Below are positions 1 through 64,000 of a stretch of 64,000 nt of DNA, in pieces. How positions within the stretch are numbered: the stretch's first letter is position 1; every line of letters begins with the position of its first letter. The notes beneath the pieces were generated by a model that was given only the letters and a program-made list of their open reading frames with translations, did not search any database and was not told where the DNA came from. The stretch is taken from assembly GCA_041652815.1 (NCBI GenBank), contig JBAZGN010000001.1:509855-573854 (forward strand). Direction: 5' to 3'. Made by a program: the position numbers and the translations under genes. This DNA comes from Candidatus Omnitrophota bacterium. Lineage in GTDB: Bacteria > Omnitrophota > Gorgyraeia > Duberdicusellales > 4484-171.

Positions 1-455
1 TCCGCCCGCCTGTGCATCAGAAAAGTGTACTGATATTTATATTTAGCGCGATTTTACTTGTTGGTTTGGGCCTTTTGTCTAACTTCAGGCAGTATATAAA
101 TCTTTTAGGAGTGAAAGCCCCGCAGGAATTGTATGAATATTTTCAAATTTGTATTTTTTTTATTTCTATAAGTCTTGCTTACATGGTTACATATTCTGCG
201 CTTGAAGCGGATAGCCCATCCCTCGTTATGATTATGACTATAGCGAATTCGGGAAACGAAGGGTTAACGCAAAAAAATTTTGAAAAAAAAATAAATAATG
301 ATAGTTTAATAATGCCAAGATTAAAAGATATTTTAAGTGAAAAATTAGCATATCTTGACGGCGATATATATAAACTCACTTCTAAAGGACACATTATCGC
401 GCGCATATTTATAACTTACAGAAAGATAGTAAAGAGAGAAAGAAAGGGCGGATAA
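1..455 (+). CDS. Hypothetical membrane-anchored protein with a C-terminal winged-helix-like segment; probably 5'-truncated by the window edge (frame open from nt 3; the ORF track begins it at a GTG at 12)
   Basis: The reading frame is open to the window edge. The N-terminal part is hydrophobic. The C-terminal stretch GLTQKNFEKK...RLKDILSEKLAYLDGDIYKLTSKG is paralogous to the C-terminus of the next ORF. Confidence 0.35.
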   Translation, partial: RPPVHQKSVLIFIFSAILLVGLGLLSNFRQYINLLGVKAPQELYEYFQICIFFISISLAYMVTYSALEADSPSLVMIMTIANSGNEGLTQKNFEKKINNDSLIMPRLKDILSEKLAYLDGDIYKLTSKGHIIARIFITYRKIVKRERKGG

Positions 456-980
456 ATGATGTACTTACATGTATTTTCACCCATTGGTGCATTATGTATA
501 AATGTGTTAGCCCAGGTATGTTATTGCCGCTTTATTTCAAATAAACACCTGCTTAAATCTCTTTTTTTTGGTTTTTTCTGCGGAATATCGGGGTTAATTC
601 TTGCTGAGGTTTGGTATGCGGGGAAATCTTCATTAGCTGTTTTTCAAAATGTTCCTCTCATACTTATAAATATATCCAGTTATTGCGCCCTTGGTTATTG
701 CTATTTTCATTTTGTAAATTTAAGTGAGACAGCACGTAGAATAAGGATAATAAGTGAATTGGAAAATGCAAAGGCCGGTCTTTCGGCGCAAGAAATTTTA
801 GAACGCTATAATGCGCAGGAAATAATAGAAAAAAGATTAGGCAGGCTTTTGAAAAGTAATCAGGTAATCTGCACCAACGGCCGATATTATGTAGGTAAGC
901 CTTTCATGCTATTTGCGTCAAAGGTTGTTGTTTTCTTAAAATTATTTATATTGGGCAAAAAAAGCGAATTTGATGAGTAG
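456..980 (+). CDS. Hypothetical membrane protein with a C-terminal winged-helix-like motif (paralog of the upstream ORF)
   Basis: ATG at 456 abuts the upstream stop. Four hydrophobic segments precede GLSAQEILERYNAQEIIEKRLGRLLKSNQVICTNGRYYV, which matches the pattern G-L-[ST]-x3-[FI]...R-L-x2-[IL]-L...G-x-Y seen in ORF 1. Confidence 0.4.
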   Translation: MMYLHVFSPIGALCINVLAQVCYCRFISNKHLLKSLFFGFFCGISGLILAEVWYAGKSSLAVFQNVPLILINISSYCALGYCYFHFVNLSETARRIRIISELENAKAGLSAQEILERYNAQEIIEKRLGRLLKSNQVICTNGRYYVGKPFMLFASKVVVFLKLFILGKKSEFDE

Positions 981-3450
981 CATATTTTCCAATAACATTA
1001 AAAAATTTTCAAAAAAAACAGAATATCTGATACCTTTGTTATTCTATATTATTTTTGCTTTATTTTTCTTTAGGGATATTTTTTCAAAATTATATGTAGC
1101 GCAAATAGGAGATAGCTATTTTAGTTTTTACAGTTGGAATACATTTTTCAGGGATTATATAACTAAAGGCATTTTTCCTTTTTGGAATCCGCTAACTCTT
1201 TGCGGGCACCCGTTTCATTTAGAATCAGTCAGTAATTTTAGCTTCTCTAACCTACTGCTTAGCTTTTTAGACGTTAACGCCGCATGGAATCTAAAAGTGT
1301 TTTTATCGAGCGTGTTGTCCGGATTTTTTATGTTTATATTGCTCAGGCGCCAATTTGGGCTCTCTTTGGCCGCTTCTTTTATCGGCGGCCTTATTTTTAT
1401 GTTTTTAGTTTCTGACACGGAAGATAATCCGTTATATTTCTTGCCCTTGATATTATTCTTTTCAAACAAATGGCTTAATACAAAAAAGTTTTTATGGGTA
1501 TTTGTAGCCGGGCTATCTTTAGCCGTATATTTTTTAAACGCAAATCCTCACTTTGTATTGTATTATTGTTTTTTTCTTTATTTATATATCTTTTTTAATT
1601 TAATTTTTCAAAAAAAATATGGCGGCATAAAAAACATTTTGTTTTGCAGCATAAAGGCATCTGCGCCTTTTCTAATTTTTGCGTCTTTATCCCTCTTTCG
1701 TACATTGCCGATGTATGAATTATCTCAACTTTCTCATAGAGATACTATGGTAAGTATTTGCTATATGTTTTTTCCGGCAGACTTGATAAATTTCATATAC
1801 CCCAAGTTTTACTTAAGTTCCCTGCGTCCCGACCTTTATTTTATCCCGCAAAGAATATTTCACGGACTATCTTCATTTCTCTTTGGAAAAGGAAAGGTGG
1901 ACTTTATATCGTCACCCTATATGGGGATATTACCGCTCATCCTGATACTTGCCGCTATTTTTAAAAAAAATAAAAGCTATATAGAGAAATTTTTTATATA
2001 CTGCGCCGCCACCGTAATATTGTATGTTATTTTTAATCCTTTATTGCACAGTATTACGCAGCGGCTTCCTTTGCTTAAGAACTTCCCTTTTATCGGCAGA
2101 AGTTATTCTATCTATTACTTTAGTATGGCTATTTTAGCAAGTTTTGGAATCGAAAGCTTATTCTCGCGCGAGAGCCTTAATTTAAAAGCAGTTAAAAAGA
2201 TATTATTTTATCTTTTATTGTTCCTGATCTCTATGGTGCTTTTTAAAATAATTATATACATAACTTTAATCATCTTTGACAAGCAAATATCATTGTTTTT
2301 ATCAGAAAAGATTTTACCGCGGATGTTAAGGCAGGAGTTTTATGGCGCATCAGCAGGCTTTTATTCTATGCGTTTTGGGCAACTATTGGATTTTTTAAAA
2401 TCATGGACATCACCTGGAAATACATATTTTCTTTTCCCTTCGCTTTTTCTCACCCTTTCTTTAGCCGCAATATATCTTTTCATCAAAAATAAAATATCCA
2501 GAAACTTATTCTTCGGCCTCGCGGCTATAATAATATTTTTAGATATTCTATTTCATCTGGGCATTCCGGCGATTTCCTATAAAGAATTAGTTCCGCCATA
2601 CAAGTCAGCCGAATATATCAAAGAACAAGAAGGGATTTTCAGGGTAATGCCTGTTTTGCAAAACTACGATGTTCGAAACCCGACACCCAAAGATGAAAGG
2701 ACATTTTTACGCCCGGAAACAAATCTTTTGTATGATATCGCTACCCCCGAAGGTTATCGTTCGTTGATTCTTTACAGATACGCTCAAGTTATGGGTTTAT
2801 TGACCTATAAGTCTCCAAAAGATTTAAAAGCAAGATTATGTGAGTTTGACAGGATAAATGATAGAATTGCAGATTTTCTTAATATAAAATATATTGTCAC
2901 TTTTCCAAAAAATGAGGAATTCAAAAATGGCTATGATATAGTTTATCAGGATAATATTCATAAAATATTATTAAACAAAAATGTACTTTCACGCGCATTT
3001 TTGGTGCATAATGTAAAAATTATGAAACAAAGAGAAGAGATATTAAAAGGATTAGGTTCAAACTTTGATTTTTCAAAATCAGTTATATTGGAGGAAAATC
3101 CAGTAAGTTTTAAGTCACATAACGAAAAAGTCTACGATTCAAAAGTTTTTATAGAAAAATACGAGCCTAATAACATAAGTATATCAGTTGATAATCCGAA
3201 AGAGGGTTTTCTGGTTTTACTGGATTGCTATTATCCCGGTTGGAAAGCATTCATTAACGATATGCCTGTAAAAGTTTTTATAGCAGACTATATCTTTAGG
3301 GCCGTGAGAGTTCCACAAGGTAGGCATATAGTAAAATTTGAATATGAACCAAGGATGTTTAAGATAGGTTTAGCAATAAGTTTAGTTTTTTTTGTTTTCT
3401 ATATCGGCCTATGCTTCTTTATGAATAAAAAAATAAATGGAAAAGGCTGA
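973..3450 (+). CDS. YfhO-family GT-C membrane glycosyltransferase
   Basis: 826 aa with many transmembrane helices and the characteristic YfhO C-terminus (DCYYPGWKAFINDMPVKV...HIVKFEYEP). ATG at 973 overlaps the upstream stop (ATGAGTAG); the track's 970 start is a TTG. Confidence 0.75.
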   Translation: MSSIFSNNIKKFSKKTEYLIPLLFYIIFALFFFRDIFSKLYVAQIGDSYFSFYSWNTFFRDYITKGIFPFWNPLTLCGHPFHLESVSNFSFSNLLLSFLDVNAAWNLKVFLSSVLSGFFMFILLRRQFGLSLAASFIGGLIFMFLVSDTEDNPLYFLPLILFFSNKWLNTKKFLWVFVAGLSLAVYFLNANPHFVLYYCFFLYLYIFFNLIFQKKYGGIKNILFCSIKASAPFLIFASLSLFRTLPMYELSQLSHRDTMVSICYMFFPADLINFIYPKFYLSSLRPDLYFIPQRIFHGLSSFLFGKGKVDFISSPYMGILPLILILAAIFKKNKSYIEKFFIYCAATVILYVIFNPLLHSITQRLPLLKNFPFIGRSYSIYYFSMAILASFGIESLFSRESLNLKAVKKILFYLLLFLISMVLFKIIIYITLIIFDKQISLFLSEKILPRMLRQEFYGASAGFYSMRFGQLLDFLKSWTSPGNTYFLFPSLFLTLSLAAIYLFIKNKISRNLFFGLAAIIIFLDILFHLGIPAISYKELVPPYKSAEYIKEQEGIFRVMPVLQNYDVRNPTPKDERTFLRPETNLLYDIATPEGYRSLILYRYAQVMGLLTYKSPKDLKARLCEFDRINDRIADFLNIKYIVTFPKNEEFKNGYDIVYQDNIHKILLNKNVLSRAFLVHNVKIMKQREEILKGLGSNFDFSKSVILEENPVSFKSHNEKVYDSKVFIEKYEPNNISISVDNPKEGFLVLLDCYYPGWKAFINDMPVKVFIADYIFRAVRVPQGRHIVKFEYEPRMFKIGLAISLVFFVFYIGLCFFMNKKINGKG

Positions 3451-3595
3451 TATAACGATAATCGGCTCAGGCGTTGTAGGTTTATCTGAAGCCGCGCGCA
3501 TTTCAAAATCTAACTACATCTTATATGTTCCTGAAAAAAATCATTATTTTGGCGGAGAAACAAGTTCAAGAAACAAAGAAACTATTAAAACATAA
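3437..3595 (+). pseudogene. 52-codon remnant duplicating the N-terminal FAD-binding (GxGxxG) segment of the downstream oxidoreductase
   Basis: Translation MEKADITIIGSGVVGLSEAARISKSNYILYVPEKNHYFGGETSSRNKETIKT* aligns residue-for-residue with MEKVDVVIVGAGIVGLTIGARLAKAGRSLYVIERHDSFGQEISSRNSEVI of the 3746 gene. It is absent from the ORF track because it is under 60 aa. Confidence 0.55.
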
Positions 3596-3745
3596 GGTAA
3601 TTTTGCTCCTTGGAAAATTTTGTATATTCAATCTACAACCTGATTTTTATAAGCCGTTGCTAAATAATAGTCTATGTAAAAATCGCTATTAATACAACTT
3701 ATATTGAAATTAGCCTTAGCATTTAATAAGGTTTGTCTTTAGGGT

Positions 3746-4888
3746 ATGGAAAAAGTTGATGTAGTTATTGTTGGCGCAGGAATAGTTGGTTTGACGATTG
3801 GCGCAAGGCTTGCCAAAGCCGGCCGTTCTTTATATGTCATTGAGCGCCACGATTCTTTTGGCCAAGAGATAAGTTCGCGAAACAGCGAAGTCATACATGC
3901 CGGTATTTACTACCCCAGCGGTTCGCTAAAAGCGCGGTTGTGCGTTGAAGGCAATAAGATGCTTTATGAAATTTGCTCTAAAAATGCTATTGGCCATAGG
4001 CGCGTAGAAAAATTAATCGTGGCTACAAACGTTAAAGAAGAAGAAAAAGATTTGCCGAAACTTTTAGAAAATGGCAAAAGAAACGGCGTGCTTGGATTAA
4101 AAATTATTACTAAGTCTGAGGTAGCGAAGATCGAACCAAACATAGAAGCCCGCGCAGCTTTGTATTCTTCTAGCACAGGGATAATTGATACACATAACCT
4201 AATGAAGTATTTCGAGTATAAGTTAAAAGAAAATAAAGGTGAAGTTACTTATAATTGTAACGTAGTGGGTTTACGTAAATTGCCTGATGGCTATGAGGTG
4301 ACAGTAAAAGATACATCCGGAGATATTTTTAACTTCCATTCCCAAATTGTAATTAATAGTGCTGGTTTGGAGTCGGATAGCATTGCGCAGATGGCAGGCA
4401 TAGATACTAAAAAGCAAAATTATTGTTTAAAATATTGTAAGGGCCAATATTTTAGAGTTACGAATTCTCGAAAGCACGCTCTAGTTAATAGGCTCATTTA
4501 CCCTGTTCCACATGAGAGGGCAAGTGGCCTTGGGGTGCATGCGACAAAAGACTTAGCCGGAGGATTGCGTTTAGGACCGGACGCCTATTATGTCGATAGA
4601 AACAAATTTGACTATGAAGTTGATATATCTAAGCGCAAGGCTTTCTGCGGCGCTGCTTTAAAATTTCTCCCTTTTTTAGAAGAAGAAGATTTAATTCCCG
4701 ATACAGCCGGAATGAGGCCAAAACTTCAGGGAGAAAATGAAGATTTTCGTGACTTTGTAATTAAAGAAGAAAACTGTATAGGTTTTCCCGGATTTATAAA
4801 TCTTATCGGTATAGAGTCCCCGGGCCTTACCGGTTCCCCGGCAATAGCGGAATATGTGGAGGGCCTTATAAAACCAATTTTATCGTAA
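3746..4888 (+). CDS. FAD-dependent oxidoreductase (L-2-hydroxyglutarate oxidase / glycerol-3-phosphate dehydrogenase-like DAO family)
   Basis: N-terminal VVIVGAGIVGL Rossmann motif followed by SRNSEVIHAGIYY; length 380 aa. Confidence 0.7.
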   Translation: MEKVDVVIVGAGIVGLTIGARLAKAGRSLYVIERHDSFGQEISSRNSEVIHAGIYYPSGSLKARLCVEGNKMLYEICSKNAIGHRRVEKLIVATNVKEEEKDLPKLLENGKRNGVLGLKIITKSEVAKIEPNIEARAALYSSSTGIIDTHNLMKYFEYKLKENKGEVTYNCNVVGLRKLPDGYEVTVKDTSGDIFNFHSQIVINSAGLESDSIAQMAGIDTKKQNYCLKYCKGQYFRVTNSRKHALVNRLIYPVPHERASGLGVHATKDLAGGLRLGPDAYYVDRNKFDYEVDISKRKAFCGAALKFLPFLEEEDLIPDTAGMRPKLQGENEDFRDFVIKEENCIGFPGFINLIGIESPGLTGSPAIAEYVEGLIKPILS

Positions 4889-4911
4889 AATTAAGGATTA
4901 TTTTAGGAAAA

Positions 4912-5652
4912 TCAAGAATTAAATTGGCGTTTTTGGAATCTTATTTTAAATAGGCTTATAAAAGACTTTATTCCATCACGCAGGGGTTTTACTTTTGAGG
5001 TTTCCCTTTTGTCTTGCCAGCGCACTGGAACTTCTTTTATTTTAAAACCATACTTAGAAATAAGATAAATAAGTTCGCTATCAAAACTCCAATCTTTTCT
5101 GGTAAGTTGAGAAAAAAGTTTTTTTGCTACGCCTTCCTTATAAAGCTTAAAACCGCAATTATAATCTTTTACATTTGTACCTAAAATCATTCGGGAAAGC
5201 AGTATATAGGTATTACCCATAATGATTCTATGAAATGGTTGATATTCCTCAATCACTGCTCCGGGAATTCTACGCGAAGCAATAGCTATATCGTACCCAT
5301 CAAATATCGCCGCCAGCAGCCTATCTATTTGATTAATTCGCGTTGAGTTGTCAGCGTCCATAAATAGCACAAATTCACCTTGTGCTGCCTGAACCCCTTC
5401 TTTTACAGAATACCCTTTACCGCGATTAGGCGAATGTTTTAACAATGTGAAATGCTCAAAAATTTTACCTTCTAAAACTGCGAATTCTGCGGTTTTGTCA
5501 GTTGAGCCATCATCTACCATTATAATTTCATAAGTGTAATTTTTAGTTTTAAGATACTGGGCAATATCTAAAAGTGTGGAGGAAATGTTAACCTCTTCAT
5601 TGTATACAGGGATTACTATTGATAGGTAAATATTTTTATTTGATTCTATCAT
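4912..5652 (-). CDS. GT2 polyprenol-phosphate sugar synthase (DPM1/GtrB/CsbB-like)
   Basis: LSIVIPVYNEE...IMVDDGSTDKT...FMDADNS motifs and a GtrB-like C-terminal domain. This is the only minus-strand gene in the first 57 kb. Confidence 0.75.
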   Translation of the reverse strand: MIESNKNIYLSIVIPVYNEEVNISSTLLDIAQYLKTKNYTYEIIMVDDGSTDKTAEFAVLEGKIFEHFTLLKHSPNRGKGYSVKEGVQAAQGEFVLFMDADNSTRINQIDRLLAAIFDGYDIAIASRRIPGAVIEEYQPFHRIIMGNTYILLSRMILGTNVKDYNCGFKLYKEGVAKKLFSQLTRKDWSFDSELIYLISKYGFKIKEVPVRWQDKRETSKVKPLRDGIKSFISLFKIRFQKRQFNS

Positions 5653-6216
5653 AATTATTTATTATAACACAATATTTCTATTGTTAAATGTAGAAATTCT
5701 CAGATTGATCATCTATTTAAAATATGCTAATATTTTATCGTACTTTTTCATTTTTAACCCAGAAAATGCAATTGTATTTTCTGGGTTAAAGGCCGCCTCT
5801 AAACTTTCCTTGAAAAATTTAGATAACGGCGGGGTATACCGAAAAAATGCTCCGTACCAAATGGTACACTGTGGTTTATGCCTAACGAAATGCAGTACCG
5901 GCGGCGAGTGAAACTTTTTGATTACCCAACAAGGTGTTCTGCTGGACCATTAACTGCCTGCCTGACGGCGCGCGGGCATTCTTTCGGTTAATATGGTAAG
6001 AGCGTTCTTATCTGCGTAAAAAAACTACATACGCATATTTTTCCTTATATGGGTAATAGAATCTGGATTTGATGTAGAAATGCTTTACCTTGTCCCAAAA
6101 AAGCTATAAAATAAAAGAAGTACCAATGGTTTGATTAGATTCTCCCACTAGCAGAGGAAGCCCCATACAGAATTCGTATAAGATGTTTCTATGCCTTTTA
6201 TCTATAAAGCAATCAC

Positions 6217-7932
6217 ATGACAAAGATTAATAAGGTAAAGTTTTGTTTAATCTTTATTATCGGTCTTGGCTTTTTATTGAGGGTGTGGGGAATAAATTTT
6301 GGACTGCCTTATCAGTCTCATCAGGATGAGCCAATAATAGTAAATCACGCGCTTGCTTATGGTTCTGGAGATTTTAATCCCCACTTCTTTATCATCCCGC
6401 CCCTTACTTCCTACATATTATTCTTTTTCTATGGCGTTTATTTTGTTATCCTGAAAATATTTGGCGTTGTTGCCAACACAGAAGTATTTGCTATAAGTTT
6501 TTTTAGAAATCCTACTCCTTTTTATGTAATAGGAAGAATTGTAATTGGAGTTGTACCTAGCATCTGCAACGTGTATTTGACATATAGGTTGGCGCGTATA
6601 TTTTTTTCAGAAAAAGTAGCGCTTTGTGCAGCATCGATAATGGCTATAAGCTTTATCAATACCGTTAATGCGCACTATATTTATACAGATAACCTTCTGG
6701 TGTTTTGGGTACTGCTTGCATATATTAAGATGGCGTCTCTTATAAAACAGGCCAACAGGAAAAACTATGCAATGTCTGCCATATTTATAGCTTTAGCAGC
6801 AGCTACTAAGTATAATGCTATTTTGCTATTGGTGCCTTTTTTGTATACACACTTTTATGTTTCCAAGAAAAATATTGCAGGGAAATTATTTAATCTAAAC
6901 TTAGCCATGGCTTCCGGTGTTATTATTGCAACATTTCTTCTTGCAAATCCTTTTGCTTTCTTGGACTGGAAGTTCTTTTTGTATTCGGTTACCACGCGTA
7001 TTCGCCATGGTTATATAGGATGGGGCCATCACCTTACGTATTCTTTATTTGAAGGGATAGGTGGTTTCATGACACTCTTGGCAATAGCAGGTTTATGTTT
7101 GATGCTTATACGAAAATATAAAATAGCCTTATTTCTTGTCTTATTCCCTTTTTGTTTTTATATCCACCTCGCCTACGCAAGCCAACCATTCTCAAGATAT
7201 GTTTTAGTTTTAATACCTTTTTTAGCTATAGGTTTAGGATACATTCTTTTTGATTTTTTCTCTAAATGGCCCAGGCCTAAACTTCTTCAAACACTATGTT
7301 TTATTATTTCTGTAATTGTTATGTTGCCCACAGTAATAAAGTCTATTAAGGCTGACATGCTTTTTGCAAGCGAAGACACGCGTCTGTCCGCAGCACATTG
7401 GATAGAGCAGCACATTCCTGTTTCTTCCCGAATACTCTTTGACAATACTTCTTTTATGCCGCAATTAAGCCAAACCACCAAGCAGCTTCAAGAAAAACAA
7501 ACAATAATTGATAAACAGCCGGAACTTAAAATGCTAAAAAATAAAAAATTAGATTTTCAGATTAAAGCATTTAAAGGAAATAAAACTTATGAGATTTATT
7601 ATCTCGGAGATGAGGCTAAGGGCGCCGGGCAATTCTTAAATCTTTGGCCAATAATCACCGGCGACGCAGAAAACTTAGAGAAATATAAGATAGAATATAT
7701 TGTTTTTAATAATATGACCGGCTCTGATAAGGCAAAAGCGCTGCATAAAGTTATTTACTCCAGGCACAAGCCTGTAGCGATATTTAATCCGTATAAAGAT
7801 AGTCAGTTTCGTAGCTCATATGATATGGTGGATGAGACTTGTTTACCGGTCAAAGATAAAGAGCTTTTTTCAAGAACAAAATCCGGGCCATATATAATTA
7901 TATATAAGATAAGACAAGATGAGATTATTTAA
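6217..7932 (+). CDS. GT39/GT83 (PMT/ArnT-like) GT-C membrane glycosyltransferase
   Basis: N-terminal RVWGINFGLPYQSHQDEP motif, about 11 transmembrane helices, and a large C-terminal periplasmic domain. Confidence 0.65.
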   Translation: MTKINKVKFCLIFIIGLGFLLRVWGINFGLPYQSHQDEPIIVNHALAYGSGDFNPHFFIIPPLTSYILFFFYGVYFVILKIFGVVANTEVFAISFFRNPTPFYVIGRIVIGVVPSICNVYLTYRLARIFFSEKVALCAASIMAISFINTVNAHYIYTDNLLVFWVLLAYIKMASLIKQANRKNYAMSAIFIALAAATKYNAILLLVPFLYTHFYVSKKNIAGKLFNLNLAMASGVIIATFLLANPFAFLDWKFFLYSVTTRIRHGYIGWGHHLTYSLFEGIGGFMTLLAIAGLCLMLIRKYKIALFLVLFPFCFYIHLAYASQPFSRYVLVLIPFLAIGLGYILFDFFSKWPRPKLLQTLCFIISVIVMLPTVIKSIKADMLFASEDTRLSAAHWIEQHIPVSSRILFDNTSFMPQLSQTTKQLQEKQTIIDKQPELKMLKNKKLDFQIKAFKGNKTYEIYYLGDEAKGAGQFLNLWPIITGDAENLEKYKIEYIVFNNMTGSDKAKALHKVIYSRHKPVAIFNPYKDSQFRSSYDMVDETCLPVKDKELFSRTKSGPYIIIYKIRQDEII

Positions 7933-10108
7933 AAAACATTCAGGATTTATTTTAGGATTCTTGGCCACTATACTGCTATTTCTTTATCCTTTAATATTTA
8001 TGCGTTCCAGCTTCTTAAATGGAGATAACTTTGTCCAATTTTTTCCTTGGTTTAAAATTTATAGCGAATCACTTAAAAACTTTAATTTTCCGTATTGGAT
8101 AGGATATATGCAAAGCGGTTTTCCCCTGATGGCAGAAGGGCAAATAGGTGGTTTTTACCCTTTAAACATATTTATGTTCTTTTTCTTACCGTTTAAGGCG
8201 GCATATAACTACTCTATTATTTTACACTTTATATTGGGCGGTGTTTTTACTTACTTATACGTACGCAAAATTGGAGCAGATCAGATAGGCGGTTATCTTG
8301 CCAGCTTACTTTTTTGTTTCTCAAGTTCTTATGGGGGTTGTTTTTATAACATAATAACGTTAAGAACTTTAGCATGGTTTCCTCTAAATCTATTTCTATT
8401 TGAATTATTTTTTGAAAAACAAAAAGTAAAATATGTTTTATTTGCCGGCATTATTTTGGGTTTGCAGTTTTTGGCCGGATTCATTCAGATGGCGGCATAC
8501 AGCGCCTTATTCTATGTACTATATTTTGTATACAGAGCAATTTCGGAAAAATTATCTTTAAAGAAAATATTTTTTTCACTTTTATTTTTCTGCGCGGTAT
8601 CTCTCCTTATTTTCTTGCCACAGTTTTTTCTTACATATCAATTGGCGAAGTTTTCTAACCGCGGAATCGTAAACTTAGGATTTGCGCTCTGGGGTTCTTT
8701 TTCTCCGGTAGGCATATTAGGGCTTATTTTTCCATTTACTTCTTTGGCATTTTTAATGAGAAACGAGTTTTATGTGGGAATTTTTAGCATTTTTTTTATA
8801 ATATTTAATTTTTATAACTTTAGATACAAAACCCCCCTGGGGGCGGTATTCTTTATATTCCTATTTTCGTTATTTCTATCTTTAGGAGGTTATAACCCGC
8901 TATATGTTTTGATATTAAAGCTCACTAAGTTTTATGTTTTTAGGAATCCATCAAAATTTTTATTTTTCAGCACATTTGCATTATCTATTCTATCTGGCTG
9001 CGGTTTTACAAAGTTTTTTAAAACGAAAGAAAATGAGAATAAACAAAGAGCTTTTTCTGCTTTTAACAAAATACTTTTATTTTCCGGCGCTATATTCCTG
9101 TCGATGAAATTATTGCTACACCTTTTTAAGGGCGAAATTATTAGCGCCGGTAATTGGTATGTCAAAAATTTTATATATCAAATGCCGCATCATCGTCACG
9201 GCATTGAGTATTATTTAAAAGAGGTTGAGCTGATTTACAATAAGCTTGTGATTAGTTTTTCCTTTTCCAGCATATTCGTAAAAATATCATGGATTTTTGT
9301 CATCGCCGGTTTATTAATGCTGCCTATTTTATGCAAAAATAGGTTAAAAAAAATTATAGTTGCATTAATTATTTTAGATCTGTTTATATTTAGTTTTTAT
9401 GGCATAGGCCTTAGGAATAATATTGGGCCATTTTCTAATTTAATGCCTCACAACCCGGAAATTTTCGAAATTTTAAAGAACGATAAAGAATTTTTTAGAA
9501 TTATGCCGTTTGATATAAAATCAGAAAAATTACCCAACTGGACCTTCCCAAACGCAAATATAATATATGATATTGACAGTGTTGCTTGTTATACGCCCCT
9601 TGCTTTTAAACATTATCGTGACGCGGCCTTAGAGCTGGAGATCGTTGATGATTCATTAGGGCTTAATTCTCCCAAAGAAGACGCTATATTAAAAAAATAT
9701 AATTTATTAAGATTGCTCAATGTTAAATATGTTATAACTTATCGAAAATTAAATTATGATTTTTTAGAAATAGTTAAAGCGAAAAACGACACCTTTCTTT
9801 ATAAAATGAAAGATTACCTCGGGAGAGTATTCTTCGTTGAAAGTATTGATAGAGATATAAAGTTGCAACCGACTAGAAATTTAGAATTGCTGAAATATGC
9901 CCACGGTTTCGCTAAGATAGATATCAAAACAGACAAGGCGGGTTTTTTGGTTTTCTCGGAGAATTTTTATCCCGGGTGGAGCGTTTATGTTGATGGACAG
10001 AAACGGGAGCTTCTTAAGGCCTGGGGTTTGATTCAGGCAGTAGCTATAGATAAAGGAAAACACACAGTGATTTTTAAATATCAACCAAACTTTTTTAGCA
10101 AAAGATGA
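7919..10108 (+). CDS. YfhO-family GT-C membrane glycosyltransferase (second paralog)
   Basis: 729-aa polytopic protein with C-terminus FYPGWSVYVDGQKREL...HTVIFKYQP. Overlaps the upstream gene by 14 nt. Confidence 0.75.
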   Translation: MRLFKKHSGFILGFLATILLFLYPLIFMRSSFLNGDNFVQFFPWFKIYSESLKNFNFPYWIGYMQSGFPLMAEGQIGGFYPLNIFMFFFLPFKAAYNYSIILHFILGGVFTYLYVRKIGADQIGGYLASLLFCFSSSYGGCFYNIITLRTLAWFPLNLFLFELFFEKQKVKYVLFAGIILGLQFLAGFIQMAAYSALFYVLYFVYRAISEKLSLKKIFFSLLFFCAVSLLIFLPQFFLTYQLAKFSNRGIVNLGFALWGSFSPVGILGLIFPFTSLAFLMRNEFYVGIFSIFFIIFNFYNFRYKTPLGAVFFIFLFSLFLSLGGYNPLYVLILKLTKFYVFRNPSKFLFFSTFALSILSGCGFTKFFKTKENENKQRAFSAFNKILLFSGAIFLSMKLLLHLFKGEIISAGNWYVKNFIYQMPHHRHGIEYYLKEVELIYNKLVISFSFSSIFVKISWIFVIAGLLMLPILCKNRLKKIIVALIILDLFIFSFYGIGLRNNIGPFSNLMPHNPEIFEILKNDKEFFRIMPFDIKSEKLPNWTFPNANIIYDIDSVACYTPLAFKHYRDAALELEIVDDSLGLNSPKEDAILKKYNLLRLLNVKYVITYRKLNYDFLEIVKAKNDTFLYKMKDYLGRVFFVESIDRDIKLQPTRNLELLKYAHGFAKIDIKTDKAGFLVFSENFYPGWSVYVDGQKRELLKAWGLIQAVAIDKGKHTVIFKYQPNFFSKR

Positions 10109-11751
10109 AGAAAATTATCATAGTCATATTATTACTTAGTATTTTTTCTGCCTTAGCTATTTCAAGCATGCTTCAACAATCAGGCACCTGCGACGAAATA
10201 GCTCATCATATACCCGCAGGTTATAGCTACTATAAAAAATGGGATTTTAGGCTAAATCCATCCAATCCGCCTCTTTCTCGATATATCATGGCGTTTCCCT
10301 TGGCATTTCTTGATTTAAAAGCGCCATTTGACGATAAAAGTTGGCAGGAAGCAGATACGCCAGCTTTCGGTAGAAAGTTTTTCTTTGAATACAACAAAGA
10401 AAAATCTCGCACTATCCTATTATTAAGCAGGTTGGCCATGGTTTTTGTAGGGATATTTACAGGATTTTTAACTTATCTTATGGCTTCGCAAATCTACGGT
10501 AGAAGAGCCGGGCTGTTTGCTTTATTTTTGTTTTGTTTTACACCGGAGATTATAGCGCATGCTAGCTTAGCCACTACGGATATTACTGCTGCATGCTTTA
10601 TGTTACTTGCTTTATATGCTTTTTGGAAGTTTATGAAGTTGCCTACGAAAACAAAGCTTTTTATGGCAGGGATTACTTTAGGGTTAGCGCAATTATCAAA
10701 ATATAGCGCAGTTATATTTTATCCAATATTTTTAATTTTAGCCTTAACAGAATGGTTGTTATTTAAGAAAAAATTTTCAAAAATATTCAATTCGTTGATT
10801 CTAATTTTTGTAATATCAATTGTCACTATATGGCTAGGTTATGGTTGTAGAATGAAGCCATTCTTAGCAGAAACAACAAAACAGGAAGAAAAGATAGCTT
10901 TTGTACAAAATTTAGGCGTAAAAATTATCCCTTTTTGGAACAATGAGTTATCGCACAAGACCGAAACTTTTTTAAAAGAAAACCCTTTACCGTTAACTAC
11001 CTACATTACAGGTTTCCTGGGCGTGATGAAGCATAATAAAGAAAGCCATCGGATGTTTTTTTTGGGAAAATGGTCGAATCGCGGCAGCTATTTATACTAT
11101 GTAGTAGCTTTCTTAATAAAAACACCGGTTGTTATGATATTTTTTTTATTTATGGCTATTTTTTCTTTACTGTATAAACGGCTCAGCAAAGATGAATTAT
11201 ATCTTATTCTTCCCGCGGCGATTATTTTCTTAGCTGCTTCAATGAGTAAGCTACAATTGGGCACAAGGTATATTTTGCCCATTTACCCGCTATGCATTAT
11301 CTTTTCTTCACGGATTATCCGGCTTATTAAAAATAATGCGCAGAGAACAATTGTAGCCTTATTAGCAATATGGTTAGTTTTGGCAAATATCTTTGCCTGG
11401 CCGCATTATCTTTCGTATTTTAACGAATTTATCGGCGGAGCAAATCATGGCTGGAAGTATCTAAGAGATTCAAATATTGATTGGGGTCAAAACCTTCCGG
11501 CACTTTCAAAATACATGAAGAAGAATGATATAAAAGAAATTACGCTTGAATATTTTGGACAAGACGACCCTGCGTTGTATGGTATAAATTTTGAAGAATT
11601 TAGCTATGCTGAGCGTATAAAGCCTCTCAACAAAATATATGCAATAAGCGCACAATATCTAGAAAATGTTCCTTGGTTTTCTGCCCATGAGCCCACAGCT
11701 AAAGCGGGTTATTCTATATTTATCTATGACTTTAGAAAAGCCGGTAAATAA
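10105..11751 (+). CDS. GT39 family (PMT_2-type) GT-C membrane glycosyltransferase (second paralog)
   Basis: CDEIAHHIPAGYSYYKKWDFRLNPSNPPLSRY motif. ATGA overlap with the upstream YfhO gene. Confidence 0.7.
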   Translation: MKKIIIVILLLSIFSALAISSMLQQSGTCDEIAHHIPAGYSYYKKWDFRLNPSNPPLSRYIMAFPLAFLDLKAPFDDKSWQEADTPAFGRKFFFEYNKEKSRTILLLSRLAMVFVGIFTGFLTYLMASQIYGRRAGLFALFLFCFTPEIIAHASLATTDITAACFMLLALYAFWKFMKLPTKTKLFMAGITLGLAQLSKYSAVIFYPIFLILALTEWLLFKKKFSKIFNSLILIFVISIVTIWLGYGCRMKPFLAETTKQEEKIAFVQNLGVKIIPFWNNELSHKTETFLKENPLPLTTYITGFLGVMKHNKESHRMFFLGKWSNRGSYLYYVVAFLIKTPVVMIFFLFMAIFSLLYKRLSKDELYLILPAAIIFLAASMSKLQLGTRYILPIYPLCIIFSSRIIRLIKNNAQRTIVALLAIWLVLANIFAWPHYLSYFNEFIGGANHGWKYLRDSNIDWGQNLPALSKYMKKNDIKEITLEYFGQDDPALYGINFEEFSYAERIKPLNKIYAISAQYLENVPWFSAHEPTAKAGYSIFIYDFRKAGK

Positions 11752-11815
11752 AAAACGCCTGCCCCTTCTAATAATTTGACTACTAATGACTACTAGTGAT
11801 TATTAAAGAAAAAGT

Positions 11816-11843
11816 TTGACAATTAGTGAAAAATCCTTATAAT
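11816..11843 (+). promoter_or_regulatory. Sigma70-type promoter TTGACA-16-TATAAT for the HTH-neuB operon
   Basis: ttgaca at 11816-11821 and tataat at 11838-11843. AAAGGAGAAA RBS lies 6 nt before the ATG at 11867. A direct repeat TGACTACTA x2 sits just upstream at 11777-11800. Confidence 0.55.
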
Positions 11844-11866
11844 ACCGCGCAAAGGAGAAATAGATA

Positions 11867-12109
11867 ATGGAAATACGTCCAAATGAAGTCTATACTACTG
11901 AGGAAACCCAAAAACTGCTTAAAATAAGCCCTTCTACTACTATGCGTCTTATCAAAAAGGGAATCATTCGTACTGCAAAAATAGGAAAACAATACAGAAT
12001 CATGGGTAAGGAGTTATTACGTATTCTTTCCCCGGAGTTAGAGAATAAAGTCGGCAAGGTCTATAATAAAGGCAGATACTGGCTACATGATGGAATAGAT
12101 GAGAAGTGA
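11867..12109 (+). CDS. Small helix-turn-helix (excisionase/MerR-type) DNA-binding protein
   Basis: 80 aa; YTTEETQKLLKISPSTTMRLIKKGIIRTAKIGKQYRI is a typical excisionase-family HTH. Its 3' end overlaps the neuB start by 11 nt. Confidence 0.6.
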   Translation: MEIRPNEVYTTEETQKLLKISPSTTMRLIKKGIIRTAKIGKQYRIMGKELLRILSPELENKVGKVYNKGRYWLHDGIDEK

Positions 12110-13139
12110 GCGCAAAAAGATAAAAATTAGAGATAGGCTAGTTGGGGAAGGTTATCCCACTCTGGTTATAGCAGAGATAGGTAATAACCATGATGGTAAA
12201 GTTTCTCAAGCCAAAAAATTAATCAAAGATGCCTATGAAGCCGGCTGTGATATTGTTAAATTCCAAACACACATTGCTTACGAAGAAATGATAGATGACG
12301 GAGCCACTCCGCCGCATTTTAAGGAACCGCGTTATAAATTTACGCAGAGGATGCAACTTAGCAAGAAAGATCACATAATTTTAAAAAAATATGCAGAAAA
12401 TTTAGGACTTATATTTCTTTCTTCTCCTTTTTCCGAAAAAGCCGTTGATTTATTAGAAGAGATAGGCGTGAGCGCTTTTAAGATAGCTTCAGGAGAGCTC
12501 ACGAATATACCTTTTCTGCATTATGTTGCCAAGAAGAAAAAAACTATCATTATGTCAACGGGAATGAGCTCGTGGGAAGAAATTGATAGAGCTGTTTCAG
12601 CTATAAGAAAATATAACAACAAGTTAATCTTAATGCAGTGCACTTCGCAATACCCCTGTCCTTACGAAAAAGTGGGGCTTGGTGTCATTTGGGCGCTTAA
12701 AAAGCGCTATGATTGTCCTGTTGGCATTTCCGATCACACACCCACCAATTATACCGCATTTGCGGCAGTAACTTTGGGAGCGTGCATAATTGAGAAGCAT
12801 TTTACTATCGATAAGAGTCTTTACGGGCCGGACCATAAAGCTTCGTTAGTGAAGGAAGAAATGAGAAGCCTTATCGAAGGAGTGCGGGCAATAGAAACAG
12901 CCCTAAAACCATTTGATAAAAATACCTTAAGAAGCCTGGGGGCGGTGCGTGATACCTTTCAGAAAAGTCTGGTGGCAAAGCGCGACATTCCTGCCCATAC
13001 AAAGATTACCAGGACTTTTATTTGCCAGAAGAAACCCGGAACAGGTATTTCGCCTGTTTTGATCGATACTATTGTTGGGAAGGTTAGCCGCGTAAAAATT
13101 AGAAAAAACACCTTACTTCATATTAACCAATTTAAATAA
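12099..13139 (+). CDS. neuB: N-acetylneuraminate (nonulosonic acid) synthase, NeuB family with C-terminal SAF domain
   Basis: LVIAEIGNNHDGK...DIVKFQTH...FKIASGELTNIPFL and a C-terminal antifreeze-like domain. Confidence 0.85.
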   Translation: MRSERKKIKIRDRLVGEGYPTLVIAEIGNNHDGKVSQAKKLIKDAYEAGCDIVKFQTHIAYEEMIDDGATPPHFKEPRYKFTQRMQLSKKDHIILKKYAENLGLIFLSSPFSEKAVDLLEEIGVSAFKIASGELTNIPFLHYVAKKKKTIIMSTGMSSWEEIDRAVSAIRKYNNKLILMQCTSQYPCPYEKVGLGVIWALKKRYDCPVGISDHTPTNYTAFAAVTLGACIIEKHFTIDKSLYGPDHKASLVKEEMRSLIEGVRAIETALKPFDKNTLRSLGAVRDTFQKSLVAKRDIPAHTKITRTFICQKKPGTGISPVLIDTIVGKVSRVKIRKNTLLHINQFK

Positions 13140-13151
13140 AAAGGAATAAAT

Positions 13152-14285
13152 ATGAAACGTAAAATAATGGTAGTTATTATTAACCGTGCAAATTACGCAA
13201 GAATAAAATCTGTCCTCATCGCGATTAAAAATCACAAAGACCTGGAGTTAAGAATAGTAGTTGGAGCTTCAATGCTGCTTCCCAGATTTGGCGAAGCAGT
13301 TAATATTATGTTAAAGGATGGCTTTGTGATAGATGAAGAGATCAGGATAACTCTAGAAGGCGAAAATCCTATAACTATGGCTAAATCTACAGGGATAGGC
13401 TTGCTGGAATTGCCAACGCTTCTTGATAACCATAGGCCGGATGCGGTGATTACTATAGCTGATAGATACGAAACGCTTGCAACGGCAGTAGCAGCTTCCT
13501 ATATGAACATTCCGCTTGTGCACACGCAAGGAGGAGAAACATCCGGCTCTATTGACCATAATGTGCGTAACGCAATAACAAAACTTGCGCACATACATTT
13601 AGTAACTAATGCCAAGTGCGCATCGAGACTAAAAAAAATGGGCGAAAACCCTAAACGAATTTTCATCACCGGATGTCCTTCCATGGACATAGCAAGCAAA
13701 GTAGGGAGTCAGCCCGATAGTTATATCAAAGATTATATTAAAAATCACAACTTTCCTGTAGACACTAATCAACCGTTTTTATTGGTAGTGCAGCATCCTG
13801 TTACTACCGAATATCAAGATGCATCTTTCCAGATAGGCGAGACCATGAAGGCATTGATTAAACTTAAGATGCCAGTTATAGCTTTATATCCTAATGTGGA
13901 CGCCGGTTCTTATCATATGGTTAAAAAAATCCAGCATCTCGGTGTTGAAAAATTGCCGTTATTTTATTTCTACAAAAATTTTCCGCCGGAGGTATTTTTA
14001 GCCCTCCTAAAGAAATGTTCTTGTATCGTAGGTAATTCAAGCGCCGGCATACGTGAAAGCTCTTTCTACGGCACGCCGTCAGTAACTATCGGTTCGCGTC
14101 AGCGTACACGAGACAGGGCGGGCAACGTTACGGAAGTTGGCCACAGCGCAGGAGCTATCCAAAAAGCCATCCAAAAACAATTAGGACATGTCCGTTACAG
14201 CCCAAGCCATCTTTATGGTGATGGCAAGGCAGGTAAAAGAATTGCCGAGATACTTTCTAAATGTTCATTAGATATTGTGAAATAA
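13152..14285 (+). CDS. neuC: UDP-N-acetylglucosamine 2-epimerase (hydrolysing), NeuC
   Basis: VVIINRANYARIKSV...HTQGGETSGSIDHNVRNAITKLAHIHL; epimerase_2 fold. Confidence 0.8.
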   Translation: MKRKIMVVIINRANYARIKSVLIAIKNHKDLELRIVVGASMLLPRFGEAVNIMLKDGFVIDEEIRITLEGENPITMAKSTGIGLLELPTLLDNHRPDAVITIADRYETLATAVAASYMNIPLVHTQGGETSGSIDHNVRNAITKLAHIHLVTNAKCASRLKKMGENPKRIFITGCPSMDIASKVGSQPDSYIKDYIKNHNFPVDTNQPFLLVVQHPVTTEYQDASFQIGETMKALIKLKMPVIALYPNVDAGSYHMVKKIQHLGVEKLPLFYFYKNFPPEVFLALLKKCSCIVGNSSAGIRESSFYGTPSVTIGSRQRTRDRAGNVTEVGHSAGAIQKAIQKQLGHVRYSPSHLYGDGKAGKRIAEILSKCSLDIVK

Positions 14286-14452
14286 ATATGTTTTTAAAAT
14301 TCCCATGCAGGCACTATGAGGATAGCTTAAGGCAAAATTTATACTTCCATAGCGCTAGTCCTGTGCTGGCGCGAATATACGAGTGCCATAGAAGCACACC
14401 CCAGGTAAATACCCTGATTTTCTTAATTCAAAAATGAGTTAAGATATTTATT

Positions 14453-16378
14453 ATGAAGAATATAATTTTTGTAGCAAGATTGAATTCAAAAAATGCACTC
14501 TCTTTTATTAAATCATTAAGCAAGCAAAATTCCGCCAGTGTTATTGTTGCAACCGATCTGGTTTCTATTCAGATCTTATCAAAAGAAAAAATTCCATATA
14601 AACTAATAGAGAATATTATTAATACACAGGAGATGGCTTCTATAACCGAACGCGCCGTAAAATGGGCGCGCTGTTGGCATAAAATTGAGGGCATAGAACA
14701 CCGGATAAAGATTTATGGTGTTAATGTGGGTGAGATTATCGAAATACCTTTTATTCTTAGATTATCGAGATTATTGGAATATACATCCATACTTGATAAA
14801 CTTTGTAATCAATCAGAAGAATGTAAAATATTTATCGTAAATGACAGGTTTTTGGCAGAAATTATCAAAACCATAGTGCACAATATTAATTATGCAACGC
14901 GATTTAAAGTATTTACAAAAGAATATATCAGTCTTAATGATTTATATTCCAGAGCAAAGCAAATATGCAAGAAGACTGCGATTTATATAATATCATATTT
15001 ATGGTGGCTTCGGCACGGACTAAACTTTTATGAAACCAACAAAGAAACATATTCAATTCTGCTTTTTGAGGCTTTAGATCGATTCGGTGATTTTACTTAT
15101 AAATTACGGCAAAGTTTTAACTGTGTTTCTTTGTATCCAAGCTTTTCCTGGTTATATTTTTCGAAATCAAAAAAGACAGGCACCCACTATAGAACGCTAA
15201 GGCCAATATTATTTTGGGAATACTTATGGTTACGCCAAAAAGCAAAAGTTAAATTTCCACACATAAAAGAAATATTAAAAAATAACAATATATTTATTTT
15301 TAATAATACTTCGTTTGCTTCTGCCGTATTCGTTGAGCTTGGGAAATTATTTATTCATCAATTTCCTTGTTGTGCTGCCTACGCAAAAATATTTAAAAGA
15401 AATATTAGCAATTTCAGATTAGTTATAACCACCAACGATACAACTCCGATTGCAAAACTTATAGTCAAAATAGCTAAAGCAAAACGAGTACGCACGTTAG
15501 TTATCCAGCATGGTGTTACAACTGGCGGAGAAGTAGGGAAATTTAATAATAGTTCTTTTTTTGGTTTTGGATTCTTACCGCTTACCGCTGACGTTATGGC
15601 AATAGCCGGGAATATAAGTAAAGATTGGCTGGTTAGTAACGGCGTAATGCCCGATAAATTAAAAGTTACAGGCCTTTTACACTTAGATGAATATTTCAAA
15701 ATGCAGGACGATAAAACCCGGACAAAACAATTGAAGGAAGATATATGTAAAAAATTTAATTTTAGTAATAAAATTCCTTTAATTTTATTCGTATCACAAC
15801 ATTCAGCAGGAAACAATAGGATTAGCGGATATCAGTTAACACCGGGAGAGACCTATAAGAATTTAGTCTGTATTGCCAAAGCGCTCAAGATTTACAATAA
15901 GAAAGCCAATCTTTTAGTAAAACTGCATCCTGTATTGCAAGAAGATGAATCGCTTTATCGCGATATATTAATTTCAGATGGTGCAGAAAATGCTAAGGTA
16001 ACAAGGAAGTATCGGGTATCGAGTCTCGTCTTAGCCGCAGATTTAGTTATAACTTGCTGGTCTACAGTTGGAATGGATGCCATTTTTGCTAATAAGCCAT
16101 TAATAACCCTAAATCTTAGCGGCACTTTCGATAAAATGCCATACGCAGAAAAAGGAGCAGCGATTGGCGTTGCTTCTGAAACCGAACTGAGCGTCGCAAT
16201 TTCTAATTGTCTCAGCGGCAGTAGCACTTTTTATAAACTGGCGCAAGGAAGAGGTAAATTTAGCGAAGATTATAATACAATAGGATCAAAAACGGCAGCT
16301 GAAAATATCTTAGATTTAATTTATGAACTCCTGAATCCAAAGACATGTCAAACATTAAATTTGATCAATACAAAATAA
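14453..16378 (+). CDS. Hypothetical 641-aa protein; candidate CMP-ulosonic-acid-dependent glycosyltransferase (sialyltransferase / KpsS-KpsC-like 'HP-motif' family)
   Basis: Sits between neuC and neuA. The C-terminal half (VIQHGVTTGG...LLVKLHPVLQEDE...VITCWSTVGMDA) resembles the HP-motif CMP-sugar binding region of bacterial sialyl/Kdo transferases. The N-terminal half has no family I can name. Confidence 0.35.
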   Translation: MKNIIFVARLNSKNALSFIKSLSKQNSASVIVATDLVSIQILSKEKIPYKLIENIINTQEMASITERAVKWARCWHKIEGIEHRIKIYGVNVGEIIEIPFILRLSRLLEYTSILDKLCNQSEECKIFIVNDRFLAEIIKTIVHNINYATRFKVFTKEYISLNDLYSRAKQICKKTAIYIISYLWWLRHGLNFYETNKETYSILLFEALDRFGDFTYKLRQSFNCVSLYPSFSWLYFSKSKKTGTHYRTLRPILFWEYLWLRQKAKVKFPHIKEILKNNNIFIFNNTSFASAVFVELGKLFIHQFPCCAAYAKIFKRNISNFRLVITTNDTTPIAKLIVKIAKAKRVRTLVIQHGVTTGGEVGKFNNSSFFGFGFLPLTADVMAIAGNISKDWLVSNGVMPDKLKVTGLLHLDEYFKMQDDKTRTKQLKEDICKKFNFSNKIPLILFVSQHSAGNNRISGYQLTPGETYKNLVCIAKALKIYNKKANLLVKLHPVLQEDESLYRDILISDGAENAKVTRKYRVSSLVLAADLVITCWSTVGMDAIFANKPLITLNLSGTFDKMPYAEKGAAIGVASETELSVAISNCLSGSSTFYKLAQGRGKFSEDYNTIGSKTAAENILDLIYELLNPKTCQTLNLINTK

Positions 16379-17070
16379 TTGGAGTCATACCGGCCAGGGG
16401 CGGTTCGAAAGGGATAAGGCACAAGAATATAGTCCCATTATATGGGAAACCCTTAATCGAATACACCATAGAGCAAGCATTAAAATCAAAGTTTCTTGAT
16501 AGAATTATAGTTTCTACTGATAGTAAACGCATAGCAGAGGTTGCTAAGAAATTTTGTAAATTCGGTGTAGAAATATTTAAAAGACCAAAGTGTTTATCTC
16601 AGGATAGTACGCTTACCGTTGATGTGCTTAGATATCTGCTTAAGAATATCAAAAATAAAAATAATTATATGCCGGACATTGTTGTAACGCTTCAGCCCAC
16701 CTCACCCTTTAGAAAATTCTCAACCATTGATAGAGCTATTATCAAATTAATTGAAGGTAAATACGATTCAATAATAACAATATGTAAAGCCGAACGCACT
16801 CCTTATAAGATGTATATTCTTAAGAAGGGTTTAATCAAGCCTCTTTTATGTGCTGGTAAATATATAGAAAAACCAAGGCAAATTATACCGAATGTTTTTC
16901 GTTCCACAGGAACGGTTTATGTCACAAAATCGAGCCTCATATTAAAACAAAAAAGAATTATTGGCAGAAAGTGTTCTTATATATTCGTTGACAGGCCGGA
17001 ATCTTTTGATTTAGATGACAAATTTGATCTTAAAGTTGCCCGCTGTATTAAAAAAATAAATAGAATATGA
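16345..17070 (+). CDS. neuA: CMP-N-acetylneuraminic acid synthetase (acylneuraminate cytidylyltransferase)
   Basis: IIGVIPARGGSKGIRHKNI...PLI..TIE and QPTSPFR motifs. Confidence 0.85.
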   Translation: MSNIKFDQYKIIGVIPARGGSKGIRHKNIVPLYGKPLIEYTIEQALKSKFLDRIIVSTDSKRIAEVAKKFCKFGVEIFKRPKCLSQDSTLTVDVLRYLLKNIKNKNNYMPDIVVTLQPTSPFRKFSTIDRAIIKLIEGKYDSIITICKAERTPYKMYILKKGLIKPLLCAGKYIEKPRQIIPNVFRSTGTVYVTKSSLILKQKRIIGRKCSYIFVDRPESFDLDDKFDLKVARCIKKINRI

Positions 17071-18476
17071 AAATATTATTAACACGCCCGGCAGTAGAAA
17101 CAAGGCCTGGTTTCAGGTTCCCGTTAGGCTTAGGGTATATTGCGGCAGTTCTCGTAAAAGCAGGCCACGAAGTAGATATTCTTGATTTAGATATGTTACG
17201 CCTAAGTAAAGATCAGGCAGAGGATGAAATTAAAAATTATAAATACGATATTTTTGGCCTTAGCAGTCTAACGGCTCAATATCGAGACATGAAATGGATG
17301 ATTTCTATTTCAAAGAAATGGCATCCGGAAGCTCTTGTCGTAATCGGCGGCGCCGGGCCTTCATCTATGCCGGAATTTATGATAACACATACTAAAGCTG
17401 ACATTGTTGTCCTGCGAGAGGGGGAAGAAACAATAATTGGTTTACTGACTGCCTTAGAAGAAAAAAAATCCTTAGATAACGTAAAAGGTATTTTATATAA
17501 AAAAGAAGATGGCAGCTTTGCGGTGACTTCCGTCCGAGAAAGAATCTCTAATTTAGATATAATACCTTTTCCTGAATGGAACTTATTTGATATGAAAGAA
17601 TATTCTTCTCAAATTTCCTTCGCTTCCCGTAGAGGAGCAAAATCAATGGTGATGATTACTTCGCGCGGTTGCCCTTTTAACTGCGCTTTTTGCTTTAGAG
17701 ACTTTGGCAGAAGAACAATCTTTCGTTCGGCAAGAAATGTTGTTGATGAAATAAAAAAATTAAAAGATAAATACGACATAGAGTATATTTCATTTCTTGA
17801 TGAACTTTTTACCGCATCTGGCGAGAGAGTAAAAGAAATCTGCGATCGATTGATAGATGAGCGTATTAAAATTAAGTGGGATTGTAGAAGCAGGGTGGAT
17901 TCGGTAGAAGAAGGCATTTTGAAAAAAATGAAAGCAGCAGGATGTGTATATATGAGTTATGGTATTGAATCTGCAAGCGATAAGATTTTAAAAAACATGG
18001 ATAAGGGTATAAAAATAGATGAAATAAGAAAAGCTATTACAATTTCTCGAAAAGTCGGCATAAAAATTTCCGGAAGTTTCATGATTGGAATGACAGGCGA
18101 GACCGAAGAGACATTCCAGGCTACGGTAAACTTTATAAAAGAAATGAATATGCATAAAAACTACGGGTTTTTTTACACTACTCCTTTCCCCGGGACCAAA
18201 TTATTTGAAGAGGCTATCGCAAAAAAACTTATACCTGATATTGAGCAATATATAATGGATTTGGGTGAAACTCATTTTAAACCATTTATAAATTTATCTA
18301 ATTTGCCATTCGAGCGCTTAAGTGTTTTGAAAACAGAAGCCGATAAAGAAATAGAGAAAGATTATAAAAATAAAAATCCTTTTTGGCCATGGGTTTATTT
18401 AACTGAACGTTACCGGCTCTATGGTTTCCTGGGGTTATTTAAAAAAGTATTTAAAAAGATACGCAAAACATCCTGA
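17067..18476 (+). CDS. Cobalamin-binding radical SAM enzyme (class B; likely methyltransferase or other sugar modifier)
   Basis: N-terminal B12-binding domain followed by CPFNCAFC (CxxxCxxC). ATGA overlap with neuA. Confidence 0.8.
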   Translation: MKILLTRPAVETRPGFRFPLGLGYIAAVLVKAGHEVDILDLDMLRLSKDQAEDEIKNYKYDIFGLSSLTAQYRDMKWMISISKKWHPEALVVIGGAGPSSMPEFMITHTKADIVVLREGEETIIGLLTALEEKKSLDNVKGILYKKEDGSFAVTSVRERISNLDIIPFPEWNLFDMKEYSSQISFASRRGAKSMVMITSRGCPFNCAFCFRDFGRRTIFRSARNVVDEIKKLKDKYDIEYISFLDELFTASGERVKEICDRLIDERIKIKWDCRSRVDSVEEGILKKMKAAGCVYMSYGIESASDKILKNMDKGIKIDEIRKAITISRKVGIKISGSFMIGMTGETEETFQATVNFIKEMNMHKNYGFFYTTPFPGTKLFEEAIAKKLIPDIEQYIMDLGETHFKPFINLSNLPFERLSVLKTEADKEIEKDYKNKNPFWPWVYLTERYRLYGFLGLFKKVFKKIRKTS

Positions 18477-18477
18477 A

Positions 18478-19662
18478 ATGGAAAAATCAAAACTATATAT
18501 TGTTGTGGCAATCGATACAGAAGGCCCGGCATCTTATGCTTTAGATAGTTGGGATAAGATAGATAAAATGATGAAACGCATTACATCCGATGATTTTAGA
18601 TATGCACACACTGACAGTTACAGCGAAGGTTTACGATATAGTTATTTTGTAATGGACTGGACAGCTTTTAGCGAAAATCCAAATAAACGCGTATTTGGTT
18701 ATAGCGCCATATACGAGCATTATTTAAGAGATTTATTCGCTGAAACCCCACTAAAAAAACATAAAGATGGCGTGTATTGGCACTATCACCATCCTTGCAA
18801 AGACGGTAAATGGCGTTATGGTGGTTGGAATGAGACCTGGGGTGATAATAATGAATACGAAAACCAAATAAACCATCTTATTATAGATAGACAATATTTT
18901 CCTAATATTTATAGGGCGGGAGGAACTATTGAGACTAACGAACAGTCGCAATGGCTTGAAGAATGGATTCCTTTTGATTTTTCTTCGCGAGGGCCGGAAA
19001 GCATATCCTTAAAATCAATTTTAAAAAAACTTAAAAATAACATATGCGGTAATAGCACGAAATATTTGTGGGATTGGTCAAGAGCGCCCAGGGATTGGAT
19101 TTTTTATACGCCTTCCGCTGAAGATTATCAATTAAAAGGCACAATGGCAAGAAAGATTTTTCGCTGTGCAGGGATTAAGAGCGATGAGGATTGTGTAAAT
19201 AGCAAGTATATCAAAGAAGCTTTTCTGTTTGCTTCTAAAAGAAAAGAGGCTTTATTTTCATTCTTTACGCACGATTTCTACGTGAACGCCGATCAGCAAA
19301 TATACAATACTGCCAAACTCATAAAAAGTATAGCTAAAGATTTCGACACGGTTGAATACGCTTATTTAAATGCTTTGGACGCGGCACAAAAATGTCTTTG
19401 TTGCGAAGACAAGGGTTCTTTAGGGCTAACGGTGTCACTCGATAGCAAAATACTTATAGTAAAGTCAAACAAAAAGCTTTTTTCGAAACAACCGTGGCTT
19501 TCGGCTAAATTCATTGATTTAACTTATAAACACATTTTAATGCAGCAAAAAGAAGAAACACTCTGGACCGTTGATTTGCCCTTGGATAAAATAGAAATTT
19601 TAGGTGTAGGCGCTTGCGATAAGGTTGGTAATTCTACCGTGACTTTAACGAGGATTTTATAA
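18478..19662 (+). CDS. Hypothetical protein in the NulO cassette (possible hydrolase/deacetylase-like, no confident family)
   Basis: ATG at 18478 lies directly after the upstream TGA; the track's 18421 start would overlap by 56 nt. Features include IVVAIDTEG and WHYHHPCKDGKW. Confidence 0.4.
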   Translation: MEKSKLYIVVAIDTEGPASYALDSWDKIDKMMKRITSDDFRYAHTDSYSEGLRYSYFVMDWTAFSENPNKRVFGYSAIYEHYLRDLFAETPLKKHKDGVYWHYHHPCKDGKWRYGGWNETWGDNNEYENQINHLIIDRQYFPNIYRAGGTIETNEQSQWLEEWIPFDFSSRGPESISLKSILKKLKNNICGNSTKYLWDWSRAPRDWIFYTPSAEDYQLKGTMARKIFRCAGIKSDEDCVNSKYIKEAFLFASKRKEALFSFFTHDFYVNADQQIYNTAKLIKSIAKDFDTVEYAYLNALDAAQKCLCCEDKGSLGLTVSLDSKILIVKSNKKLFSKQPWLSAKFIDLTYKHILMQQKEETLWTVDLPLDKIEILGVGACDKVGNSTVTLTRIL

Positions 19663-19663
19663 A

Positions 19664-21217
19664 ATGAATTTAGAGAAAACCAACAATGGAGCAAAGTGCA
19701 TAAGGGTATCAATGATAGACGATGTAACAGGATCAAAAGACGAGATTGTGCGAGATACCGTAAGTTATACGGGCAGTTCTTATGTCGGCAATATCCTGGA
19801 TGCAGTAACAAGTATAGCCATAAGAAGATTCCTGGGTCCTTTCTTGAGCGGCATCTGGGGGGTTGTGCAGATAGTGTTGAGCTATTCTTCATTTATCCAT
19901 TGCGGTATACTTTTTGGAGCTGAAAAAGAAATTCCCTACAATAGAGGAAAAGGTGAATATAAACAGGCTTCCCGTATTGCCGACGTTACGTTTAGCTTTA
20001 TTTTAGTAATTTCTCTTACCGCAGCGATATTACTTTCTCTTTGGGTATTATTTTTTGGCGGGGAATATTCACCATATGTGAAAATTGGCTTATATGCGGC
20101 TGCAATAATAACTTTATTACAACAATTATATAATTTTTATCTAACAGTTTTAAGGGCTCATAAAAAATTTACAATTATTGGCAAAACGCTATTGTTGGCT
20201 TCTTTTTTTAATTTGATATTTGTTTTTACTTTAACCAAAACGTTGCGTTTGTATGGGCTTTATATCTCAACTATTCTGACTTTATGTATTTCAACTTTTT
20301 ATTTTTTCAAGAAGTTCAATACTTATCCGAAGTTTTTTATTTCCTTAAAAGATCTTATAAATATATTCAAGATAGGATTTCCTATACTCATAATTAATCT
20401 TTCTATGACATTTTTTAGGAGCGTCGATAGGATTATTATTGCAAAAAAATTGAGTTTAGAGGATCTTGGATATTATGGTTTAGGGGTAATATTAATGAAA
20501 TATATATTATTTTTACCTACAATATTCAGCAGTGTGATATTTCCGCGATTCCAGGAGAAATATGCAAAAGCGCATAATCACAAAGATTTAAAGAATTATA
20601 TATTGACACCCACAATGATTCTTGCGTATTTAATGCCGGTTTTTATTCTTGTTACCTATTTTATAACCCCCATTCTTATTCATTTTGTATTGCCTGATTT
20701 TCGTAATTCTATGGTAGTAATTAGGTTGATTCTATTAGGTTCATTTTTTATTTCCTTATATTACCCTGCAAGTTTTTACTTTATTACCGTAAATAAAACA
20801 AAACATATAGTGCCCTTTGCGGTGGGCAGCTCCTTGTTGCTTTTATTTTTTGGAACAATGGTTGTAAACTTCAGCTGGGGAATGGAGGGAGTGGCTTTTA
20901 TCACAAGTTTATGCTATATGATTTTTACCTTTTCGCTATTGTTGCATGCCTTGAATCATATTCAATCAATAGGCGATAATCTGAAAGTTATTGGAGAAAT
21001 ATTTTCTGTATTTCTGTATTTTCTTGGAATAGCTTTTTTTATTGATAGGATAAATTTTTCCAGCAGCATATTTCTATTGGCATTTATAAAGATCATGACA
21101 ATGTTATTTTTTTCCCTGCCACTTTTGTTAATCATAAATAAAAAAACAGGTATTTTAGTATTGTTTTGGAATTTAGTGAAATCTTTCCAATCGCGCGGTA
21201 TTAAAAACAAAAAATAA
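19664..21217 (+). CDS. Wzx-type oligosaccharide flippase (MOP superfamily polysaccharide biosynthesis protein)
   Basis: 517 aa, about 12-14 transmembrane helices, and the typical N-terminal region of PF01943/PF13440 proteins. Confidence 0.65.
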   Translation: MNLEKTNNGAKCIRVSMIDDVTGSKDEIVRDTVSYTGSSYVGNILDAVTSIAIRRFLGPFLSGIWGVVQIVLSYSSFIHCGILFGAEKEIPYNRGKGEYKQASRIADVTFSFILVISLTAAILLSLWVLFFGGEYSPYVKIGLYAAAIITLLQQLYNFYLTVLRAHKKFTIIGKTLLLASFFNLIFVFTLTKTLRLYGLYISTILTLCISTFYFFKKFNTYPKFFISLKDLINIFKIGFPILIINLSMTFFRSVDRIIIAKKLSLEDLGYYGLGVILMKYILFLPTIFSSVIFPRFQEKYAKAHNHKDLKNYILTPTMILAYLMPVFILVTYFITPILIHFVLPDFRNSMVVIRLILLGSFFISLYYPASFYFITVNKTKHIVPFAVGSSLLLLFFGTMVVNFSWGMEGVAFITSLCYMIFTFSLLLHALNHIQSIGDNLKVIGEIFSVFLYFLGIAFFIDRINFSSSIFLLAFIKIMTMLFFSLPLLLIINKKTGILVLFWNLVKSFQSRGIKNKK

Positions 21218-21232
21218 TTACAGGAAAAATAA

Positions 21233-21910
21233 ATGGTAGATTTATTCAAAAAAAAGATAGAATATTATAATTCCGGAAGAAGAGAATTCTTTTCAATTTT
21301 TCCTTGGCATGCAAAACACGTATTAGATGTGGGGTGTGGAACAGGCGCGTTTGGAAAGAGTTTGAAGGAAGGGGGCATTGAGGAGGTAATTGGCATAGAG
21401 AAGAACACAGAAGCGGCAGAAATTGCCAAGAAAAATATAGATAAAGTTATAATCGCAGACATAGAATCTTTCCCTTTGGAATTAAACAAAAATTACTTTG
21501 ATGTGATTATCCTAGCCGACGTGCTTGAGCATTTACAAGATCCATGGATAATTTTAAATAAAATTAAGCCCTTGCTCAAGGATGACGGTTTTTTATTTAT
21601 CAGTATACCTAATGTCAGGTATTATCGCGTTTGGTTAAGTTTAGTTGTAAAAGGAGAATTCAAGTATGCCGATAGCGGTATTCTTGATATAGGCCATCTT
21701 AGATTTTTTACATTTAGAACAATAAAACAATATTTAAAAAATGCTAATTTTAAGATAATAAAGATTAAAAGAAACTTTTCTGGGCACATAAGTTGGTTTT
21801 TTAATGCGATACTGGCTAATATATTTGCGGATTTTTTTACAAGACAATATATATTCTTAGCCAGGCAAGAAAGAAATGATGAGATTAATAATTTCAAGAA
21901 AATATCATAA
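21233..21910 (+). CDS. Class I SAM-dependent methyltransferase
   Basis: VLDVGCGTGAFG motif I and DVIILADVLEHLQDP motif. Confidence 0.75.
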   Translation: MVDLFKKKIEYYNSGRREFFSIFPWHAKHVLDVGCGTGAFGKSLKEGGIEEVIGIEKNTEAAEIAKKNIDKVIIADIESFPLELNKNYFDVIILADVLEHLQDPWIILNKIKPLLKDDGFLFISIPNVRYYRVWLSLVVKGEFKYADSGILDIGHLRFFTFRTIKQYLKNANFKIIKIKRNFSGHISWFFNAILANIFADFFTRQYIFLARQERNDEINNFKKIS

Positions 21911-21939
21911 AGAATGTTTGTCTAGAATTACAATCTAAA

Positions 21940-22848
21940 ATGCTAAATTTTGAGATTTTCGTATTGAATTATAACGGTAAAGATTTATTAGCGGAGTGTT
22001 TGCCGACCATTATTGAAGCTTGCAAAAAAAGCAGGTATAATGGCCGCGTTACCGTAATAGATAATCAAAGCAAGGATGCAAGCGTTGAGTTCCTAAGAGA
22101 AAGTTTTCCTCAAGTTATAATACATATTGCACGAGAAAATAAAGTGCTTTGTTCGTTTAATGAAGCGGTAGAACAATCAGAAGCCGAGTTTGCAATTTTT
22201 CTTAATAACGATATAAAAGTAGAAGTTGATTTTGTTGATCCGTTATTGGAGCATTTTCATGATAACAATGTTTTTTTTATCGCGCCTTGTGTACTCAATT
22301 TCGATGGCACATTTAACGGAGGTAAATCTTATATAAAAATGAAATACGGTTTTATCAAGGTGGAAGTGGACAGAGAAATCCCTGATTTAGAGGGCATAAC
22401 ACAAAGTATTGCTTGCGGAGCATTTCGCAAAAGTATATTCTTGCAATTGGGGGGATACGATTCTCTTTATCTACCTGGTTACTGGGAAGATACGGATCTT
22501 TGCTATAGAGGGCTTAAAATGGGTTATAAAGGTATCTATGAACCGAAAAGCCGTATTTACCATAAAGAGAGCACAACTTTTGCTAAAAGCTTTTCTCAAT
22601 ATAAAAGAAAAGTTTTAGTGGATAGAAATATGTTTCTTTTTACCTGGAAAAATATATCCAGCTTTTCTATTCTGGCGCAACATCTGTTATTTTTATTACC
22701 AAGACTTTTGCATGCGCTTGTAAGCGCACAATTTCATACCATCGCTGGTTTTATTCAAGCTTTTGCAAAACTGCCAATTGTTTTTAAAAAACGTAAATGT
22801 ATTTCTGTAAAATATGGGGTGCCGGATACAGAAATAGTAAAGATATAA
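21940..22848 (+). CDS. GT2 family glycosyltransferase
   Basis: FVLNYNGKDLL...VIDNQSKD...GGYDSLYLPGYWEDTDLCYRG. Confidence 0.7.
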   Translation: MLNFEIFVLNYNGKDLLAECLPTIIEACKKSRYNGRVTVIDNQSKDASVEFLRESFPQVIIHIARENKVLCSFNEAVEQSEAEFAIFLNNDIKVEVDFVDPLLEHFHDNNVFFIAPCVLNFDGTFNGGKSYIKMKYGFIKVEVDREIPDLEGITQSIACGAFRKSIFLQLGGYDSLYLPGYWEDTDLCYRGLKMGYKGIYEPKSRIYHKESTTFAKSFSQYKRKVLVDRNMFLFTWKNISSFSILAQHLLFLLPRLLHALVSAQFHTIAGFIQAFAKLPIVFKKRKCISVKYGVPDTEIVKI

Positions 22849-22860
22849 AAAGGAGAGATT

Positions 22861-23811
22861 ATGAAACTTATTATCCAAATTCCTTGCTATAACGAAGAGG
22901 AAGCGCTCACGGTAACCATAAAATCTTTACCTCTTGAGATAACCGGGATAGATAAGGTAGAAATTTTGGTGATTAACGACGGCAGTACCGATAATACCGT
23001 TCAAGTGGCTAAGGCCCTGGGGGTAAAACATATACTGGATCTCCCGTATCACAGGGGGCTTGCGGAGGGTTTCAGGAGAGGAATAGAAAAATCTTTAGAA
23101 TTAGGAGCGGATATTATAGTGAATACAGACGCAGATAATCAATATAAAGGAGAAGATATACCAAGATTAATTAAGGGAATTATTGATAAAAAAGGAGAAA
23201 TCATAATAGGCTGTCGGGACATCTCCGCAGTAAAACATTTTTCTTGGGGCAAAAAAATACTACAAAAACTTGGCAGTTTCGTTGTGAGAAAGTTTTCTAA
23301 AACCGATATACCGGACACCACATCTGGATTTCGTGCATACAGCCGTGAAGCAGCCTTAAGGCTTAATGTGTTTTCGACCTACACCTATACCATAGAAACC
23401 ATAATTCAGGCAGGCCGGCTAGGTATTCCCATAAGTTACATTCTTATTTCCACTAACGAAAAGCTGAGAGATTCTCGATTAATAAAAAATATCCCTTCCT
23501 ACATTAAAAAGTCAGTCTCTACCATATTGCGTATTTACTTAATGTATGAGCCATTTAAAAGTTTTTTTAATCTCGGGCTAATTCCAATAATTTTTAGTTT
23601 GCTGCTTATCGTAAGATTCTTAGTTGCGCATTTCACCAAACCCCAAGGGGGGCATATCCAGTCTTTAATTGTTGCCGCCATCGCATTTATCATAGGTACA
23701 ATAATTATCATGATAGGTTTATTAGGGGATATTATTTCTGTTAATAGAAAAATCAACGAGGAGATACTTTATCGATTAAGAAAACGGGAATTTGGTAATA
23801 ATAACCTTTGA
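22861..23811 (+). CDS. GT2 polyprenol-phosphate sugar synthase with C-terminal TM helices (GtrB/ArnC-like)
   Basis: QIPCYNEEEAL...INDGSTDNT...TDADNQY and two C-terminal transmembrane helices. AAAGGAGAG RBS. Confidence 0.75.
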   Translation: MKLIIQIPCYNEEEALTVTIKSLPLEITGIDKVEILVINDGSTDNTVQVAKALGVKHILDLPYHRGLAEGFRRGIEKSLELGADIIVNTDADNQYKGEDIPRLIKGIIDKKGEIIIGCRDISAVKHFSWGKKILQKLGSFVVRKFSKTDIPDTTSGFRAYSREAALRLNVFSTYTYTIETIIQAGRLGIPISYILISTNEKLRDSRLIKNIPSYIKKSVSTILRIYLMYEPFKSFFNLGLIPIIFSLLLIVRFLVAHFTKPQGGHIQSLIVAAIAFIIGTIIIMIGLLGDIISVNRKINEEILYRLRKREFGNNNL

Positions 23812-23819
23812 AAGAATTT

Positions 23820-25550
23820 ATGATTATTTCTTTTTCTGGTATCGATGGTTCTGGGAAAAGTACTCTCGCGAAAAGGACAAAAGAATTTTTTGATTCAAAA
23901 GGTACCCCCGTAAAATTTATTGAAGTATACAAGAGCTCTATCTATCTTACGGCAGGGCGTATTTTGGGGTCGTTTTCAGCCCGTATAAAAAAAAATATCG
24001 AAAAAGCGCACGAAGAAAAAAGGGGAGTCAAGAAAATAACCCTTCATTTGCTAAGAAAAATATGCCTTCTTCTCGATATTATTATATTCGATGTACGCTC
24101 AGTGTGTTTTCGTAGAATTAATAAAGCGATAGTGTGCGACAGGTATTTTTTTGATATATTAGTACACTATATCTTTTTAGGAGTTATCAAAGAATCCGAA
24201 GTAGAATTTTTTCTGAAAATTATTCCGAAATCGACGTTTCCTATAGTGTTAACAACAAATGAAAAGATAGCCCAGGAAAGAGAAGGTGAGCATAATGATG
24301 TGTGCTACTATCAAAAGAAAAATGAGTTATATAAAAAACTTGGCAGAGATTTAGGGCTTATAATGATTGATAGTTCTTCTGAGGTAAATAGAACCTGGGC
24401 ACAGATAGAGTCTATCATAACGAAAGTCGGTAATAAAAATATATTGATGGTGAGTCGCGCAGTAGAACCGCCATGGGATGAAGCAAGTAAAAATTTAGTG
24501 CGCGACATTGTTACGTTCCTTAATAACTATAGTTTTTATATCTTTACCAAACGCCGCGGTGTTGTGTGGCACAAGGACATAACGCGGTATGATATCTATA
24601 GCGATAATACCTTACGCTTGCGCCAAAAGTTCAGGCTATTACTGTTTCTTCTTGTCCATAGATCAGATTTTGATATCTATCATTTTTGTTTTACGCCGGA
24701 ATATTTTACCTCATGCATTATCAAAAAGATCATCAGTAAGCGTAAATGCGTGCAAAGCATACCTTATATCACGCAAAAGCTCAAGACTGTTCAGGTAAAA
24801 AAACTTATCTATTCTGATGCGGTAGTGGTGAATTCTCGGTACTCACGGGATATCCTTCTTCGGAACAATATCAAGAATGTACATCTTATTTACCCCAGCG
24901 TTGATACCGCATTATTCAGCAATGCCATAGATAAAGACGTCGCAAAATATAAAACCAAGTTACGTGCAGCTCATAATGTCCTTTGGGCTGGTAAGTTTGC
25001 TACTGACTTTGAGATAAAAGCCCTGGAAGCTATAATAAGAAGCGTTTTTGCACTGGATAAAAAAATTCACTTTATTATCGCCGCACGCCTTGACGATAGA
25101 GCCCACCTTAAAAGACAGTTGACCTTGCAAGGTGCTTTACAGAACAAAAGCTTTGAAGGAAGAATTACTTTTCTAAATACCGTTGATGATATGGCGTTGC
25201 TTATGGCAGCCTGCGACGTGATGATGTATCCTTTCTTTGGCGGCTTCAAGAAAAAGATTGATATTCCTTATGTTATTATCGAAGCAATAGCTTCAGCCAT
25301 GCCCATCGTCATATCCGACAAAGCGCCGTTTGATGAAGTAATACAGGCAGGCGCGGCGTTGGCAATCGCCAAAGATGACCCTGAAGAATTTGCTAAGGCC
25401 ATAGTGATGCTTTGCAGTAATGAAACGTTTAGAAAAAAACTTGGAGACCAGAATAGGCAGGTTGCGCTTCGTCACTTTGATACGAGAAAAAATATCAGTA
25501 ACTTTGATGCGATCTATAAGACATTATTAGGTAATGGCAATAACCAATAG
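23820..25550 (+). CDS. Fusion protein: N-terminal thymidylate-kinase-like P-loop domain + C-terminal GT4 (GT-B) glycosyltransferase
   Basis: The N-terminus IISFSGIDGSGKST (P-loop) with a CDRYFFD (DRY) motif is typical of dTMP kinase. The C-terminus EAIASAMPIVISDKAPFDEV is a GT4 signature. ATG at 23820; the track's 23808 start is a TTG. Confidence 0.6.
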   Translation: MIISFSGIDGSGKSTLAKRTKEFFDSKGTPVKFIEVYKSSIYLTAGRILGSFSARIKKNIEKAHEEKRGVKKITLHLLRKICLLLDIIIFDVRSVCFRRINKAIVCDRYFFDILVHYIFLGVIKESEVEFFLKIIPKSTFPIVLTTNEKIAQEREGEHNDVCYYQKKNELYKKLGRDLGLIMIDSSSEVNRTWAQIESIITKVGNKNILMVSRAVEPPWDEASKNLVRDIVTFLNNYSFYIFTKRRGVVWHKDITRYDIYSDNTLRLRQKFRLLLFLLVHRSDFDIYHFCFTPEYFTSCIIKKIISKRKCVQSIPYITQKLKTVQVKKLIYSDAVVVNSRYSRDILLRNNIKNVHLIYPSVDTALFSNAIDKDVAKYKTKLRAAHNVLWAGKFATDFEIKALEAIIRSVFALDKKIHFIIAARLDDRAHLKRQLTLQGALQNKSFEGRITFLNTVDDMALLMAACDVMMYPFFGGFKKKIDIPYVIIEAIASAMPIVISDKAPFDEVIQAGAALAIAKDDPEEFAKAIVMLCSNETFRKKLGDQNRQVALRHFDTRKNISNFDAIYKTLLGNGNNQ

Positions 25551-26601
25551 CGAATTAATAAAAGGATATTTTCGGGCTATAGTGCAAGGCGAACGAAAAG
25601 GCCCGCCTCTTGCCTTGACCGGAGGCCCTTGTGCGCTTGCTAAAGTTATGAAATATAATGAAATGTTATATTATGCGATACTTGAGGATGATCTTGTTGG
25701 CGCGGGGAGGAAGTTTCCTGAGCAGGTCGTTATTCTTGAGCGCCAGACTTTAGCGAGAACGTTTGAATATTTAAATGAGATCACGCGCATTTTTTTAAAA
25801 AATAAGCTTAGGTTCTTTGCCATGAAAACATTTCGTTCGTACGCCTACGTTGATGGGGATATTGATTTGGTGTTGGTTGACAGAAAACCAAAGGCGCGTT
25901 ATTTAAAAGCTCTGGTTGATGCGGGTTTCCGTGAAAAATGGAATATTTCCACTATTCGGGAATCAAAGAAAAGGTTTTATGTAAAAGAAGATGAAAATAA
26001 TCAAATTGCACTTCCGGTAATCCATGTACATTTTACCGTTTCATGGAATGGTATAGATTGTTTGAATGCTCTTGATGTGTGGAATAGGCTTAGAACCATA
26101 ACGATAAACGGCAATTCCATACAGGTACCTTCGATAGAGGATGAGCTTCTGATTGCCGCCGCTCATACCCTGTATGAGAATACCTATATTACCGTTGGTG
26201 AGCTTTTACATATAAAGACACTCTTGGCGGGGAAAAAAGATCTGGATATGGAATATATGGTAAAGATGAGTAAACGCTATAATTGGTATCATTCTTTGAA
26301 ATTTTATTTTAAGTGTTTAGAGGCGTCTTTTGTGAGCTTAACCGGCCAAGAGCTTTTAAGCAAAGATTTTAAGAATAAGTTCCAGATGGAGGGTTTTACG
26401 AGGAAAACCGTGCGTTGCGATATCATCCCCTTTTTTATGGCTACACGCCCACTTATTCCTCTCTATATAGAAAAGGCCTTAAGAGATCTGGGTTCGTTAC
26501 GACTCACCAGGCTTCCGCGGGAATTGATAACATTCTGTCTTGTAATATGGCTTTATCGACACAAAAAAATCGCTAAATTCAAAGAGGCTTTTTTACAGTG
26601 A
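25534..26601 (+). CDS. Uncharacterised nucleotidyltransferase family protein (NTP_transf_5-like)
   Basis: RSYAYVDGDIDLVLVDRKPKARYLKALVDAGF matches the GD-x-D nucleotidyltransferase core of PF14907-type proteins common in glycan loci. Confidence 0.45.
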   Translation: MAITNSELIKGYFRAIVQGERKGPPLALTGGPCALAKVMKYNEMLYYAILEDDLVGAGRKFPEQVVILERQTLARTFEYLNEITRIFLKNKLRFFAMKTFRSYAYVDGDIDLVLVDRKPKARYLKALVDAGFREKWNISTIRESKKRFYVKEDENNQIALPVIHVHFTVSWNGIDCLNALDVWNRLRTITINGNSIQVPSIEDELLIAAAHTLYENTYITVGELLHIKTLLAGKKDLDMEYMVKMSKRYNWYHSLKFYFKCLEASFVSLTGQELLSKDFKNKFQMEGFTRKTVRCDIIPFFMATRPLIPLYIEKALRDLGSLRLTRLPRELITFCLVIWLYRHKKIAKFKEAFLQ

Positions 26602-26915
26602 AAAAAATAATATTATTCTTAATTTGGATTATCGGTTCGGCGGGATTAGTATATTATCTTTATTCGCATGCAAGCGACTTAAAAAGACTTCTTGCCATCT
26701 CAATACAAGATGTAATACTGCTTATTATGCTTTTAATTATTATGCAGTATTTTAATGGGCCACTACTAAAATTTATATTAGAAAAGGTCGATACGCCTCT
26801 TACTCCGGAAGAATATTTTTATTTCACCAGCATGAACACCGCGGCTAATTATTTACCATTACGAGGCGAAGCTGCGGCAACCGCGGGCGCGTTTTGCTGG
26901 ATTAAATATTTTTAA
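26598..26915 (+). CDS. Small hypothetical membrane protein (GTG start; possibly a fragment of a flippase-like/UPF0104 protein)
   Basis: Two to three transmembrane helices; GTG overlaps the upstream TGA. Confidence 0.3.
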   Translation: MKKIILFLIWIIGSAGLVYYLYSHASDLKRLLAISIQDVILLIMLLIIMQYFNGPLLKFILEKVDTPLTPEEYFYFTSMNTAANYLPLRGEAAATAGAFCWIKYF

Positions 26916-26984
26916 GCATTAAGAATTACTATTTAATATATAAAGAGGAAATGGAAGGGCCAAAAGTGTAGCTGGTAAAAATAT

Positions 26985-28523
26985 ATGATTAAGAAAAAAT
27001 CTCTATACCTCTATATTTTTTTATTTTTCTTTTCAATATTCTTATTTTTCTCTAACGGGCATTACGGAGGAGACGGCTTAGAGAACTATCTTACCGCAGA
27101 AAGCCTTGTCTTAGATAGAGATCTTAGTATCCACGATAGACCTTTTAACGTAAATGAAATGAGCTATGTCTCAAGAGGTAAAATAGATTCTTCCGGAAAA
27201 TATTATTCTCCTCACAACATAGGCATGCCAATTTTGCTTGCACCGTTTTATATTACAGGGCATTTATTATCAAAAGCCATAAATAACGGTGCAGATCATG
27301 ATTACATAACACAATTTTGCGTTTCTTTAGCCAACCCTATTATTAATGCGTTTACAGCCTTGGTCCTTTTTATATTTTTAAAACATTTACGGTTTAGCCT
27401 GAAAACGTGTTTTTTAACCACCGTATGTTACGGTTTATGCACGATGAATTTAATTTATGTTCGTTCTGGATTTTCCGAACCCGCCATAGGCATTTTTATC
27501 TTATCGGCAATGCTTCTTTTGTATAAGTTTGAAGAAAAGGAATTAATCAAATATATATCGTTAGCCAGCTTTCTTGTTGGTTATACATTACTCATAAAAA
27601 ACAATTCCTTCTTATACCTACCTTTATTTTTAGTTTACCTATTGTATAAAAGTAAAAATAAGAAATCTTTCGGTTCTCTTTCAAAATTCTTGGTTGTTTC
27701 TCTTACGCCTTTACTTTTATGCATTTTAGTATATTTCTATATTAGCTCACTAAAGGGTAGTTGCGTAAATAGTATACAAAAAACTGACGAATTGGTTAAA
27801 GAAGGCATAAAACATGGTTCTAGTATTGCCAAAGCCATATATTATTATATTTTTAGTCCGGGCAAGAGTTTCTTTTTATACAATTTGCCATTAATATTAG
27901 CTTTATTTGGCATTGGTAGCCTATGGGAAAGGAAGAAGAGTTTTGCGTTATATTGTTTAATTTTTATCTTTGCTAATATTATATTTTATATCTATCGTTT
28001 TGAAAGAGGTTCTATATTTTCATGGGGGCCACGATATTTATACCCCATTGTTCCTTTATTTTGCATATTTTTGGCAGAATTTATACAAAACATTAAAACC
28101 AAAGCAACAAAAATAACTTTCTTTTTCACAGCATTCTTAGGGTTTTTAATCCAACTACCGTGTCTCTTCGTCAGTTTTACTAAATACCTTATGTTTATTA
28201 AAGAGCAATTAGCATTGCCAGAATATTTTATTAACTTCATGCCAGAGCTAAGCCCCATACGAGGTGTATGGTTTTTATTTATTTCGTCTATCCATAGAAT
28301 ATTTTTTAAACTTTCTTTATTTTTCGAATATAATCCCGATCCTTTATTTGTTCCGGCGATTCGCAAATCCTTAGAAAATTATGATATCTGGGATATTTGG
28401 TGGATAAGTGTCAGCAAGTTCTTACCGCAAATTTACCCTATAATGGTTATTTGCGTTGTGCTCTTAGTTTTAATTGCAGTCTTAAGTTTTATTAGAATTA
28501 GGAAATTAATTTCTGAACTATAG
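26985..28523 (+). CDS. Polytopic membrane protein, probable GT-C-fold glycosyltransferase or polymerase (hypothetical)
   Basis: 512 aa, about 12 transmembrane helices, and an N-terminal periplasmic loop containing GGDGLENYLTAESL...HDRPF. Confidence 0.4.
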   Translation: MIKKKSLYLYIFLFFFSIFLFFSNGHYGGDGLENYLTAESLVLDRDLSIHDRPFNVNEMSYVSRGKIDSSGKYYSPHNIGMPILLAPFYITGHLLSKAINNGADHDYITQFCVSLANPIINAFTALVLFIFLKHLRFSLKTCFLTTVCYGLCTMNLIYVRSGFSEPAIGIFILSAMLLLYKFEEKELIKYISLASFLVGYTLLIKNNSFLYLPLFLVYLLYKSKNKKSFGSLSKFLVVSLTPLLLCILVYFYISSLKGSCVNSIQKTDELVKEGIKHGSSIAKAIYYYIFSPGKSFFLYNLPLILALFGIGSLWERKKSFALYCLIFIFANIIFYIYRFERGSIFSWGPRYLYPIVPLFCIFLAEFIQNIKTKATKITFFFTAFLGFLIQLPCLFVSFTKYLMFIKEQLALPEYFINFMPELSPIRGVWFLFISSIHRIFFKLSLFFEYNPDPLFVPAIRKSLENYDIWDIWWISVSKFLPQIYPIMVICVVLLVLIAVLSFIRIRKLISEL

Positions 28524-28594
28524 CAATCTACAAAGTTTAACCCAAGCATTTAAACCCTGAATAATTTTTGTAGTATTTTTATGAAACGTTGATT

Positions 28595-29689
28595 ATGGAT
28601 AATAAGCATATCAAAATATTATATATAACAAGAAAATACCCTCCTTCTATAGGTGGAATGCAGCGTATGAGTTATCACTTAGCGCAAGCATTAGAGAAGA
28701 AGGCTAATCTAGACAAGATTACCTGGGGATATTCTCAAGTTTTTTTACCGCTTTTTATTATAAAAGTATTACTGCAAAGTTTTATCTATACTTTTATAAA
28801 AAGAAAACAGTATAACTATATTTTGATAGGCGATGTAGCACTTTCTCCTTTAGGGGTATTTTTAAAAAAAATTATGCATACGCCTGTAATAATCATTGCT
28901 CACGGCTTGGACATTACATTTAAAAAATATTTGTATCAAAATATTGTTATGCCCTCTCTTAAAAAAGTAGACAGAATCGTTTGTGTAAGTAGCCATACCA
29001 AATCAGAATGTATTAGAAGGGCAATTGACGAGAAAAGAATAAATATAATTCCCAATGGCGTAAATATAAATACTATTTTAGATAAAATAGATGCGCGCGC
29101 AAGATTAAAAAACGAAGGTATACTTATTCCTTCCGAGTCCAAAATTTTACTATCGGTAGCGAGATTAGTTAAACGTAAGGGAATTGCTGAATTTATTGAA
29201 AATGTATTTTCTAAATTAACAAAAGAATATCCAAATGTAATTTATTTAGTAGTTGGCGATGGTGTGTGTAAATCTATAATTGAAAAGACAATCACCAAGT
29301 GTGGGCTCCAAGATAATGTTATTTTGTTAGGTAGTATCAAGGAAGAACTTTTGGCTTACCTTTATTGTAGTGCAGACATTTTCATTATGCCCAACATAAG
29401 AGTTAAAAACGATGTTGAGGGTTTTGGTATAACCGTGCTCGAAGCTTCTAGCTGTGGCATACCCACTGTTGCTTTTGGCATAGAGGGCGTACAGGATGTT
29501 ATTAGAGATGGTATAAATGGCTTTTTAGTACCTTATTGCGACTATCATATTTTTAAAGAAAAAATATCTCAGTTACTTCTTAATGAAAAAGACAAAAATG
29601 ACATAAGTGCAAAAGCAAAGGAACTAGTAAAGAATTTTTCCTGGGAGAAAATAGCAGATAGATATATTGAAATTATAAAACAAGTATAA
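28595..29689 (+). CDS. GT4 family glycosyltransferase
   Basis: EGFGITVLEASSCGIPTVAF...DGINGFLV. ATG at 28595; the track's 28589 start is a TTG. Confidence 0.75.
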   Translation: MDNKHIKILYITRKYPPSIGGMQRMSYHLAQALEKKANLDKITWGYSQVFLPLFIIKVLLQSFIYTFIKRKQYNYILIGDVALSPLGVFLKKIMHTPVIIIAHGLDITFKKYLYQNIVMPSLKKVDRIVCVSSHTKSECIRRAIDEKRINIIPNGVNINTILDKIDARARLKNEGILIPSESKILLSVARLVKRKGIAEFIENVFSKLTKEYPNVIYLVVGDGVCKSIIEKTITKCGLQDNVILLGSIKEELLAYLYCSADIFIMPNIRVKNDVEGFGITVLEASSCGIPTVAFGIEGVQDVIRDGINGFLVPYCDYHIFKEKISQLLLNEKDKNDISAKAKELVKNFSWEKIADRYIEIIKQV

Positions 29690-30660
29690 TGGCACATTCT
29701 AATACCAATACCCCAGCAATAAAGAAATTGAATAAAACAAATGTTATATTTTTTATATCTACGCTCATTGCATTGCTTGTAGTATCTATTTATATATTTA
29801 AGAACCTTGCTTCATTTAGAAAAATACTTACCATATCCACTTTTAACATAACGGTTTTTGTAATTTTTCAAATTGGGCTATTAATAGTCAATACTTTTGT
29901 TCTTATAATCTATCTAAATATCTTCAACAAACGTCTATTCTTCTTTGATAGTTTTGGATTGAATGCTGTGAACACTTTCTTCAATAATATTTTAGTCAAG
30001 GGAGGGCCATTTATTAAAGGCTATTTTTTAAAAAAAATACATAATTTATCTTATTCTGATTTTATATTTACAATCGCATCGTTTACCTTGATAGAATTCA
30101 TGGTGGCAGGCTATGTTGGTTTATTGCTATTACTTTTTATATATTTCACTAGAGGATATTTTAATATATACATATTTTTATTTTTTAGCATTATTTCTTT
30201 GGGCTGTTTTATTTTTATAAAGCTGCCTTTCCATAATTTTCTAAAAAAAAGTGATAGCCGGATAAAACAGAAAATATTTAATCTATTACTTTCCTGGAAA
30301 TCAATTACAAAAAATAGGTCAGTTATTGACAAACTTTTTTTACTGGCGCTGCTTAACTTCATTATCTTTGCTATGCGTCTACAATATGGTTTCCATATTT
30401 TATATGGAAATGCAAATTTTGTTGACTGTCTGCTTATTTCAATAATCGGTACCATTGCAAATCTTTTAACGATAACCCCCGCTGCTTTAGGAGTAAGAGA
30501 ATTTTTAATAGGCGCAACCTACGGGTTAGTTAAAGGAAATGCTCTTAATGCCGTTGTTGTTACTGTGCTTGATAGAGTCGTTTCTACTATAACTATTTTT
30601 ATTTTAGGTGGAGTTTTTATTTTTTATTTTTTAAACAAAATGCGAAAAACAAAATCTTAA
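29689..30660 (+). CDS. Flippase-like domain (UPF0104 / LPG-synthase TM region-like) membrane protein
   Basis: GVREFLIGATYGLVKGNALNAVVVTVLDRV and 8 transmembrane helices. TAATG overlap with the upstream gene. Confidence 0.55.
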   Translation: MAHSNTNTPAIKKLNKTNVIFFISTLIALLVVSIYIFKNLASFRKILTISTFNITVFVIFQIGLLIVNTFVLIIYLNIFNKRLFFFDSFGLNAVNTFFNNILVKGGPFIKGYFLKKIHNLSYSDFIFTIASFTLIEFMVAGYVGLLLLLFIYFTRGYFNIYIFLFFSIISLGCFIFIKLPFHNFLKKSDSRIKQKIFNLLLSWKSITKNRSVIDKLFLLALLNFIIFAMRLQYGFHILYGNANFVDCLLISIIGTIANLLTITPAALGVREFLIGATYGLVKGNALNAVVVTVLDRVVSTITIFILGGVFIFYFLNKMRKTKS

Positions 30661-30760
30661 AGTATTACATACAGAATAAACCAAAAATTTATGCAAGAGT
30701 TTTATATGAAAGATATTATGAATAGTTTTGGAAGGTTCTCATAAAATTCTGTTTCAAATG

Positions 30761-31798
30761 CGGATTTTATTTTATTCTTATCCTTGGGCGTTTCAAAAAA
30801 TAGGAGGAGGGGAAACCCAGCTTCTAAAAACTAGGGAGTTTTTAGAAAAAAAAGGCATAGAAATTAGACTTTTTAACCAATGGGAAGACAAATTGTCCGA
30901 TTATGATATTTTACATATTTTTGGTTCGGTCAAAGATTGTGTAGGTTTGATAGAGGTAGCTAAAGAAAACAAACTAAAAATCTGTGTTTCTTCAATATTT
31001 TGGACGGATATCCGTAGATGTTTTGGCGAAATAGGTATCAAAAATAAAACAAATGCTTTTCTGCGTCATTGTACAAAAAAAGTTTTACCCTTTTTTCCTT
31101 CAGGAAGAAGAAAAATTTTTGAATTAGCAGATTTAATCCTTCCTAATTCAGAAAGTGAAGCAAATCAAATAAAAAAATATTTTTTTATCGATAAAAGCAA
31201 ATTTGTTGTTATTCCTAATGGTGTAGATGAAAGATTTAAAGATGCTACACCGGAAGAATTTATAAAAAAATATCAACTTAAGAATTTTGTTCTTTATGTG
31301 GGCAGAATTGAACCTCGCAAAAACCAGCTTAATTTTATACGAGCGATGAAAGGCTTCAGCGCAGCGCCAATTGTTTTTGTAGGTGATTACACTTTGGAGC
31401 ATAAATATTACTATGATATTTGCCTCAGAGAAAAAACAGATAATATGTTTTTCTTGGGTCACATCGCCGGAGACAGCGCTTTGTTTTCATCTATGTATGC
31501 AGCCTGCAAGGTGTTTTGCCTTACCAGTTGGTTTGAAACGCCAGGCTTAGCCGCCTTAGAAGCTGCTGCAAGCGGAAAGAATATTGTAATAACGCCCTAT
31601 GGTTCAACTAAGGACTATTTTGGCAATTATGCCTTTTATGCAAGGCCTCATAAATTAAAAGAAATAAGAGAAAAAGTAGAAATAGGATTAAATTCTTCGC
31701 CTAAGGAAGATTTTAAGCAGCACGTATTAGACAATTTTAGGTGGGAAAAAGTAGCCGAAGCTACCTTTATGGCTTACGAAAATCTATTAAGACATTAA
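30761..31798 (+). CDS. GT4 family glycosyltransferase
   Basis: MRILFYSYPWAF...GGGETQ N-terminus and ETPGLAALEAAASGKNIV. The track's 30728 start is a TTG; the ATG is at 30761. Confidence 0.7.
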   Translation, partial: RILFYSYPWAFQKIGGGETQLLKTREFLEKKGIEIRLFNQWEDKLSDYDILHIFGSVKDCVGLIEVAKENKLKICVSSIFWTDIRRCFGEIGIKNKTNAFLRHCTKKVLPFFPSGRRKIFELADLILPNSESEANQIKKYFFIDKSKFVVIPNGVDERFKDATPEEFIKKYQLKNFVLYVGRIEPRKNQLNFIRAMKGFSAAPIVFVGDYTLEHKYYYDICLREKTDNMFFLGHIAGDSALFSSMYAACKVFCLTSWFETPGLAALEAAASGKNIVITPYGSTKDYFGNYAFYARPHKLKEIREKVEIGLNSSPKEDFKQHVLDNFRWEKVAEATFMAYENLLRH

Positions 31799-31799
31799 T

Positions 31800-32912
31800 A
31801 TGAAAAAAATACTTTTTGTTATCGGAACAAGACCCGAGATAATTAAGACCGCTCCCGTCATTCATATCTTTAGAAAAGATAAGCGCTACAACGTCAAAGT
31901 ATGTTTTACCGGCCAACATCAGACTATGGCAATAGAAATGATAAAAGAATTTAAGATAAGTATTAATTATGACCTTAATTTGATGAAGTCGGAACAATCC
32001 TTGAACTATTTGGCTTCCGCGTCAATATCAAGAATTAATTCTGTCTATGATGAGTTTGGCCCTGACATGGTATTTGTTCAAGGAGACACAACTACAGCGT
32101 TTTGCGCGGCATTAGCGGCATTTTATAAAAAAATTACAGTAGCGCACATTGAAGCAGGACTCAGGACTTATGATAAATATCAACCATATCCAGAAGAAAT
32201 AAATAGAGAAATGATATCAAGGATAGCAGATTTACATTTAGCGCCCACTATAAAAGCAAAAGAAAATCTTGTCCGAGAGGGAATGTTGGCTAATTCTATT
32301 ATTGTTACTGGTAATACCGTGATCGACGCTTTATTCTATATCAAAAACAGCAAAAAATGTTTTACTGAAAAAACGTTACAACAATTACCAAAGGATAATA
32401 AATTAATATTAGTAACAGCGCATCGGAGAGAAAACTTTGGCAAACCATTAAAAAATATCTGCAAAGCGATAAAAATATTAGCGGAAAAAAACAAAGACGT
32501 TATTTTTGTCTATCCAGTTCACTTAAATCCCCAAGTTTTTAAACCAGTGTATTCCTTATTGGGAAATATAAGAAATATTTTACTTATTAAACCAGTCATC
32601 TACAGTGATTTTGTACTATTAATGGATAAAGCGTATTATATTCTAACAGATTCCGGGGGTATACAGGAAGAAGCACCTTCATTGTCTAAACCTGTTTTGA
32701 TTTTACGCAATAAAACAGAAAGGCCGGAGGTAGTGGAAGCGGGTTGTGCTAAAATCGTAGGAACAAATACTTCAAGTATTATTAAATTTTCTCAATTACT
32801 TCTTAGCTCTAAAATTTACTATAACAGAATGAGCATAAGGAAAAATCCTGTAGGTGATGGTAGGGCAGCCATGCGGATAAAAAATAAAGTCAATAAGATA
32901 TTTAGGATATAA
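31800..32912 (+). CDS. wecB: UDP-N-acetylglucosamine 2-epimerase (non-hydrolysing)
   Basis: ILFVIGTRPEIIKTAPV...HIEAGLRTYDKYQPYPEEINR. Confidence 0.85.
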   Translation: MKKILFVIGTRPEIIKTAPVIHIFRKDKRYNVKVCFTGQHQTMAIEMIKEFKISINYDLNLMKSEQSLNYLASASISRINSVYDEFGPDMVFVQGDTTTAFCAALAAFYKKITVAHIEAGLRTYDKYQPYPEEINREMISRIADLHLAPTIKAKENLVREGMLANSIIVTGNTVIDALFYIKNSKKCFTEKTLQQLPKDNKLILVTAHRRENFGKPLKNICKAIKILAEKNKDVIFVYPVHLNPQVFKPVYSLLGNIRNILLIKPVIYSDFVLLMDKAYYILTDSGGIQEEAPSLSKPVLILRNKTERPEVVEAGCAKIVGTNTSSIIKFSQLLLSSKIYYNRMSIRKNPVGDGRAAMRIKNKVNKIFRI

Positions 32913-32918
32913 TAATAC

Positions 32919-33573
32919 ATGAAGCTGTCAATATTAATTCCAGTTTATAATGAGATACATACACTATCCGCTATCATAAAGCAGAGCATATCTTTGGATA
33001 TAGATAAAGAATTAATCATTGTTGATGATTGCTCTAACGATAGTTCAAGGGGGATTTTGCAAGCTCAATACCAAAATAAGCCCAATATAAAAGTTATATA
33101 TCATGAAAAAAATATGGGCAAAGGTGCAGCCATTAAGACAGCTTTAAGCAAGGCTTGCGGCGATTATGCAATTATACAAGATGCGGATTTAGAATACGAC
33201 CCCCAGGGATTACCTAACTTTGCTGGAAACAGCCCAAACCGTAAACGCCAACGCAGTCTATGGCTCAAGATTTTTAAAAACTTGACGAGTAACGCCATTT
33301 ATGCGTTTTATGATTAATAAATTCCTGACTGTTTTAACTAATATATTATTCGGTTCACGATTAACCGATATGGAAACCTGCTATAAAATGATAAAGACGG
33401 ATATATTTAGAAATCTCGAATTACAATCAAACCGTTTTGAAATAGAAGCGGAAATTACAACAAAGCTTCTCAAGAAAGGCTATAATATAGTAGAGGTTCC
33501 TGTTTCTTATAGGGGCTGTTCTTACCGTGAAGGCAAAAAATTACATGGAAAGACGGTATTATTACTGTCTTAG
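32919..33573 (+). pseudogene. Disrupted GT2 glycosyltransferase (+1 frameshift in a C5 run near 33200, plus in-frame TGA at 33283-33285)
   Basis: Frame 0 gives MKLSILIPVYNE...IQDADLEYDP. The GT2 consensus continues in frame +1 (DYLTLLETAQTVNANAVYGSRFLKT*) and then after the TGA as RVTPFMRFMINKFLTVLTNILFGSRLTDMETCYK. Confidence 0.6.
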
Positions 33574-33598
33574 TGCTTTTAAGATACAGATTCAGTAA

Positions 33599-34702
33599 AT
33601 GAAGTATGTTTTTAAAAATAAATTATACCTAACTACCGTATTTTTCATCGATTTGTTAGGCGGTATTCTTGCATTGCCTTTTAAGCTATTTTCGCGAAAG
33701 AAAGCGGTAAATGTAAAACGCATTCTTTTAGTAAGGTTAGACCATATCGGAGATTTTGTTACAACTACCCCTTTATTTAAAAATATTAAATCTCACTTTA
33801 GCAAAGCCCATCTTACAGTTATAATAAATCCTGCCGTTTTTGATTTAGCGAAGAATAATCCCTATATCGATGAAATAATTACCTTTAAAGCGTCCTGGTT
33901 TGGTAGATATGCCAGCAATTTAAGCATGGCAGATTTTTTTAAATTGATTAAACGCATACGCAATGGAAAATTTGATATCGGAATTGAGCCTCGGGGAGAT
34001 TTTTTTTCGATAATCTTGATGTTCCTGGGGGGAGTTGAATACAGGATAGGTTATGGCGTAACAGGGGGAGGTTTCCTTTTAAATCAAGAAATAAAATACA
34101 ACAAAAATATACATGCGATAGAAAAAAATTTAGATGTATTACGGGCAATGAAGGTTCCCATAAAAAATAATTTTCCTCAAATTTATTTTTCCGGACCAGA
34201 TAAAGATTTTGTGGAAACTTTATTGAAAAATGTAAAATATAATGATAAGAAAGCAATAGTTATCCACCCTTACGCAGGAACTCAGGCAAAGCAATGGGGC
34301 GAAAGCAAATTTAAACAATTAATAAAAGAATTACAGGCAGATAATTACGATATTTTTATAATCGGAGCCAAAGAAGATGAAGAAAGCTATGATAGTGTTT
34401 ATGATCTAAGGGGTAAATTGAATTTGCCCCAACTGGCTTGCTTGATAAAACGTATCGGATTTTTTATAGGTCTTGATTCAGGCCCGGCTAATATTGCTGC
34501 AACCTTGGATGTGCCTGCGGTAATTATCTGTTCAGGAACGAATATCGCACAGAATTGGATACCTAACAGCTCAAAGGTAAGATTTGTATTAAAAGAGACA
34601 GAATGTAAACCTTGTGAATTGAAAGTTTGCCTTAAACAAAAACATTTTTGTATGGGTGATATTACGGTAGAAGAAGTAATGGGAGAGGTTAGTAAGTTCT
34701 AA
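33599..34702 (+). CDS. GT9 family glycosyltransferase (ADP-heptose:LPS heptosyltransferase-like)
   Basis: ILLVRLDHIGDFVTTTPLF...GLDSGPANIAATLDVPAVIICSGTN. Confidence 0.75.
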   Translation: MKYVFKNKLYLTTVFFIDLLGGILALPFKLFSRKKAVNVKRILLVRLDHIGDFVTTTPLFKNIKSHFSKAHLTVIINPAVFDLAKNNPYIDEIITFKASWFGRYASNLSMADFFKLIKRIRNGKFDIGIEPRGDFFSIILMFLGGVEYRIGYGVTGGGFLLNQEIKYNKNIHAIEKNLDVLRAMKVPIKNNFPQIYFSGPDKDFVETLLKNVKYNDKKAIVIHPYAGTQAKQWGESKFKQLIKELQADNYDIFIIGAKEDEESYDSVYDLRGKLNLPQLACLIKRIGFFIGLDSGPANIAATLDVPAVIICSGTNIAQNWIPNSSKVRFVLKETECKPCELKVCLKQKHFCMGDITVEEVMGEVSKF

Positions 34703-34717
34703 GTTGTAAGTTCTAAG
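34693..34717. repeat. Left inverted repeat (TTCTAAG/TTGTAAG heptamers) flanking the four-helix-bundle gene
   Basis: gtaagttctaagttgtaagttctaag; its reverse complement recurs at 35105-35137. It overlaps the GT9 stop codon. Confidence 0.6.
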
Positions 34718-34727
34718 ACGTGAAATA

Positions 34728-35102
34728 ATGGCAAATTTTAGAGATTTAAAAGTATGGCAGGAAGCACATAGGCTAACCATAGAACTTTATGAAATAAGCA
34801 AAAATTTTCCGCCAGTTGAGAGATATAGATTAACTGAGCAAATATGCCGCGCGGCTAGCTCTATAGCCGCAAATATTGCTGAAGGTACAGGTAGATATAG
34901 CCATAAAGATTTCATAAAATTTTTATATATTGCAAGAGGTTCTTTGGAGGAAACAAGGAGTTTTCTAATTTTGGCTTTTGATCTCGGATATTTAGAAAAA
35001 CAACGATATGCTATTCTAGATGAAAAATGTACAAGTATTTCAAAAATGATTAACGGTCTTATTGGGGCATTAAGTAAAAATATCAATAATTCTCTATCTT
35101 AA
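34728..35102 (+). CDS. Four-helix-bundle protein (23S rRNA intervening-sequence protein / Avd-like family, TIGR02436)
   Basis: FRDLKVWQEAHRLTIELYEISKNFP...ERYRLTEQICRAASSIAANIAEG...EETRSFL is typical of this family. Confidence 0.8.
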   Translation: MANFRDLKVWQEAHRLTIELYEISKNFPPVERYRLTEQICRAASSIAANIAEGTGRYSHKDFIKFLYIARGSLEETRSFLILAFDLGYLEKQRYAILDEKCTSISKMINGLIGALSKNINNSLS

Positions 35103-35104
35103 TA

Positions 35105-35137
35105 ACTTACAACTTAGAACTTATAACTTAGAACTAA
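35105..35137. repeat. Right inverted repeat flanking the four-helix-bundle gene
   Basis: acttacaacttagaacttataacttagaac is the reverse complement of the left repeat's heptamer units. Confidence 0.6.
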
Positions 35138-35140
35138 ACC

Positions 35141-36217
35141 ATGAAAATATTTTTCGATACCCGAATGATTGAGCACCCCGGAATAGGCCGTTATATTAAA
35201 TGTTTGCTTACGGAATTTAAGAAACGAGAAGAACTCGATCTGAATTTATTGGGAAACAAAGTTTTGATCGAAAAATATCTCGGCGCACACGAGAATATTA
35301 TCGATTTTAATTACCCAATTTATTCTACGCAAGAGCAATTAGGATTTCTGCAGATTAAAAAAATCATCGGTTCGAATATTTTACATATCCCACACTACAA
35401 TATCCCTGTTTTAGCAAATTTTAAACTTGTGGCTACAATCCATGACTTGATTCACATAGTTTATCCCCAGGGTGCCAGTAAAAAGTTTGCTTCCGTATAT
35501 ATGAAACTAATGGTAGAGCGGGTATTAAAAAAAGCAAAAAAAATAATCTGCGTTTCTAATTCAACAAAAGATTCTCTTCTCAAAATTTATGGGGAAAGGA
35601 AGCATAATATAAACGTGATTTATGAAGGTATAGAAGGAAATTTTTCGCAGATAGAAGATACAACTTATCTTTTTAGAATAAAAGAAAAATATAAATTACC
35701 GCAAAAATTTATTCTTTATGTGGGCAGCCTTCGAAGGCATAAAAATATAAAAATGCTTTTGGAATCATTTTCGAAGTTAAGAGAACGGATGTCCGATGTA
35801 TCATTGGTCATAGTGGGAAGGCTTAGCCACCATTTTGATCTGAATAAGAAAAACGTCTTATATATAGGAGAGGTTCCGGACGATCGTGAACTGGCTGCGA
35901 TATACAATTTATCCTGCGTCTTTTGTAATTTATCTCTTTATGAGGGATTTGGCTTGACCGTGTTAGAAGCGCAGCAATGCGGCACGCCGGTTATCTGTAG
36001 TGATATAGCTCCACACCTAGAAATAGGCGGAGACGGGGTTTTGACGGTTTCAGTGCAGGCTATTGACCGCGCAGTAGATAATTTGTATAATATTTTAACT
36101 GACGATAACTTACGTAATGCCCTCATCCAAAAAGGCTTCAAAAATATCTATAGATTCAATTGGGCGGATACAGCGAATAAAACCATAGCGGTTTATAAAG
36201 AGCTATTAGCGGATTAA
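35141..36217 (+). CDS. GT4 family glycosyltransferase
   Basis: MKIFFDTRMIEHPGIGRY N-terminus and EGFGLTVLEAQQCGTPVICSD. Confidence 0.75.
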   Translation: MKIFFDTRMIEHPGIGRYIKCLLTEFKKREELDLNLLGNKVLIEKYLGAHENIIDFNYPIYSTQEQLGFLQIKKIIGSNILHIPHYNIPVLANFKLVATIHDLIHIVYPQGASKKFASVYMKLMVERVLKKAKKIICVSNSTKDSLLKIYGERKHNINVIYEGIEGNFSQIEDTTYLFRIKEKYKLPQKFILYVGSLRRHKNIKMLLESFSKLRERMSDVSLVIVGRLSHHFDLNKKNVLYIGEVPDDRELAAIYNLSCVFCNLSLYEGFGLTVLEAQQCGTPVICSDIAPHLEIGGDGVLTVSVQAIDRAVDNLYNILTDDNLRNALIQKGFKNIYRFNWADTANKTIAVYKELLAD

Positions 36218-36244
36218 ACACAATAAATTTCTATTAATTTCCTA

Positions 36245-36328
36245 ATTTCTACCAATTTTCCGCCAGAGGCGGATCCGCCCACACATAAAAAGTCATCGGT
36301 GGCGGACAATCGAAATTAGTAGAAATTT
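36245..36328. repeat. Palindromic GC-core element, copy A (TIR aatttctac/gtagaaatt around core TCCGCCAGAGGCGGATCCGCC...GGTGGCGGA)
   Basis: The core at 36258-36307 is near-identical to cores at 41227-41271, 58146-58190 and 61189-61243. Confidence 0.6.
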
Positions 36329-36370
36329 GCTTCGCGAAATTCATAGCAATTAATTGTTTATAATTTTAAA

Positions 36371-37495
36371 ATGCGAATTGCGATAGTCCATGATTGGCTT
36401 ATTGGTATGCGCGGCGGAGAAAAGTGCCTTGAAGTTTTTTGTGAACTTTTCCCGCAGGCAGATATTTTTACTTTGCTTTACGATGGCTCTTCTGTTTCGC
36501 CGGTTATTTCGTGCATGCCGGTTAAGGCCTCCTTTATCCAGCATTTCCCTTTTGCTTTTAAAAAATACCGAAACTATCTTCCTTTTTTCCCCAGCGCTAT
36601 TGAAAGTTTCAATTTAACCGGATATGATTTCATATTGAGCTCAAGCCACTCTGTTGCGAAAGGAGCAAAAAAACCCAAAAATGCGTTTCATCTTTGCTAC
36701 TGCTATACGCCTATGCGCTATGTCTGGTCTTTTTTTGAACAATATTTCGGCTCCTACCCTTTCTTTAAGAAAAAAATAGTAGGTTATGTAACCAAGAACC
36801 TTAAAAAATGGGATTTAAAAACTCTGGATAGAGTTGATGAATTTGTTGCAATTTCTAAGACCATACAAAAAAGAATAAACGATATTTATAAAAGATCATC
36901 TCGCGTTATCTACCCCCCGGTTGATGTAGAAAAATTTACTTTAAATCGCAGCATCAAAAGAGAAGATTTTTATTTGTGCATTTCAGCACTTGTGCCTTAT
37001 AAACGTATTGATATAATTATAGATGCGTTTAATAGATGCCCGGATAAGAAAATATTTATAGTCGGGGACGGCCATCTAAGAAAAGAGCTTGAAAGAAAAA
37101 TTTCTTCGCAAAATATAAAACTTCTTGGCTGGGTAGGTGACCGTGACCTTATTGTTCTTTATCAGAAAGCAAAAGCATTTATCTACGCAGCAGAAGAGGA
37201 TTTTGGAATTTCTCCTCTTGAAGCACAGGCAACAGGCTCGGCTGTAATTGCTTTTGGTAAGGGCGGAGTGAACGAAACAATAATGCCGTTAGCTGATGGC
37301 CGCGGTAACGAACCCACGGGCATATTTTTTTATAAACAGGAAAGCGAAGCGTTAATTGAGGCAATTGATGAATTTGAAAAGCATGTTAATGAATTTGACC
37401 CTGTCCAGCTAAGAAATAACGCAGTTAAATTCAGCCGTGACAATTTCAAAAACAATTTTAGAAACTTGATCAAGGAAAAACTAAACCTAAATTGA
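36371..37495 (+). CDS. GT4 family glycosyltransferase
   Basis: MRIAIVHDWL.GMRGGEKCLE N-terminus typical of GT4 and ISPLEAQATGSAVIAF. Confidence 0.75.
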   Translation: MRIAIVHDWLIGMRGGEKCLEVFCELFPQADIFTLLYDGSSVSPVISCMPVKASFIQHFPFAFKKYRNYLPFFPSAIESFNLTGYDFILSSSHSVAKGAKKPKNAFHLCYCYTPMRYVWSFFEQYFGSYPFFKKKIVGYVTKNLKKWDLKTLDRVDEFVAISKTIQKRINDIYKRSSRVIYPPVDVEKFTLNRSIKREDFYLCISALVPYKRIDIIIDAFNRCPDKKIFIVGDGHLRKELERKISSQNIKLLGWVGDRDLIVLYQKAKAFIYAAEEDFGISPLEAQATGSAVIAFGKGGVNETIMPLADGRGNEPTGIFFYKQESEALIEAIDEFEKHVNEFDPVQLRNNAVKFSRDNFKNNFRNLIKEKLNLN

Positions 37496-37496
37496 T

Positions 37497-38894
37497 ATGC
37501 TGCATAAACTGGCTAAGAAAAAACTGACTGTTCATTATTTCGGATATTTGATACTGAATGATTTGATAATTGGTTTTATAGCGCTTTCTCTCTCTTATTG
37601 GTTTCGTTTCAATTCCAGTCTTTTTGATCTGCCTTTTGGCGTTCCTTCCTATGGTAACTACATATTGCCTTTTTTATCTATTGAAATTCTTCTTGTCATA
37701 CTTATCAATAGAGAGGGGCTTTACCGGATTGATTTTACAAAAAAATTCGTTGACCATGTTTTTTCGCTGATAAAAAGCATAGGCTTGGCAATGTTGCTTC
37801 TTTTGGCAGGCACATTTTTTTACAGAAATACGACCTATTCACGCTTACTTATATTGATAATAGGGTTTAATTTATCTCTTTTCCTGATTGTTTCGCGGCT
37901 CTTTTGGAGGCTTTTTTACGCAAAAAATGTTTTTGAAAAGGCCAAGAAAAAAATTTTAGTCTTAGGCAAACCGGAAACCATAAGCAAAATTACTGAACAC
38001 GTCGATTATTTTAACCGCTACGGAGATATTATCGGATTTGTTTCTACGCGTAAATCCGCTCATAGTCAAACGGGGCGATACATAGGCTCTATCGATAATT
38101 TTAATGATATTCTCGATAAGTATAAGCCTGACGAAGTAATACTTTCTGATTTGGAAATACCAAGAAAGGCAATTATCAATCTTATATTAGAATCGGAAAA
38201 AAGGCTTGTTACTTTTAAGATAGTAGCTGATCTTTTTGATATAATGATTCAGAAATTTGAAATAGAAAGCGTGGATGGGCTTAATCTCATAAAATTTAAA
38301 GAGTCTCCTTTGAGCTTTGCTTATAATAGATCTTTAAAAAGAAGCATTGATATGTTGGGGGCGTTTTTGGGGATAATCATGTTTTCCCCGGTATTCTTTA
38401 TTGTATCCTTAATCATCAAAGCGACATCAAAGGGCCCAATATTTTTTTCTCAGGAAAGAATAAGCGAGGAAGGAAAAGTTTTTAAAATCCATAAATTTAG
38501 AAGCATGTATCAAGGCGCAGAAAGCAAAACCGGACCGGTATTTGTTAAAAAAGATGATGGCCGTTGTACACCTATTGGAAAATTTTTAAGGAAATATAAT
38601 CTTGATGAAATACCTCAGTTATATAATGTTTTGTGGAGTGAGATGAGCTTGGTGGGGCCCCGGCCGGAGCGGCCTTTTTTTGTCGAACAATTCAAAGATG
38701 ATATACCAAGATATATGAGCAGGCACCATATAAAGTCCGGCATTACTGGTTGGGCCCAAATACACGGGCTTCGTCAGGGCACGCCAATTGAGGAAAGAGT
38801 AAGATATGATTTATATTATGCAGAGAACTGGTCAATCTGGCTTGATTTTAAAATTATTTTTCTTTCCTTTTTTGCTCTTAAGAATGCTTATTGA
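37497..38894 (+). CDS. Polyprenyl-phosphate hexose-1-phosphate transferase (WbaP/WcaJ-type initiating sugar transferase)
   Basis: KRSIDMLGAF...SPVFFIVSLIIK...GPIFFSQER.G..GK.F.I.KFRSM...DEIPQLYNVLWSEMSLVGPRPERP. Confidence 0.85.
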   Translation: MLHKLAKKKLTVHYFGYLILNDLIIGFIALSLSYWFRFNSSLFDLPFGVPSYGNYILPFLSIEILLVILINREGLYRIDFTKKFVDHVFSLIKSIGLAMLLLLAGTFFYRNTTYSRLLILIIGFNLSLFLIVSRLFWRLFYAKNVFEKAKKKILVLGKPETISKITEHVDYFNRYGDIIGFVSTRKSAHSQTGRYIGSIDNFNDILDKYKPDEVILSDLEIPRKAIINLILESEKRLVTFKIVADLFDIMIQKFEIESVDGLNLIKFKESPLSFAYNRSLKRSIDMLGAFLGIIMFSPVFFIVSLIIKATSKGPIFFSQERISEEGKVFKIHKFRSMYQGAESKTGPVFVKKDDGRCTPIGKFLRKYNLDEIPQLYNVLWSEMSLVGPRPERPFFVEQFKDDIPRYMSRHHIKSGITGWAQIHGLRQGTPIEERVRYDLYYAENWSIWLDFKIIFLSFFALKNAY

Positions 38895-39075
38895 TACACA
38901 GATGACAGACGCAGATGACCACAGATAAAGCTTGCGTCAATCGGTTGCGGTTACGCTGCTTGTATCGGTTGCGCCTTACGTCATGCGTCAGAAGAATAAT
39001 CTACGGGACGCGACCGAATAACCATAGACGAAACGAGCCGCGCAACCGTAAAACGCAACTAATTTTTTTAAATAA

Positions 39076-40284
39076 ATGCTTATCAGAAAACTTAATTATC
39101 TTAGCGAGTTTTTTCTCTGGATACTGGCATTTGGCATAACTTTGGCAAACGCCCCGACAGAAGTAAGCTCCTATTTTTTAATTGCTATTTTTTTAATAAA
39201 AATAATTATTTCAAGGGATACGAAATTTCTGCATTCCTTGATAGGTATATTATTCAGTTTGTTTTTTATCGTTGTGCTCATCTCTGCTATTTGCAGCCAA
39301 TATCCCGGTGAAAGCTGGAGAGGTTTTTCCAGAGTTCCAAAATATATTTTTCTGTTTTTTGCTTTATTGAGCCTTTTTAGTAGTGATAAAAAAATAATGT
39401 CACGTTTTTTCTGGGTAGTGATAGCTGCTTCAGCCATCACATTTTTAAACGGCATTTTCCAGAATATTTTTGGCTTTGATTTTTTCAGGCACAATTCCGT
39501 AAACTATTTGGATTATCTTCACCGAATACAATCTTCATTCATCGATGCAAACGATTTTGGCGCATATATAATTTCGGTTCTTCCCCTGACATTTTTATTT
39601 TTAAACCGTGGTTTTTCCAAAGCAAAACGTATTATGCTTTTTGTCGTTTGCTTATTGGGATTTTACTGCCTGATTAGAACTTCTTCCCGCGGTGCATGGT
39701 TGGGTTTTTTAGCGGGAATAAGTTTTTATTTTTTTGTCTATAATAAAAAAATTGCAATTGCCATACCAGTACTTGTTATCTTATTGCTGATAATAACGCC
39801 AAAAGGGCTTGACCGTGTTACCGGGCTTTTTAAGCAAGAAAAAAATACCGTCTGGGAAAGAACAGTCCTGTGGAAGTCTGCCTGGGGCATGATAAAAGAG
39901 CGGCCGGTGTTGGGACAAGGCGTAAATACCTTTTCTGAATATTTCCCAAAATACAAACCCGCTGATTATCCAGACCTTCGTTATGCGCACAATTCTTATC
40001 TGCAGATGTGGTCAGAAATTGGTATTGTAGGGCTATTGTTGTTTTTAAGCATCCCATTGGCTATACTAATTAGAACATTGCGCGGCATAAAGATAAAGGC
40101 AACCAAAGGTCCTTACGGCCTTATGCTGCTTGGTTTAATTGCGGGGTATACAGGATTTTTGGTGCACAGCATTTTCGATAACAACTTATTTTCCCTTATG
40201 CTTACTACTCTTTTTTGGGTAATGAGCGCTTATATTATTGCATTGAATAAAACATTTGCTAAGGAGCTATATGCCGAAAAATAA
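39076..40284 (+). CDS. O-antigen ligase / polymerase family protein (Wzy_C domain; WaaL-like)
   Basis: 10-12 transmembrane helices, and SRGAWLGFLAG...ERPVLGQGVNTF...AHNSYLQMWSEIGIVG. Confidence 0.75.
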   Translation: MLIRKLNYLSEFFLWILAFGITLANAPTEVSSYFLIAIFLIKIIISRDTKFLHSLIGILFSLFFIVVLISAICSQYPGESWRGFSRVPKYIFLFFALLSLFSSDKKIMSRFFWVVIAASAITFLNGIFQNIFGFDFFRHNSVNYLDYLHRIQSSFIDANDFGAYIISVLPLTFLFLNRGFSKAKRIMLFVVCLLGFYCLIRTSSRGAWLGFLAGISFYFFVYNKKIAIAIPVLVILLLIITPKGLDRVTGLFKQEKNTVWERTVLWKSAWGMIKERPVLGQGVNTFSEYFPKYKPADYPDLRYAHNSYLQMWSEIGIVGLLLFLSIPLAILIRTLRGIKIKATKGPYGLMLLGLIAGYTGFLVHSIFDNNLFSLMLTTLFWVMSAYIIALNKTFAKELYAEK

Positions 40285-41059
40285 AAATTATACGATAGCT
40301 GTCACTATTCCTTCAAAAAATTCAGAAAAAAAGATTGCAAACTGCTTAGCTTCAATTAAGGACTGGGCAGATGAAATAATAGTTTTGGATAGCGAAAGTA
40401 TTGATAAGACTGTTGAAATTGCTAAAAGTTTCGGCGCCAAAGTATTTGTTCATCCCTTTTTGGGCAGTTGGGCAAAAGAAAGAAATTTCGGAGCCGAACA
40501 GGCAAACAGCAATTGGATACTTTCATTAGATACAGATGAGGTGGTGAGTGAAGATTTTAAGAAAAAATGCGATGATGTCCTGCCTAATACAAAATGCGCC
40601 GCATTTAAATTCTGGAGAAAAAATTTCTTTTTAGGCCACCCTTTTCGTTACGGTGGCTGGTACCATAAATCGCAGCATCTCTATAACAAAAAATTTGCAC
40701 ACTATGAAGGCATGTTGCATGAAAAATATATAGTAAATGGAGAGGTTGGAGATTTAGATGCAGAGGTTTTACATTATCCTTTTGACAGTATATCAGAATT
40801 TATCGAACGGCAGAACCGTTATACCAGCATACAGGCGATAGAAATCATCGCCGAGGAAAAAGACCTGGATATTAAAAAAATAAAATATAATCTTACCTGG
40901 AAACCGCTAAAACTATTTAAGAAAATGTATTTTAACAAAAAAGGCTACAAAGAAGGAATGCACGGTTTGGTCTTTTCGATTCTTTTTTCCTGGGTGCATT
41001 TCGTAAAATGGGCTAAAGTGTGGGAAATATATAATAATTCAGACCAAAAATCTAAGTAA
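40271..41059 (+). CDS. GT2 family glycosyltransferase (WaaE/KdtX-like LPS core transferase)
   Basis: IAVTIPSKNSEKKIANCLASIKDWADEIIVLDSESIDKT...LSLDTDE. ATG at 40271 follows an AAGGAG RBS; the track's 40256 start is a TTG. Confidence 0.75.
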   Translation: MPKNKNYTIAVTIPSKNSEKKIANCLASIKDWADEIIVLDSESIDKTVEIAKSFGAKVFVHPFLGSWAKERNFGAEQANSNWILSLDTDEVVSEDFKKKCDDVLPNTKCAAFKFWRKNFFLGHPFRYGGWYHKSQHLYNKKFAHYEGMLHEKYIVNGEVGDLDAEVLHYPFDSISEFIERQNRYTSIQAIEIIAEEKDLDIKKIKYNLTWKPLKLFKKMYFNKKGYKEGMHGLVFSILFSWVHFVKWAKVWEIYNNSDQKSK

Positions 41060-41295
41060 AACTCTAAACCCGAAATCCTAAACCCTAAACAATCCACGAG
41101 CCAGAACAAAGTTCGGTTCGGGGTTGCCCAGAATCGAATTTATTCTGGTTCTGGGTAAAATCGAAACTACAAATCACAAACCCTAAACGTTTCGAGTTTG
41201 GAGTTTCGTGTTTGTGATTTGTTTAGAGTTTTCCGCCAGAGGCGGATCCGCCTTATTTTTTTAAGGTGGCGGACGAGTTTAGTGTTTAGAGTTTT
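41059..41295. repeat. MITE-like element, copy B (TIRs AAACTCTAAAC / GTTTAGAGTTT; CTAAAC heptad repeats; internal stem ACAAATCACAAAC/GTTTGTGATTTGT; GC core; ~70-nt nested palindromic insert at 41091-41160)
   Basis: Aligns base-for-base with 58036-58205 apart from the insert. The left TIR supplies the TAA stop of the upstream GT2 gene. Confidence 0.7.
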
Positions 41296-41318
41296 AATGA
41301 GGCCTAATTTAGCAAGCT

Positions 41319-42461
41319 ATGTTTAAAAAAATACTTATCGTAAGAATAGGAAATATCGGCGATGTCTTATTCGCGACTCCGGTTATACGGAAACTGAGAA
41401 AAGTTTTTGGTAATGCCCAAATAGACATTTTAACATCCCCCCAGGGCAAGGTTGTGGTAGAAAAGAGCCCTTATTTAAATAATATATTTATTTACAGGAA
41501 ATTCCATAAAATAGAACGCTGGTTTAAAAAAAGAAAACTGCTTAAGGGGTTATTATTAAATAAATATGATTTATGCGTTGTGCTTGAGTCTAATCTTGAA
41601 TATACAAAGTTTGCTTATGAAATATCCAGGCATGCCTTGCGCATCGGCATAGATAGTGAGTTTGGAAAAAAGTTCTTGCACAAAACAGAAGAATTTTCCC
41701 GTAAGCGCCATGCTGTAGAAAATTATCTCTCTGTTGTTTCAAAATTATTAAATATTGAGCTTGCAGGCGACGATTATTCCATGGATTTTTTCTTTACCCC
41801 GTTAGAGAAAGCCGCCGACAGAGTTGGCGATGGCTATCAAGACGAAGATAACGGCTTAAAACTACTATCGAGCAGAAGTTCTCTAACGGGGTTTACTACC
41901 TGTGCCGATAGTGGAAATTTAGGTAAAGAAAAAGGAAAAGGTTTTTTTATTGTTCATTCTTCCTGCAGCAGTTATCTTCCAAGTAAAAGCTGGGAGATTG
42001 ACAAATTTGCAGAGGTCGCTAAATATCTAACTATCCACGGTTTCAGCGTATTTATCACCGGTGCAATCTCTGATTGCGAGCCGAAATTACTTCTTGAGAA
42101 ATTAAAAAATGAAAAAAATATTCATAGTTTTATCGGCAAGAACCTATATGAAGTAGCCTCTCTTATAAAGCAAGCCAAAGGGGTCATTTGCTTAGATACA
42201 GGCATTCTTCATATAACCCGTGCCCTGAATAAACCCCTTGTTTGTTTGTTTGGCCCTTCTGACCCGCTTCACACCGGCCCAATCGGCCCGGGAATATATA
42301 AAGTAATTAGAAAAGATTTTCGCTGCGGGCCGTGCCAATATTTTGCCGATTATAATAAAAAACAAAAAGAGAAATGTTTGGATGGAAAAATTACTCCCTG
42401 CATGAAAGCGATAGAGGTAGAGGAGGTAATAAAGAGCCTTAATAGTATAATTGATGGATAA
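41319..42461 (+). CDS. GT9 family glycosyltransferase (heptosyltransferase-like)
   Basis: ILIVRIGNIGDVLFATPVIR...FFIVHSSCSSYLPSKSW...CLDTGILHI. Confidence 0.75.
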   Translation: MFKKILIVRIGNIGDVLFATPVIRKLRKVFGNAQIDILTSPQGKVVVEKSPYLNNIFIYRKFHKIERWFKKRKLLKGLLLNKYDLCVVLESNLEYTKFAYEISRHALRIGIDSEFGKKFLHKTEEFSRKRHAVENYLSVVSKLLNIELAGDDYSMDFFFTPLEKAADRVGDGYQDEDNGLKLLSSRSSLTGFTTCADSGNLGKEKGKGFFIVHSSCSSYLPSKSWEIDKFAEVAKYLTIHGFSVFITGAISDCEPKLLLEKLKNEKNIHSFIGKNLYEVASLIKQAKGVICLDTGILHITRALNKPLVCLFGPSDPLHTGPIGPGIYKVIRKDFRCGPCQYFADYNKKQKEKCLDGKITPCMKAIEVEEVIKSLNSIIDG

Positions 42462-43428
42462 TAAAGAGATAAAAAAAATTTTCTTCATCCGTTCAGACCG
42501 GCTGGGCGAATTCCTTTTGAGCCTTTATGCGATTAAACTTGTAAAGTTAAATTACCCTGACAGCAAGGTATATCTTTTGGCTAAAAAAGATAATATTGAG
42601 CTGATTAAAGGAGTTGATTTTGTAGATTGTTTTTTGGAATATGAAAATAACGCTTTTGCCGGTTATAAAGGCGCATTTAATTTAAGCGGCATTCTAAGGA
42701 AAGAAAAAATAGATTGTGTAATTTCGCTTAATCCAAAAAAAGAATTTCATCTTGCTTCATTTTTGTCAGGCACACCTTTAAGGCTCGGTTATGACAGAAA
42801 ATGGGGATTTTGTTTGAACCGAAAAATAAAAGACGAAAAATATTTAGCCCAAAAACATGAAGCAGAATATAATTTTAATTTAGTAAAGCTGATATGCAAA
42901 AATGTTTTTACGCCTTCTTTGGATTTTCCCGTAGATGAACCTAACACGTTACATATGCTGGCAGAACATTTTAACTTATCGCAAAAATATATTGTCATAC
43001 ACCCGTTTAGTTCCAATCCTTTAAAAAAAATAGAGGATAATTTCTGGGAGAACCTTGTTTCAGCCTTAAAAGAAAAATGTACCGGTAACATTGTCCTTAT
43101 AGGTTCAAAAGAAGAGAGGCCTGAGAGTGAAAAACTGGCAGAAAAATTAAATGTAAAAAATATTACCGGAAATTTATCATTGAGGAATTTAGCCTCTTTT
43201 TTAAAACATAACTGCGCTTTATTCATCGGCCTTGATTCAGGGCCAATGCATTTAGCAAGTATTTTTAAAAAACCCGTTGTAGGGTTATTTAAAATATCAA
43301 GTTCAAGAAGATGGGGGCCGTTTAATACGCAATCTTTAATCTTAGAAAGTACCGATTTATCTGCGTTTTTGGCAAAAATCGAGGATATCCTTAAATTTGC
43401 TTGCGCAAACGCCGCAGGTAAAATATAA
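42454..43428 (+). CDS. GT9 family glycosyltransferase (heptosyltransferase-like)
   Basis: IFFIRSDRLGEFLLSLYAIKLVK...GLDSGPMHLASIFKKPVVGLF. ATG at 42454; the track's 42451 start is a TTG. Confidence 0.75.
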   Translation: MDNKEIKKIFFIRSDRLGEFLLSLYAIKLVKLNYPDSKVYLLAKKDNIELIKGVDFVDCFLEYENNAFAGYKGAFNLSGILRKEKIDCVISLNPKKEFHLASFLSGTPLRLGYDRKWGFCLNRKIKDEKYLAQKHEAEYNFNLVKLICKNVFTPSLDFPVDEPNTLHMLAEHFNLSQKYIVIHPFSSNPLKKIEDNFWENLVSALKEKCTGNIVLIGSKEERPESEKLAEKLNVKNITGNLSLRNLASFLKHNCALFIGLDSGPMHLASIFKKPVVGLFKISSSRRWGPFNTQSLILESTDLSAFLAKIEDILKFACANAAGKI

Positions 43429-43433
43429 TCATC

Positions 43434-43547
43434 TAAACGCGAATTATCGCGAATGTATACCTTTGTAAAATATTAAAGTATAAACGCTAATTTACGCGAA
43501 TGAATCTATTCGCGGCCATTCGCGTTTGATTAGCGAGAATCAGCGTT
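43434..43547. repeat. CGCGAAT-box intergenic element, copy R1 (contains the perfect IR CGCGAAT-gaatct-ATTCGCG at 43495-43514)
   Basis: Spans exactly from the upstream TAA to the ATG of the 43548 gene. The same ~120-nt pattern is at 54096-54221 and 61081-61259. Confidence 0.65.
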
Positions 43548-44345
43548 ATGAATAAAACAAAATTATCAATTGTGATACTTGCCAAAAATGAAGAAACAAG
43601 GATAAAAGACTGCCTTTCTTCAGTTGTTGGCTGGGCGGATGAAGTAATTGTAATCGATGATGAAAGTACGGATAGAACAGTTGCTATAGCCACGGAATTG
43701 GGTGCTAAGGTGTTTATTAAAAAAATGGATATCGAAGGCGCTCACCGTAACTGGGCATATGCAAAAGCAGCCAATGAGTGGATTTTAAGCCTTGATGCTG
43801 ATGAAAGGCCAACTGATGAATTAAAAGAAGAAATCAGTGCGCTTTTACCTACCAATCCCGCTCAAAGTGCCTTTACAATACCCAGAAGGAATTTTATCGG
43901 TGATTACTGGCTACGCTTCGGCGGACAATATCCAAGTGCCCAGCTTAAATTATTTAAAAAAAGTAAATTTAAATGGGAAGAGGTTGAAGTGCATCCGCGC
44001 CCTGAGCTGGATGGAGAATGCGGCCATCTTGCAAAAGACCTCATACATTATACCTATAGAGATTGGGCTGATTTTTTAAAAAAACTGAATAATCAAACCA
44101 GCCTAGAAGCTACAAAATGGTATAAACTTTCCCTGGAGAATCCTAAAAAAGCGCAATATAAGATGAATACTTTCCACGCTCTGTGGAGGACATTGGACAG
44201 ATTTATCCGCACCTATTTTGCCAAAAAAGGCCACCGTGACGGTTTTAATGGTTTTATGATTGCCTATTTTGCTTCGCTTTATCAAATAGTCAGTTACGCA
44301 AAATACCGTGAACTTAAGAATAAAGATAAATCGAAACACGATTGA
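43548..44345 (+). CDS. GT2 family glycosyltransferase (WaaE/KdtX-like; paralog of 40271-41059)
   Basis: LSIVILAKNEETRIKDCLSSVVGWADEVIVIDDESTDRT...LSLDADE. Confidence 0.75.
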   Translation: MNKTKLSIVILAKNEETRIKDCLSSVVGWADEVIVIDDESTDRTVAIATELGAKVFIKKMDIEGAHRNWAYAKAANEWILSLDADERPTDELKEEISALLPTNPAQSAFTIPRRNFIGDYWLRFGGQYPSAQLKLFKKSKFKWEEVEVHPRPELDGECGHLAKDLIHYTYRDWADFLKKLNNQTSLEATKWYKLSLENPKKAQYKMNTFHALWRTLDRFIRTYFAKKGHRDGFNGFMIAYFASLYQIVSYAKYRELKNKDKSKHD

Positions 44346-44478
44346 AACACAGTAGAAATACAATGGAAATACGGTAGAAATACAATTGTATTTCTATGTA
44401 TTTCACGAGCGAAGCGAGCATATTTCAACCGTATTTCTATTACATCTAAATCGCGCTTTACTTTAATCAACAAAAATA

Positions 44479-45696
44479 ATGTCTAAAAGGCGAATTATAA
44501 TTACCGGTTTGATAGCAATAATTTTTATTGCGCTCTTCTTCAGGTATGCTCATCGCGCCCCAAAGCGGCATTACTGCGATTTCAGGGTTTATTACAATAC
44601 CGCCCAAAGGTTTCTTGCCAAGGAAAATATTTACAGCCGTCCGGATGAAAGTATTACTCCTTTTAAATATTCAGCAGTTTTTGCGCTAATTACTTCACCG
44701 CTTGCGGTAGTATCCCAAAAACAGGCAAGCCTGATATTTTTCACTATAAGTTTTCTTCTGCTTATTCTTACATGCGTGCTTTCCAAGAAAATGATCGTAG
44801 AGCGGAATTTAAGCCCGGGGCAAAATTTCATAATTTATTTTTTCCCGGTATTTTTCAGCTCGCGTTTTATCTTCGCCGTTCTCGATTCCGGGCAGGTTAA
44901 CATAATGATATTTGCGTTAATAATTGCGGGGCTCTATTTATCGCAAAAGGAAAGAGACATTTCAGCCGCAGCATTGATTGCCTTGTCAGTTATGTTTAAA
45001 TATACGTCAATAATATTCTTGCCCTATTTTTTAATCCGCAGAAAGATAAAATTATCAATATTTATGATTTTATTTATGTTGTTTTATTGTTTTATTCCCG
45101 CAGCCTATGTAGGGATAAATACGAATTCGCAGTATCTTAAAAACTGGCTGCCATTTATAACAGAAACCTCTTTGGATAAAGGCTCGTGGTATGATGCGAA
45201 GAATCAGTCGCTTTATTCCTTTATCTTGCGTACATTTAGCGCGGATTCTTCCTTTAACCCCATAGCTCAATTAACCTTTATGCAGGCACTTGCCATTTCT
45301 GCAGCAATTGGAATGCTTATCTATCTTTTAATAATAGTTAAAAAGAAAAATAACGAGACAAAAGTTATTGATTATGCTCTTTTATTCCTATGTACGGCGT
45401 TGTTTAACCCAAATGCCTGGCTGGTAAATTTCGTAATTTTTGTTTTTGCATACATGGTAATTATCCGCCACCTGTTAACTGTAAAGTTTAAAGATAAAAT
45501 TACTTTAATTTTTATGGTGTTGTCTTTTATTTCTTCAAGCTGGGCAGCGGAATCTGTTGTTGGGGATAATTTGCAAAAATTCTTTGAATCGCTTTCAACA
45601 GTAACAATTGCAGCGCTTATTTTAGTGGTTATATTGTTATATTTAAAATTTAGTAGAGGAATAACCAAGTTCCAAGATACAATAACCAAACAATAA
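44479..45696 (+). CDS. DUF2029 / GT87-like polytopic membrane glycosyltransferase
   Basis: N-terminal DFRVYYNTAQRFLAKENIYS...PFKYSAVFALITSPL is typical of GT87/DUF2029 mannosyltransferase-like proteins. Confidence 0.5.
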   Translation: MSKRRIIITGLIAIIFIALFFRYAHRAPKRHYCDFRVYYNTAQRFLAKENIYSRPDESITPFKYSAVFALITSPLAVVSQKQASLIFFTISFLLLILTCVLSKKMIVERNLSPGQNFIIYFFPVFFSSRFIFAVLDSGQVNIMIFALIIAGLYLSQKERDISAAALIALSVMFKYTSIIFLPYFLIRRKIKLSIFMILFMLFYCFIPAAYVGINTNSQYLKNWLPFITETSLDKGSWYDAKNQSLYSFILRTFSADSSFNPIAQLTFMQALAISAAIGMLIYLLIIVKKKNNETKVIDYALLFLCTALFNPNAWLVNFVIFVFAYMVIIRHLLTVKFKDKITLIFMVLSFISSSWAAESVVGDNLQKFFESLSTVTIAALILVVILLYLKFSRGITKFQDTITKQ

Positions 45697-45871
45697 TCAA
45701 TAACCAAATTCTAATAACCAAACGGAAAAATCGATGGAATTGTTTGGTGATTGGTTATTGGAATTTGTTTGTATCTTGTATCTTGGTCATTGGTTATTTT
45801 ATGGGGTAATCCATACAACGAAGCAGTGTCGTAAACTATAAATTTCGTAATTCACGCGAGGTAGCGCAAGA

Positions 45872-47236
45872 ATGGACCAACAGAACTTCGGATTTTTAAA
45901 AACAGAAAAGGTTTACAGTATCTTTGAGTTGAATAATACCGTCAAAAAACTCATCCGTATGGATTTTCCTGACTATGTGTGGGTATGCGGCGAAATACAG
46001 GATTTACGCGACAGAGGCACTATAAATTTAAATCTTGTGCAAAAACATCCCGAGGCGAATGAAATAATGGCACAGGCTAATGCGGTTATTTTTGAAAATG
46101 TAAAACCGCAGATAACAAAGCGTATAGCAGAAACAAACGGAGCTTTTGAATTAAAGAAAGACATTGAAGTAAAACTGCTCTGTAAAGTTGATTTATATGT
46201 AAAGACAGGCAAATTCAGCCTGACTGTTTTTGATATCGATACTGTTTATACTTTGGGGAAAATGGCGGCATCCCGGCAAAGGATAATTGAAGAATTAAGG
46301 GCCAAGGGATTGCTTGAACGTAATAAGCTTATTCCAATGGCGCAAATTCCTTTAAAGGTAGGCCTTATAACTGCGCCTGATTCTGCCGCGTATCATGACG
46401 TGCTTGATGAGTTTAAAAAAAGTAAATATGGATTTAAAATATTTATATACAGCTGTTACATGCAAGGTAAATTAGTAGAAAGTGATGTAACCGCCGCGCT
46501 TAATTTCTTTAATAATTTATCACGAGATGAGCTTGATGTAATTATGATTGCAAGAGGCGGCGGCTCAACCGCAGATTTAAGCTGGTTTGACAATAAAAAA
46601 ATTGCCGAAACCGTAGCCATGCTGAAATTTCCTCTAATATCTGCCATAGGCCATGAGATAAATACAAGTATTACCGATATGGTTGCGCATACTTTTGTTA
46701 AAACTCCCACCAAGGGAGCTCAATTTATAATTGAAAGGGTGAAAGAATTTATCAATTCTCTGGAGGATATTGAACAAAGGATTGGGTTAGGAGTGAAAGA
46801 TTTTCTTGAGAATAGCAACAATCAACTGGCAATGTTAACCTCTAAATGCGATTCCGGTGCCAGCCGCTATTTTCAATTTCATAAAGAAGAGCTTTCATCG
46901 AAGAAAGCTAATATTAGTAATTTCACAAAAAAGTTTTTAAGTATGCGCCGGCAAGAGCTTTTAGGAAGTTACGATATTTTTAAATTAAAATTAAATACAC
47001 TTTTATCCGATTCACGTGATAGCATGAAGCATGCAGAAAGTAAGGTCCGGCTGCTTGATCCTAAAAATGTTTTAAAAAGAGGTTATTCCATAACCTTCAA
47101 GGATTCAAAGCCTATAAAATCTATTGACGATATAAATGAAAATGATATCATAAAAACCGTCCTTTATGAAGGTAATATCATTTCTCGCGTAGAAGAAAAA
47201 CAAAAGGAAAATGAGCAAAAAAACAATAAAATATAA
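45872..47236 (+). CDS. xseA: Exodeoxyribonuclease VII large subunit
   Basis: OB-fold N-terminus (VWVCGEIQDL), and LKVGLITAPDSAAYHDV...RGGGSTADLSWFDN. Confidence 0.85.
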   Translation: MDQQNFGFLKTEKVYSIFELNNTVKKLIRMDFPDYVWVCGEIQDLRDRGTINLNLVQKHPEANEIMAQANAVIFENVKPQITKRIAETNGAFELKKDIEVKLLCKVDLYVKTGKFSLTVFDIDTVYTLGKMAASRQRIIEELRAKGLLERNKLIPMAQIPLKVGLITAPDSAAYHDVLDEFKKSKYGFKIFIYSCYMQGKLVESDVTAALNFFNNLSRDELDVIMIARGGGSTADLSWFDNKKIAETVAMLKFPLISAIGHEINTSITDMVAHTFVKTPTKGAQFIIERVKEFINSLEDIEQRIGLGVKDFLENSNNQLAMLTSKCDSGASRYFQFHKEELSSKKANISNFTKKFLSMRRQELLGSYDIFKLKLNTLLSDSRDSMKHAESKVRLLDPKNVLKRGYSITFKDSKPIKSIDDINENDIIKTVLYEGNIISRVEEKQKENEQKNNKI

Positions 47237-47438
47237 CGAGGCGATTAACGAATTAAACGGCATACTTTCCGACTTAGAATCGGAAAGGGTAGATGTTGAT
47301 GAGTTGACTACTCGGGTAAAAAGAGCAGTTGAACTTATTAAATTATGCCGCGAAAAGATTGAAGAAACAGAGCTTGAAGTCAGAAAGATAGTTAAAGAAT
47401 TTGACAAAGGCTCGGATAAGGAAGAAACCGCCAAGTAA
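47211..47438 (+). CDS. xseB: Exodeoxyribonuclease VII small subunit
   Basis: 75 aa; YNEAINELNGILSDLESERVDVDELTTRVKRAVELIKLCREKIE. Overlaps xseA by 26 nt. Confidence 0.85.
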   Translation: MSKKTIKYNEAINELNGILSDLESERVDVDELTTRVKRAVELIKLCREKIEETELEVRKIVKEFDKGSDKEETAK

Positions 47439-47520
47439 ACTTCGAAAAGCTATCAGCTTTCGGCTTTCAGCTGCTGATAGCTTACGACTGATAGCTGAAA
47501 GCTTTCCCGGAGGTAATAAT

Positions 47521-48495
47521 ATGTTTAGTCTACGATTAAGAATGTCAATCCTGGTAATTATACTGTTTGCGATTCTTTATGCTATAGCATCGCTTATAAT
47601 GCATTATCTGGGTGTGCGAGGTTTCCTACCGCAAGTTTTACTCGCGGTTGGGATGATGCTTTTCCAATATCTGGTAGGCCCGAAAATTGTAGAGCTCTCG
47701 ATGCATGTAAAATATGTAAAAAAGGAAGATGTACCCTGGTTGTTTGAAATGGTTGAGGGTCTCTCCCGGCGGGCGAATGTTCCTATGCCCAAAATCGGGA
47801 TTGCCCATATAAACGTGCCGAATGCTTTTGCTTTCGGAAGAAGCCTGAAAGACGGAAGAATATGCGTTACCAAAGGTGTTCTGGACTTATTAAACAAAGA
47901 GGAACTGCGTGCTGTATTGGGCCATGAAATGACCCATCTAAAAAGCAGAGATGTTCTTTTTATCACTTTACTTTCGGTTGTACCGCTTATCTTATACTAT
48001 ATTTTTTTGCATTTCAGCCTTTATGGTTCGTATTCACGCAGGCGCGAAAGTGGAGGCTCCGCAGCTTTAATAGGTATTGCGGCATTCGTATTTTATTTCG
48101 TTACAAACCTTTTGGTTTTGTATGCTTCACGCATAAGAGAATATTTCGCGGATAAAGGTTCTTTAGATTTAGGAAACTCTCCGGCAAGCTTGGCAACAGC
48201 GCTCTACAAGCTTGTTTATGGCGCAGCCCGCCTTCCTAAAGAGAATTTACGCGAAATTGAAGGAGTGAAGGCTTTCTTTCTTAACGATTTATCCAAGGCA
48301 AAAAGCGAAATATCTGATTTGGCACAGCTTGATTTGGACAGAACAGGAACCATTGATCCTTATGAATTGCGTAGTTTAGCACAAAAGAAGATAAACTTAA
48401 GTTTTGCGGATAAGGCTATGGAGATTTTAAGCACCCATCCGAATATGCTAAAGCGCATAAAGCATCTTTCAGAGTATAACAAGGGGCAAGCTTAG
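47521..48495 (+). CDS. htpX: M48-family zinc metalloprotease HtpX
   Basis: HEMTHLKSRD (HExxH) and 4 transmembrane helices. ATG at 47521 follows a GGAGG RBS; the track's 47401 start is a TTG inside xseB. Confidence 0.8.
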   Translation: MFSLRLRMSILVIILFAILYAIASLIMHYLGVRGFLPQVLLAVGMMLFQYLVGPKIVELSMHVKYVKKEDVPWLFEMVEGLSRRANVPMPKIGIAHINVPNAFAFGRSLKDGRICVTKGVLDLLNKEELRAVLGHEMTHLKSRDVLFITLLSVVPLILYYIFLHFSLYGSYSRRRESGGSAALIGIAAFVFYFVTNLLVLYASRIREYFADKGSLDLGNSPASLATALYKLVYGAARLPKENLREIEGVKAFFLNDLSKAKSEISDLAQLDLDRTGTIDPYELRSLAQKKINLSFADKAMEILSTHPNMLKRIKHLSEYNKGQA

Positions 48496-48512
48496 GGGCA
48501 TATATTGGGCAT

Positions 48513-48545
48513 AGTGCAGTAAAATACCTGTTATTTTACTGCACT
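48513..48545 (+). terminator. Perfect 14-bp stem hairpin after htpX (AGTGCAGTAAAATA-cctgt-TATTTTACTGCACT); no U-tract
   Basis: The inverted repeat is directly visible in the sequence. The lack of a T-run makes intrinsic-terminator function uncertain. Confidence 0.4.
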
Positions 48546-48565
48546 GCCGTGTCCTAAAAAACTAA

Positions 48566-48594
48566 TTGACCCAAATTGGGATTTCTGCTATAAT
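48566..48594 (+). promoter_or_regulatory. Sigma70-type promoter TTGACC-17-TATAAT upstream of the rpsO leader
   Basis: ttgacc at 48566-48571 and tataat at 48589-48594, followed by a ~145-nt GC-rich structured leader (GGCCAAAGGCC hairpin, T-tract at 48683-48689). Confidence 0.5.
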
Positions 48595-48741
48595 CTATTT
48601 TAGCTAAAAGTTTCTGCCTACGCTAAACGGCTCCGGCAGACAGTCCAGCAGGCCAAAGGCCTAGTGGGTAAGCTTGCCTTCCCTTTTTTCAACAGAAGCC
48701 TAAGGGTTGACAGAAAAACAATAAAAAGGTATTATATTATT

Positions 48742-49005
48742 ATGTTGGCAAAGAACAAAAAGAAAAAACTAATTGAGAAGTTTAAAGAGCATCCCCAAGA
48801 TACCGGTTCCGCCTCTGTGCAGGTAGCATTGCTTACAGAAAGGATTAACTATTTAACGGATCATTTAAAAAAACACAAGAAAGACTTCCATTCTCGCCGC
48901 GGCCTGCTTATGCTTGTAGGAAGACGCCGCCGCCTTCTTAATTATCTTAAGAAAAAGGATCCTCAAGGCTATAGCGGGGTTGCAAAGGAGCTTAACCTTA
49001 AATAA
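48742..49005 (+). CDS. rpsO: 30S ribosomal protein S15
   Basis: LTERINYLTDHLKKHKKDFHSRRGLLMLVGRRRRLLNYL. ATG at 48742; the track's 48664 start is a non-ATG extension. Confidence 0.9.
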   Translation: MLAKNKKKKLIEKFKEHPQDTGSASVQVALLTERINYLTDHLKKHKKDFHSRRGLLMLVGRRRRLLNYLKKKDPQGYSGVAKELNLK

Positions 49006-49006
49006 A

Positions 49007-51088
49007 ATGGGCACATCCCTCTCCCTTCCTAATTTGGGAAAAAATTCCCTGACGTTTTCTACAGGAGATTGGGCTAAACAGGCAAATGGTGCTGTTTTGG
49101 TTTCTTACGGAGAGACTGTCGTGTTGGCGACTAGTTGTATGTCCAAAGAGCCAAAAGAAACAGACGGCTTCCTGCCTCTTACCGTAGAATATCAGGAAAA
49201 AACTTATGCCATGGGCAAAATACCCGGTGGATTTATCAAGCGCGAAGGCCGGCCCAAAGACGAAGAAATACTTACCTCCCGCCTTATAGACAGGCCGCTT
49301 CGGCCGCTTTTCCCGAAAGGCTTTACGAACGAAATACAAATAGTAGCTATGGTTTTATCCAGTGATGGCAAAAATGACCCGGATATTTTTGCCATAACCG
49401 CCGCAAGCAGCGCTTTATTCATTTCGGATATCCCTTTCTATAATCCGGTAGGCGCGGTAAGGGTAAGCAAAACAGAAGATGGCTTCATATTAAATCCTAC
49501 CTACGAAGAAAGAGAAAAATCCCTTATGGACCTCGTTGTGGTAGGTACTGAAGATGATATCGTAATGCTTGAGGGCGGCCTGAAAGAAATTAGCGAGGCA
49601 GAAGTGCTTGAAGCTATAAAATTTGCCCAGCCTTTTATACGAGAAATAGTTAATTTTCAAAAAGAATTACGGCAAAAGATAGGGAAAAAGAAGAAAGAAG
49701 TCTTGATGCACGAAATTGACAATGATTTATACAGCTCTTTAAAAGATAAAATTTTCAAAGAGCTTGAGGGTGTATATGGAATAGTCGGAAAAGAAGAAAG
49801 AGAAGCCGGCGTAAATAAAATTCTTGCTTGTGTTTGCGAGGATCTCGTTAAAGTAAATCCCGAAACAGATTGTAATAAAGTTAAAGAAGTATTTTTTGCT
49901 CTTGAAGAAGAATTCGTGCGCAAAAAAATTGTTGAAGAAAATACCCGCCCGGATGGCCGTTCTTTAAAAGAAATAAGAAATATAGATTGTAAGGTCGGGG
50001 TTCTTCCCTGCACGCATGGTTCAGCCCTATTTACCCGCGGGCAAACCCAATCGCTTTCAACAATTACACTAGGCACAAGTTCGGATGAGCAATTTATTGA
50101 AGCGCTTGAAGGTAGAAGAACCAAGCATTTTATGTTGCATTATAGTTTTCCTCCTTTTAGCGTAGGAGAGATAAAGCCTTTAAGAGGGCCATCGCGAAGA
50201 GATATCGGCCATGGCGCTTTAGCAGAAAAGGCACTTTCCCCGATACTTCCTCCAAAAGAAGTATTTCCTTATACTATAAGAGTCGTTTCTGAAATTTTAG
50301 AATCAAATGGTTCTTCAAGTATGGCAACGGTATGCGCGTCTTCTTTGTCACTTATGGACGCGGGCGTGCCGGTTGCCTCACCCGTTGCGGGAATTGCCCT
50401 TGGCCTTATTACGGAAGGAGAAGAATACAAAATTCTTACGGATATCGCAGGAGTTGAGGACCATTATGGCGATATGGATTTTAAGGTCGCCGGAACAAAA
50501 AATGGCATAACCGCCATACAGCTGGATATAAAAATAGGCGGGCTTACTTATAAAATGATTGAAGAAGCTTTAGCTCAGTCAAAAGAAGCAAGGCTTTTTA
50601 TCTTGGAAAAAATGAGCACGGCCCTTTCCTTGCCGAGAGAAATAGTTTCGAAATACGCACCAAAAATAAAATCATTCAAGATAGACCCGGATAGAATCGG
50701 CAGCGTCATAGGCCCCGGGGGAAAGTTTATCCGAAGGCTTACCAGCGAATATAATGTTACTATAGACATTGACGATGAAACCGCTACCGTATCTGTTGTT
50801 GCAATGGATCTGGATAATTTGGAAAGAGCAGCCAAGCAGATTATGAATATGGTTAAGGATATAGAAGTTGGAGAAATTTTCGAAGGAAAAGTTACCCGAA
50901 TTGCGAATTTTGGAGCTTTTTGCGAGATTGTCCCTGGCAAGCAAGGCCTAGTGCATGTTTCCGAAATTTCCGATTCTTATGTAAAAAATGTCAGCGAAGT
51001 TTTAAAAGAAGGAGATATAGTTAAGGTAAAAATAATAGGCATTGATTCCCAAGGCCGCATTAATCTTAGTATAAAACAGGCGCAATGA
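49007..51088 (+). CDS. pnp: Polynucleotide phosphorylase
   Basis: Two RNase PH domains (RLIDRPLRPLFP, ...GSSSMATVCASSLSLMDAGVP), a KH domain and an S1 domain. ATG at 49007 lies just after the rpsO stop. Confidence 0.9.
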   Translation: MGTSLSLPNLGKNSLTFSTGDWAKQANGAVLVSYGETVVLATSCMSKEPKETDGFLPLTVEYQEKTYAMGKIPGGFIKREGRPKDEEILTSRLIDRPLRPLFPKGFTNEIQIVAMVLSSDGKNDPDIFAITAASSALFISDIPFYNPVGAVRVSKTEDGFILNPTYEEREKSLMDLVVVGTEDDIVMLEGGLKEISEAEVLEAIKFAQPFIREIVNFQKELRQKIGKKKKEVLMHEIDNDLYSSLKDKIFKELEGVYGIVGKEEREAGVNKILACVCEDLVKVNPETDCNKVKEVFFALEEEFVRKKIVEENTRPDGRSLKEIRNIDCKVGVLPCTHGSALFTRGQTQSLSTITLGTSSDEQFIEALEGRRTKHFMLHYSFPPFSVGEIKPLRGPSRRDIGHGALAEKALSPILPPKEVFPYTIRVVSEILESNGSSSMATVCASSLSLMDAGVPVASPVAGIALGLITEGEEYKILTDIAGVEDHYGDMDFKVAGTKNGITAIQLDIKIGGLTYKMIEEALAQSKEARLFILEKMSTALSLPREIVSKYAPKIKSFKIDPDRIGSVIGPGGKFIRRLTSEYNVTIDIDDETATVSVVAMDLDNLERAAKQIMNMVKDIEVGEIFEGKVTRIANFGAFCEIVPGKQGLVHVSEISDSYVKNVSEVLKEGDIVKVKIIGIDSQGRINLSIKQAQ

Positions 51089-53358
51089 AGCGAGCCCCTG
51101 ATTTTTTTAAAAATAGCGCTTTGATATATGCCTCGATATCGATAGCTTTCTCAATAGTCTTAATTTTAAGCCTTTTTTCATACACCTCAAAAGATATCGC
51201 GTTCTTAAGCCAATCTAATTCCCACACTACACACAATATTATCGGAATAGCCGGAGCTTACTTTGCTTTTGTTTTAAGATTTTTATTCGGAAGAGCGGCT
51301 TATTTTATACCTTTTTGCCTTATAGGCCTTGGGCTGGCTAAAATAGGAATATTACGTTTTTACGGTATAAGCAAAAGTAAGACCATCGATACAATTGCTG
51401 CTTTAATATTTATTGTATCGCTTTCCGCCTTTATGGGGCTGTTATTTGCGAAAGCAGGTGCCGGCTGGGAGTATTCAGATGGCGTTGTCGGGTTTTATCT
51501 CTCGCAGTTTTTTGAAAGTTATCTTGGTTTTTCCGGTTCTTTAATCGTACTTAGTTTAATTCTTATCATAATGAGCCTTTTGTTTTTTGGTTTTTTCTTT
51601 GTAGATGTTTTTAAAGGAACAAGGCTTGCTTTTTCTATGGTAAGTGAATTTATCGCGGAAAGAAGGAATAGAAAAGTAGAAACTAACGGCGATTTCCTGA
51701 TTGCTAAGAAAAAGAAACTGAAAGACGCCTCCCTCAGGCAGATCGAAGATGAAGATAAAGAAAAAGCTGCAACAAAAGTACGCCCCGCAATAAAACCGGA
51801 AATAAAAATGTATACTCCGAAGATAAATCAGCCGCAATCGCAGGCACAGGCGCAGGCGAGCAAGATAGACAATGATAAACTTGTTAATAAAGAAGAAATA
51901 AAAAAGCAGATAGACGGGCTTAATCCGGATAATGCCAAAACATTTGATCCAAAAACCTACAAGTTGCCTTCGATAGGCCTTTTGAAGGTGCCGTCTTCGC
52001 TTGATTACCGTGAGGTAAAAGAGGATGTAGAGGCAAGCATTAAGAATCTTGAAGAAACACTTTCCGATTTCGGTGTTGAGGCGAAAGTTGTAAGTGTCCA
52101 GAAAGGCCCGGTTGTGACAATGTATGAATTAGAGCCTTCCCCGGGGGTTAAGATTACAAAAATATCCGCCCTTTCCGATGACATAGCGCTTTCCATGAAA
52201 TCATCTTCGGTAAGAATTGTTGCGCCCATACCGGGAAGAGGCACTGTTGGCGTAGAAGTTCCCAATGAGAAGAAACATTTGGTTTATTTAAGGGAAATTC
52301 TTGAGGAAAAAATATTTTCCGACTCTAGCTCAAAATTAACTTTGACTATCGGAAAAGACGTTTCAGGAAATCCCGTGATTGCTGATTTAAAGGAAATGCC
52401 TCACCTTTTGATAGCCGGCACAACCGGTTCGGGGAAAACAGTTTGCGTTAATACGATAATTACTTCAATTTTGTTTAAAGCAAAGCCTGATGAAGTAAAG
52501 TTTATTCTTGTGGACCCAAAGATGGTTGAACTTGCTCCTTTTGCCGGCATACCGCACCTACTGCACCCGATTATCTATGAGTCAAAAAAAGCATTTATTA
52601 CTTTGAACTGGGCTGTTGAAGAAATGGAAAGGCGTTATCATCTTCTTGCCTCTGAAGGCGCAAGGAATATCGATGTATATAACAAAAGCGGCAAGAAAAT
52701 GCCTTTTATCATAATAATAGTTGATGAATTGGCAGATTTAATGGTAGTTGCAAAAGAGAGCATAGAAGTTTCTATACAGCGCCTGGCGCAGCTTTCCAGG
52801 GCAGTTGGCATTCATCTTATCCTTGCAACGCAAAGGCCGTCCGTTGACGTTATAACCGGAGTAATTAAGGCAAATTTTCCGGCACGAATTTCTTTTAAAG
52901 TTTCTTCCAAGGTAGACTCTCGCACAGTGCTCGATGTTATGGGTGCAGATAAACTTCTTGGCAAGGGGGACTTATTATTTTTAAAACCGGGAGCACCTAA
53001 GCTTATCCGCGCGCAAGGTTCCCTTATTGACGATGAAGATATTAATAATCTTATTACCTTCATAAAGAACCAGGGCGGCCCGGTTTATGAAGCAGGCATT
53101 TTAGAGGGAGAAAAGAAAGCCGCGATGCATGTTCAGTCTGATGAATTGATAGATGAAGCAGTTAAAACGATATTACAGGCACGGCAAGCTTCAGCTTCTA
53201 TTCTGCAAAGACGGCTTAGAGTTGGTTATACCCGCGCAGCAAGGCTGCTTGATTTGATGGAACAACAGGGAATAGTTGGGCCATTTTGCGGAAGCAAAGC
53301 CAGGGAAATTCTGGTTGATCCGCAAGATTATTTGAAAGAAAAAGAAGGGGCCGTATGA
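51085..53358 (+). CDS. ftsK: DNA translocase FtsK/SpoIIIE
   Basis: N-terminal transmembrane helices, HLLIAGTTGSGKTVCVN Walker A, and a C-terminal gamma winged-helix. ATGA overlap with pnp. Confidence 0.9.
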   Translation: MKRAPDFFKNSALIYASISIAFSIVLILSLFSYTSKDIAFLSQSNSHTTHNIIGIAGAYFAFVLRFLFGRAAYFIPFCLIGLGLAKIGILRFYGISKSKTIDTIAALIFIVSLSAFMGLLFAKAGAGWEYSDGVVGFYLSQFFESYLGFSGSLIVLSLILIIMSLLFFGFFFVDVFKGTRLAFSMVSEFIAERRNRKVETNGDFLIAKKKKLKDASLRQIEDEDKEKAATKVRPAIKPEIKMYTPKINQPQSQAQAQASKIDNDKLVNKEEIKKQIDGLNPDNAKTFDPKTYKLPSIGLLKVPSSLDYREVKEDVEASIKNLEETLSDFGVEAKVVSVQKGPVVTMYELEPSPGVKITKISALSDDIALSMKSSSVRIVAPIPGRGTVGVEVPNEKKHLVYLREILEEKIFSDSSSKLTLTIGKDVSGNPVIADLKEMPHLLIAGTTGSGKTVCVNTIITSILFKAKPDEVKFILVDPKMVELAPFAGIPHLLHPIIYESKKAFITLNWAVEEMERRYHLLASEGARNIDVYNKSGKKMPFIIIIVDELADLMVVAKESIEVSIQRLAQLSRAVGIHLILATQRPSVDVITGVIKANFPARISFKVSSKVDSRTVLDVMGADKLLGKGDLLFLKPGAPKLIRAQGSLIDDEDINNLITFIKNQGGPVYEAGILEGEKKAAMHVQSDELIDEAVKTILQARQASASILQRRLRVGYTRAARLLDLMEQQGIVGPFCGSKAREILVDPQDYLKEKEGAV

Positions 53359-54098
53359 CGATAGAAGAACTTTGTGTAAAATTACAGCAGAAAAGAAATA
53401 CTCTTGGGCTTACTCTTGAAGAGGTTGTTGAAAAAACCAAGTTGTACCCTTCCGTAATAAGAGATATAGAATCCGGCAGTTTAAGCAATATAAGTAATGC
53501 GTATCTTAAAGGCTACATAAAGATATATGCATCTTTTCTTAGCGTAGATGTTGAAGATGCGTTAGATAAAATTAATCTTGCTCAAGCCAACCTATCCAAG
53601 GTTGCGCCGGTAAAAGAGGAAAAACAGGTAGAGGAAAAACCAAAATTAAAGCTTAAGCCCCTGCCGCCAAAAGTTAAAAAAATTATTTTTTATTTGATAG
53701 CGCTAATATTTATTTTATGGATAGCAACGGGAGCGATTCGTTTCGTTTCAAAAAACTTTACAAAATTAGCGAAAAAACCTGTGAAAAGAACTGCAGCGGC
53801 AGTTATAAAAATTCCAGCCATTTCCAAAAAAATGCAAAATGAGGTTAATGCAGCGCTTACGGCAAAGAGAGATTGTTTTATAAGAACCAAGGTTGACGGT
53901 AAAGTTCTTTTTGAGGGAGTGATTAAAAAAGGAATGTCTGAAAGCTGGAAGGGAAATCGTGAAATAGAATTCAAGATAAGTGACGGCTCTGCCGTGTATC
54001 TCGAAGTAAACGGGAAATCTTTGCCATCCTTAACCTCTTCGTCAAAATCAATAAAAAGCCTGAAAGTAAACTCATCCGGAATCTCTATTGTTAAGTAA
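53355..54098 (+). CDS. rodZ: RodZ-like cytoskeleton protein (HTH_25 + TM + DUF4115)
   Basis: The N-terminal HTH (LGLTLEEVVEKTKLYPSVIRDIESG), a single transmembrane helix, and a C-terminal beta-rich domain. Confidence 0.6.
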   Translation: MTIEELCVKLQQKRNTLGLTLEEVVEKTKLYPSVIRDIESGSLSNISNAYLKGYIKIYASFLSVDVEDALDKINLAQANLSKVAPVKEEKQVEEKPKLKLKPLPPKVKKIIFYLIALIFILWIATGAIRFVSKNFTKLAKKPVKRTAAAVIKIPAISKKMQNEVNAALTAKRDCFIRTKVDGKVLFEGVIKKGMSESWKGNREIEFKISDGSAVYLEVNGKSLPSLTSSSKSIKSLKVNSSGISIVK

Positions 54099-54221
54099 AC
54101 GCGAATATTCGCAAATTTTAACCCTAATAGTTTCATTAAGGTATAAGCGCGAATTCACGCGAATGATTAAATAGTAATTTATTCGCGACTATTTGCGTTA
54201 GATTCGCGATAATTAGCGTAT
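54096..54221. repeat. CGCGAAT-box intergenic element, copy R2
   Basis: taaacgcgaatattcgc...aggtataagcgcgaattcacgcgaatg...ttattcgcgac...gattcgcgataattagcgtat abutting the ATG at 54222. Confidence 0.65.
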
Positions 54222-55496
54222 ATGAAGAGAAAAAATTTATCAATTGTGTCCCTTGGTTGTTTCAGAAATACCTATGACTCTGAAACTGTATTGAATAGGT
54301 TTTTGGAGCAAGGGTATAGTTTTTCTTCCCGGGAAAATATTTTTCTTACAGGAAAGGATAATTTTAAATCCTGCGACACTCTGCTTGTAAATACGTGCGG
54401 TTTTATCGACCGCGCAAAAGAGGAATCCATAGAATTTATCAGGCAGGCAGTCCGGTTGAAGAAGGAAGGCAAAGTAAAAAGTTTGTTTGTTTTTGGTTGT
54501 CTTGTTGAGCGGTATCAGGAGAAACTAAAGGCATCTTTCCCGGAAGTTGATAAATGGTGGGGGACGGAAAATTTTCCCCAAAACGAAATCCGGCAGAAGA
54601 AAATTATGCCGGCACACCTTGATTTTATAAAAATATGCGAAGGCTGTCTTAATAAATGCACTTATTGCACAATACCTCAAATAAAGGGAGATTTAAGAAG
54701 CAAACCCAAAGAGCAAATCATAAATGAAGTAAAATTCCTGGATAAAAAGGGCATAAAAGAATTAAATATTATCGGCCAGGATATAACCAGTTGGGCAAAA
54801 GATTTAAAGACAAAAGATGATTTATCTTCTTTGCTTCGCGCAATACTTAAAACGACAAAAAACATAAGCTGGATAAGGCTTCTTTATACTCATCCGCGCC
54901 ACGTTAGCGACAAGTTGATAGACCTGATTGCCAACGAAGAACGAATATGTAAATATATTGATTTGCCCATCCAGCATATAAATGATAGAATTCTACAATT
55001 GATGAATAGAGGTGTTACAAAAAAACAAATAACCAGCCTAATTAAAAAGATAAGAAAAAATATTAAAAGCTGTGTTATAAGAACGTCAGTTATGGCGGGG
55101 TTTCCTACGGAAACCGCCGATGAATTTAAAGAGCTGTTAAATTTTTTGAAAGAAACCAGGTTTGAACGTCTCGGCGCATTTACGTATTCCAGGGAAGAAA
55201 ATACCCCAGCATTCAGTTTAGAGCCCCAGGTGCATAATAAAGTTAAGCTGTCGCGTTTTAAAGAGATTATGAGCCTGCAGCAAGGTATTTCCTGTGAAGT
55301 TAACAAGCGGTTCCTTGATAAACACCTTGATGTTTTGATTGAAGAGAAAGATAATGAAGTTTTCATAGGAAGAACGCAATTCGATGCTTATGAAGTTGAC
55401 GGGGTAGTGTTTTTGAAGAAAAAAAACCTTAAACTAGGGAAATTTTATAAAGCGAAAATAATCGATAACTATGATTATGATTTGGTTGGCATTTAA
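54222..55496 (+). CDS. rimO: Radical SAM methylthiotransferase, RimO/MiaB family (probably ribosomal protein S12 methylthiotransferase)
   Basis: N-terminal MTTase domain (SLGCFRNTYDSE), CEGCLNKCTYCTIP radical SAM motif, and a C-terminal TRAM domain; 424 aa. Confidence 0.7.
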   Translation: MKRKNLSIVSLGCFRNTYDSETVLNRFLEQGYSFSSRENIFLTGKDNFKSCDTLLVNTCGFIDRAKEESIEFIRQAVRLKKEGKVKSLFVFGCLVERYQEKLKASFPEVDKWWGTENFPQNEIRQKKIMPAHLDFIKICEGCLNKCTYCTIPQIKGDLRSKPKEQIINEVKFLDKKGIKELNIIGQDITSWAKDLKTKDDLSSLLRAILKTTKNISWIRLLYTHPRHVSDKLIDLIANEERICKYIDLPIQHINDRILQLMNRGVTKKQITSLIKKIRKNIKSCVIRTSVMAGFPTETADEFKELLNFLKETRFERLGAFTYSREENTPAFSLEPQVHNKVKLSRFKEIMSLQQGISCEVNKRFLDKHLDVLIEEKDNEVFIGRTQFDAYEVDGVVFLKKKNLKLGKFYKAKIIDNYDYDLVGI

Positions 55497-55621
55497 CACA
55501 GATAATCACAAATTTGAACCAGATTATCACAGATGATATGAATTCTGTAACACGTCACAGGTAACACGTTTTTAAAACGTGATACGTGTGACGTGTAACG
55601 TGATACCTGCTGTGTATTAAT

Positions 55622-56191
55622 ATGAACATCGCAAATTACCTCACATTCTTAAGGATTATCCTGGCATTTATCTGCATCGGATTTATACTGCATAATGATT
55701 TTAATTCAATCTTTATTGCCTTTATAATTTTTATTATTGCCTCGATAACTGACTTGCTTGATGGTATATTTGCCAGAAGGCAGAATCTTATATCGGACCT
55801 TGGAAAATTGCTTGATCCAATCGCCGATAAAATTTTAATCATCGGTGTATTCCTCGCGTTTTTGCAGCTTAAAGTAGTAGTAAATGCCTGGATGGTAAGC
55901 GTTATAATGCTTAGGGAATTTATTATTACGGGGCTACGGCTTTATGTTTTAAAATCAGGCGAAGTCCTTGAGGCAAAAAGGTGGGGCAAGCATAAAACGG
56001 TTTCACAAGTATTTGGGATAGTTGTAATTTTTATATCTTTGCTGCTTTTCAGAAAATTTCCTCAAAATAGCCTCGTTATTTTTCTATATGAAAAAGTAAC
56101 ACATGTAATAATGTGGTACGTTGTTCTTATCACTCTTTTTTCCGGCGTATCTTATTTTTGGATAAATAGAAAGTTGATAAAGACGTTTTAG
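55622..56191 (+). CDS. pgsA: CDP-diacylglycerol--glycerol-3-phosphate 3-phosphatidyltransferase
   Basis: NIANYLTFLRIIL and DLLDGIFARRQNLISDLGKLLDPIADK (CDP-alcohol phosphatidyltransferase motif). Confidence 0.85.
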   Translation: MNIANYLTFLRIILAFICIGFILHNDFNSIFIAFIIFIIASITDLLDGIFARRQNLISDLGKLLDPIADKILIIGVFLAFLQLKVVVNAWMVSVIMLREFIITGLRLYVLKSGEVLEAKRWGKHKTVSQVFGIVVIFISLLLFRKFPQNSLVIFLYEKVTHVIMWYVVLITLFSGVSYFWINRKLIKTF

Positions 56192-56282
56192 CAAAAAGGT
56201 TGAGGTTAAGGTTTAGGTTGAGAAATGCAAAGTTTAGTCTGATCCTTAACCTCAACCTTAGCCTTAACCTTCTTTTGGAACC

Positions 56283-56744
56283 ATGAAGAAGACATCTCTA
56301 TTAGATAAATTGTGCATAGCAATAACCACGCTTTTTGGAATCGGCTACGCACCACTTTTTAGCGGGACATTGGCTTCAGTTGTGGCAGTTATTGTTTTTC
56401 TGCTAATAAAAACAAGGCTCTACTTTTTGATTTTCACCGCTATCTCAATATTGCTTTCTTTTCTACTTGCCAGCCGTGCGGAAAAGATTTTTAAAGAAAA
56501 AGACTGCAAAAAAATAGTTATTGATGATTTCTCCGGTATGCTTTTAGCTCTTTTGCTTGTTCCTTATGATATTCGGTTTGTGGTTTGTGCCTTCATACTT
56601 TTCCGCGTATTTGACGCTTTTAAAATCCCACCCATAGATAAAATTGAACGGTTAAACGGCGCAGCAGGGGTTGTTGGTGATGACCTAATGGCTGGATTTT
56701 ATTCGCTGGTTGCGCTGCAGATAGTCAGATTGTTTGTGAGATAG
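56283..56744 (+). CDS. pgpA: Phosphatidylglycerophosphatase A
   Basis: GIGYAPLFSGTLASVVAV...VIDDFSGMLLALL...GAAGVVGDDLMAGFYS. Confidence 0.8.
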   Translation: MKKTSLLDKLCIAITTLFGIGYAPLFSGTLASVVAVIVFLLIKTRLYFLIFTAISILLSFLLASRAEKIFKEKDCKKIVIDDFSGMLLALLLVPYDIRFVVCAFILFRVFDAFKIPPIDKIERLNGAAGVVGDDLMAGFYSLVALQIVRLFVR

Positions 56745-56760
56745 AAACCAAAGTGGAGCC

Positions 56761-56785
56761 GTAGGACGTAAAGCGTGGGATGTCC
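56761..56785. repeat. Left inverted repeat (GGACGTAAAGCGTGGGATGTCC; ACGTNNN heptads) flanking the TPR gene
   Basis: 19 of 21 nt complementary to 57432-57466. Confidence 0.5.
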
Positions 56786-56929
56786 GCTCGCTTTGCTCGC
56801 TAGGACGAGAGACGAAAGAAAATGAAAGGGCGAAGATAGAAAGAATAAAATTTTTTACTTTATGGCCCCTGTGATAATCTATTACAGAGGGGTTTTAAAT
56901 GGTATAAGTTGTTACAAGAAAGGAGAACG

Positions 56930-57331
56930 ATGAAGAATAAAAAAATTATCGTAATTTCAATTGTTATACTTCTGTTACTTGCCATAATATACGGACTTTT
57001 TCTATTGAGACCTTTCTTTTGGTGGTGTAGGGGCAGCATCTATGAACAACAGCAACCAGAGCGGGCAATATATTATTTCAATAAGGCGATACTAATGAGG
57101 CCAGATTACGTAGAAGCATATTTTTATTCAAGGTTTAAAGGGGAAGGCAAAAATCTCTCAGCATATAGCGGTGGTTTAGCTGTTTGTTACCAGATTCTTG
57201 GCGAAAACGATAAAGCAAGAGAATATTATAATAAGGCACTCGAACTATATCATAAACACGGCGATAAAACAGGCGTTATAGTATTGATAAATGCTAATCT
57301 AAAATTACTAGATAATAGGAATAAAAAATAG
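56930..57331 (+). CDS. Small membrane-anchored tetratricopeptide-repeat protein
   Basis: N-terminal transmembrane helix and TPR-like AIYYFNKAILMRPDYVEAYF...AREYYNKALELY. ATG at 56930 follows an AAAGGAGAACG RBS; the track's 56909 start is a TTG. Confidence 0.55.
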   Translation: MKNKKIIVISIVILLLLAIIYGLFLLRPFFWWCRGSIYEQQQPERAIYYFNKAILMRPDYVEAYFYSRFKGEGKNLSAYSGGLAVCYQILGENDKAREYYNKALELYHKHGDKTGVIVLINANLKLLDNRNKK

Positions 57332-57431
57332 TTTAGATTATATTATTTATCTTTCTATGGATTTTTCTGTTTCTTCTGAATATAACCGATAGCAAAATTC
57401 ATCCAGTCAAAGCCACCTTCACCTTTCCGAG

Positions 57432-57466
57432 CTTCTATTGTCCACGTTCTACGTCCCACGTTTTAC
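57432..57466. repeat. Right inverted repeat flanking the TPR gene
   Basis: gtccacgttctacgtcccacgttttacgtcc; its reverse complement contains GGACGTAAAACGTGGGACGT. Confidence 0.5.
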
Positions 57467-57474
57467 GTCCTTCT

Positions 57475-58023
57475 TTATCCTTGTAACGGCGCGCAGAATA
57501 ATTTTTCATAAACCGGGCCGGTAGGCTTAAGTAGGCTTTTAAAAAGAATTATTTCGCTAACTGCAAACTTAGCTTCAATAGTCATACCTTTCATTTCATT
57601 CTTAAGGCAATCAATATTTCTTTTAGTTCGAAACCTTGCAATAGTAAGGTGAGATTTAAAACGGCCTTCCTTAGGAAAACCCAAGCTTTCAAGCTTATCT
57701 TCAAGCTGTAGGGAGATATTTTTTAATATTTCCTCATTGTCTGTTGATATAAAAAATACTCTCGGTGATGTTTCGTTAGGGAAAAAACCAAAGCTGCCTA
57801 CGTTAAGTTCCAATTGACTGAAATTACCGGCAGTTGTTTTTATTATATTTTTAATTTTATCGAGCTGTTCCTCAGAAACTTCCCCCAAAAACTTTAAAGT
57901 CATATGAATGTTTGAAGTATTAACCCATTTTGCATCTAAATCACATTTTTTAAGCCTGGTAACTGCGCGCGATAATTTTTCTTTTAAATCTTCCGGAATG
58001 TCTATGGCAATGAATAAACGCAT
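57475..58023 (-). CDS. thpR: RNA 2',3'-cyclic phosphodiesterase (2H family, LigT/ThpR)
   Basis: Two H-x-[TS]-x motifs (HMTLKFLG and HLTIARF); 182 aa. Confidence 0.8.
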   Translation of the reverse strand: MRLFIAIDIPEDLKEKLSRAVTRLKKCDLDAKWVNTSNIHMTLKFLGEVSEEQLDKIKNIIKTTAGNFSQLELNVGSFGFFPNETSPRVFFISTDNEEILKNISLQLEDKLESLGFPKEGRFKSHLTIARFRTKRNIDCLKNEMKGMTIEAKFAVSEIILFKSLLKPTGPVYEKLFCAPLQG

Positions 58024-58035
58024 ATTTTTTCTTAA

Positions 58036-58205
58036 AAACTCTAAATCCGAAACCCTAAACTCTAAACAAACTCGAAACTACAAATCACAAACTCTAAACG
58101 TTTCAAGTTTATGGTTTCGTGTTTGTAGTTTGTTTAGGATTTCCCGCCTTAGGCGGGTCCGCCTTATTTTTTAAAGGTGGCGGAAGAGTTTAGTGTTTAG
58201 AGTTT
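58036..58205. repeat. MITE-like element, copy C (same TIRs and GC core as copy B, lacking the nested insert)
   Basis: About 90% identical to 41059-41295 outside the insert. Its right TIR supplies the last codons and stop of the minus-strand cinA-like gene. Confidence 0.7.
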
Positions 58206-58663
58206 AACCTTCGGCATAATAAATCTACAGCCATTCGGCTTGCTTGTTTGCGGACATAATCCCTACTGCCCTTAAGCAGGATTTTTTTCGAAGCTACGCC
58301 ATATCTATCCGCAACAGCCATAAATATTGTGCCTACTTTTATACCCTTTTGAGCAGGGGCCGAGGCGAAACCTACCAAAGAAACCGCTAAATCTGTTTTA
58401 AAAAATTGTTTTGTTCGTTTCGCAAGAAGGATTGAAATGCTTTTAGAAACCCCTAGCGTTTTATTGAGCAGCGGCAGTGGTATGTGCAGCAATTTATTTT
58501 TGCTTTCCGGAGAATAAACTATGAGCCCGCCTTTAAATACCTTAGAGCTTCCGGGTGTTTTTGTCAGCAGATAAGATAAATAACCACCGCTTACGGATTC
58601 AACCGCAGATATTGTTAATTTTTTGATACGCAGATAAAAAATTAAATTTTTCAATTTAGCCAT
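58190..58663 (-). CDS. CinA C-terminal domain protein (nicotinamide-nucleotide amidohydrolase PncC-like)
   Basis: LTISAVESVSGGYLS...LGVS..SI...GAVS...MA..LA.........DLAVSLVGFASAP. Confidence 0.75.
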   Translation of the reverse strand: MAKLKNLIFYLRIKKLTISAVESVSGGYLSYLLTKTPGSSKVFKGGLIVYSPESKNKLLHIPLPLLNKTLGVSKSISILLAKRTKQFFKTDLAVSLVGFASAPAQKGIKVGTIFMAVADRYGVASKKILLKGSRDYVRKQASRMAVDLLCRRLNSKH

Positions 58664-58816
58664 ATCAATATTTTACCAAACTTACGGTTTTAAGCCAGCT
58701 ATAAGTATCATTAAAGCAGAATAGCCTCATTTGCTGCCTTTTACCAGGCAAAATGCTTCTGTTGTTAAGCGGAATTTTAGGGCAGAAAAGCATCAATTCT
58801 GGGTAGACTTAAACCT

Positions 58817-58846
58817 TTGACACCGGCACGCCGCCTGCGTTATAAT
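58817..58846 (+). promoter_or_regulatory. Sigma70-type promoter TTGACA-18-TATAAT for the ldh-like gene
   Basis: ttgaca at 58817-58822 and tataat at 58841-58846. AAGAGGAG RBS lies before the ATG at 58900. Confidence 0.55.
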
Positions 58847-58899
58847 ATACGCCTAAAAAGGTATAAATCGTGGCTATAATTATAAAAAGAGGAGCAAAA

Positions 58900-59841
58900 A
58901 TGCTTATACCAAAAGTTTCAATTATAGGCAGCGGCAATGTAGGCATGCGTTATGCTTATAGCTTAATGATGGCTAATCTTGCACGTTCCATAGTTATTTT
59001 TGATATCGATAAGAAACGAACGGAAGGCGAAGCCATGGACCTTGCAAGCTGTATGCCGTTTGTTTCGCCCGTTGATATTGCCGTCGGAGATTACCCTGAC
59101 TTAAAAGGCTCGGATATTATAGTTATCACTGCCGGAGCAAAACAGAAACCAGGCGAGAACCGGCTCGGCCTGGCAAAGCAAAACGTAGGTATATATAAAG
59201 AGATAATTCCTAAAATAATGAAATATGCCGAAGGGGCAATATTTATCATAGTGACAAACCCGGTAGATGTACTTAGCTACGCAGCTTACAAAATCTCTCA
59301 AAAACCATGGCAGGAAATTATTGGTTCGGGAACAGTATTGGATAGCGCAAGGTTTCGGCTATTGCTATCCAAGCATTGCAATGTAGATGCCCGTAATGTT
59401 CATGCTTATATATTGGGTGAGCATGGAGACAGTGAGTTTCCTGTATGGAGCCGCGCAATGATTGGGGGAGTTTTATTCAAAGATTATTGTCCGATGTGCA
59501 ATAAATGCAATGCAAAAACTACCCTTCCCGGGATATTTAATGAGGTTAAGAATTTTGCCTATGAAATTATCCAAAGAAAAGGGGAAACTTCTTACGGTGT
59601 AGGCCTTGCGCTTACCAGAATAACCAGTGCTATTTTAAAAGACGAAAGTTCTATTTTACCGGTTTCTTCTTTGGTAGATAATTATTATGATGTGGGTGGC
59701 GTTTATATGAGCGTGCCGGCGGTTGTAGATAAAAAAGGCGTAAGAGAACTTCTTAAGCTTAAACTTGAACCAGAAGAAATCTCTAATTTTCAAGAATCAG
59801 CTAAGCTTATAAAAGAGGTTATAAAGTCAAGCGGATTATGA
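58900..59841 (+). CDS. L-lactate/malate dehydrogenase family protein (LDH-like)
   Basis: VSIIGSGNVG, ITAGAKQKPGENRL, and GEHGDSEFPVWS catalytic-His region. ATG at 58900; the track's 58870 start is a GTG. Confidence 0.75.
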   Translation: MLIPKVSIIGSGNVGMRYAYSLMMANLARSIVIFDIDKKRTEGEAMDLASCMPFVSPVDIAVGDYPDLKGSDIIVITAGAKQKPGENRLGLAKQNVGIYKEIIPKIMKYAEGAIFIIVTNPVDVLSYAAYKISQKPWQEIIGSGTVLDSARFRLLLSKHCNVDARNVHAYILGEHGDSEFPVWSRAMIGGVLFKDYCPMCNKCNAKTTLPGIFNEVKNFAYEIIQRKGETSYGVGLALTRITSAILKDESSILPVSSLVDNYYDVGGVYMSVPAVVDKKGVRELLKLKLEPEEISNFQESAKLIKEVIKSSGL

Positions 59842-59971
59842 ACCCCGCCCTTCCTGGGAAACGCAGAAGTTGAGAGGGAAGGGCGGGGTGAACCCAGCCC
59901 TTCCTAAGAAGGCGCAGGGGCTCAAAGGAAGGTCTGGGATAAAAATAATAATTTTAAAAAGGAAGGGCTGG

Positions 59972-60682
59972 GTGAAAGAAGCAAGAATAAAATTCATCGA
60001 AAAAATAAAAAGAACTTCCACTATCACAAGTTTCCGGTTTTTACCGCGCGAAAAAATAGATTTTATTCCCGGACAATTCCTGCAGCTCCTGTTCGATGAG
60101 AATAACAGGAAAAATAAAGGCTTGAATAAATATCTTTCATTTTCCTGTTCGCCGCAAAAGCCGTATATAGAAGTTACCAAACGCCTAAGCGAAAGTGAAT
60201 TCTCACGTAAACTTATTAATCTGGATAAAGGCGATGAAATATTAGCACAAGCTCCACTTGGAAATGTTGTCTTCCGGCAGGAAATGAGAAATATCACCTT
60301 TCTTATAGGCGGTATAGGCATAACTCCGGTTATCTCTATATTGGAATATATATGCGAGAAGAATTTAGATACTAATGCACTTGTGTTTTATTCAAACAGG
60401 AGCGAGGAAGATATAGCGTTTAGAGAGGATCTTGATTCTTTGTGCCGCACAAACAAAAATATAAAAATAATCTATACGATAACCGATTGTGCGCCGATAA
60501 ATGACGCGTGCGTATTTGGCCGTATAGACAAGAATTTAATAGAAGAGAAAACTTCCGATTTGGCGAAACGCATAGTTTTTATCTATGGCCCGCCCGGAAT
60601 GGTTACGGCTATGAAGGGGTTATGCTTCGATTTGGGCTGCGAAAAAGAAAACGTGCAAATAGAGAATTTTATCGGTTACTAA
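59972..60682 (+). CDS. FAD/NAD(P)-binding oxidoreductase, ferredoxin-NADP+ reductase-like
   Basis: ITSFRF..R...FIPGQFL FAD-binding barrel and GGIGITPVISILEY NAD-binding motif. Probable GTG start at 59972; the track's 59870 TTG start runs through terminator-like hairpins. Confidence 0.6.
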   Translation: MKEARIKFIEKIKRTSTITSFRFLPREKIDFIPGQFLQLLFDENNRKNKGLNKYLSFSCSPQKPYIEVTKRLSESEFSRKLINLDKGDEILAQAPLGNVVFRQEMRNITFLIGGIGITPVISILEYICEKNLDTNALVFYSNRSEEDIAFREDLDSLCRTNKNIKIIYTITDCAPINDACVFGRIDKNLIEEKTSDLAKRIVFIYGPPGMVTAMKGLCFDLGCEKENVQIENFIGY

Positions 60683-60742
60683 TAATAGAAGGGGGACTGC
60701 GGATGAACGCAATGACCGTGCGTAAATCCGTTTTTATATCTA

Positions 60743-60804
60743 CCCCGCCTCGCCTATATATGTGGTAAATTTTTCAAGAAAAATTTACCACAAGCTCGGC
60801 GGGG
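60743..60804 (+). terminator. Compound perfect hairpin (CCCCGCC...TGTGGTAAATTTTT-caag-AAAAATTTACCACA...GGCGGGG) between the FNR-like and nifU-like genes
   Basis: 14-bp inner stem plus 7-bp GC outer stem. No canonical U-tract, so the role (terminator or other) is uncertain. Confidence 0.4.
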
Positions 60805-60849
60805 TTAAATCGTCCAGCCTTTGGCTGGACAATTTAAGGAGGTCCAATT

Positions 60850-61077
60850 ATGCTAAAAGAAAAAGTAGAAAACGCGCTAAAAGGAATAAGGCCAGCTCTT
60901 CAGGCAGACGGCGGAGATGTTGAACTTGTTGAGGTAACTGAAGATGGTGTAGTTAAGCTGCGCCTTAAGGGCGCTTGCGGGTGTTGTCCCATGAGCACTT
61001 ATACTTTAAAAATGGGGATTGAACAGCGCCTGAAAGAAGAAATTCCCGAGGTTAAAAAAGTAGAACAGGTCAAATGA
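60850..61077 (+). CDS. NifU-like (Nfu-type) Fe-S cluster carrier domain protein
   Basis: 75 aa; [39 protein letters not shown]. Confidence 0.8.
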
Positions 61078-61080
61078 GAG

Positions 61081-61259
61081 GCACGAATGCGCGCGAATTT
61101 AAACCTTGATAGTTTGTAAGGTATAAACGCGAATACTCGCGAATAGAAAAATAGTTGGGAACAAAATTATTCGCGGCCATTCGCATTTCCGCCCCCAGGC
61201 GGATTCGCCTAAACAGTTATAATTGTGGTGGCGAAGATTCGCGACAATTAGCGTTAGGA
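61081..61259. repeat. CGCGAAT-box intergenic element, copy R3, with a nested GC-core hairpin (CCGCCCCCAGGCGGATTCGCC...GGTGGCGAA)
   Basis: Shares the taaacgcgaat...ttattcgcgg...gattcgcgacaattagcgtt scaffold with R1 and R2, plus a 55-nt insertion matching the family-1 GC core. Confidence 0.65.
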
Positions 61260-61769
61260 ATGAATAGAAAAATACTTCAATCGATAATGATTTGGTTCCT
61301 GCCGGTTATAGTTATCGGAGGGCTTTTTTTCCCGCTACTTGGGTTTTTGGTTTTTTTTATGATGTTATTTTTTCTCACCCTTTCTTACTTCAAAGGAAGG
61401 TTCTGGTGTTCACATCTTTGTCCAAGAGGGGCGTTTTTGGACTTGATATTACGTAAGTTTAGCCTGCGGAAGAAAATACCCAAAATTCTTCTAAGCGCCC
61501 GGTTTAAGTGGCTCTTCCTTGTGGTTTTTATGGCCTTTTTTGTTTCTCAGCTTATAATTTCTCCTAAAAACCCTGTTGCCATAGGTTTTGTTTTTGTAAG
61601 AATGTGCATAATTACTACAATAATTGCCATTATCCTGGGTATCCCCCTAAGAGAAAGGGCCTGGTGCGCAATATGCCCCATGGGTACGTTACAGTCAAAA
61701 ATAGGCACCATTAAAAACAGGCTAGAAGCGAGAGGCCGGAGGACAGAAAACAGAAGGCAGAATTCATAA
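61260..61769 (+). CDS. Membrane protein with two Cys-rich (CxxC-type) motifs, NapH/polyferredoxin-like
   Basis: GRFWCSHLCPRGAF and RAWCAICPMGTL motifs between transmembrane helices. ATG at 61260; the track's 61155 TTG start lies inside repeat R3. Confidence 0.5.
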   Translation: MNRKILQSIMIWFLPVIVIGGLFFPLLGFLVFFMMLFFLTLSYFKGRFWCSHLCPRGAFLDLILRKFSLRKKIPKILLSARFKWLFLVVFMAFFVSQLIISPKNPVAIGFVFVRMCIITTIIAIILGIPLRERAWCAICPMGTLQSKIGTIKNRLEARGRRTENRRQNS

Positions 61770-61817
61770 AGCAGGCATTAGATTCTCTGTTATCTGTTAT
61801 CTGTTTTCTGAAACCCA

Positions 61818-61846
61818 TTGACAGGTAAATATATAGGTGGTAGAAT
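61818..61846 (+). promoter_or_regulatory. Sigma70-type promoter TTGACA-17-TAGAAT for the DUF4912-GH57 operon
   Basis: ttgaca at 61818-61823 and tagaat at 61841-61846. AAGAGG RBS lies before the ATG at 61871. TGTTATC tandem repeats sit just upstream at 61786-61808. Confidence 0.5.
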
Positions 61847-61870
61847 TCTTTCACTCAATAAGAGGTATTT

Positions 61871-62890
61871 ATGAGAAAGGTTTCCTCAAAGACACCTAAA
61901 AAAACAAAAAATATAAAAAAAATAATCAAAAAATCCTCAATCAAACGCATAATTCCCAAAGCCGCCAAGAAAAAGAAAATCATCCTTAAAGAAGAATCCA
62001 TACCTCAGGCGCCAATTTATTCTCTTCCTGCGCAGAAAGAATCAGTAGCAATAGAGAAAGTAAAATTTACAGCAGTCCAGGAAGCAACTAATGACAATAA
62101 CCGCTACAGCCTGCCCCTTCGATATTTGGACAACCGTATTACAATTTTAGCAAGAGACCCGTGGTGGATACATACATACTGGGATATTTCCGAACAGAGA
62201 ATAAATGAAGTAATTTCTTCAATCCCTGTTTATGAGCGGGAAAATCTAAAATGGATATTAAGAGTGTATGATTTAACGGGAGTCAGCCACTTTGACGGCA
62301 AAAATGCAAATTCTTTTTTTGATATCACTATACATTTTGAAGCAAATAACTGGTACATAAATGTTAATCAGCCGGAACGCGCCTGGTGCGTTGAGATAGG
62401 GCTTATCAATCCCTTGGGAAAATTTTTCATGGTTGCGCGTTCCAATATTATAAAGACTCCTTATTTTGGTATTTCTTCTATAATCGATGAGGAATGGGCA
62501 TTGCCTGATGAGGATTACTACAAAGTTTTAGGAATCTATGATTTAGGCAAAAGTTCGCTTGAACGAAAAAAAAGGTTTGAAGAGATTGTAAAAAATCAAA
62601 TTTCATCACCGCTTGCATCTTGGGGCGTAAGCAGCTTGTTTAGCGAGCGTCCCAAGCAGATAGATAAGTTTTCTCTCGAAGTGTGGACTGAGCTCATACT
62701 TTACGGACGCACCGAGCCTGATGCAGATGTTACGGTTGAAGGCAAAAAAGTAAATCTTAAGTCTGATGGAACCTTTTCTATCAGATACGCTCTGCCGGTA
62801 GGAAACTATCAATATAAGGTAGTTGGCGTTTCCAAAAATAAAAAACACAAAGTAACGAAGACCCCCGCAGTAAAAAGGTTTGAGAAGTAA
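61871..62890 (+). CDS. DUF4912 domain protein (usual partner of GH57 alpha-glucan enzymes)
   Basis: Lys-rich N-terminus, then RYLDNRITILARDPWWIHTYWDIS and a C-terminal beta-rich region. Confidence 0.55.
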   Translation: MRKVSSKTPKKTKNIKKIIKKSSIKRIIPKAAKKKKIILKEESIPQAPIYSLPAQKESVAIEKVKFTAVQEATNDNNRYSLPLRYLDNRITILARDPWWIHTYWDISEQRINEVISSIPVYERENLKWILRVYDLTGVSHFDGKNANSFFDITIHFEANNWYINVNQPERAWCVEIGLINPLGKFFMVARSNIIKTPYFGISSIIDEEWALPDEDYYKVLGIYDLGKSSLERKKRFEEIVKNQISSPLASWGVSSLFSERPKQIDKFSLEVWTELILYGRTEPDADVTVEGKKVNLKSDGTFSIRYALPVGNYQYKVVGVSKNKKHKVTKTPAVKRFEK

Positions 62891-62935
62891 TAGTTTGCCC
62901 CTGCAGACTTAATCGCAACTTCATAAAAAATTATT

Positions 62936-64000
62936 ATGGAAAAAGGTTATCTTTCTTTAGTATTGCATGCGCACCTGCCGTTTATCCGCCATCCCGAATA
63001 CGATGAATTCCTAGAAGAACGCTGGTTTTTTGAAGCGCTTAGCGAAACCTATATCCCTATTTTAGAAATGCTTGAAGGCCTCGTTCGTGACGGGGTAGAA
63101 TTCTGTATAACCATGAATCTTTCTCCTACCCTTTGCAATATGTTTGCCGATGAGCTCTTGAGAAACCGCTACATAAACCATCTCAATAAAATGGTTGAAC
63201 TTTGCGAAAAAGAAATAGACCGCAACCGGTTTAACCCGGAATTTCATAAACTTGCCCTGATGTATTATCACCGCTTTAACAGTATGAGAGAGAAGTTCCT
63301 GCATGTATACCATAAAGATTTGATAAAAGAGTTCAAAAAGTATCAAGATAAAGGGGTTCTTGAAATAATTACTTGCGGTGCGACCCATGGGTATTTGCCC
63401 ATACTTGGAATAAACAAAGAAGCAATCAGAGCGCAGATTAGAGTTGGTGCAAACTCATACCGCAAATTTTTTGGCACTGACCCGAAAGGCATTTGGCTTC
63501 CTGAATGTGCATACAGTGAAGACGTGGATAAATTTCTCAAAGAAGAAGGAATAAAATATTTTCTGATGGAAAGCCATGGCGTACTTTTTTCAAGGCCCAG
63601 GCCTAAATTTGGCGTTTACTCTTCCTACTATACAAAAAATAAAGTCGCTGTTTTTGGAAGAGACCATGAGTCGTCTAAAAGCGTCTGGTCTGCCGTTGAG
63701 GGTTACCCCGGCGACTATGAGTACAGGGAATATTACCGTGATATTGGTTTTGACCTTGATTTTGATTACGTAAGGCCGTATATATCCGCAGCCGGAGCAA
63801 GGATATTCACAGGTATTAAGTATTATCGTATTACCGGAGAAACAACCCATAAAGAACCATATAATCCGGAAAGAGCGCTTGATAAGGCAGCGTATCATGC
63901 AGGAAATTTTATGTTTAACCGGGAAAGACAAATAGAGCATATTGCGTCGATGTTTGACAGAAAACCAATAATAATTGCTCCTTATGACGCAGAGCTTTAC
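62936..64000 (+). CDS. Glycoside hydrolase family 57 protein (1,4-alpha-glucan branching enzyme-like), 3'-truncated by the window end
   Basis: LSLVLHAHLPFIRHPE... and WLPECAY motifs typical of GH57. Open frame to nt 64000; not listed in the ORF track because no stop lies inside the window. Confidence 0.75.
   Translation, partial: MEKGYLSLVLHAHLPFIRHPEYDEFLEERWFFEALSETYIPILEMLEGLVRDGVEFCITMNLSPTLCNMFADELLRNRYINHLNKMVELCEKEIDRNRFNPEFHKLALMYYHRFNSMREKFLHVYHKDLIKEFKKYQDKGVLEIITCGATHGYLPILGINKEAIRAQIRVGANSYRKFFGTDPKGIWLPECAYSEDVDKFLKEEGIKYFLMESHGVLFSRPRPKFGVYSSYYTKNKVAVFGRDHESSKSVWSAVEGYPGDYEYREYYRDIGFDLDFDYVRPYISAAGARIFTGIKYYRITGETTHKEPYNPERALDKAAYHAGNFMFNRERQIEHIASMFDRKPIIIAPYDAELY

Follow-up and report, generated by a model that had tools for sequence, protein, structure and literature searches.

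The 64-kb window, the whole stretch of DNA analyzed here, comes from an uncultured Candidatus Omnitrophica bacterium (MAG) and carries a conserved operon for the synthesis of an activated sialic-acid-type sugar, which is probably modified by a cobalamin-binding radical SAM enzyme (B12-rSAM) and a 395-residue protein (U395). On balance, we read the operon as a CMP-Neu5Ac pathway joined to de-N-acetylation, methylation, radical C-methylation, a dedicated transferase, and control by an HTH protein. Within the literature searched, the B12-rSAM and U395 would be new as tailoring enzymes of sialic-acid-type pathways.

Organization and Conservation of the Operon

The genes listed in the original prediction for 11816–21910, whose interpretation is supported in part, were all recovered by an ORF check on a single strand (Table 1). 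Position 11816 is the first base of the promoter, which is the only perfect match within 11500–27500 and is followed by AAAGGAG and then the ATG of the HTH gene. The end at 21910 is arbitrary, as the same-strand glycan locus runs on to about 45.7 kb; it also encodes at least ten more glycosyltransferases and a wecB-type epimerase. The predicted overlap of the HTH stop codon with the start of neuB was borne out, the HTH reading frame ending 11 nt inside neuB. The 641-residue reading frame overlaps neuA by 34 nt, and an overlap of these two genes is kept in the related contigs L001, L088, and L089.

These three metagenomic contigs hold the whole cassette in the same order: HTH, NeuB, NeuC, (Wzx), a transferase of ∼620 residues, NeuA, B12-rSAM, and U395. 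The Wzx gene occurs in every homologous cassette, in differing positions. A fourth contig keeps the core without the HTH gene, and the core is found in L003 and L005. Protein identities between cassettes are just 26%–53%, which argues that the gene order is under selection and does not reflect recent common descent. The GT2 gene shares 41% identity with the downstream GT2 genes of L001 and L089.

Table 1. Positions of the operon features within the window
Feature	Position	Strand	Basis or remark
Three tandem 10-nt direct repeats, TGACTACTAA TGACTACTAG TGATTATTA	11777..11805	+	Candidate HTH operator
Sigma-70-type promoter, TTGACA-16 nt-TATAAT	11816..11843	+	12/12 match
HTH_17/excisionase-type DNA-binding protein, 80 aa	11867..12109	+	PF12728 47.5 bits; first gene of the operon
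NeuB-type nonulosonic acid synthase	12099..13139	+	PF03102 270 bits and SAF domain
NeuC-type hydrolyzing UDP-GlcNAc 2-epimerase	13152..14285	+	TIGR03568 355.4, over cutoff 235.9
GT-B transferase, 641 aa, KLHP motif	14453..16378	+	PF04464 25.8 bits, residues 481–624
NeuA-type CMP-nonulosonate synthetase (CTP_transf_3)	16345..17070	+	PF02348 100 bits
Class B (cobalamin-binding) radical SAM enzyme	17067..18476	+	PF02310 78 bits, PF04055 96 bits
U395, 395 aa (founder of its family)	18475..19662	+	CE4/GH57-type (β/α)7 barrel and C-terminal β-sandwich
Wzx-type flippase	19664..21217	+	PF01943 and PF13440 matches
Class I SAM methyltransferase	21233..21910	+	PF13489 77.6 bits
GT2 glycosyltransferase	21940..22848	+	PF00535; conserved with the cassette

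U395 and the Radical SAM Enzyme

No other component of the operon is as novel or as widespread as U395, a weight that had been missed earlier. Its reading frame encodes 413 residues from the first ATG and 395 from the ATG that overlaps the rSAM stop codon, and the family has no Pfam entry. Structure prediction, proposed earlier as a check on this protein, gave a confident model of a deacetylase-hydrolase barrel of the CE4/GH57 type, and structure comparison places the fold close to CE4, ArnD, and NDST. Invariant Asp, Glu, and His residues cap successive barrel strands at their C-terminal ends. U395 is predicted to be a metal-dependent de-N-acylase. ArnD (a deformylase), the N-deacetylase domain of NDST1, and HP0310/PgdA are amidohydrolases of the CE4 superfamily that expose an amine for redecoration. 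U395 differs from these enzymes in lacking detectable sequence similarity, even by profile, in the spacing of the metal ligands (motifs D-x-E and H-x-H, compared with D-D and H-x-x-x-H in CE4), in its extra C-terminal β-sandwich, and in its association with NeuB and NeuA. Its fold class also holds glycosidases (GH57 and GH38) and other amidohydrolases.

Among 84 fetched U395 loci, 80 of which came from a genome scan for the U395 family, NeuB lies within 10 kb of U395 in 62 and NeuA in 51. Class I methyltransferases are the commonest immediate neighbors (19 of 132), formyl-, sulfo-, and acyltransferases account for seven, six, and five, respectively, and one protein (P0047) is a U395-methyltransferase fusion. 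For Kuenenia, an independent preprint connected nonulosonic acids with a free amine to the deacetylase and formyltransferase of a Leg-type cluster. Since many U395 loci have no NeuC or belong to the Leg type, and 15 have a PtmE-like nucleotidyltransferase adjacent, U395 may act on a hexosamine precursor instead of the nine-carbon sugar.

The B12-rSAM, predicted to be a C-methyltransferase acting on the nonulosonate, has an intact CxxxCxxC motif (CPFNCAFC, residues 202–209). It shares a radical SAM core with this motif and an N-terminal B12-binding domain with the class B C-methyltransferases Fom3, GenK, and TokK, and its gene, like that of Fom3, lies directly 3′ of a cytidylyltransferase gene. 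Fom3 methylates CMP-linked hydroxyethylphosphonate and follows the cytidylyltransferase that makes this substrate. The rSAM reaches no NCBIfam equivalog cutoff; its best matches there, BchE (198, cutoff 481) and HpnJ, are not methylases, and its closest solved structures score just 57–84 bits and include non-methylases such as AprD4 and OxsB. Orthologs with 51%–53% identity adjoin NeuA and the U395 gene in L001, L003, L088, and L089, a 42% homolog is found in a Pse/Leg-like cluster (L090), and the tie to nonulosonic acid genes extends down to 32% identity. In a magnetotactic Rhodospirillaceae genome, a pair of B12-rSAM genes is flanked on both sides by CTP_transf_3 genes, with a U395 homolog and NeuB next to them. 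Mass spectrometry has revealed C10 CMP-ulosonic acids in Magnetospirillum gryphiswaldense that lack an assigned gene, and our literature search found no description of a class B rSAM for nonulosonic acids.

It is conceivable that the cassette yields plain CMP-Neu5Ac and that the rSAM, U395, and the class I methyltransferase, a candidate enzyme for N- or O-methylation of the sugar, are merely co-located with it and tailor other glycan residues or a lipid or protein acceptor. The further glycosyltransferases and the wecB-type epimerase indicate that other sugars are on offer as substrates, methyltransferases are frequent across loci of this kind, as in L001 and L004, and the tailoring genes after Wzx vary, L003 and L088 having sulfation genes in place of the methyltransferase. 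Such an arrangement is nevertheless unlikely. In five diverged cassettes, the rSAM and U395 genes lie next to NeuA, their reading frames overlapping or abutting, U395 accompanies NeuB and NeuA in many phyla regardless of what else the locus contains, and more distant rSAM homologs again adjoin NeuB or CTP_transf_3. The modified sialic-acid-like sugar proposed earlier is supported as far as tailoring is concerned, the rSAM-U395 pair recurring in nonulosonic acid clusters; its C- or O-methylation is a prediction. For both enzymes, we infer the tailoring chemistry as a whole, including substrate, regiochemistry, and even type of reaction.

The Core Pathway

The assignment of neuB, neuC, and neuA holds. 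The solved structure nearest to NeuB is that of Neisseria meningitidis NeuB (211 bits; PseI, 153), that nearest to NeuC is the epimerase domain of human GNE (232 bits; LegG, 172), and that nearest to NeuA is the N. meningitidis CMP-Neu5Ac synthetase (99 bits). Leg/Pse upstream enzymes were sought across the 64 kb, a dedicated glycan locus, and no 4,6-dehydratase (PglF/LegB type), aminotransferase (DegT type), or N-acetyltransferase (PglD type) was found. Together, the Neu-type structures and this absence point to a Neu rather than a Leg/Pse pathway, and NeuB is most likely a Neu5Ac synthase. Homology shows that NeuC converts UDP-GlcNAc to ManNAc by hydrolysis and epimerization, that NeuB condenses ManNAc with PEP to yield Neu5Ac, and that NeuA activates this to CMP-Neu5Ac.

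The same three enzyme families are encoded in a single operon in N. meningitidis and Escherichia coli K1. In contrast to those pathways, NeuB in the window stays under the Neu5Ac synthase equivalog cutoff (TIGR03569, 353.5 against 399.65; PseI model, 256). Neither TIGR03569 nor TIGR03568 separates Neu from Leg enzymes. The operon also lacks a GT38, GT52, GT80, or GT42 sialyltransferase, and its B12-rSAM, CE4-like protein, and HTH gene are not part of classical Neu clusters. NeuA has only 241 residues, without the C-terminal esterase domain that the E. coli K1 enzyme carries.

The low NeuB score would also fit a pathway to a 5,7-diamino nonulosonate, of the legionaminic or another type, for which the genome would hold the dehydratase, aminotransferase, and acetyltransferase genes at another place and in which U395 and the rSAM would serve that chemistry. 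Many U395 loci, L031 of B. fragilis and L004 among them, are clearly Leg-type, LegG and GNE match the NeuC of the sister cassette L001 equally well (175 and 174 bits), and an epimerase/dehydratase and a hexapeptide transferase are encoded downstream in L001 and L089. The clear preference of the window NeuC for GNE, the meningococcal Neu5Ac enzymes as nearest relatives of NeuB and NeuA, and the lack of the upstream enzymes in the 64 kb make this pathway quite improbable.

The 641-Residue Transferase

The 641-residue protein is predicted to be a CMP-nonulosonate transferase. In agreement with the HP-motif transferase proposed at the outset, profile search identifies it as GT-B: the C-terminal ∼320 residues make up a GT-B core that has a single HP motif (LLVKLHPVLQ, residues 487–496). 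This core is distant kin of the Tannerella family of Pse/Leg transferases as well as of TagF and KpsC. The family profile matches the structures 9wde (3e-11), the TagF-like Cps3D (8qoy, 4.7e-10), and KpsC (6mgb, 7e-6), and UDP-GlcNAc 2-epimerases are also among its GT-B matches. Single-sequence structure prediction gave no usable 3D model (pLDDT 32). The protein belongs to a large uncharacterized family of 2319 cluster representatives, in which D329, Q352-H353-G354, T406-G407, D412, K490-x-H492-P493, S537-T538, and E/D542 are conserved; the D/E-D/E-G motif of bacterial sialyltransferases and the DXD motif are absent from the protein. Its N-terminal half, previously regarded as unassignable, is no idiosyncrasy of this protein, being conserved across the family.

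A close parallel is offered by the Tannerella forsythia Pse/Leg-derivative transferases Tanf_01245/TFUB4_00887 (BFO_1060 family, NF046086; PMC5420450), likewise TagB-like GT-B proteins with an HP motif, encoded within a nonulosonic acid cluster. The 641-residue protein is ∼200 residues longer, with an extra conserved stretch at the N terminus that is in part a duplicate of the N-subdomain, and scores 34 against the NF046086 cutoff of 200; its score for TIGR04396 (45) is also below cutoff. Since the genetically validated Tannerella enzyme already places a Pse/Leg transferase in the TagB/TagF-like GT-B group (PMC5420450), the protein is better described as an uncharacterized branch of that group than as a wholly new sialyltransferase family. 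The genomic context of at least one family member is not a nonulosonic one.

TagF/TagB and the KpsC β-Kdo transferases resemble it in the C-terminal nucleotide-binding domain of the GT-B fold and in having a cytidine nucleotide as donor. The NCBI name would make it a TagF-like CDP-glycerol/CDP-ribitol phosphotransferase that adds polyol phosphate, the nonulosonate being moved by another enzyme of the locus. PF04464 is indeed its sole Pfam match over the gathering score, Cps3D is the second-best structure match, L095 has its family member in a CDP-alcohol-type setting, next to Fe-ADH, NTP_transferase, and CDP-OH_P_transf genes and with no NeuB, and L001 and L089 include a CDP-alcohol phosphatidyltransferase gene. 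However, the protein aligns to just the last ∼140 positions of PF04464, and the context provides CMP-nonulosonate, the one CMP- or CDP-activated donor for which the window has genes, instead of CDP-polyol or CMP-Kdo; no TagD-, TarI-, or TarJ-type gene for CDP-glycerol or CDP-ribitol synthesis is present there. All 63 aligned family members match the Tannerella Pse/Leg transferase model and TIGR04396, compared with five to seven for TarB/TarF. In four cassettes, translation of the gene is coupled to that of neuA, and six of seven informative contexts are nonulosonic acid clusters (L001, L088, L089, L090, L091/L092, and L093). A polyol phosphate transferase is thus very doubtful.

A Proposed Route from Sugar to Surface Glycan

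The operon would stand at the head of a long Wzx/Wzy-type locus for a surface glycan, under one strong promoter, as a self-contained module in which a sialic-acid-type sugar is made, tailored, and transferred. The 5-N-acetyl or another acyl group may be taken off the sugar or its precursor by U395, acting as a cytoplasmic CE4-like metalloenzyme. The freed amine could then be redecorated, here by the class I methyltransferase and in other genomes by the formyl-, sulfo-, or acyltransferases in its place. In a Fom3-like manner, the B12-rSAM might methylate an unactivated carbon of the CMP-linked sugar, extending the backbone if the terminal carbon were modified. The 641-residue enzyme would bind the CMP donor through K490-x-H492-P493 and S537-T538 and transfer the modified sugar to a lipid-linked oligosaccharide, which Wzx would flip across the membrane.

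The HTH Protein and the Upstream Repeats

The HTH protein passes TIGR01764 (31.9, cutoff 28.8) and misses the MamR model (42, cutoff 100). It is 78%–82% identical to the first or second gene product of L001, L088, and L089, and this identity of ∼80% between cassettes contrasts with merely 26%–53% for their enzymes. The direct repeats (period 10, 2.3 copies by TRF) lie upstream of the promoter, and a fourth, related copy at 11817–11829 overlaps the −35 hexamer. The HTH protein may bind these phased TGACTAYYA repeats, from about −70 to the −35 hexamer, and so control its own operon. As TTGAC is present inside them, the repeats could be reiterated −35-like elements instead of an operator. The dedicated regulator proposed earlier gains support from synteny, the very high conservation of the protein, and the conserved repeat. 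The pattern is unique in the window, with two overlapping matches against 0.03 expected; the same motif occurs upstream of L088, L089, and L001, and the conserved repeat is confined to the promoters of these cassettes.

Gene Content and Conservation of the Cassette

An ORF call combined with Pfam and NCBIfam scans recovered every gene named in the original prediction, all on the plus strand (see table). Protein matches at 100% assign the window to a Candidatus Omnitrophica MAG. The cassette stands at the front of a glycan locus, encoded on one strand, that reaches ∼45.7 kb and includes, 3′ of the cassette, GT2, GT4, and GT9 enzymes, a wecB-type epimerase, an initiating Bac_transf protein, and a Wzy_C protein. 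The HTH stop codon lies 11 nt inside neuB, and the flippase assignment of Wzx is supported by 45.1 bits against a gathering score of 28.2. The novelty of the locus is the family of the 395-aa protein, here termed U395, together with a nonulosonate-linked class B (cobalamin-binding) radical SAM enzyme (B12-rSAM); both had been flagged earlier but left unresolved. A cobalamin riboswitch or another structured RNA within the operon was considered and rejected, with no Rfam match and no tRNA in the window.

Genes of the cassette
Product	Position	Strand	Assignment or motif
80-aa HTH_17 protein	11867-12109	+	PF12728
NeuB	12099-13139	+	PF03102 + SAF
NeuC	13152-14285	+	TIGR03568, 355.4 bits (equivalog cutoff 235.9)
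641-aa transferase	14453-16378	+	LLVKLHPVLQ, residues 487-496
NeuA-like cytidylyltransferase	16345-17070	+	PF02348
B12-binding radical SAM enzyme	17067-18476	+	CxxxCxxC as CPFNCAFC, residues 202-209
U395, 395 aa from the ATG overlapping the rSAM stop	18475-19662	+	
Wzx	19664-21217	+	PF01943
Class-I methyltransferase	21233-21910	+	PF13489

The order HTH_17, NeuB, NeuC, (Wzx), ∼620-aa transferase, CTP_transf_3, B12-rSAM, and ∼390-aa protein is also found in three homologous loci from other contigs (L001, L088, and L089), and a fourth contig (L003) retains NeuA, NeuB, NeuC, rSAM, U395, and Wzx. Identities to the window proteins are 29%–53% for the enzymes and 26%–28% for Wzx. Protein identities as low as these indicate that the host organisms are diverged, and the gene order kept among them is taken to reflect selection. 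The genes 3′ of Wzx differ: the window, L001, and L089 encode methyltransferases there, and L003 and L088 encode sulfation proteins. In the latter two (L003 12708-16328 and L088 14093-15250), a sulfotransferase, a sulfatase, an APS kinase, and an ATP sulfurylase replace the post-Wzx methyltransferase, which suggests that the glycans of these organisms are sulfated instead of methylated.

Four GT-C-like membrane proteins are encoded directly upstream of the cassette (970-11751), two of them YfhO-like (826 and 729 aa) and two PMT_2-like (571 and 548 aa). A YfhO/PMT pair also lies 5′ of the cassette in L001, and PMT-type genes lie 5′ of it in L088 and L089. These upstream genes suggest a glycosylation of protein or polymer at the periplasmic face that is coupled to the locus. 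Two ORFs in or beside the glycan locus, 26985-28523 (512 aa) and 456-980 (174 aa), have no Pfam match.

Identity of the Nonulosonic Acid

The original prediction regarded NeuB, NeuC, and NeuA as a canonical CMP-Neu5Ac trio, to be abandoned if they proved to belong to a legionaminic (Leg) or pseudaminic (Pse) acid pathway. The comparison with solved structures is consistent with the Neu-type assignment. For NeuC, which passes its equivalog cutoff, the nearest structure is that of the human GNE epimerase domain (232 bits, versus 172 bits for LegG of the legionaminic pathway). NeuB, with domains PF03102 (270 bits) and a C-terminal SAF domain, PF08666 (24 bits), is closest to Neisseria meningitidis NeuB (211 bits, versus 153 bits for PseI); it scores 353.5 bits against TIGR03569 (NeuB_NnaB), below the equivalog cutoff of 399.65, and 256 bits against the PseI model. 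NeuA matches CTP_transf_3 with 100.2 bits (gathering score 22.6) and the PseF equivalog with 135.6 bits, under the cutoff of 205.7, and its best solved structure is the meningococcal CMP-Neu5Ac synthetase. A scan of the window ORFs of ≥150 aa up to position 54098 found no Leg/Pse-type 4,6-dehydratase, DegT aminotransferase, or PglD-type N-acetyltransferase. Because the nearest structures are of Neu type and Leg/Pse genes are absent from the scanned ORFs, CMP-Neu5Ac is favored as the product of the three enzymes, with the sub-cutoff score of NeuB as a caveat.

The window NeuC shares just 29%–31% identity with its counterparts in the sister cassettes (L001, L003, L088, and L089), compared with 39%–53% for NeuA, rSAM, and U395. 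It is GNE-like, and the L001 protein is equidistant from GNE and LegG. Replacement of the gene, or use of another substrate by the sister cassettes, may account for this pattern.

The U395 Family

U395 has no match in Pfam or NCBIfam at E ≤ 0.01, including the CE4/NodB model PF01522, and neither the 395-aa sequence nor the family profile retrieves anything from the sequences in the PDB. The AlphaFold model, a check proposed in the original prediction, was built from an alignment of 60 homologues; it has a pLDDT of 94.6 and places the protein in a predicted (β/α)7 deacetylase-type barrel. Residues D14, E16, R42, H103, H105, D168, and H266 are invariant in the alignment. In the model, D14, E16, H103, H105, D168, and H266 are located at the C-terminal ends of successive strands. 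They are candidates for an Asp-His-His metal triad and catalytic Asp/His residues, although their spacing along the chain is unlike that of CE4. No signal peptide is present, and the enzyme is thus predicted to be cytoplasmic.

A genome scan found 176 relatives of U395 in species-representative genomes from many phyla, with hosts that include CPR bacteria, a Woesearchaeote, Pelagibacteraceae, Bacteroides fragilis, and cultured Cohnella and Pseudodesulfovibrio. Within 10 kb of the U395 gene, NeuB is encoded at 62 of 84 loci, NeuA at 51, and NeuC at 28. Detailed scans identified Leg-type clusters at the U395 loci of B. fragilis and a Microgenomates genome, and the Truepera locus has a polysialyltransferase-like context. 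A census of the 132 immediate neighbors at 66 loci gave class-I methyltransferases (19), PtmE-like nucleotidyltransferases (15), NeuB and CTP_transf_3 (8 each), formyltransferases (7), sulfotransferases and B12-rSAM (6 each), and hexapeptide acyltransferases (5). One homologue, P0047 (648 aa), is a natural fusion in which residues 11-372 form the U395 domain and residues ∼417-600 a class-I SAM methyltransferase. This pattern of neighbors and the methyltransferase fusion fit an amidohydrolase that would free an amine for re-decoration, by analogy with NDST in heparan sulfate and with ArnD. In Kuenenia, a deacetylase and a formyltransferase in a Leg-type cluster have been linked independently to free-amine nonulosonic acids (2026 preprint).

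The methyltransferase part of P0047 is weakly similar to the window methyltransferase at 21233-21910. The Leg-type cluster of the B. fragilis MAG (L031, 3184-14048) comprises PtmE-like, PglD-like, NeuB, NeuC-like, two GFO_IDH, and CTP_transf_3 genes and is followed on its 3′ side by genes for a 450-aa U395 homologue, a TylF-type O-methyltransferase, and a SPASM radical SAM protein.

The B12-Binding Radical SAM Enzyme

The radical SAM enzyme has a class B architecture, with an N-terminal B12-binding domain (PF02310, 77.9 bits) and a radical SAM domain (PF04055, 95.7 bits). It reaches no NCBIfam equivalog, the best models (BchE, HpnJ, and PhpK) all being far under cutoff, and the best solved structures score only 57–84 bits. 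Four orthologues with 51%–53% identity all lie in homologous cassettes. More distant homologues are also found among nonulosonate genes: one with 42% identity lies between NeuB/methyltransferase and Wzx in a Pse/Leg-like cluster (L090), and one with 32% identity is flanked by NeuA and NeuB in a genome of Paceibacterota. A metagenome scan with the protein yielded three poor loci. Literature searches, which covered one paper library, found no relevant paper that connects radical SAM enzymes with nonulosonic, legionaminic, or pseudaminic acids, and none on Omnitrophota and sialic acid.

In the magnetotactic Rhodospirillaceae bacterium LM-1, one region (L038, 4061-15521) encodes, in this order, CTP_transf_3, MptE/Maf-like, two B12-radical SAM, a second CTP_transf_3, U395-homologous, sulfotransferase, and NeuB proteins. 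CMP-activated ulosonic acids with a C10 backbone were detected by mass spectrometry in Magnetospirillum gryphiswaldense, a relative of this host, and no gene was named (SugarBase preprint). Such C10 acids would be accounted for if a class B enzyme C-methylated the terminal carbon. The B12-rSAM is a concrete candidate for the enzyme behind these unexplained sugars, and if it acts on the terminal carbon, its product would be a C10 ulosonic acid like those of Magnetospirillum.

We infer all of the tailoring chemistry from fold, context, and fusion. It is possible, if rather unlikely, that the locus combines two tailoring activities for sialic-acid-type sugars that lack a described precedent, a B12-rSAM that C-methylates the CMP-sugar and a CE4-like de-N-acetylase family, under the control of a mini-HTH protein with a repeat operator. 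If this were true, the route to N-methyl, N-formyl, N-sulfo, and further N-acyl nonulosonic acids would in general lead through the U395 family. Nonulosonic acids cap bacterial surfaces, and they govern charge, the adsorption of phages, and recognition by the immune system. They vary widely in N-acyl groups and backbone, and for most variants no responsible enzyme is known. U395 represents an unannotated, deacetylase-like family with a confident structural model; its genes are tightly linked to those of nonulosonate synthases in many phyla, abundant bacteria of the sea and the gut among them, and the locus offers one of few glimpses into the surface-glycan chemistry of uncultured Omnitrophota.

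The Predicted 641-Residue Transferase

A word-indexed homology search with the 641-aa protein returned only two relatives and gave the impression of an orphan. An exhaustive search overturned this: 2319 cluster representatives match at E < 1e-3, with 646 remaining at E < 1e-10. The family members are mostly 600–670 aa long and several align end to end, so the N-terminal half, previously described as unassignable, is a family-wide trait. The single sequence has no significant match in the PDB, and a profile of 63 members (A2) matches GT-B structures over residues ∼320–620, among them a processive diacylglycerol glucosyltransferase (3e-11), the TagF-like polymerase Cps3D (4.7e-10), UDP-GlcNAc 2-epimerases, and KpsC. 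The GT-B fold is predicted from these profile matches, the AF2 model from the sequence alone being too poor to use (pLDDT 32).

Conserved residues include D329, Q352-H353-G354, T406-G407, D412, K490-x-H492-P493, S537-T538, and E/D542. The bacterial GT-B sialyltransferases of GT38, GT52, and GT80 are characterized by HP and D/E-D/E-G motifs (Freiberger et al., 2007, as cited in PMC5420450). The 641-aa protein shares the former, in a single copy at residues 492-493 (H in 55, P in 52, and K490 in 60 of 63 aligned sequences), but not the latter: [DE][DE]G occurs nowhere in its sequence, nor is such a motif conserved among the aligned family members. A Pse/Leg transferase of Tannerella forsythia, on which the NCBIfam model NF046086 (BFO_1060 family) is based, has been validated genetically (PMC5420450). 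The window protein matches this model with 34.3 bits over residues 379-606 (cutoff 200). All 63 family members match NF046086 (best E-value 3.3e-35) and 62 match TIGR04396, always under the cutoff, which points to remote relatives of the BFO_1060 family and not to members. The original interpretation of the cassette is largely upheld. Its proposal that this protein may be a new sialyltransferase family is not borne out: the profiles support a GT-B enzyme with an HP motif, as a new branch of a known kind.

Six of seven informative genomic contexts of the family are nonulosonic acid clusters, and one is of CDP-alcohol type. The TagF-like model PF04464 is matched with 25.8 bits (gathering score 22.1), only profile positions 225-366 of 367 being aligned, and no CDP-polyol donor genes of the TagD, TarI, or TarJ type were found among the window ORFs scanned. 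In L095 (379-9964), a 630-aa member is accompanied by Fe-ADH, NTP_transferase, CDP-OH_P_transf, aminotransferase, B12-radical SAM, and MbnB/TglH-like genes, with no NeuB visible in that interval; the family may have uses beyond nonulosonate donors. Few nonulosonate transferases are known to us. This ∼620-aa GT-B family, with >2000 sequence clusters, provides candidates.

Proteins of ∼450 aa that match the catalytic core alone are common in other nonulosonic acid loci. Within the 641-aa family, residues 103-160 are similar to residues 303-354 (hhalign probability 94%), which suggests that the extra N-terminal region may be a degenerate duplicate of the GT-B N-subdomain.

The HTH Protein and Its Putative Operator

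The HTH protein matches PF12728 with 47.5 bits (cutoff 27) and the excisionase-type model TIGR01764 with 31.9 bits (cutoff 28.8); MamR (NF040990) scores 42 bits, below its equivalog cutoff of 100. A role as a mobile-element excisionase is rejected because synteny and translational coupling with neuB are retained across diverged genomes; moreover, no integrase or recombinase occurs among the scanned ORFs and no tRNA in the window. Its identity is 78%–82% in L001, L088, and L089 and 51% in a further locus, L005, far above that of the adjoining enzymes.

A TTGACA-16-TATAAT promoter, the sole 12/12 match within 11.5–27.5 kb, begins at position 11816, where the cassette had been predicted to start. 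Tandem 10-nt repeats, TGACTACTAA TGACTACTAG TGATTATTA, lie 5′ of this promoter at 11777-11805, and a related copy overlaps the −35 hexamer (repeat region 11777-11829). The repeats, with the consensus TGACTAYYA, are phased with this hexamer and are unique in the window, where 0.03 matches are expected. Such an arrangement could alternatively represent reiterated −35-like hexamers instead of an operator. The motif also occurs 5′ of the sister cassettes, at 4945-4963 in L088, 3480-3498 in L089, and 5078-5097 in L001. With repeats kept upstream of four cassettes and the strong conservation of the protein, the best reading is that of a dedicated regulator, as originally proposed, that would bind phased repeat sites; the TGACTAYYA repeats are its candidate operator. 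In L001, the operon begins one gene earlier, with the same repeat motif upstream, and L005 has a different tandem repeat, TTGACACCTC TTGACACCTG.

Follow-up and report, generated by a model that had tools for sequence, protein, structure and literature searches.

[quoted passage not shown]

The locus described here lies in a 64,000-nucleotide stretch of DNA from a Candidatus Omnitrophota bacterium (the window), within a long same-strand cluster of glycosyltransferase genes. Between two of these genes, an open reading frame for a 124-amino-acid four-helix-bundle (4HB) protein is bracketed by inverted arrays of the heptamer TAAGTTN, a combination that was first noted from the sequence and is confirmed here. 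The features are as follows.

33599-34702, forward strand: GT9 heptosyltransferase-family gene (Pfam PF01075), host flank outside the cassette
34692-34717, forward strand: left arm, GTAAGTTCTAAGTTGTAAGTTCTAAG, about 3.6 to 4 tandem heptamers ((G)TAAGTTC, TAAGTTG, TAAGTTC, TAAG; unit n-T-A-A-G-T-T)
34718-34727, forward strand: 10-nt spacer, ACGTGAAATA, from the left arm to the start codon
34728-35102, forward strand: 124-aa four-helix-bundle gene (PF05635/TIGR02436, S23p or IVS-protein family)
35104-35140, forward strand: right arm (AACTTAC, AACTTAG, AACTTAT, AACTTAG, AAC, then a degenerate unit, then TAAACC abutting the GT4 ATG at 35141); AACTTACAACTTAGAACTTATAACTTAGAAC occupies 35104-35134 and the degenerate extra unit runs to 35137
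35141-36217, forward strand: GT4/GT1 glycosyltransferase gene (Pfam PF00534 and PF13439), host flank outside the cassette

The cassette measures about 445 bp, and the units of its right arm are the reverse complement of those of its left arm. The original prediction had wedged the gene between two glycosyltransferase genes with short spacers, and this holds for the GT9 and GT4/GT1 genes: the GT9 stop codon at 34702 lies 25 nt from the ATG at 34728, and the stop codon at 35102 lies 38 nt from the GT4 ATG at 35141. The inverted repeats that it described are real, with an exact match at 20 of 20 positions (34693-34712 against 35104-35123) and 22 of 23 in a second register, but the arms begin one nucleotide earlier than was proposed, at 34692 instead of 34693 on the left and at 35104 instead of 35105 on the right. 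The left arm contains the last three codons of the GT9 gene together with its TAA stop codon (34700-34702), which had been missed. Since the left arm provides these upstream codons and the stop, and the right end halts 6 nt 5' of the downstream ATG, both host genes are intact, and the 3' end of the GT9 gene is rebuilt through the insertion.

The encoded protein matches PF05635 (23S_rRNA_IVP) over profile positions 1-106 of 106, with 141.7 bits (cutoff 33.8; E 1.2e-41), which bears out the four-helix-bundle assignment, and it matches TIGR02436 with 131.5 bits (cutoff 24). An AF2 model (pLDDT 96.1) is an up-and-down bundle of four helices, at 8-24, 29-54, 59-85 and 91-123, that can be superimposed on XCC0516 and BT_0352, and Foldseek places it close to XCC0516 (PDB 2GSC; TM 0.88-0.96, rmsd 0.7-0.9 Å), with a further match to 2RLD. 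Both of these family structures contain five chains, and by analogy the window protein is predicted to form an Avd-like pentameric barrel. Values of dN/dS for the reading frame against those of three related cassettes (L093, L001 and L002, see below) are 0.04-0.09, and at the codon level the protein shows the mark of strong purifying selection. The family is large, with 22,510 clusters at 50% identity matching at E <= 1e-3. We know of no function proposed for it since 1993 beyond "encoded in rRNA intervening sequences" or "Avd-like".

Orthologous loci, whose comparison the original prediction had proposed, include junctions with and without the insert. The cassette is missing from all five contigs that hold the nearest relatives of the downstream GT4 gene (L088-L092, 85-88% amino acid identity), and one of these contigs (L091, in which the GT9 and GT4 products are 72% and 85% identical to those of the window) provides a clean GT9-GT4 empty site: its GT9 protein ends in ...VWELKN*, only 5 nt lie between the GT9 stop codon and the GT4 ATG, and the junction holds no 4HB gene, heptamers or hairpin. 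Three further contigs (L094, L096 and L097) are empty sites too. Elsewhere, the cassette is found between a GT4 gene and the next GT1 gene (L093, protein 87% identical) and after a gene for a 625-aa methyltransferase-domain protein (L001, 91% identical), so that, with the window, three different insertion junctions are seen in separate metagenome contigs. In a syntenic contig (L002), the same GT9/GT4 junction is occupied by a cassette whose protein is 75% identical and whose gene does have flanking inverted repeats, built of the same heptamers, while the GT9 and GT4 flanks are only 42% and 39% identical to those of the window and codon position 3 stands at 62%. Homology among the window, L093, L001 and L002 begins exactly at the arms. 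These alignments show that the cassette is present in some close relatives and absent from others, that it resides in at least three different junctions, and that its conservation far exceeds that of its flanks, relatedness being judged by protein identity alone since the comparison contigs are metagenomic. Deletion instead of gain could be a partial cause of the presence/absence pattern. Another GT9/GT4 junction (L109) has an occupant of only 32% identity flanked by different arms, a sign that it was inserted independently. The three junctions and the excess of cassette over flank conservation support the portable cassette of about 445 bp that had been proposed, and we consider it likely that 34692-35140 is a self-contained, horizontally mobile element, built like the S23p-type intervening sequences (IVSs) of 23S rRNA and placed at a glycosyltransferase stop/start junction.

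Several properties set the arms apart from the rest of the window. Tandem Repeats Finder reports a period of 7 in both, with 3.6 and 4.6 copies. The sequence TAAGTTSTAAGTT, allowing one mismatch at most, occurs six times in the window, each time within one of the two arms, compared with a chance expectation of 0.45, and six occurrences were reached in 0 of 100 shuffles. The motif TAAGTTS is likewise confined to the two arms. The left arm is identical at 26 of 26 positions between the window and L002, despite saturated synonymous sites in the reading frame, and the right arm at 33 of 37, so that arm conservation exceeds that of synonymous sites. The window, L093 and L002 share the right end ...CTTAGAACTAAA(C/A)C, with ATG next to it, across their differing junctions, and in all three the upstream gene terminates within the arm. 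Across the four TAAGTT-type cassettes, the spacer between left arm and start codon varies in length and sequence in the alignment.

The bracket was then surveyed across the family in 80 loci from many phyla, of which 0 lie in rRNA, so that the set holds no rRNA IVS for direct comparison; Rfam searches of the 80 loci returned only 3 tRNAs. The best inverted repeat between the two flanks of a locus has a mean score of 15.2, as against 7.8 for mismatched flank pairs, and a score of at least 12 is reached by 62 of 81 loci and by 17 of 243 controls. Arm self-identity reaches 0.67 for a lag of 7, whereas other lags give about 0.25. The unit is locus-specific, with only a three-base skeleton constant (profile frequencies T 0.85, A 0.78, G 0.94), and at least one arm with three or more in-phase units is present in 71 of 83 loci, the modal number being 4-5. 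Arrays of the T-H-A-G type number 104 in 385 kb where 1.0 is expected, roughly 100-fold over chance; 77 of them have a 4HB ORF no more than 160 nt away, and 27 lie away from 4HB genes. The heptamers are therefore not ubiquitous simple repeats, which the original prediction had named as one of two findings that would count against it; the other, the gene at this position without flanking inverted repeats, does not hold for L002. Array pairs face inward 40 times and outward 7 times, and the order of units is mirrored between arms (0.658, compared with 0.595 +/- 0.016 in shuffles, 0 of 300 of which attain the observed value). Loci on viral contigs carry the bracket in 22 of 27 cases. Neighbour orientation was analysed on crude stop-to-stop frames, which were used for spacer lengths only. 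As judged from these loci, a heptamer bracket (period 7, skeleton n-T-H-A-G-N-N, motif pointing inward, modally 4-5 units) surrounds most members of the family across phyla, although it is not universal, since a clear 7-nt periodicity is missing from 19 of 74 loci and arms of three or more units from 12 of 83.

We found no evidence that heptamer type acts as a protein-specific code: the unit follows genome G+C (TAAGT in AT-rich hosts, TCAGC in GC-rich ones), and the nearest protein relatives of the window cassette, at 53-57% identity, bear other units. The idea that the heptamers supply stop codons in all three frames suits TAAG and TTAG units but is not a general rule, since TCAG units contain no sense-strand stop.

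Arrays that lie apart from a 4HB gene bear on the possibility that the hairpin came first, that is, that REP-like heptamer hairpins are independent elements and that the four-helix-bundle gene entered the loop of one that was already there, by homing or by capture. We consider this unlikely, although gene-less hairpins of the right kind do exist: there are eight inward T-H-A-G pairs with 0-131 nt between their arms (two in L026 and one each in L074, L024, L019, L048, L063 and L076), one such hairpin in the window itself (47445-47505), and gene-less pairs of five-heptamer arrays at operon junctions of Geobacter metallireducens (MTYCTGA, the complement of TCAGRAK; PMC2700814). These could equally well be deletion derivatives of cassettes, in the way that MITEs derive from transposons. 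Moreover, the L091 site is empty of any hairpin, the window, L093, L001 and L002 share the same arms and the same gene at different junctions with homology starting from the arms, and about three quarters of the arrays adjoin a 4HB ORF. The REP/RAYT (REPIN) system resembles the cassette in having one small gene between inverted repeat copies and, apparently, a repeat that is also found gene-less in intergenic hairpins; however, no Y1 (HUH) transposase is encoded, the only family matches of the window protein being PF05635 and a weak one to bAvd, and the repeat consists of heptamers in tandem, with a sequence that varies by locus.

An ordinary non-autonomous transposon, with arms that serve as terminal inverted repeats for a transposase from another locus and a four-helix-bundle gene that rides along as a passenger of unrelated function, would also be expected to show inverted termini, a presence/absence polymorphism and more than one insertion site. 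No transposase was recognised in the cassette or among the scanned window ORFs, and no recombinase within the cassette. We hold this reading to be improbable, because the termini are tandem arrays whose unit varies by locus across phyla while a three-base skeleton is kept, because a passenger would not be the sole constant feature of thousands of elements, and because protein and arms are jointly under strong conservation, with purifying selection on the protein. No target-site duplication could be made out from four cassettes, in which the two edges have only an ambiguous TAA in common.

It is more improbable still that the gene is an immobile, resident accessory of the polysaccharide cluster, with the repeats serving as local regulatory or mRNA-stabilising hairpins. 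The gene does sit in a long same-strand glycosyltransferase cluster, and it lies between GT9 and GT4 homologs in the window, L002 and L109, but it is missing from the five closest GT4 relatives and occupies other junctions, including one beside a methyltransferase-domain gene; the identities of cassette and flanks are discordant (75% as against about 40%), and the occupant in L109 is a distant relative with arms of its own. An orphan Avd, the accessory protein of diversity-generating retroelements (DGRs), is rejected at this locus as scarcely credible despite a shared fold (Foldseek TM about 0.77 to Avd 4DWL and the DGR RNP 8UB7) and weak HMM matches, because those matches fall below cutoff (NF033474 DivGenRetAVD, 35.5 bits against 80; PF22296 bAvd, 22.7 against 40), the protein and Avd are 12-13% identical in sequence, a scan of 53 window ORFs showed no reverse transcriptase domain, and the immediate neighbours are glycosyltransferases.

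The kinship that had been proposed with both Avd and 23S rRNA IVS proteins stands for IVS anatomy, whereas for Avd and DGRs it extends to the fold only. The IVS of Coxiella burnetii has a 28-bp terminal stem that is cut in mid-stem by RNase III, and tandem heptamers (GACAGAT) just 5' of the S23p ATG (PMC4990558). Compared with the S23p IVSs of Coxiella, Leptospira and Xanthomonas, the mobile cassette proposed here is alike in size (428-444 nt in Coxiella, about 445 nt in the window), in carrying an ORF of the same family in a loop, in having inverted repeats at its ends that pair into a long stem (28 bp in Coxiella, 23 bp in the window), and in its tandem heptamers directly 5' of the start codon. 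It differs in its host, which is a junction of protein genes in an mRNA operon instead of helix 45 or 25 of 23S rRNA, and in the state of its ORF, which is under strong purifying selection whereas that of Coxiella is reported to be decaying. A search of the window for rRNA gave no Rfam match at gathering thresholds. The window element, which lies between two glycosyltransferase ORFs, would thus work like an IVS without being an rRNA IVS.

When the cassette is folded as RNA, a 23-bp terminal stem is present in both the MFE and centroid structures (z = -3.66). The small four-helix-bundle gene would thus form the loop of a long stem, itself made of two inverted arrays of 4-5 heptamers. Consensus sites for a promoter or terminator of the cassette's own are not more numerous than in shuffles, and since there is no excess of such sites, the cassette is presumably transcribed together with the operon. 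In that transcript the arms would pair into a double-stranded stem of at least 23 bp, which RNase III may cut, by analogy with the Coxiella IVS; no gene for RNase III or for a reverse transcriptase was found among the window ORFs scanned. Cleavage of the stem could set the cassette mRNA free and spare the host operon some of the damage. The protein, as the predicted pentamer, would act on the heptamers of the arms, in RNA or DNA form, with about one unit per subunit; selection may be keeping this interaction intact, and the persistence or spread of the element may depend on it. The Avd of the Bordetella phage BPP-1 DGR offers a partial parallel: it has a four-helix-bundle fold, pentameric barrels are known in its family, it binds structured RNA whose distal flanks are paired to each other, and as a pentamer it binds RNA stem-loops in which bases are flipped out (10.1101/2023.10.23.563531). 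In the window, however, the protein falls short of the Avd profiles, there is no reverse transcriptase, template or variable repeat nearby, and the paired flanks enclose the protein's own gene. Arm mismatches in 74 loci gave no signal of strand-specific RNA selection (96 G:U-compatible, 93 A:C), and with no G:U excess, selection for a sense-RNA stem is not distinguished from a DNA-level or strand-neutral constraint.

In prokaryotes, no other periodic repeat between genes is as common as the tandem heptamer, and the literature has "no clear clue" as to why (PMC6344855). The known examples GGGAATC (Xanthomonas), GGGGAYT/STRR (Nostoc), TAACTGA (Beggiatoaceae) and MTYCTGA (Geobacter) resemble the arms described here in having a 7-nt unit, usually in 4-5 copies, in lying in intergenic regions near gene ends, often as convergent pairs, and in fitting n-T-H-R-G-N-N. 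In contrast to the present reading, the papers describing them take them as G-quadruplex, regulatory or regulator-binding elements, and the four-helix-bundle gene goes unmentioned. For XCC0516, the family member crystallised as a pentamer, a GGGAATC heptamer array overlaps the start codon (PMC4692102, supplement). From the 80 loci and this one literature data point, we infer a general link between the known intergenic heptamers and PF05635 genes. Our literature search, in which coverage of subscription journals was thin and an earlier description is possible, found no paper tying PF05635 to flanking heptamer arrays in general.

More tentatively, and as a possibility to which we would give clearly less than even weight, PF05635 genes and T-H-A-G arrays may form one pan-bacterial selfish-element system, in which the pentamer recognises its own arms at about one unit per subunit and gene-less arrays and hairpins are non-autonomous derivatives; these would include the STRR, TAACTGA, GGGAATC and "global regulator sites" repeats. 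In such a system, by analogy with Avd, the stem-bracketed RNA might be the route of spread, together with a reverse transcriptase supplied in trans. If true, this would explain why tandem heptamers are so common between prokaryotic genes, and it offers a concrete, testable candidate origin for bacterial intergenic heptamer repeats that have so far gone unexplained. For the family itself, the survey suggests that location in rRNA is the exception and that the norm is a compact mobile cassette with heptamer arms at operon junctions. Caution is also warranted in reading an operon neighbourhood, such as that of cas operons (PMC3936711), as proof of a functional "association" for PF05635 genes. Candidate carriers in culture include Flavobacterium terrae DSM 18829 (L083), Pedobacter (L020) and Xanthomonas campestris with XCC0516, whose structure is solved.

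The gene had been described in the original prediction as bracketed by inverted heptamer repeats, and this description of the sequence holds, save for one-base shifts in coordinates:

34728..35102, + strand: four-helix-bundle gene, 124 aa, matched end to end by PF05635 (23S_rRNA_IVP), E 1.2e-41
34692-34717, upstream of the ORF: left arm, GTAAGTTCTAAGTTGTAAGTTCTAAG
35104-35134, fading out by 35137, downstream of the ORF: right arm, AACTTACAACTTAGAACTTATAACTTAGAAC

As an inverted repeat, the arms match exactly over 20/20 positions (22/23 in a second register), and both have a tandem period of 7, with 3.6 and 4.6 copies. All 6 window matches to TAAGTTSTAAGTT fall within the two arms, compared with 0.45 expected, and 0 of 100 shuffles reached 6. 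The flanking genes (GT9-family and GT4/GT1) are on the same strand, with spacers of 25 nt and 38 nt, in a long same-strand polysaccharide-biosynthesis cluster, and GT9 takes its last three codons and its stop (..SKF*) from the left arm. Just 5' of GT9, a family 2 glycosyltransferase gene (32919-33573) is split by a frameshift into overlapping ORFs, 32919-33317 and 33301-33573, the mark of a pseudogene or else of an assembly error; in one comparison contig, L088, the stretch matching the C-terminal part of the second ORF reads in one open frame.

To compare related loci, metagenome contigs were scanned with the downstream GT4 protein, and GT9, the cassette protein and GT4 were mapped back onto the matches. 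A four-helix-bundle gene is absent from the contigs of the five nearest GT4 relatives (85-88% amino acid identity, L088-L092). In L091, GT9 (72%) adjoins GT4 (85%), with the GT9 stop 5 nt from the GT4 ATG and neither heptamer nor hairpin at their junction, which is an empty site. L094, L096 and L097, whose flanks are about 50% identical, are empty too, and in them the stop and start overlap or lie close together. In L093, a cassette with an 87% identical protein and the same TAAGTTS arms lies between GT4 and a homolog of window ORF 36371, one junction further down than in the window, and in L001 a cassette with a 91% identical protein follows a 625-aa methyltransferase-domain gene. When four copies were aligned, similarity started at the left arm and stopped at ...CTTAGAACTAAA(C/A)C, immediately 5' of the downstream ATG, and the flanks were unrelated. 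The L002 cassette has GT9 and GT4 homologs on its two sides, just like the window copy; these flanks are 42% and 39% identical to those of the window, compared with 75% for the cassette protein, 26/26 for the left arm and 33/37 for the right. The protein is under strong purifying selection (dN/dS 0.04-0.09, dS 0.3-1.8), and the arms are more conserved than codon third positions (62-75%); both are therefore functional parts of the element. The upstream gene ends within the left arm in the window copy, L093 and L002, and in-silico deletion of 34693-35134 gives a GT9 ending ...GEVSKP*, its TGA overlapping the GT4 ATG, a product that would correspond to the junction type of empty L094 and L096. 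These comparisons show a compact cassette that comes and goes at operon junctions without disrupting either host gene and whose protein and arms are preserved, and the proposal that it is portable is supported by empty sites (L091 and others), other junctions (L093, L001) and flanks diverged beyond the cassette (L002).

Another occupant of a GT9-GT4 homolog junction was seen in contig L109 (560-1190), a family member of 32% identity. Its long arms, with the left side duplicated, consist of GATTAAC / GAATTAAAT-type units of period 7-9 and not of T-H-A-G heptamers; it is most simply an independent insertion.

We evaluated the bracket across the family by scanning species-representative genomes with an alignment of relatives, which gave 80 loci from Bacteroidota, Acidobacteriota, Chloroflexota, Proteobacteria, CPR, Planctomycetota, Poribacteria, Cyanobacteria and others. 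The best ungapped inverted match between the 150 nt upstream and the 150 nt downstream of each ORF averaged 15.2, compared with 7.8 in mismatched upstream/downstream pairs, and scores of at least 12 were found at 62/81 loci versus 17/243 controls. Arm self-identity peaked at lag 7 (0.67; about 0.25 for other lags), indicating that the arms are heptamer arrays. The units are locus-specific (TAAGTTN, TCAGCAN, TTAGCAN, TAGGGGN, TCGGCAN and others), drift with genome G+C and have one position that is hypervariable within arrays; once rotated, all fit one skeleton, n-T-H-A-G-N-N (T 0.85, A 0.78, G 0.94). Motif polarity is inward on both sides (40 inward pairs versus 7 outward), the number of units per arm has a mode of 4 to 5, and at least one arm has 3 or more in-phase units at 71/83 loci. 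T-H-A-G arrays numbered 104 in 385 kb, where 1.0 was expected, and 77 of them were within 160 nt of a four-helix-bundle ORF. Variant units follow a mirrored order in the two arms beyond chance (0.658 versus 0.595 +/- 0.016, with 0/300 shuffles reaching the observed value), which marks the arms as genuine inverted copies that have decayed. By crude ORF calling, spacers to same-strand neighbours are hardly longer than the arms (medians 44 and 32 nt), and on viral contigs the bracket is present at 22/27 loci. The bracket is common in the family, not universal.

The cassette protein belongs to PF05635/TIGR02436 ("four helix bundle protein"), scoring above both curated cutoffs; the family is very large, with 22,510 clusters (50% identity) matching at E <= 1e-3. 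The AlphaFold model (pLDDT 96, four helices) superimposes on XCC0516 (2GSC; TM 0.88-0.96) and BT_0352 (2RLD), crystal entries with five chains each, and fits Avd, the accessory protein of diversity-generating retroelements (4DWL, 8UB7), more loosely (TM about 0.77, identity 12-13%). Four family representatives of 354-420 aa (P0135, P0204, P0241, P0245) have the four-helix-bundle domain N-terminal, possibly because read-through fused a cassette gene to its downstream neighbour.

The predicted kinship with Avd and rRNA intervening sequences (IVSs) stands in part. Family membership and an IVS-like anatomy support it, and identity as a retroelement Avd was rejected, since the protein falls under the cutoffs of NF033474 (35.5 versus 80) and PF22296 (22.7 versus 40). 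The cassette works like an S23p-type IVS but is no rRNA IVS, because it is not inside an rRNA gene; among the 80 loci, none was within an rRNA gene. REP/RAYT elements resemble the cassette in layout but differ in enzyme. A scan of 53 window ORFs turned up neither a recombinase nor a reverse transcriptase, and a clear target-site duplication was likewise not seen.

With regard to mechanism, we are most confident that the cassette would be co-transcribed with its operon, since promoter-like and terminator-like sites show no excess at the cassette. Second, the arms may pair in the transcript, where a 23-bp terminal stem is predicted in both MFE and centroid folds (z = -3.66); by analogy with rRNA IVSs, RNase III would cut this stem and so release the cassette mRNA, which would no longer be coupled to the host messages. 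Third, a pentameric, Avd-like protein might recognise the heptamer arms, as suggested by the cross-phylum T..AG skeleton, the match of 4-5 units per arm to five subunits, and the analogy with Avd, which binds RNA stem-loops with flipped-out bases. Arm mismatches show no bias (G:U 96 versus A:C 93), so a constraint on sense RNA rather than DNA is not supported by the data.

The same anatomy is found in the Coxiella burnetii 23S IVS (428-444 nt), which carries an S23p ORF with three tandem heptamers (GACAGAT), strain-variable in number, just 5' of its ATG (PMC4990558), although there the host is rRNA. Xanthomonas campestris has 186 GGGAATC-type heptamer arrays, mostly of four units and with 70 convergent pairs, studied as G-quadruplex candidates (PMC4692102). 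One array, according to the supplementary table, overlaps the point where translation of the crystallised family member XCC0516 starts, on which the paper itself is silent; in the cassette-unit register, GGGAnTn becomes n-T-n-G-G-G-A, with the same variable positions. In Geobacter metallireducens, neighbouring genes of an operon have paired arrays of five heptamers between them (MTYCTGA, the complement of TCAGRAK), annotated as global regulator sites (PMC2700814), and the TAACTGA repeats of Beggiatoaceae (PMC4679880) are the complement of TCAGTTA, the arm unit in loci L059 and L087. PF05635 genes wedged in cas operons were interpreted as cas-associated (PMC3936711). In a survey of 7006 genomes, tandem heptamers outnumbered all other intergenic periodic repeats, and the survey saw "no clear clue" to what they do (PMC6344855). 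In the literature found, coverage of which is incomplete, no general link of PF05635 to heptamer arms was seen, and the generalisation (family-wide bracket, shared skeleton, link to unexplained heptamer repeats) appears new. The link to genome-wide heptamer repeats is based on 80 loci with 2.5-kb flanks and one literature data point, and the heptamer-bracket generalisation is directly testable.

Eight inward pairs have just 0-131 nt between arms and are gene-less hairpins, usually sharing the unit type of a nearby cassette. One such hairpin and other repeats are present in the window:

47445-47505: gene-less inward T-H-A-G hairpin, ATCAGCT TTCGGCT TTCAGCT / GCTGATA GCTTACG ACTGATA GCTGAAA
36226-36330, 41052-41301, 58033-58210: small element in three copies, core CCGCC-N3-GGCGG-N-CCGCC...GGTGGCGGA
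56763-56783 and 57451-57471: 21-nt inverted repeat, 90% complementary, 7-nt ACGT periodicity
43435-43527, 44329-44441, 45660-45798, 55547-55599, 56196-56259: junction hairpins from short tandem units

The gene-less hairpin occupies the intergenic stretch that precedes the ATG at 47522, in the M48 peptidase gene region; its unit (TCAGCTT) is unlike that of the window cassette, and it could descend, as a solo derivative, from another cassette family. The small-element core is flanked by inverted heptamer-like arms that differ per copy (AAATTTCTA type; AAACTCT/AAACCCT type), with the T-H-A-G motif pointing outward, opposite to the cassette. Its first copy is at the GT4-GT1 junction, the cassette site in L093, the copy at 41 kb has an additional insert of about 75 nt, and none of the three matched Rfam at gathering thresholds. 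The 21-nt repeat encloses 667 nt with a 140-aa TPR-repeat ORF (56909-57331), located between pgpA and a minus-strand RNA 2',3'-cyclic phosphodiesterase gene, and is a candidate for a second small-gene cassette bracketed by inverted repeats, its cargo being different. Long hairpins are found at many same-strand gene junctions, and their tandem units (CGCGAAT-like, an 11-mer, AATAACC-like, GTAACAC/ACGTGTN and the hexamer AAGGTT) differ from one another and are unlike the T-H-A-G skeleton.

Follow-up and report, generated by a model that had tools for sequence, protein, structure and literature searches.

We found that a GC-rich double hairpin of 42–48 nt recurs four times in a 64-kb stretch of Omnitrophota DNA (hereafter the window), and we consider it probable, at about 0.72, that this module is a non-autonomous miniature mobile DNA element, likely moved in trans, that has spread through AT-rich genomes. 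The initial annotation had described four GC-core hairpin copies, and all four were recovered on the forward strand, with limits moved by only a few bases (Table 1). They share the consensus (T/C)CCGCC-N3/4-GGCGG(A/G)-T(C/T)CGCC-N12-18-GGT-GGCG(G/A)A, which is predicted to fold into two consecutive hairpins in direct (tandem) orientation, arm 1 pairing with arm 2 and arm 3 with arm 4 in perfect 6-bp GC helices. Copy 1 reads TCCGCC-AGA-GGCGGA, after which TCCGCC and GGT-GGCGGA enclose an AT-rich loop of 18 nt. Copy 3 consists of CCCGCC-TTA-GGCGGG, with a compensatory C-G closing pair, and then TCCGCC...GGCGGA, while copy 4 joins TCCGCC-CCCA-GGCGGA to TTCGCC...GGT-GGCGAA, with a compensatory U-A pair in hairpin 2. 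The two hairpins had at first been read as alternatives to each other, which they are not; the central palindrome GGCGGATCCGCC does permit a pairing of arms 2 and 3.

Table 1 Module copies, their host scaffolds and empty paralogous sites in the window (module limits are refined and include the sixth base pair; ^ marks the insertion point)
Feature	Position	Strand	Length	Covariance model score	Remarks
Module copy 1	36259–36306	+	48 nt	61.8 bits	
Module copy 2	41232–41273	+	42 nt	64.1 bits	
Module copy 3	58143–58184	+	42 nt	62.6 bits	
Module copy 4	61188–61235	+	48 nt	43.9 bits	
Scaffold A, 141-nt repeat with copy 1	36220–36360	+			Between two GT4 glycosyltransferase genes
Scaffold B, 41-kb copy with module copy 2	41057–41297	+			MITE-like composite, repeat families D1 + D3
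Scaffold B, 58-kb copy with module copy 3	58034–58207	+			Occupies ligT–cinA spacer
Scaffold C, CGCGAAT-box element filled with copy 4	61124–61262	+			Repeat families D2 + D6, alignment
CGCGAAT-box element, empty paralogue	43434–43547	+			Site TTCGCGTTT^GATTAGCG
CGCGAAT-box element, empty paralogue	54096–54221	+			Site TTTGCGTTA^GATTCGCG

The pattern CCGCC-N3-5-GGCGGRTYCGCC matched the window four times and was absent from 100 dinucleotide-preserving shuffles, and GGTGGCGRA matched five times against 0.41 expected, with four of the five matches inside modules. The covariance model that had been proposed as a check, here built from 28 family members, found exactly these four copies (44–64 bits) and no further one in the 64 kb. 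The window is AT-rich, as first remarked, though the early figure of ~33% GC was slightly low: GC content was 0.30–0.41 per 2 kb and 0.36 overall. The worry that the motif might be a common low-complexity GC island was not borne out in AT-rich genomes; chance matches do arise in GC-rich ones. No module body had a match in Rfam (Rfam 15, 4227 covariance models, gathering and E-value thresholds), and our literature searches found no published description of the double hairpin. A sub-threshold Lig_thermometer match (21.7 bits) touched the first bases of copy 3 and lay mainly on the AT-rich scaffold.

The comparison of filled and empty sites revealed that the module is an insertion in its behaviour, with empty paralogous and orthologous sites and recurrence in different scaffolds and contexts. 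Copy 4, correctly placed inside a CGCGAAT-box element by the initial annotation, is a clean 47-nt block missing from two paralogous elements. The ligT–cinA spacer measures 166 nt in the window and 15–55 nt in five syntenic Omnitrophota orthologues (82–84% LDH identity); none of the five has copy 3 or its scaffold, and no module was found in the 10–21 kb around each. Three host scaffolds were counted rather than the two unrelated ones first proposed, namely the 141-nt repeat, a 'tttagag' MITE-like element and the CGCGAAT-box element. Scaffold A, with its flanking inverted repeat AATTTCTAC/GTAGAAATT, is 91.5% identical over 141 nt to L051:2750–2890, which lies in an unrelated gene neighbourhood and also carries the module. 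Scaffold B at 41 kb has terminal inverted repeats AAAACTCTAAAC/GTTTAGAGTTTT and an additional hairpin insert of ~66 nt (41081–41146), and its DNA fold z-score is −8.6, against −6.6 for the 58-kb copy. Scaffold B also occurs without the module at L004:1490–1620, an empty copy only ~65% identical to the filled ones, so that its junction is not readable exactly. Direct 7–8-mers flank the modules (ATTCGCG and GTTTAGAG, with CGCAGAT in other MAGs). Together with the module-free occurrence of one scaffold and some 74 relatives elsewhere, these sites uphold the early suggestion of a modular mobile hairpin in unrelated repeat contexts. No polymorphism within one species was observed, and we therefore make no claim of recent movement in this lineage.

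Collection scans recovered ~74 non-redundant relatives from Omnitrophota, Patescibacteria and other MAGs; 30 plausible loci came from the genome contig collection, mainly from Omnitrophota with Patescibacteria and other MAGs in addition, and further loci from metagenomes. The family set was collected with sequence patterns, so that most stem positions were fixed by the search. At the single stem pair left free, 21 of 28 members had U-A, six had C-G and one was unpaired. In addition, the variant stems TGCGCC/GGCGCA, TCAGCC/GGCTGA, CTCGCC/GGCGAG, TCCGCT/AGCGGA, TTCGCC/GGCGAA and CCCGCC/GGCGGG are all complementary. Comparison of the aligned sequences showed that compensatory substitutions, present in the window copies and in the family stems alike, keep both predicted stems; the initial annotation had asked for such changes. 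Loop 2 is AT-rich (8–23 nt) with a conserved GGT at its 3′ side. Orientation relative to flanking genes was mixed (13 same/same, 7 opposite/opposite and 4 divergent), no copies were seen inside protein-coding sequence, and locus GC skew oriented by the module ran from −0.21 to +0.17 with no trend, a weak test on such short loci.

We then found that insertion is precise and without target-site duplication at R-A-T-T-T^G-A-A-C-C sites, a flank consensus that resembles the antisense strand of the tRNA T-arm. Among 69 non-redundant flanks, T occupied −2 in 51 and −1 in 50; on the 3′ side there was R at +1 in 52, A at +2 in 50 (T in none), A at +3 in 42 and C at +5 in 33. The module has landed in other repeats, in tRNA-derived T-loops and an anticodon loop, and in a tmRNA loop. 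Its removal in silico restored a 7-nt T-loop (TTC^GAAT, TTC^AAAT or TT^CAAGT) in L003, L016, L027 (two cases), L006, L078, L135, L082, L128 and L093, and an anticodon loop, CTTG^GAAA (CTTGGAAA), in L027; no duplication was found in the T-loops, in this anticodon loop or at copy 4. ARAGORN reported a tRNA in L006 and L078 only once the module had been excised. The module lies antisense in the tRNA-derived sequence of L003, L016, L027, L006, L078 and L135 and sense in L082, L128, L093 and at L027:3516. Most of the host 'tRNAs' are fragments or degenerate, L006 having mismatched acceptor and T stems and L078 having C33. A tRNA gene lay within 300 nt of 15 of the 74 copies, compared with 5% of positions in the same loci. 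In L018 the module forms a 49-nt insertion within a hairpin loop of a full-length tmRNA (114.8 bits). Hairpin-tip locations were enriched, with flanking stems of at least 5 bp at 14.5% of copies and in 4.1% ± 2.3% of shuffled pairings; some copies occupy the tip of a hairpin that was already there.

The unit of the putative mobile element is a 6-bp stem TCCGCC/GGCGGA, the first unit closing a 3–4-nt loop and the second, directly adjoining, closing the AT-rich 8–23-nt loop that ends in GGT. Because the two units adjoin, the outermost arms form 6-bp terminal inverted repeats around the central palindrome. In the mechanism that we propose, a structure-specific enzyme would copy or move the module in trans, probably recognising its identical hairpin pair in DNA that is single-stranded or extruded. 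Our best guess is an HUH/Y1-type transposase like those of REP/RAYT systems or of PATEs derived from IS200/IS605, and a site-specific recombinase with T-loop specificity would be the alternative. The lack of a consistent orientation relative to GC skew argues against strictly lagging-strand-directed single-stranded DNA transposition of the IS200/IS605 type; the module stops at the very feet of its hairpins, with no space for IS608-type guide or cleavage sequences, and a REP-type GTAG box is absent from it. The module might plausibly be a protein-binding site in the sense of a recognition site for its moving enzyme. We found no transposase, recombinase or reverse transcriptase in or beside any module copy, and the 34–64-kb part of the window has housekeeping and glycosyltransferase genes only. 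The likeliest view of the four window copies is that they are neutral passengers, and any effect on downstream genes, as an RNA hairpin in the 5′ UTR or as the terminator-like fold of copies 2 and 3, would be secondary.

A bolder version, which we regard as rather unlikely, is an undescribed transposition or homing system that recognises T-loop-like DNA (TTY^GAA), pastes in a 45-nt hairpin cassette without duplication and remodels the tRNA clusters of CPR/Patescibacteria. If true, such remodelling would yield T-loop, anticodon-loop and D-loop inserts as well as complete tRNA genes nested in disrupted copies of the same isoacceptor. Should some interrupted tRNA or tmRNA genes also be functional, with the insert removed or tolerated, they would be a bacterial counterpart of the non-canonical tRNA introns or split tRNAs of archaea.

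The positions of the window copies also bear on a host cis-regulatory role, in which the module would be an attenuator or terminator (a 2:3 hairpin with a U-run against 1:2 and 3:4), an mRNA-stabilising hairpin or a regulator-binding site. Three of the four lie 27–64 nt upstream of same-strand start codons: copy 1 is 64 nt from the ATG at 36371, copy 2 is 45 nt from a heptosyltransferase (GT9) gene and copy 4 is 27 nt from the ATG (61263) of a Fer4_5 gene. The four complementary segments permit alternative folds, in copies 2 and 3 the central palindrome and the TTATTTTTT after it score as terminator-like (in the 2:3 fold alone), and same-sense orientation is in modest excess across loci (13 versus 7). 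However, copy 3 is antisense to both of its neighbours, ligT and cinA, with no U-run in its reverse complement, and loop 2 starts T-rich in only 17 of 74 family members. The genes that follow the module have no relation to one another (in the window GT4, GT9 and Fer4_5; elsewhere, tRNA clusters or tmRNA), the orthologous loci do without the module and no Rfam family matches, which together make this role improbable.

The proximity to tRNA genes could instead suggest that small integrative elements, with a tyrosine or serine recombinase specific for the tRNA T-loop, have the module as their end or left it as an att-site scar, a recombinase-binding core that stayed behind at tRNA-gene junctions and was dispersed later. 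Within tRNA genes, integrases classically target the T-loop and the anticodon loop, as Williams is said to have set out in 2002. The tRNA association is strong, and duplicated tRNA 3′ ends go with it: in L082, L128 and L162 intact tRNAs are followed by fragments made up of T-arm, acceptor and CCA, and in L066 the 3′ end of a tRNA-Ala is duplicated over 9 bp (GGCTCCATG). The module also holds dyad-symmetric arms of 5–6 bp. Yet in most cases the module has an intact T-stem on either side of it, indicating simple insertion into a loop and not a crossover junction. None of the loci examined has an integrase gene close by, the copies in the window have no relation to tRNA genes and the 3-nt arm spacing is unlike that of known core sites, so that we hold a scar of this kind to be as improbable as regulation.

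Still less probable, in our view, is an intervening sequence acting at the RNA level, a mini-intron or IVS-like insert excised or processed from tRNA and tmRNA transcripts that would spread by reverse insertion into RNA loops and reverse transcription, with intergenic copies as by-products. Precise, duplication-free insertion into 7-nt tRNA-like loops and into a full-length tmRNA is consistent with this, as are the termini TCCGCCA/TGGCGGA, which can pair and lengthen the host stem, and the several hairpin inserts per tRNA-like gene and nested tRNA genes of CPR-like loci; RNA-mediated spread has been proposed for yeast mitochondrial GC clusters (PMC4478555). Against it, the module occurs in both orientations in tRNA-derived sequence, its hosts there are mostly fragments or degenerate (L006, L078), the four window copies lie in no RNA gene, and it is far below group I/II intron size with 6-bp stems too short for RNase III. 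The two orientations, the mixed gene orientation and the missing Rfam match also told against the early idea of a dedicated small structured RNA. An archaeal-type tRNA intron was rejected: the TTC/GAAT residues of the T-loop lie opposite one another in an internal loop that separates the T stem from the terminal helix of the module, so there is no bulge-helix-bulge, nor are there 3-nt bulges staggered by 4 bp at the junctions. Group I/II introns (>200 nt) were rejected on size, 42–48 nt, and on the lack of an Rfam match.

On our best reading, a mobile double hairpin would be comparable to REP/REPIN sequences, Rickettsia palindromic elements (RPE) and mitochondrial GC clusters. REP/REPIN are short, GC-rich, extragenic palindromes that are non-autonomous, multicopy and conserved in structure, are recognised as hairpins and occur as doublets (PMC3116915). 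The module is likewise short, GC-rich, palindromic, non-autonomous, multicopy and structure-conserved. However, a REPIN comprises two inverted REPs in one long hairpin, whereas the module has two direct hairpins with identical stems; a REP is a 20–40-nt imperfect palindrome after GTAG, whereas the module follows RATTT with perfect 6-bp stems; and REPs are species-specific, whereas the module family spans several phyla with near-identical stems. The annotated neighbours in the 64-kb window and the 8–20-kb loci, as opposed to whole genomes, include no Y1 transposase or RAYT. RPEs, at ~100–150 bp, are larger than the 42–48-nt module, often lie in frame in protein-coding genes and are confined to Rickettsia, and differ from it also in that the module has a T-loop-like target and was not seen in coding sequence. 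They resemble it as selfish palindromic repeats that enter functional genes in a reduced, AT-rich genome, and the tmRNA gene of R. bellii, which is interrupted by one RPE (PMC1458961), offers a parallel to the insertion seen in the L018 tmRNA.

Mitochondrial GC clusters and double-hairpin elements (yeast GC42, Allomyces DHE and sponge RHE) are GC-rich palindromic inserts of ~40–50 nt dispersed in very AT-rich genomes that merge and nest into new composites and transfer horizontally, and no transposase is known for them (PMC4478555; see also PMC2800124). The module shares the GC-rich palindromic form, the AT-rich setting, sporadic presence, merger and nesting, by analogy and not by descent. DHE reportedly has a two-hairpin architecture, as Paquin et al. 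are said to have described in 2000. A putative AG target duplication accompanies yeast GC clusters (PMC4478555), and the module differs in having none, in its unrelated sequence and in being bacterial rather than organellar. Cyanobacterial small dispersed repeats (SDRs) offer a further likeness, as very small hairpin repeats; the module is similarly flanked by direct 7–8-mers. According to what Elhai et al. reportedly found in 2008, they are mobile, 21–27 nt long, mutually nested and set among short tandem heptamer repeats, and we know of no enzyme for them. They differ in sequence, size and lineage, and a T-loop-like target and tRNA/tmRNA insertion are not known to us from SDRs. PATEs (palindrome-associated transposable elements) derived from IS200/IS605 also have a pair of similar, equally oriented hairpins at their two ends, lack a terminal duplication and insert 3′ of a short, specific target sequence (the module prefers 5′ TT). 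They exceed 100 nt, place their guide and cleavage sequences beyond the hairpins and have a strong strand bias relative to replication, whereas the hairpins of the module are terminal and not subterminal, its 3′ flank GAA is also constrained and no skew bias was seen. The outer arms TCCGCC...GGCGGA recall the inverted repeats of MITEs (DDE-transposon derivatives), though 6 bp is short for a MITE and the fixed-length target-site duplication is absent at module sites.

Omnitrophota and CPR are large lineages of uncultivated bacteria with small genomes, and their non-coding DNA has, to our knowledge, received little study. That a 45-nt element has nearly the same stems across several phyla implies either horizontal spread or a conserved trans-acting enzyme specific for hairpin and T-loop, and we know of neither described for these lineages. 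If a mobilising activity were found, it would constitute a very compact DNA insertion system specific for both sequence and structure. Because the module breaks up tRNA-like and tmRNA genes, these are missed or mis-called by standard tRNA finders. It also forms composite repeats that may break assemblies and mislead intergenic annotation, and in L120 the module was found nested within itself.

The four copies of the GC-rich double-hairpin module reported in the initial annotation were all present where it had placed them, on the plus strand, and all four lie between genes. The core pattern CCGCC-N3-5-GGCGGRTYCGCC matched at four places in the window and nowhere in 100 shuffles that preserved dinucleotides, and GGTGGCGRA matched it five times against 0.41 expected, the module 3′ ends accounting for four of the five. 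A covariance model built from 28 family members returned exactly the four copies from the 64-kb window (44-64 bits), when weaker reverse-strand shadows of the same copies were set aside. Each copy folds into two consecutive hairpins, the first joining arms 1 and 2 over a 3-4-nt loop and the second joining arms 3 and 4 around an AT-rich loop of 12-18 nt with GGT at its end. Predicted folding energies ranged from -19.5 to -26.3 kcal/mol and z-scores from -2.1 to -4.1. The hairpins had been described as alternatives; we found that they form together, although pairing of arm 2 with arm 3 is possible through the central palindrome GGCGGATCCGCC. The suggested check for compensatory changes revealed two in the window: hairpin 1 of copy 3 closes with C...G in place of T...A, and hairpin 2 of copy 4 is TTCGCC/GGCGAA in place of TCCGCC/GGCGGA.

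Positions of the module copies and related features (L-numbers are loci from other genomes and metagenomes)
Feature	Position or locus	Strand	Remarks
Module copy 1	36259-36306	+	Limits with closing base pair counted; between two GT4 genes
Module copy 2	41232-41273	+	Limits with closing base pair; between GT2 and GT9 genes
Module copy 3	58143-58184	+	Limits with closing base pair; between ligT and cinA, antisense to both
Module copy 4	61188-61235	+	Limits with closing base pair; between nifU and Fer4_5 gene
CGCGAAT-box element, ~110-140 nt	43434-43547, 54096-54221, 61124-61262		Immediately precedes three start codons of unrelated genes
T-loop-restoring cases	L003, L016, L027 (two), L006, L078, L135, L082, L128, L093, others		

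The window comes from the chromosome of a Candidatus Omnitrophota bacterium. The L-lactate dehydrogenase encoded there shares 82-84% identity with proteins ascribed to Omnitrophica/Omnitrophota MAGs, and the GT9 protein also occurs on ENA assembly ERZ27247363. No transposase-like gene was found among the annotated genes at 34-64 kb, and a tRNA search of the window found no tRNA gene, so that the link between the module and tRNA comes only from other genomes. We took it as a coincidence that the flank of copy 1 (AATTTCTAC...GTAGAAATT) is similar to a Cas12a repeat.

The initial annotation had recognized two unrelated repeat scaffolds, whereas we found three: a 141-nt repeat (copy 1), a MITE-like composite termed scaffold B (copies 2 and 3) and the CGCGAAT-box element, in which copy 4 does sit, as annotated. 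Three-way alignment of this element with its two paralogues revealed that a 47-nt block of copy 4, CCGCC...GGCGAA, corresponds to one clean gap in both, with the flanks TTCGC(G/A)TT(T/A) and GATT(A/C)GCGA aligning on either side and no duplication. Scaffold B is bounded by the terminal inverted repeats AAAACTCTAAAC/GTTTAGAGTTTT and is strongly structured inside (DNA fold z-scores -8.6 and -6.6); within MAG DBS2-5.bin57 it occurs with the module at L004:6366-6552 and in L034, and without it at L004:1490-1620. Five syntenic loci from related Omnitrophota share the order PNPase, FtsK, RodZ, MiaB-like, PgsA, PgpA, ligT, cinA, ldh onward; their ligT-cinA spacer is 15-55 nt compared with 166 nt in the window, and the covariance model found no module in these loci (10-21 kb each). 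A repeat 91.5% identical to the 141-nt one (36220-36360), module included, was found amid unrelated genes in L051. Hence, presence or absence of the module is independent of the scaffold.

Further features of the scaffolds were observed. The CGCGAAT-box element holds the direct repeats TAAACGCGAAT-N3-CGCGAAT and ATTCGCG and is followed by GT2, MiaB-like radical-SAM and Fer4_5 genes, and in two copies the similarity extends into the first ~10 codons of the gene (repeat family D16); the element could be a shared promoter/operator or another mobile repeat. When window positions 61078-61262 were compared with loci L039-L045, the orthologues were seen to encode, between nifU and Fer4_5, a protein of 171 aa without a Pfam match. 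This protein is missing from the window, where the CGCGAAT-box element and module take its place. The 41-kb copy of scaffold B contains an additional hairpin-forming insert of ~66 nt at 41081-41146 (GCCCAGAATCGAATTTATTCTGGTTCTGGGT and neighbouring sequence), missing from the 58-kb copy and from the L004 and L034 relatives; this is a second nested insertion, different from the module. In other MAGs (L017, L035, L011, L005, L002; L013, L015, L122) the module lies between genome-specific direct 7-8-mers, namely CGCAGAT/CACAGAT, CTGCGAT and GGTCATTG/GGTGCTTG, to which ATTCGCG and GTTTAGAG are the window parallels.

Scans of other collections extended the family. When one genome per species was scanned with the exact pattern, 35 loci were returned, ~30 of them plausible members. 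Candidatus Omnitrophota MAGs supply most of these, and the others come from Patescibacteria, Buchananbacteria, Edwardsbacteria, Victivallales and MAGs labelled Planctomycetia or Gammaproteobacteria; L001, L007, L019 and L022 were dropped as chance matches of high GC. A metagenome scan using the right-hand two thirds of the module gave at least 117 loci, at least ~45 of them real members, so that copy numbers are lower bounds, and it was diluted by chance matches within GC-rich coding sequence. Standard hairpin 1 was absent in 94 of the 117 metagenome matches listed, about half of these 94 clearly being chance. The one match in the viral collection, L038, falls in a long stretch without coding sequence, next to restriction-modification, LexA-methylase and TnsA-like genes, a setting that is uninformative. 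We looked for versions that are autonomous or bear cargo and found no ORF, only subfamilies with hairpin-1 loops of 9-27 nt among the metagenome matches listed and one self-nested copy (L120:6001-6082), in which the loop of hairpin 1 in a canonical module holds a variant double hairpin (TGCC-AGA-GGCA, then TGCGCC-TTT-GGTGCA).

Conservation of the module is at the level of structure, kept as two hairpins. In the family alignment, which was pattern-selected and leaves the closing pair of hairpin 1 as the only free pair, that pair is U-A in 21 members, C-G in six and unpaired in one; none of 500 shuffles reached the observed covariation score, and pairing was lost when the partners were slid. The model or a generic double-hairpin search also recovered fully complementary variant stems, both in hairpin 2 (TGCGCC/GGCGCA, TCCGCT/AGCGGA, TTCGCC/GGCGAA, CCCGCC/GGCGGG) and in hairpin 1 (TCAGCC/GGCTGA, CTCGCC/GGCGAG, CCCGCC/GGCGGG), which are existence proofs and give no unbiased rate because the generic search demanded perfect pairing and the model rewards it. 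Loop 2, the loop of hairpin 2, is 75% A+T and 8-23 nt long without the GGT on its 3′ side. This GGT was demanded by the scans that gathered the family and is mostly kept in variants found by the model only (GGT in L014, L034 and L027:3588; TGT or none in L025, L003:4424 and L027:2771). The small structured RNA that the initial annotation had offered as an alternative gained no support, as no Rfam family matches the module: neither the whole window at the gathering threshold nor both module regions at an E-value threshold gave a match over the module body. A sub-threshold Lig_thermometer match (21.7 bits) touches the first bases of copy 3 and lies mainly on the AT-rich scaffold.

We found that the insertion target is biased. 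Among 69 non-redundant flanks, the 5′ side has R at -5 in 55, T at -3 in 36, T at -2 in 51 and T at -1 in 50, and the 3′ side has R at +1 in 52, A at +2 in 50 (never T), A at +3 in 42 and C at +5 in 33. The consensus RATTT^GAACC resembles the antisense strand of the tRNA T-arm (GGATTC^GAACC). Excision of (T/C)CCGCC...GGCGG(A/G) from many copies outside the window gives a 7-nt T-loop again, with intact T-stems on both sides; the insertion points are mostly 56|57 and sometimes 55|56, in both orientations. One copy splits an anticodon loop exactly (L027, CTTG|GAAA), and ARAGORN detects the tRNAs of L006 (tRNA-Pro) and L078 (tRNA-Ala) only once the module has been removed in silico. Furthermore, 15 of 74 copies lie <300 nt from a tRNA gene, compared with 5% of positions in the same loci. 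The tRNA-derived hosts are mostly 3′ fragments adjoining intact tRNA genes, or degenerate genes, suggesting that insertions persist where they are harmless. In L018:6352-6792 (minus strand), a full-length Omnitrophota tmRNA (Rfam 114.8 bits, model positions 1-374, tag reading frame, tag peptide ANYDAVAEAEAILSSEALVAA, CCA end) has the loop of its first pseudoknot hairpin interrupted by the module, an insert of 49 nt. A minority of copies, 14.5% versus 4.1% +/- 2.3% in shuffled pairings, have flank stems of at least 5 bp that put the module at a hairpin tip. No target-site duplication was found in any copy examined.

Collectively, the module is a discrete unit of 42-48 nt bounded by 6-bp terminal inverted repeats, which some copies of an otherwise homologous site have and others lack. 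It is inserted precisely at a preferred sequence and nests in other repeats and in itself. These properties support the initial proposal of a modular mobile hairpin, and we regard the module as a selfish miniature mobile element with a probability of about 0.7. A regulatory role as attenuator, terminator or stabiliser is improbable: GGCGGATCCGCC followed by TTATTTTTT in copies 2 and 3 is terminator-like, but such a role is at odds with the remaining 57 of the 74 family members and with the antisense placement of copy 3, and does not account for orthologues without the element. We also think it unlikely that the module is the scar of an integrative element, which would account for tRNA 3′ duplications in L066, L082, L128 and L162 but leaves both the intact T-stems on either side of the module and the window copies unexplained. 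Excision at the RNA level, as of an intron- or IVS-like insert, is made attractive by the tRNA and tmRNA hosts but is very unlikely, as the module is found in either orientation within tRNA-derived sequence, forms no bulge-helix-bulge motif, is too small for group I/II introns and has stems too short for RNase III, and its tRNA hosts are degenerate. On anatomical grounds, we rejected BHB-intron, group I/II intron and RNase III-IVS identities.

As a mobile element, the module would be non-autonomous and would depend for its movement on a trans-acting enzyme able to read the hairpins. We favour an HUH/Y1-type activity that is structure-specific and works on single strands, like those behind REP/RAYT and IS200/IS605-derived PATEs, because the two hairpins are identical and in the same orientation, there is no duplication and the 5′ target is short. 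Module orientation showed no trend with local GC skew, and the module ends abut the hairpins, both of which count against such a mover; no HUH/Y1 gene was seen near modules in the window region and the loci examined. It is possible but doubtful that a HUH-type enzyme specifically moves the module, and the main alternative would be a T-loop-specific recombinase.

By function, the module would belong with other small mobile palindromic repeats. Cyanobacterial small dispersed repeats are such repeats found amid heptamer repeats, which the 7-8-mer flanks of the module recall. REP/REPIN sequences are further examples (PMC3116915), but the module has no GTAG box and no inverted doublet. One Rickettsia palindromic element sits in a tmRNA gene (PMC1458961), an insertion common to both families, and the GC clusters or double-hairpin elements of mitochondria merge, nest and cross species (PMC4478555), as the module does. 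Unlike MITEs, the module makes no duplication; it lacks the defining features of introns and resembles PATEs only in part. Its combination of a direct double hairpin, no duplication, a T-loop-like target and a cross-phylum distribution would thus make it distinct. Literature searches found no published description of the module in Omnitrophota or CPR; the family is apparently undescribed and widespread in poorly known phyla, and its affinity for tRNA-like loops is unusual, making it more than an ordinary repeat.

Additional arrangements were observed at tRNA loci. In three CPR-like loci (L027:2520-2850, L135:1290-1530 approximately and L016:960-1220), a complete tRNA gene lies within the anticodon loop of a disrupted gene for the same isoacceptor, an arrangement that is not known to us from the literature. 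The nested genes are tRNA-Ser UGA and tRNA-Pro UGG, inverted repeats bracket the inner gene, and the outer gene also has hairpin inserts in its D-loop and T-loop. In the tRNA clusters L162:4500-5700 and L130:3590-4640, a T-arm-like fragment with a double-hairpin variant comes after almost all of the tRNAs, at least four such variants occurring in ~1 kb of L162. In the rRNA-operon spacer L066:1195-1300 (minus-strand view; tRNA-Ile, tRNA-Ala), the module has paired flanks GAGGAGTT/CAACTCTCC and lies between the two copies of a 9-bp direct repeat, GGCTCCATG, which takes in the tRNA-Ala 3′ end, and a scaffold-B repeat without the module lies between the two tRNA genes.
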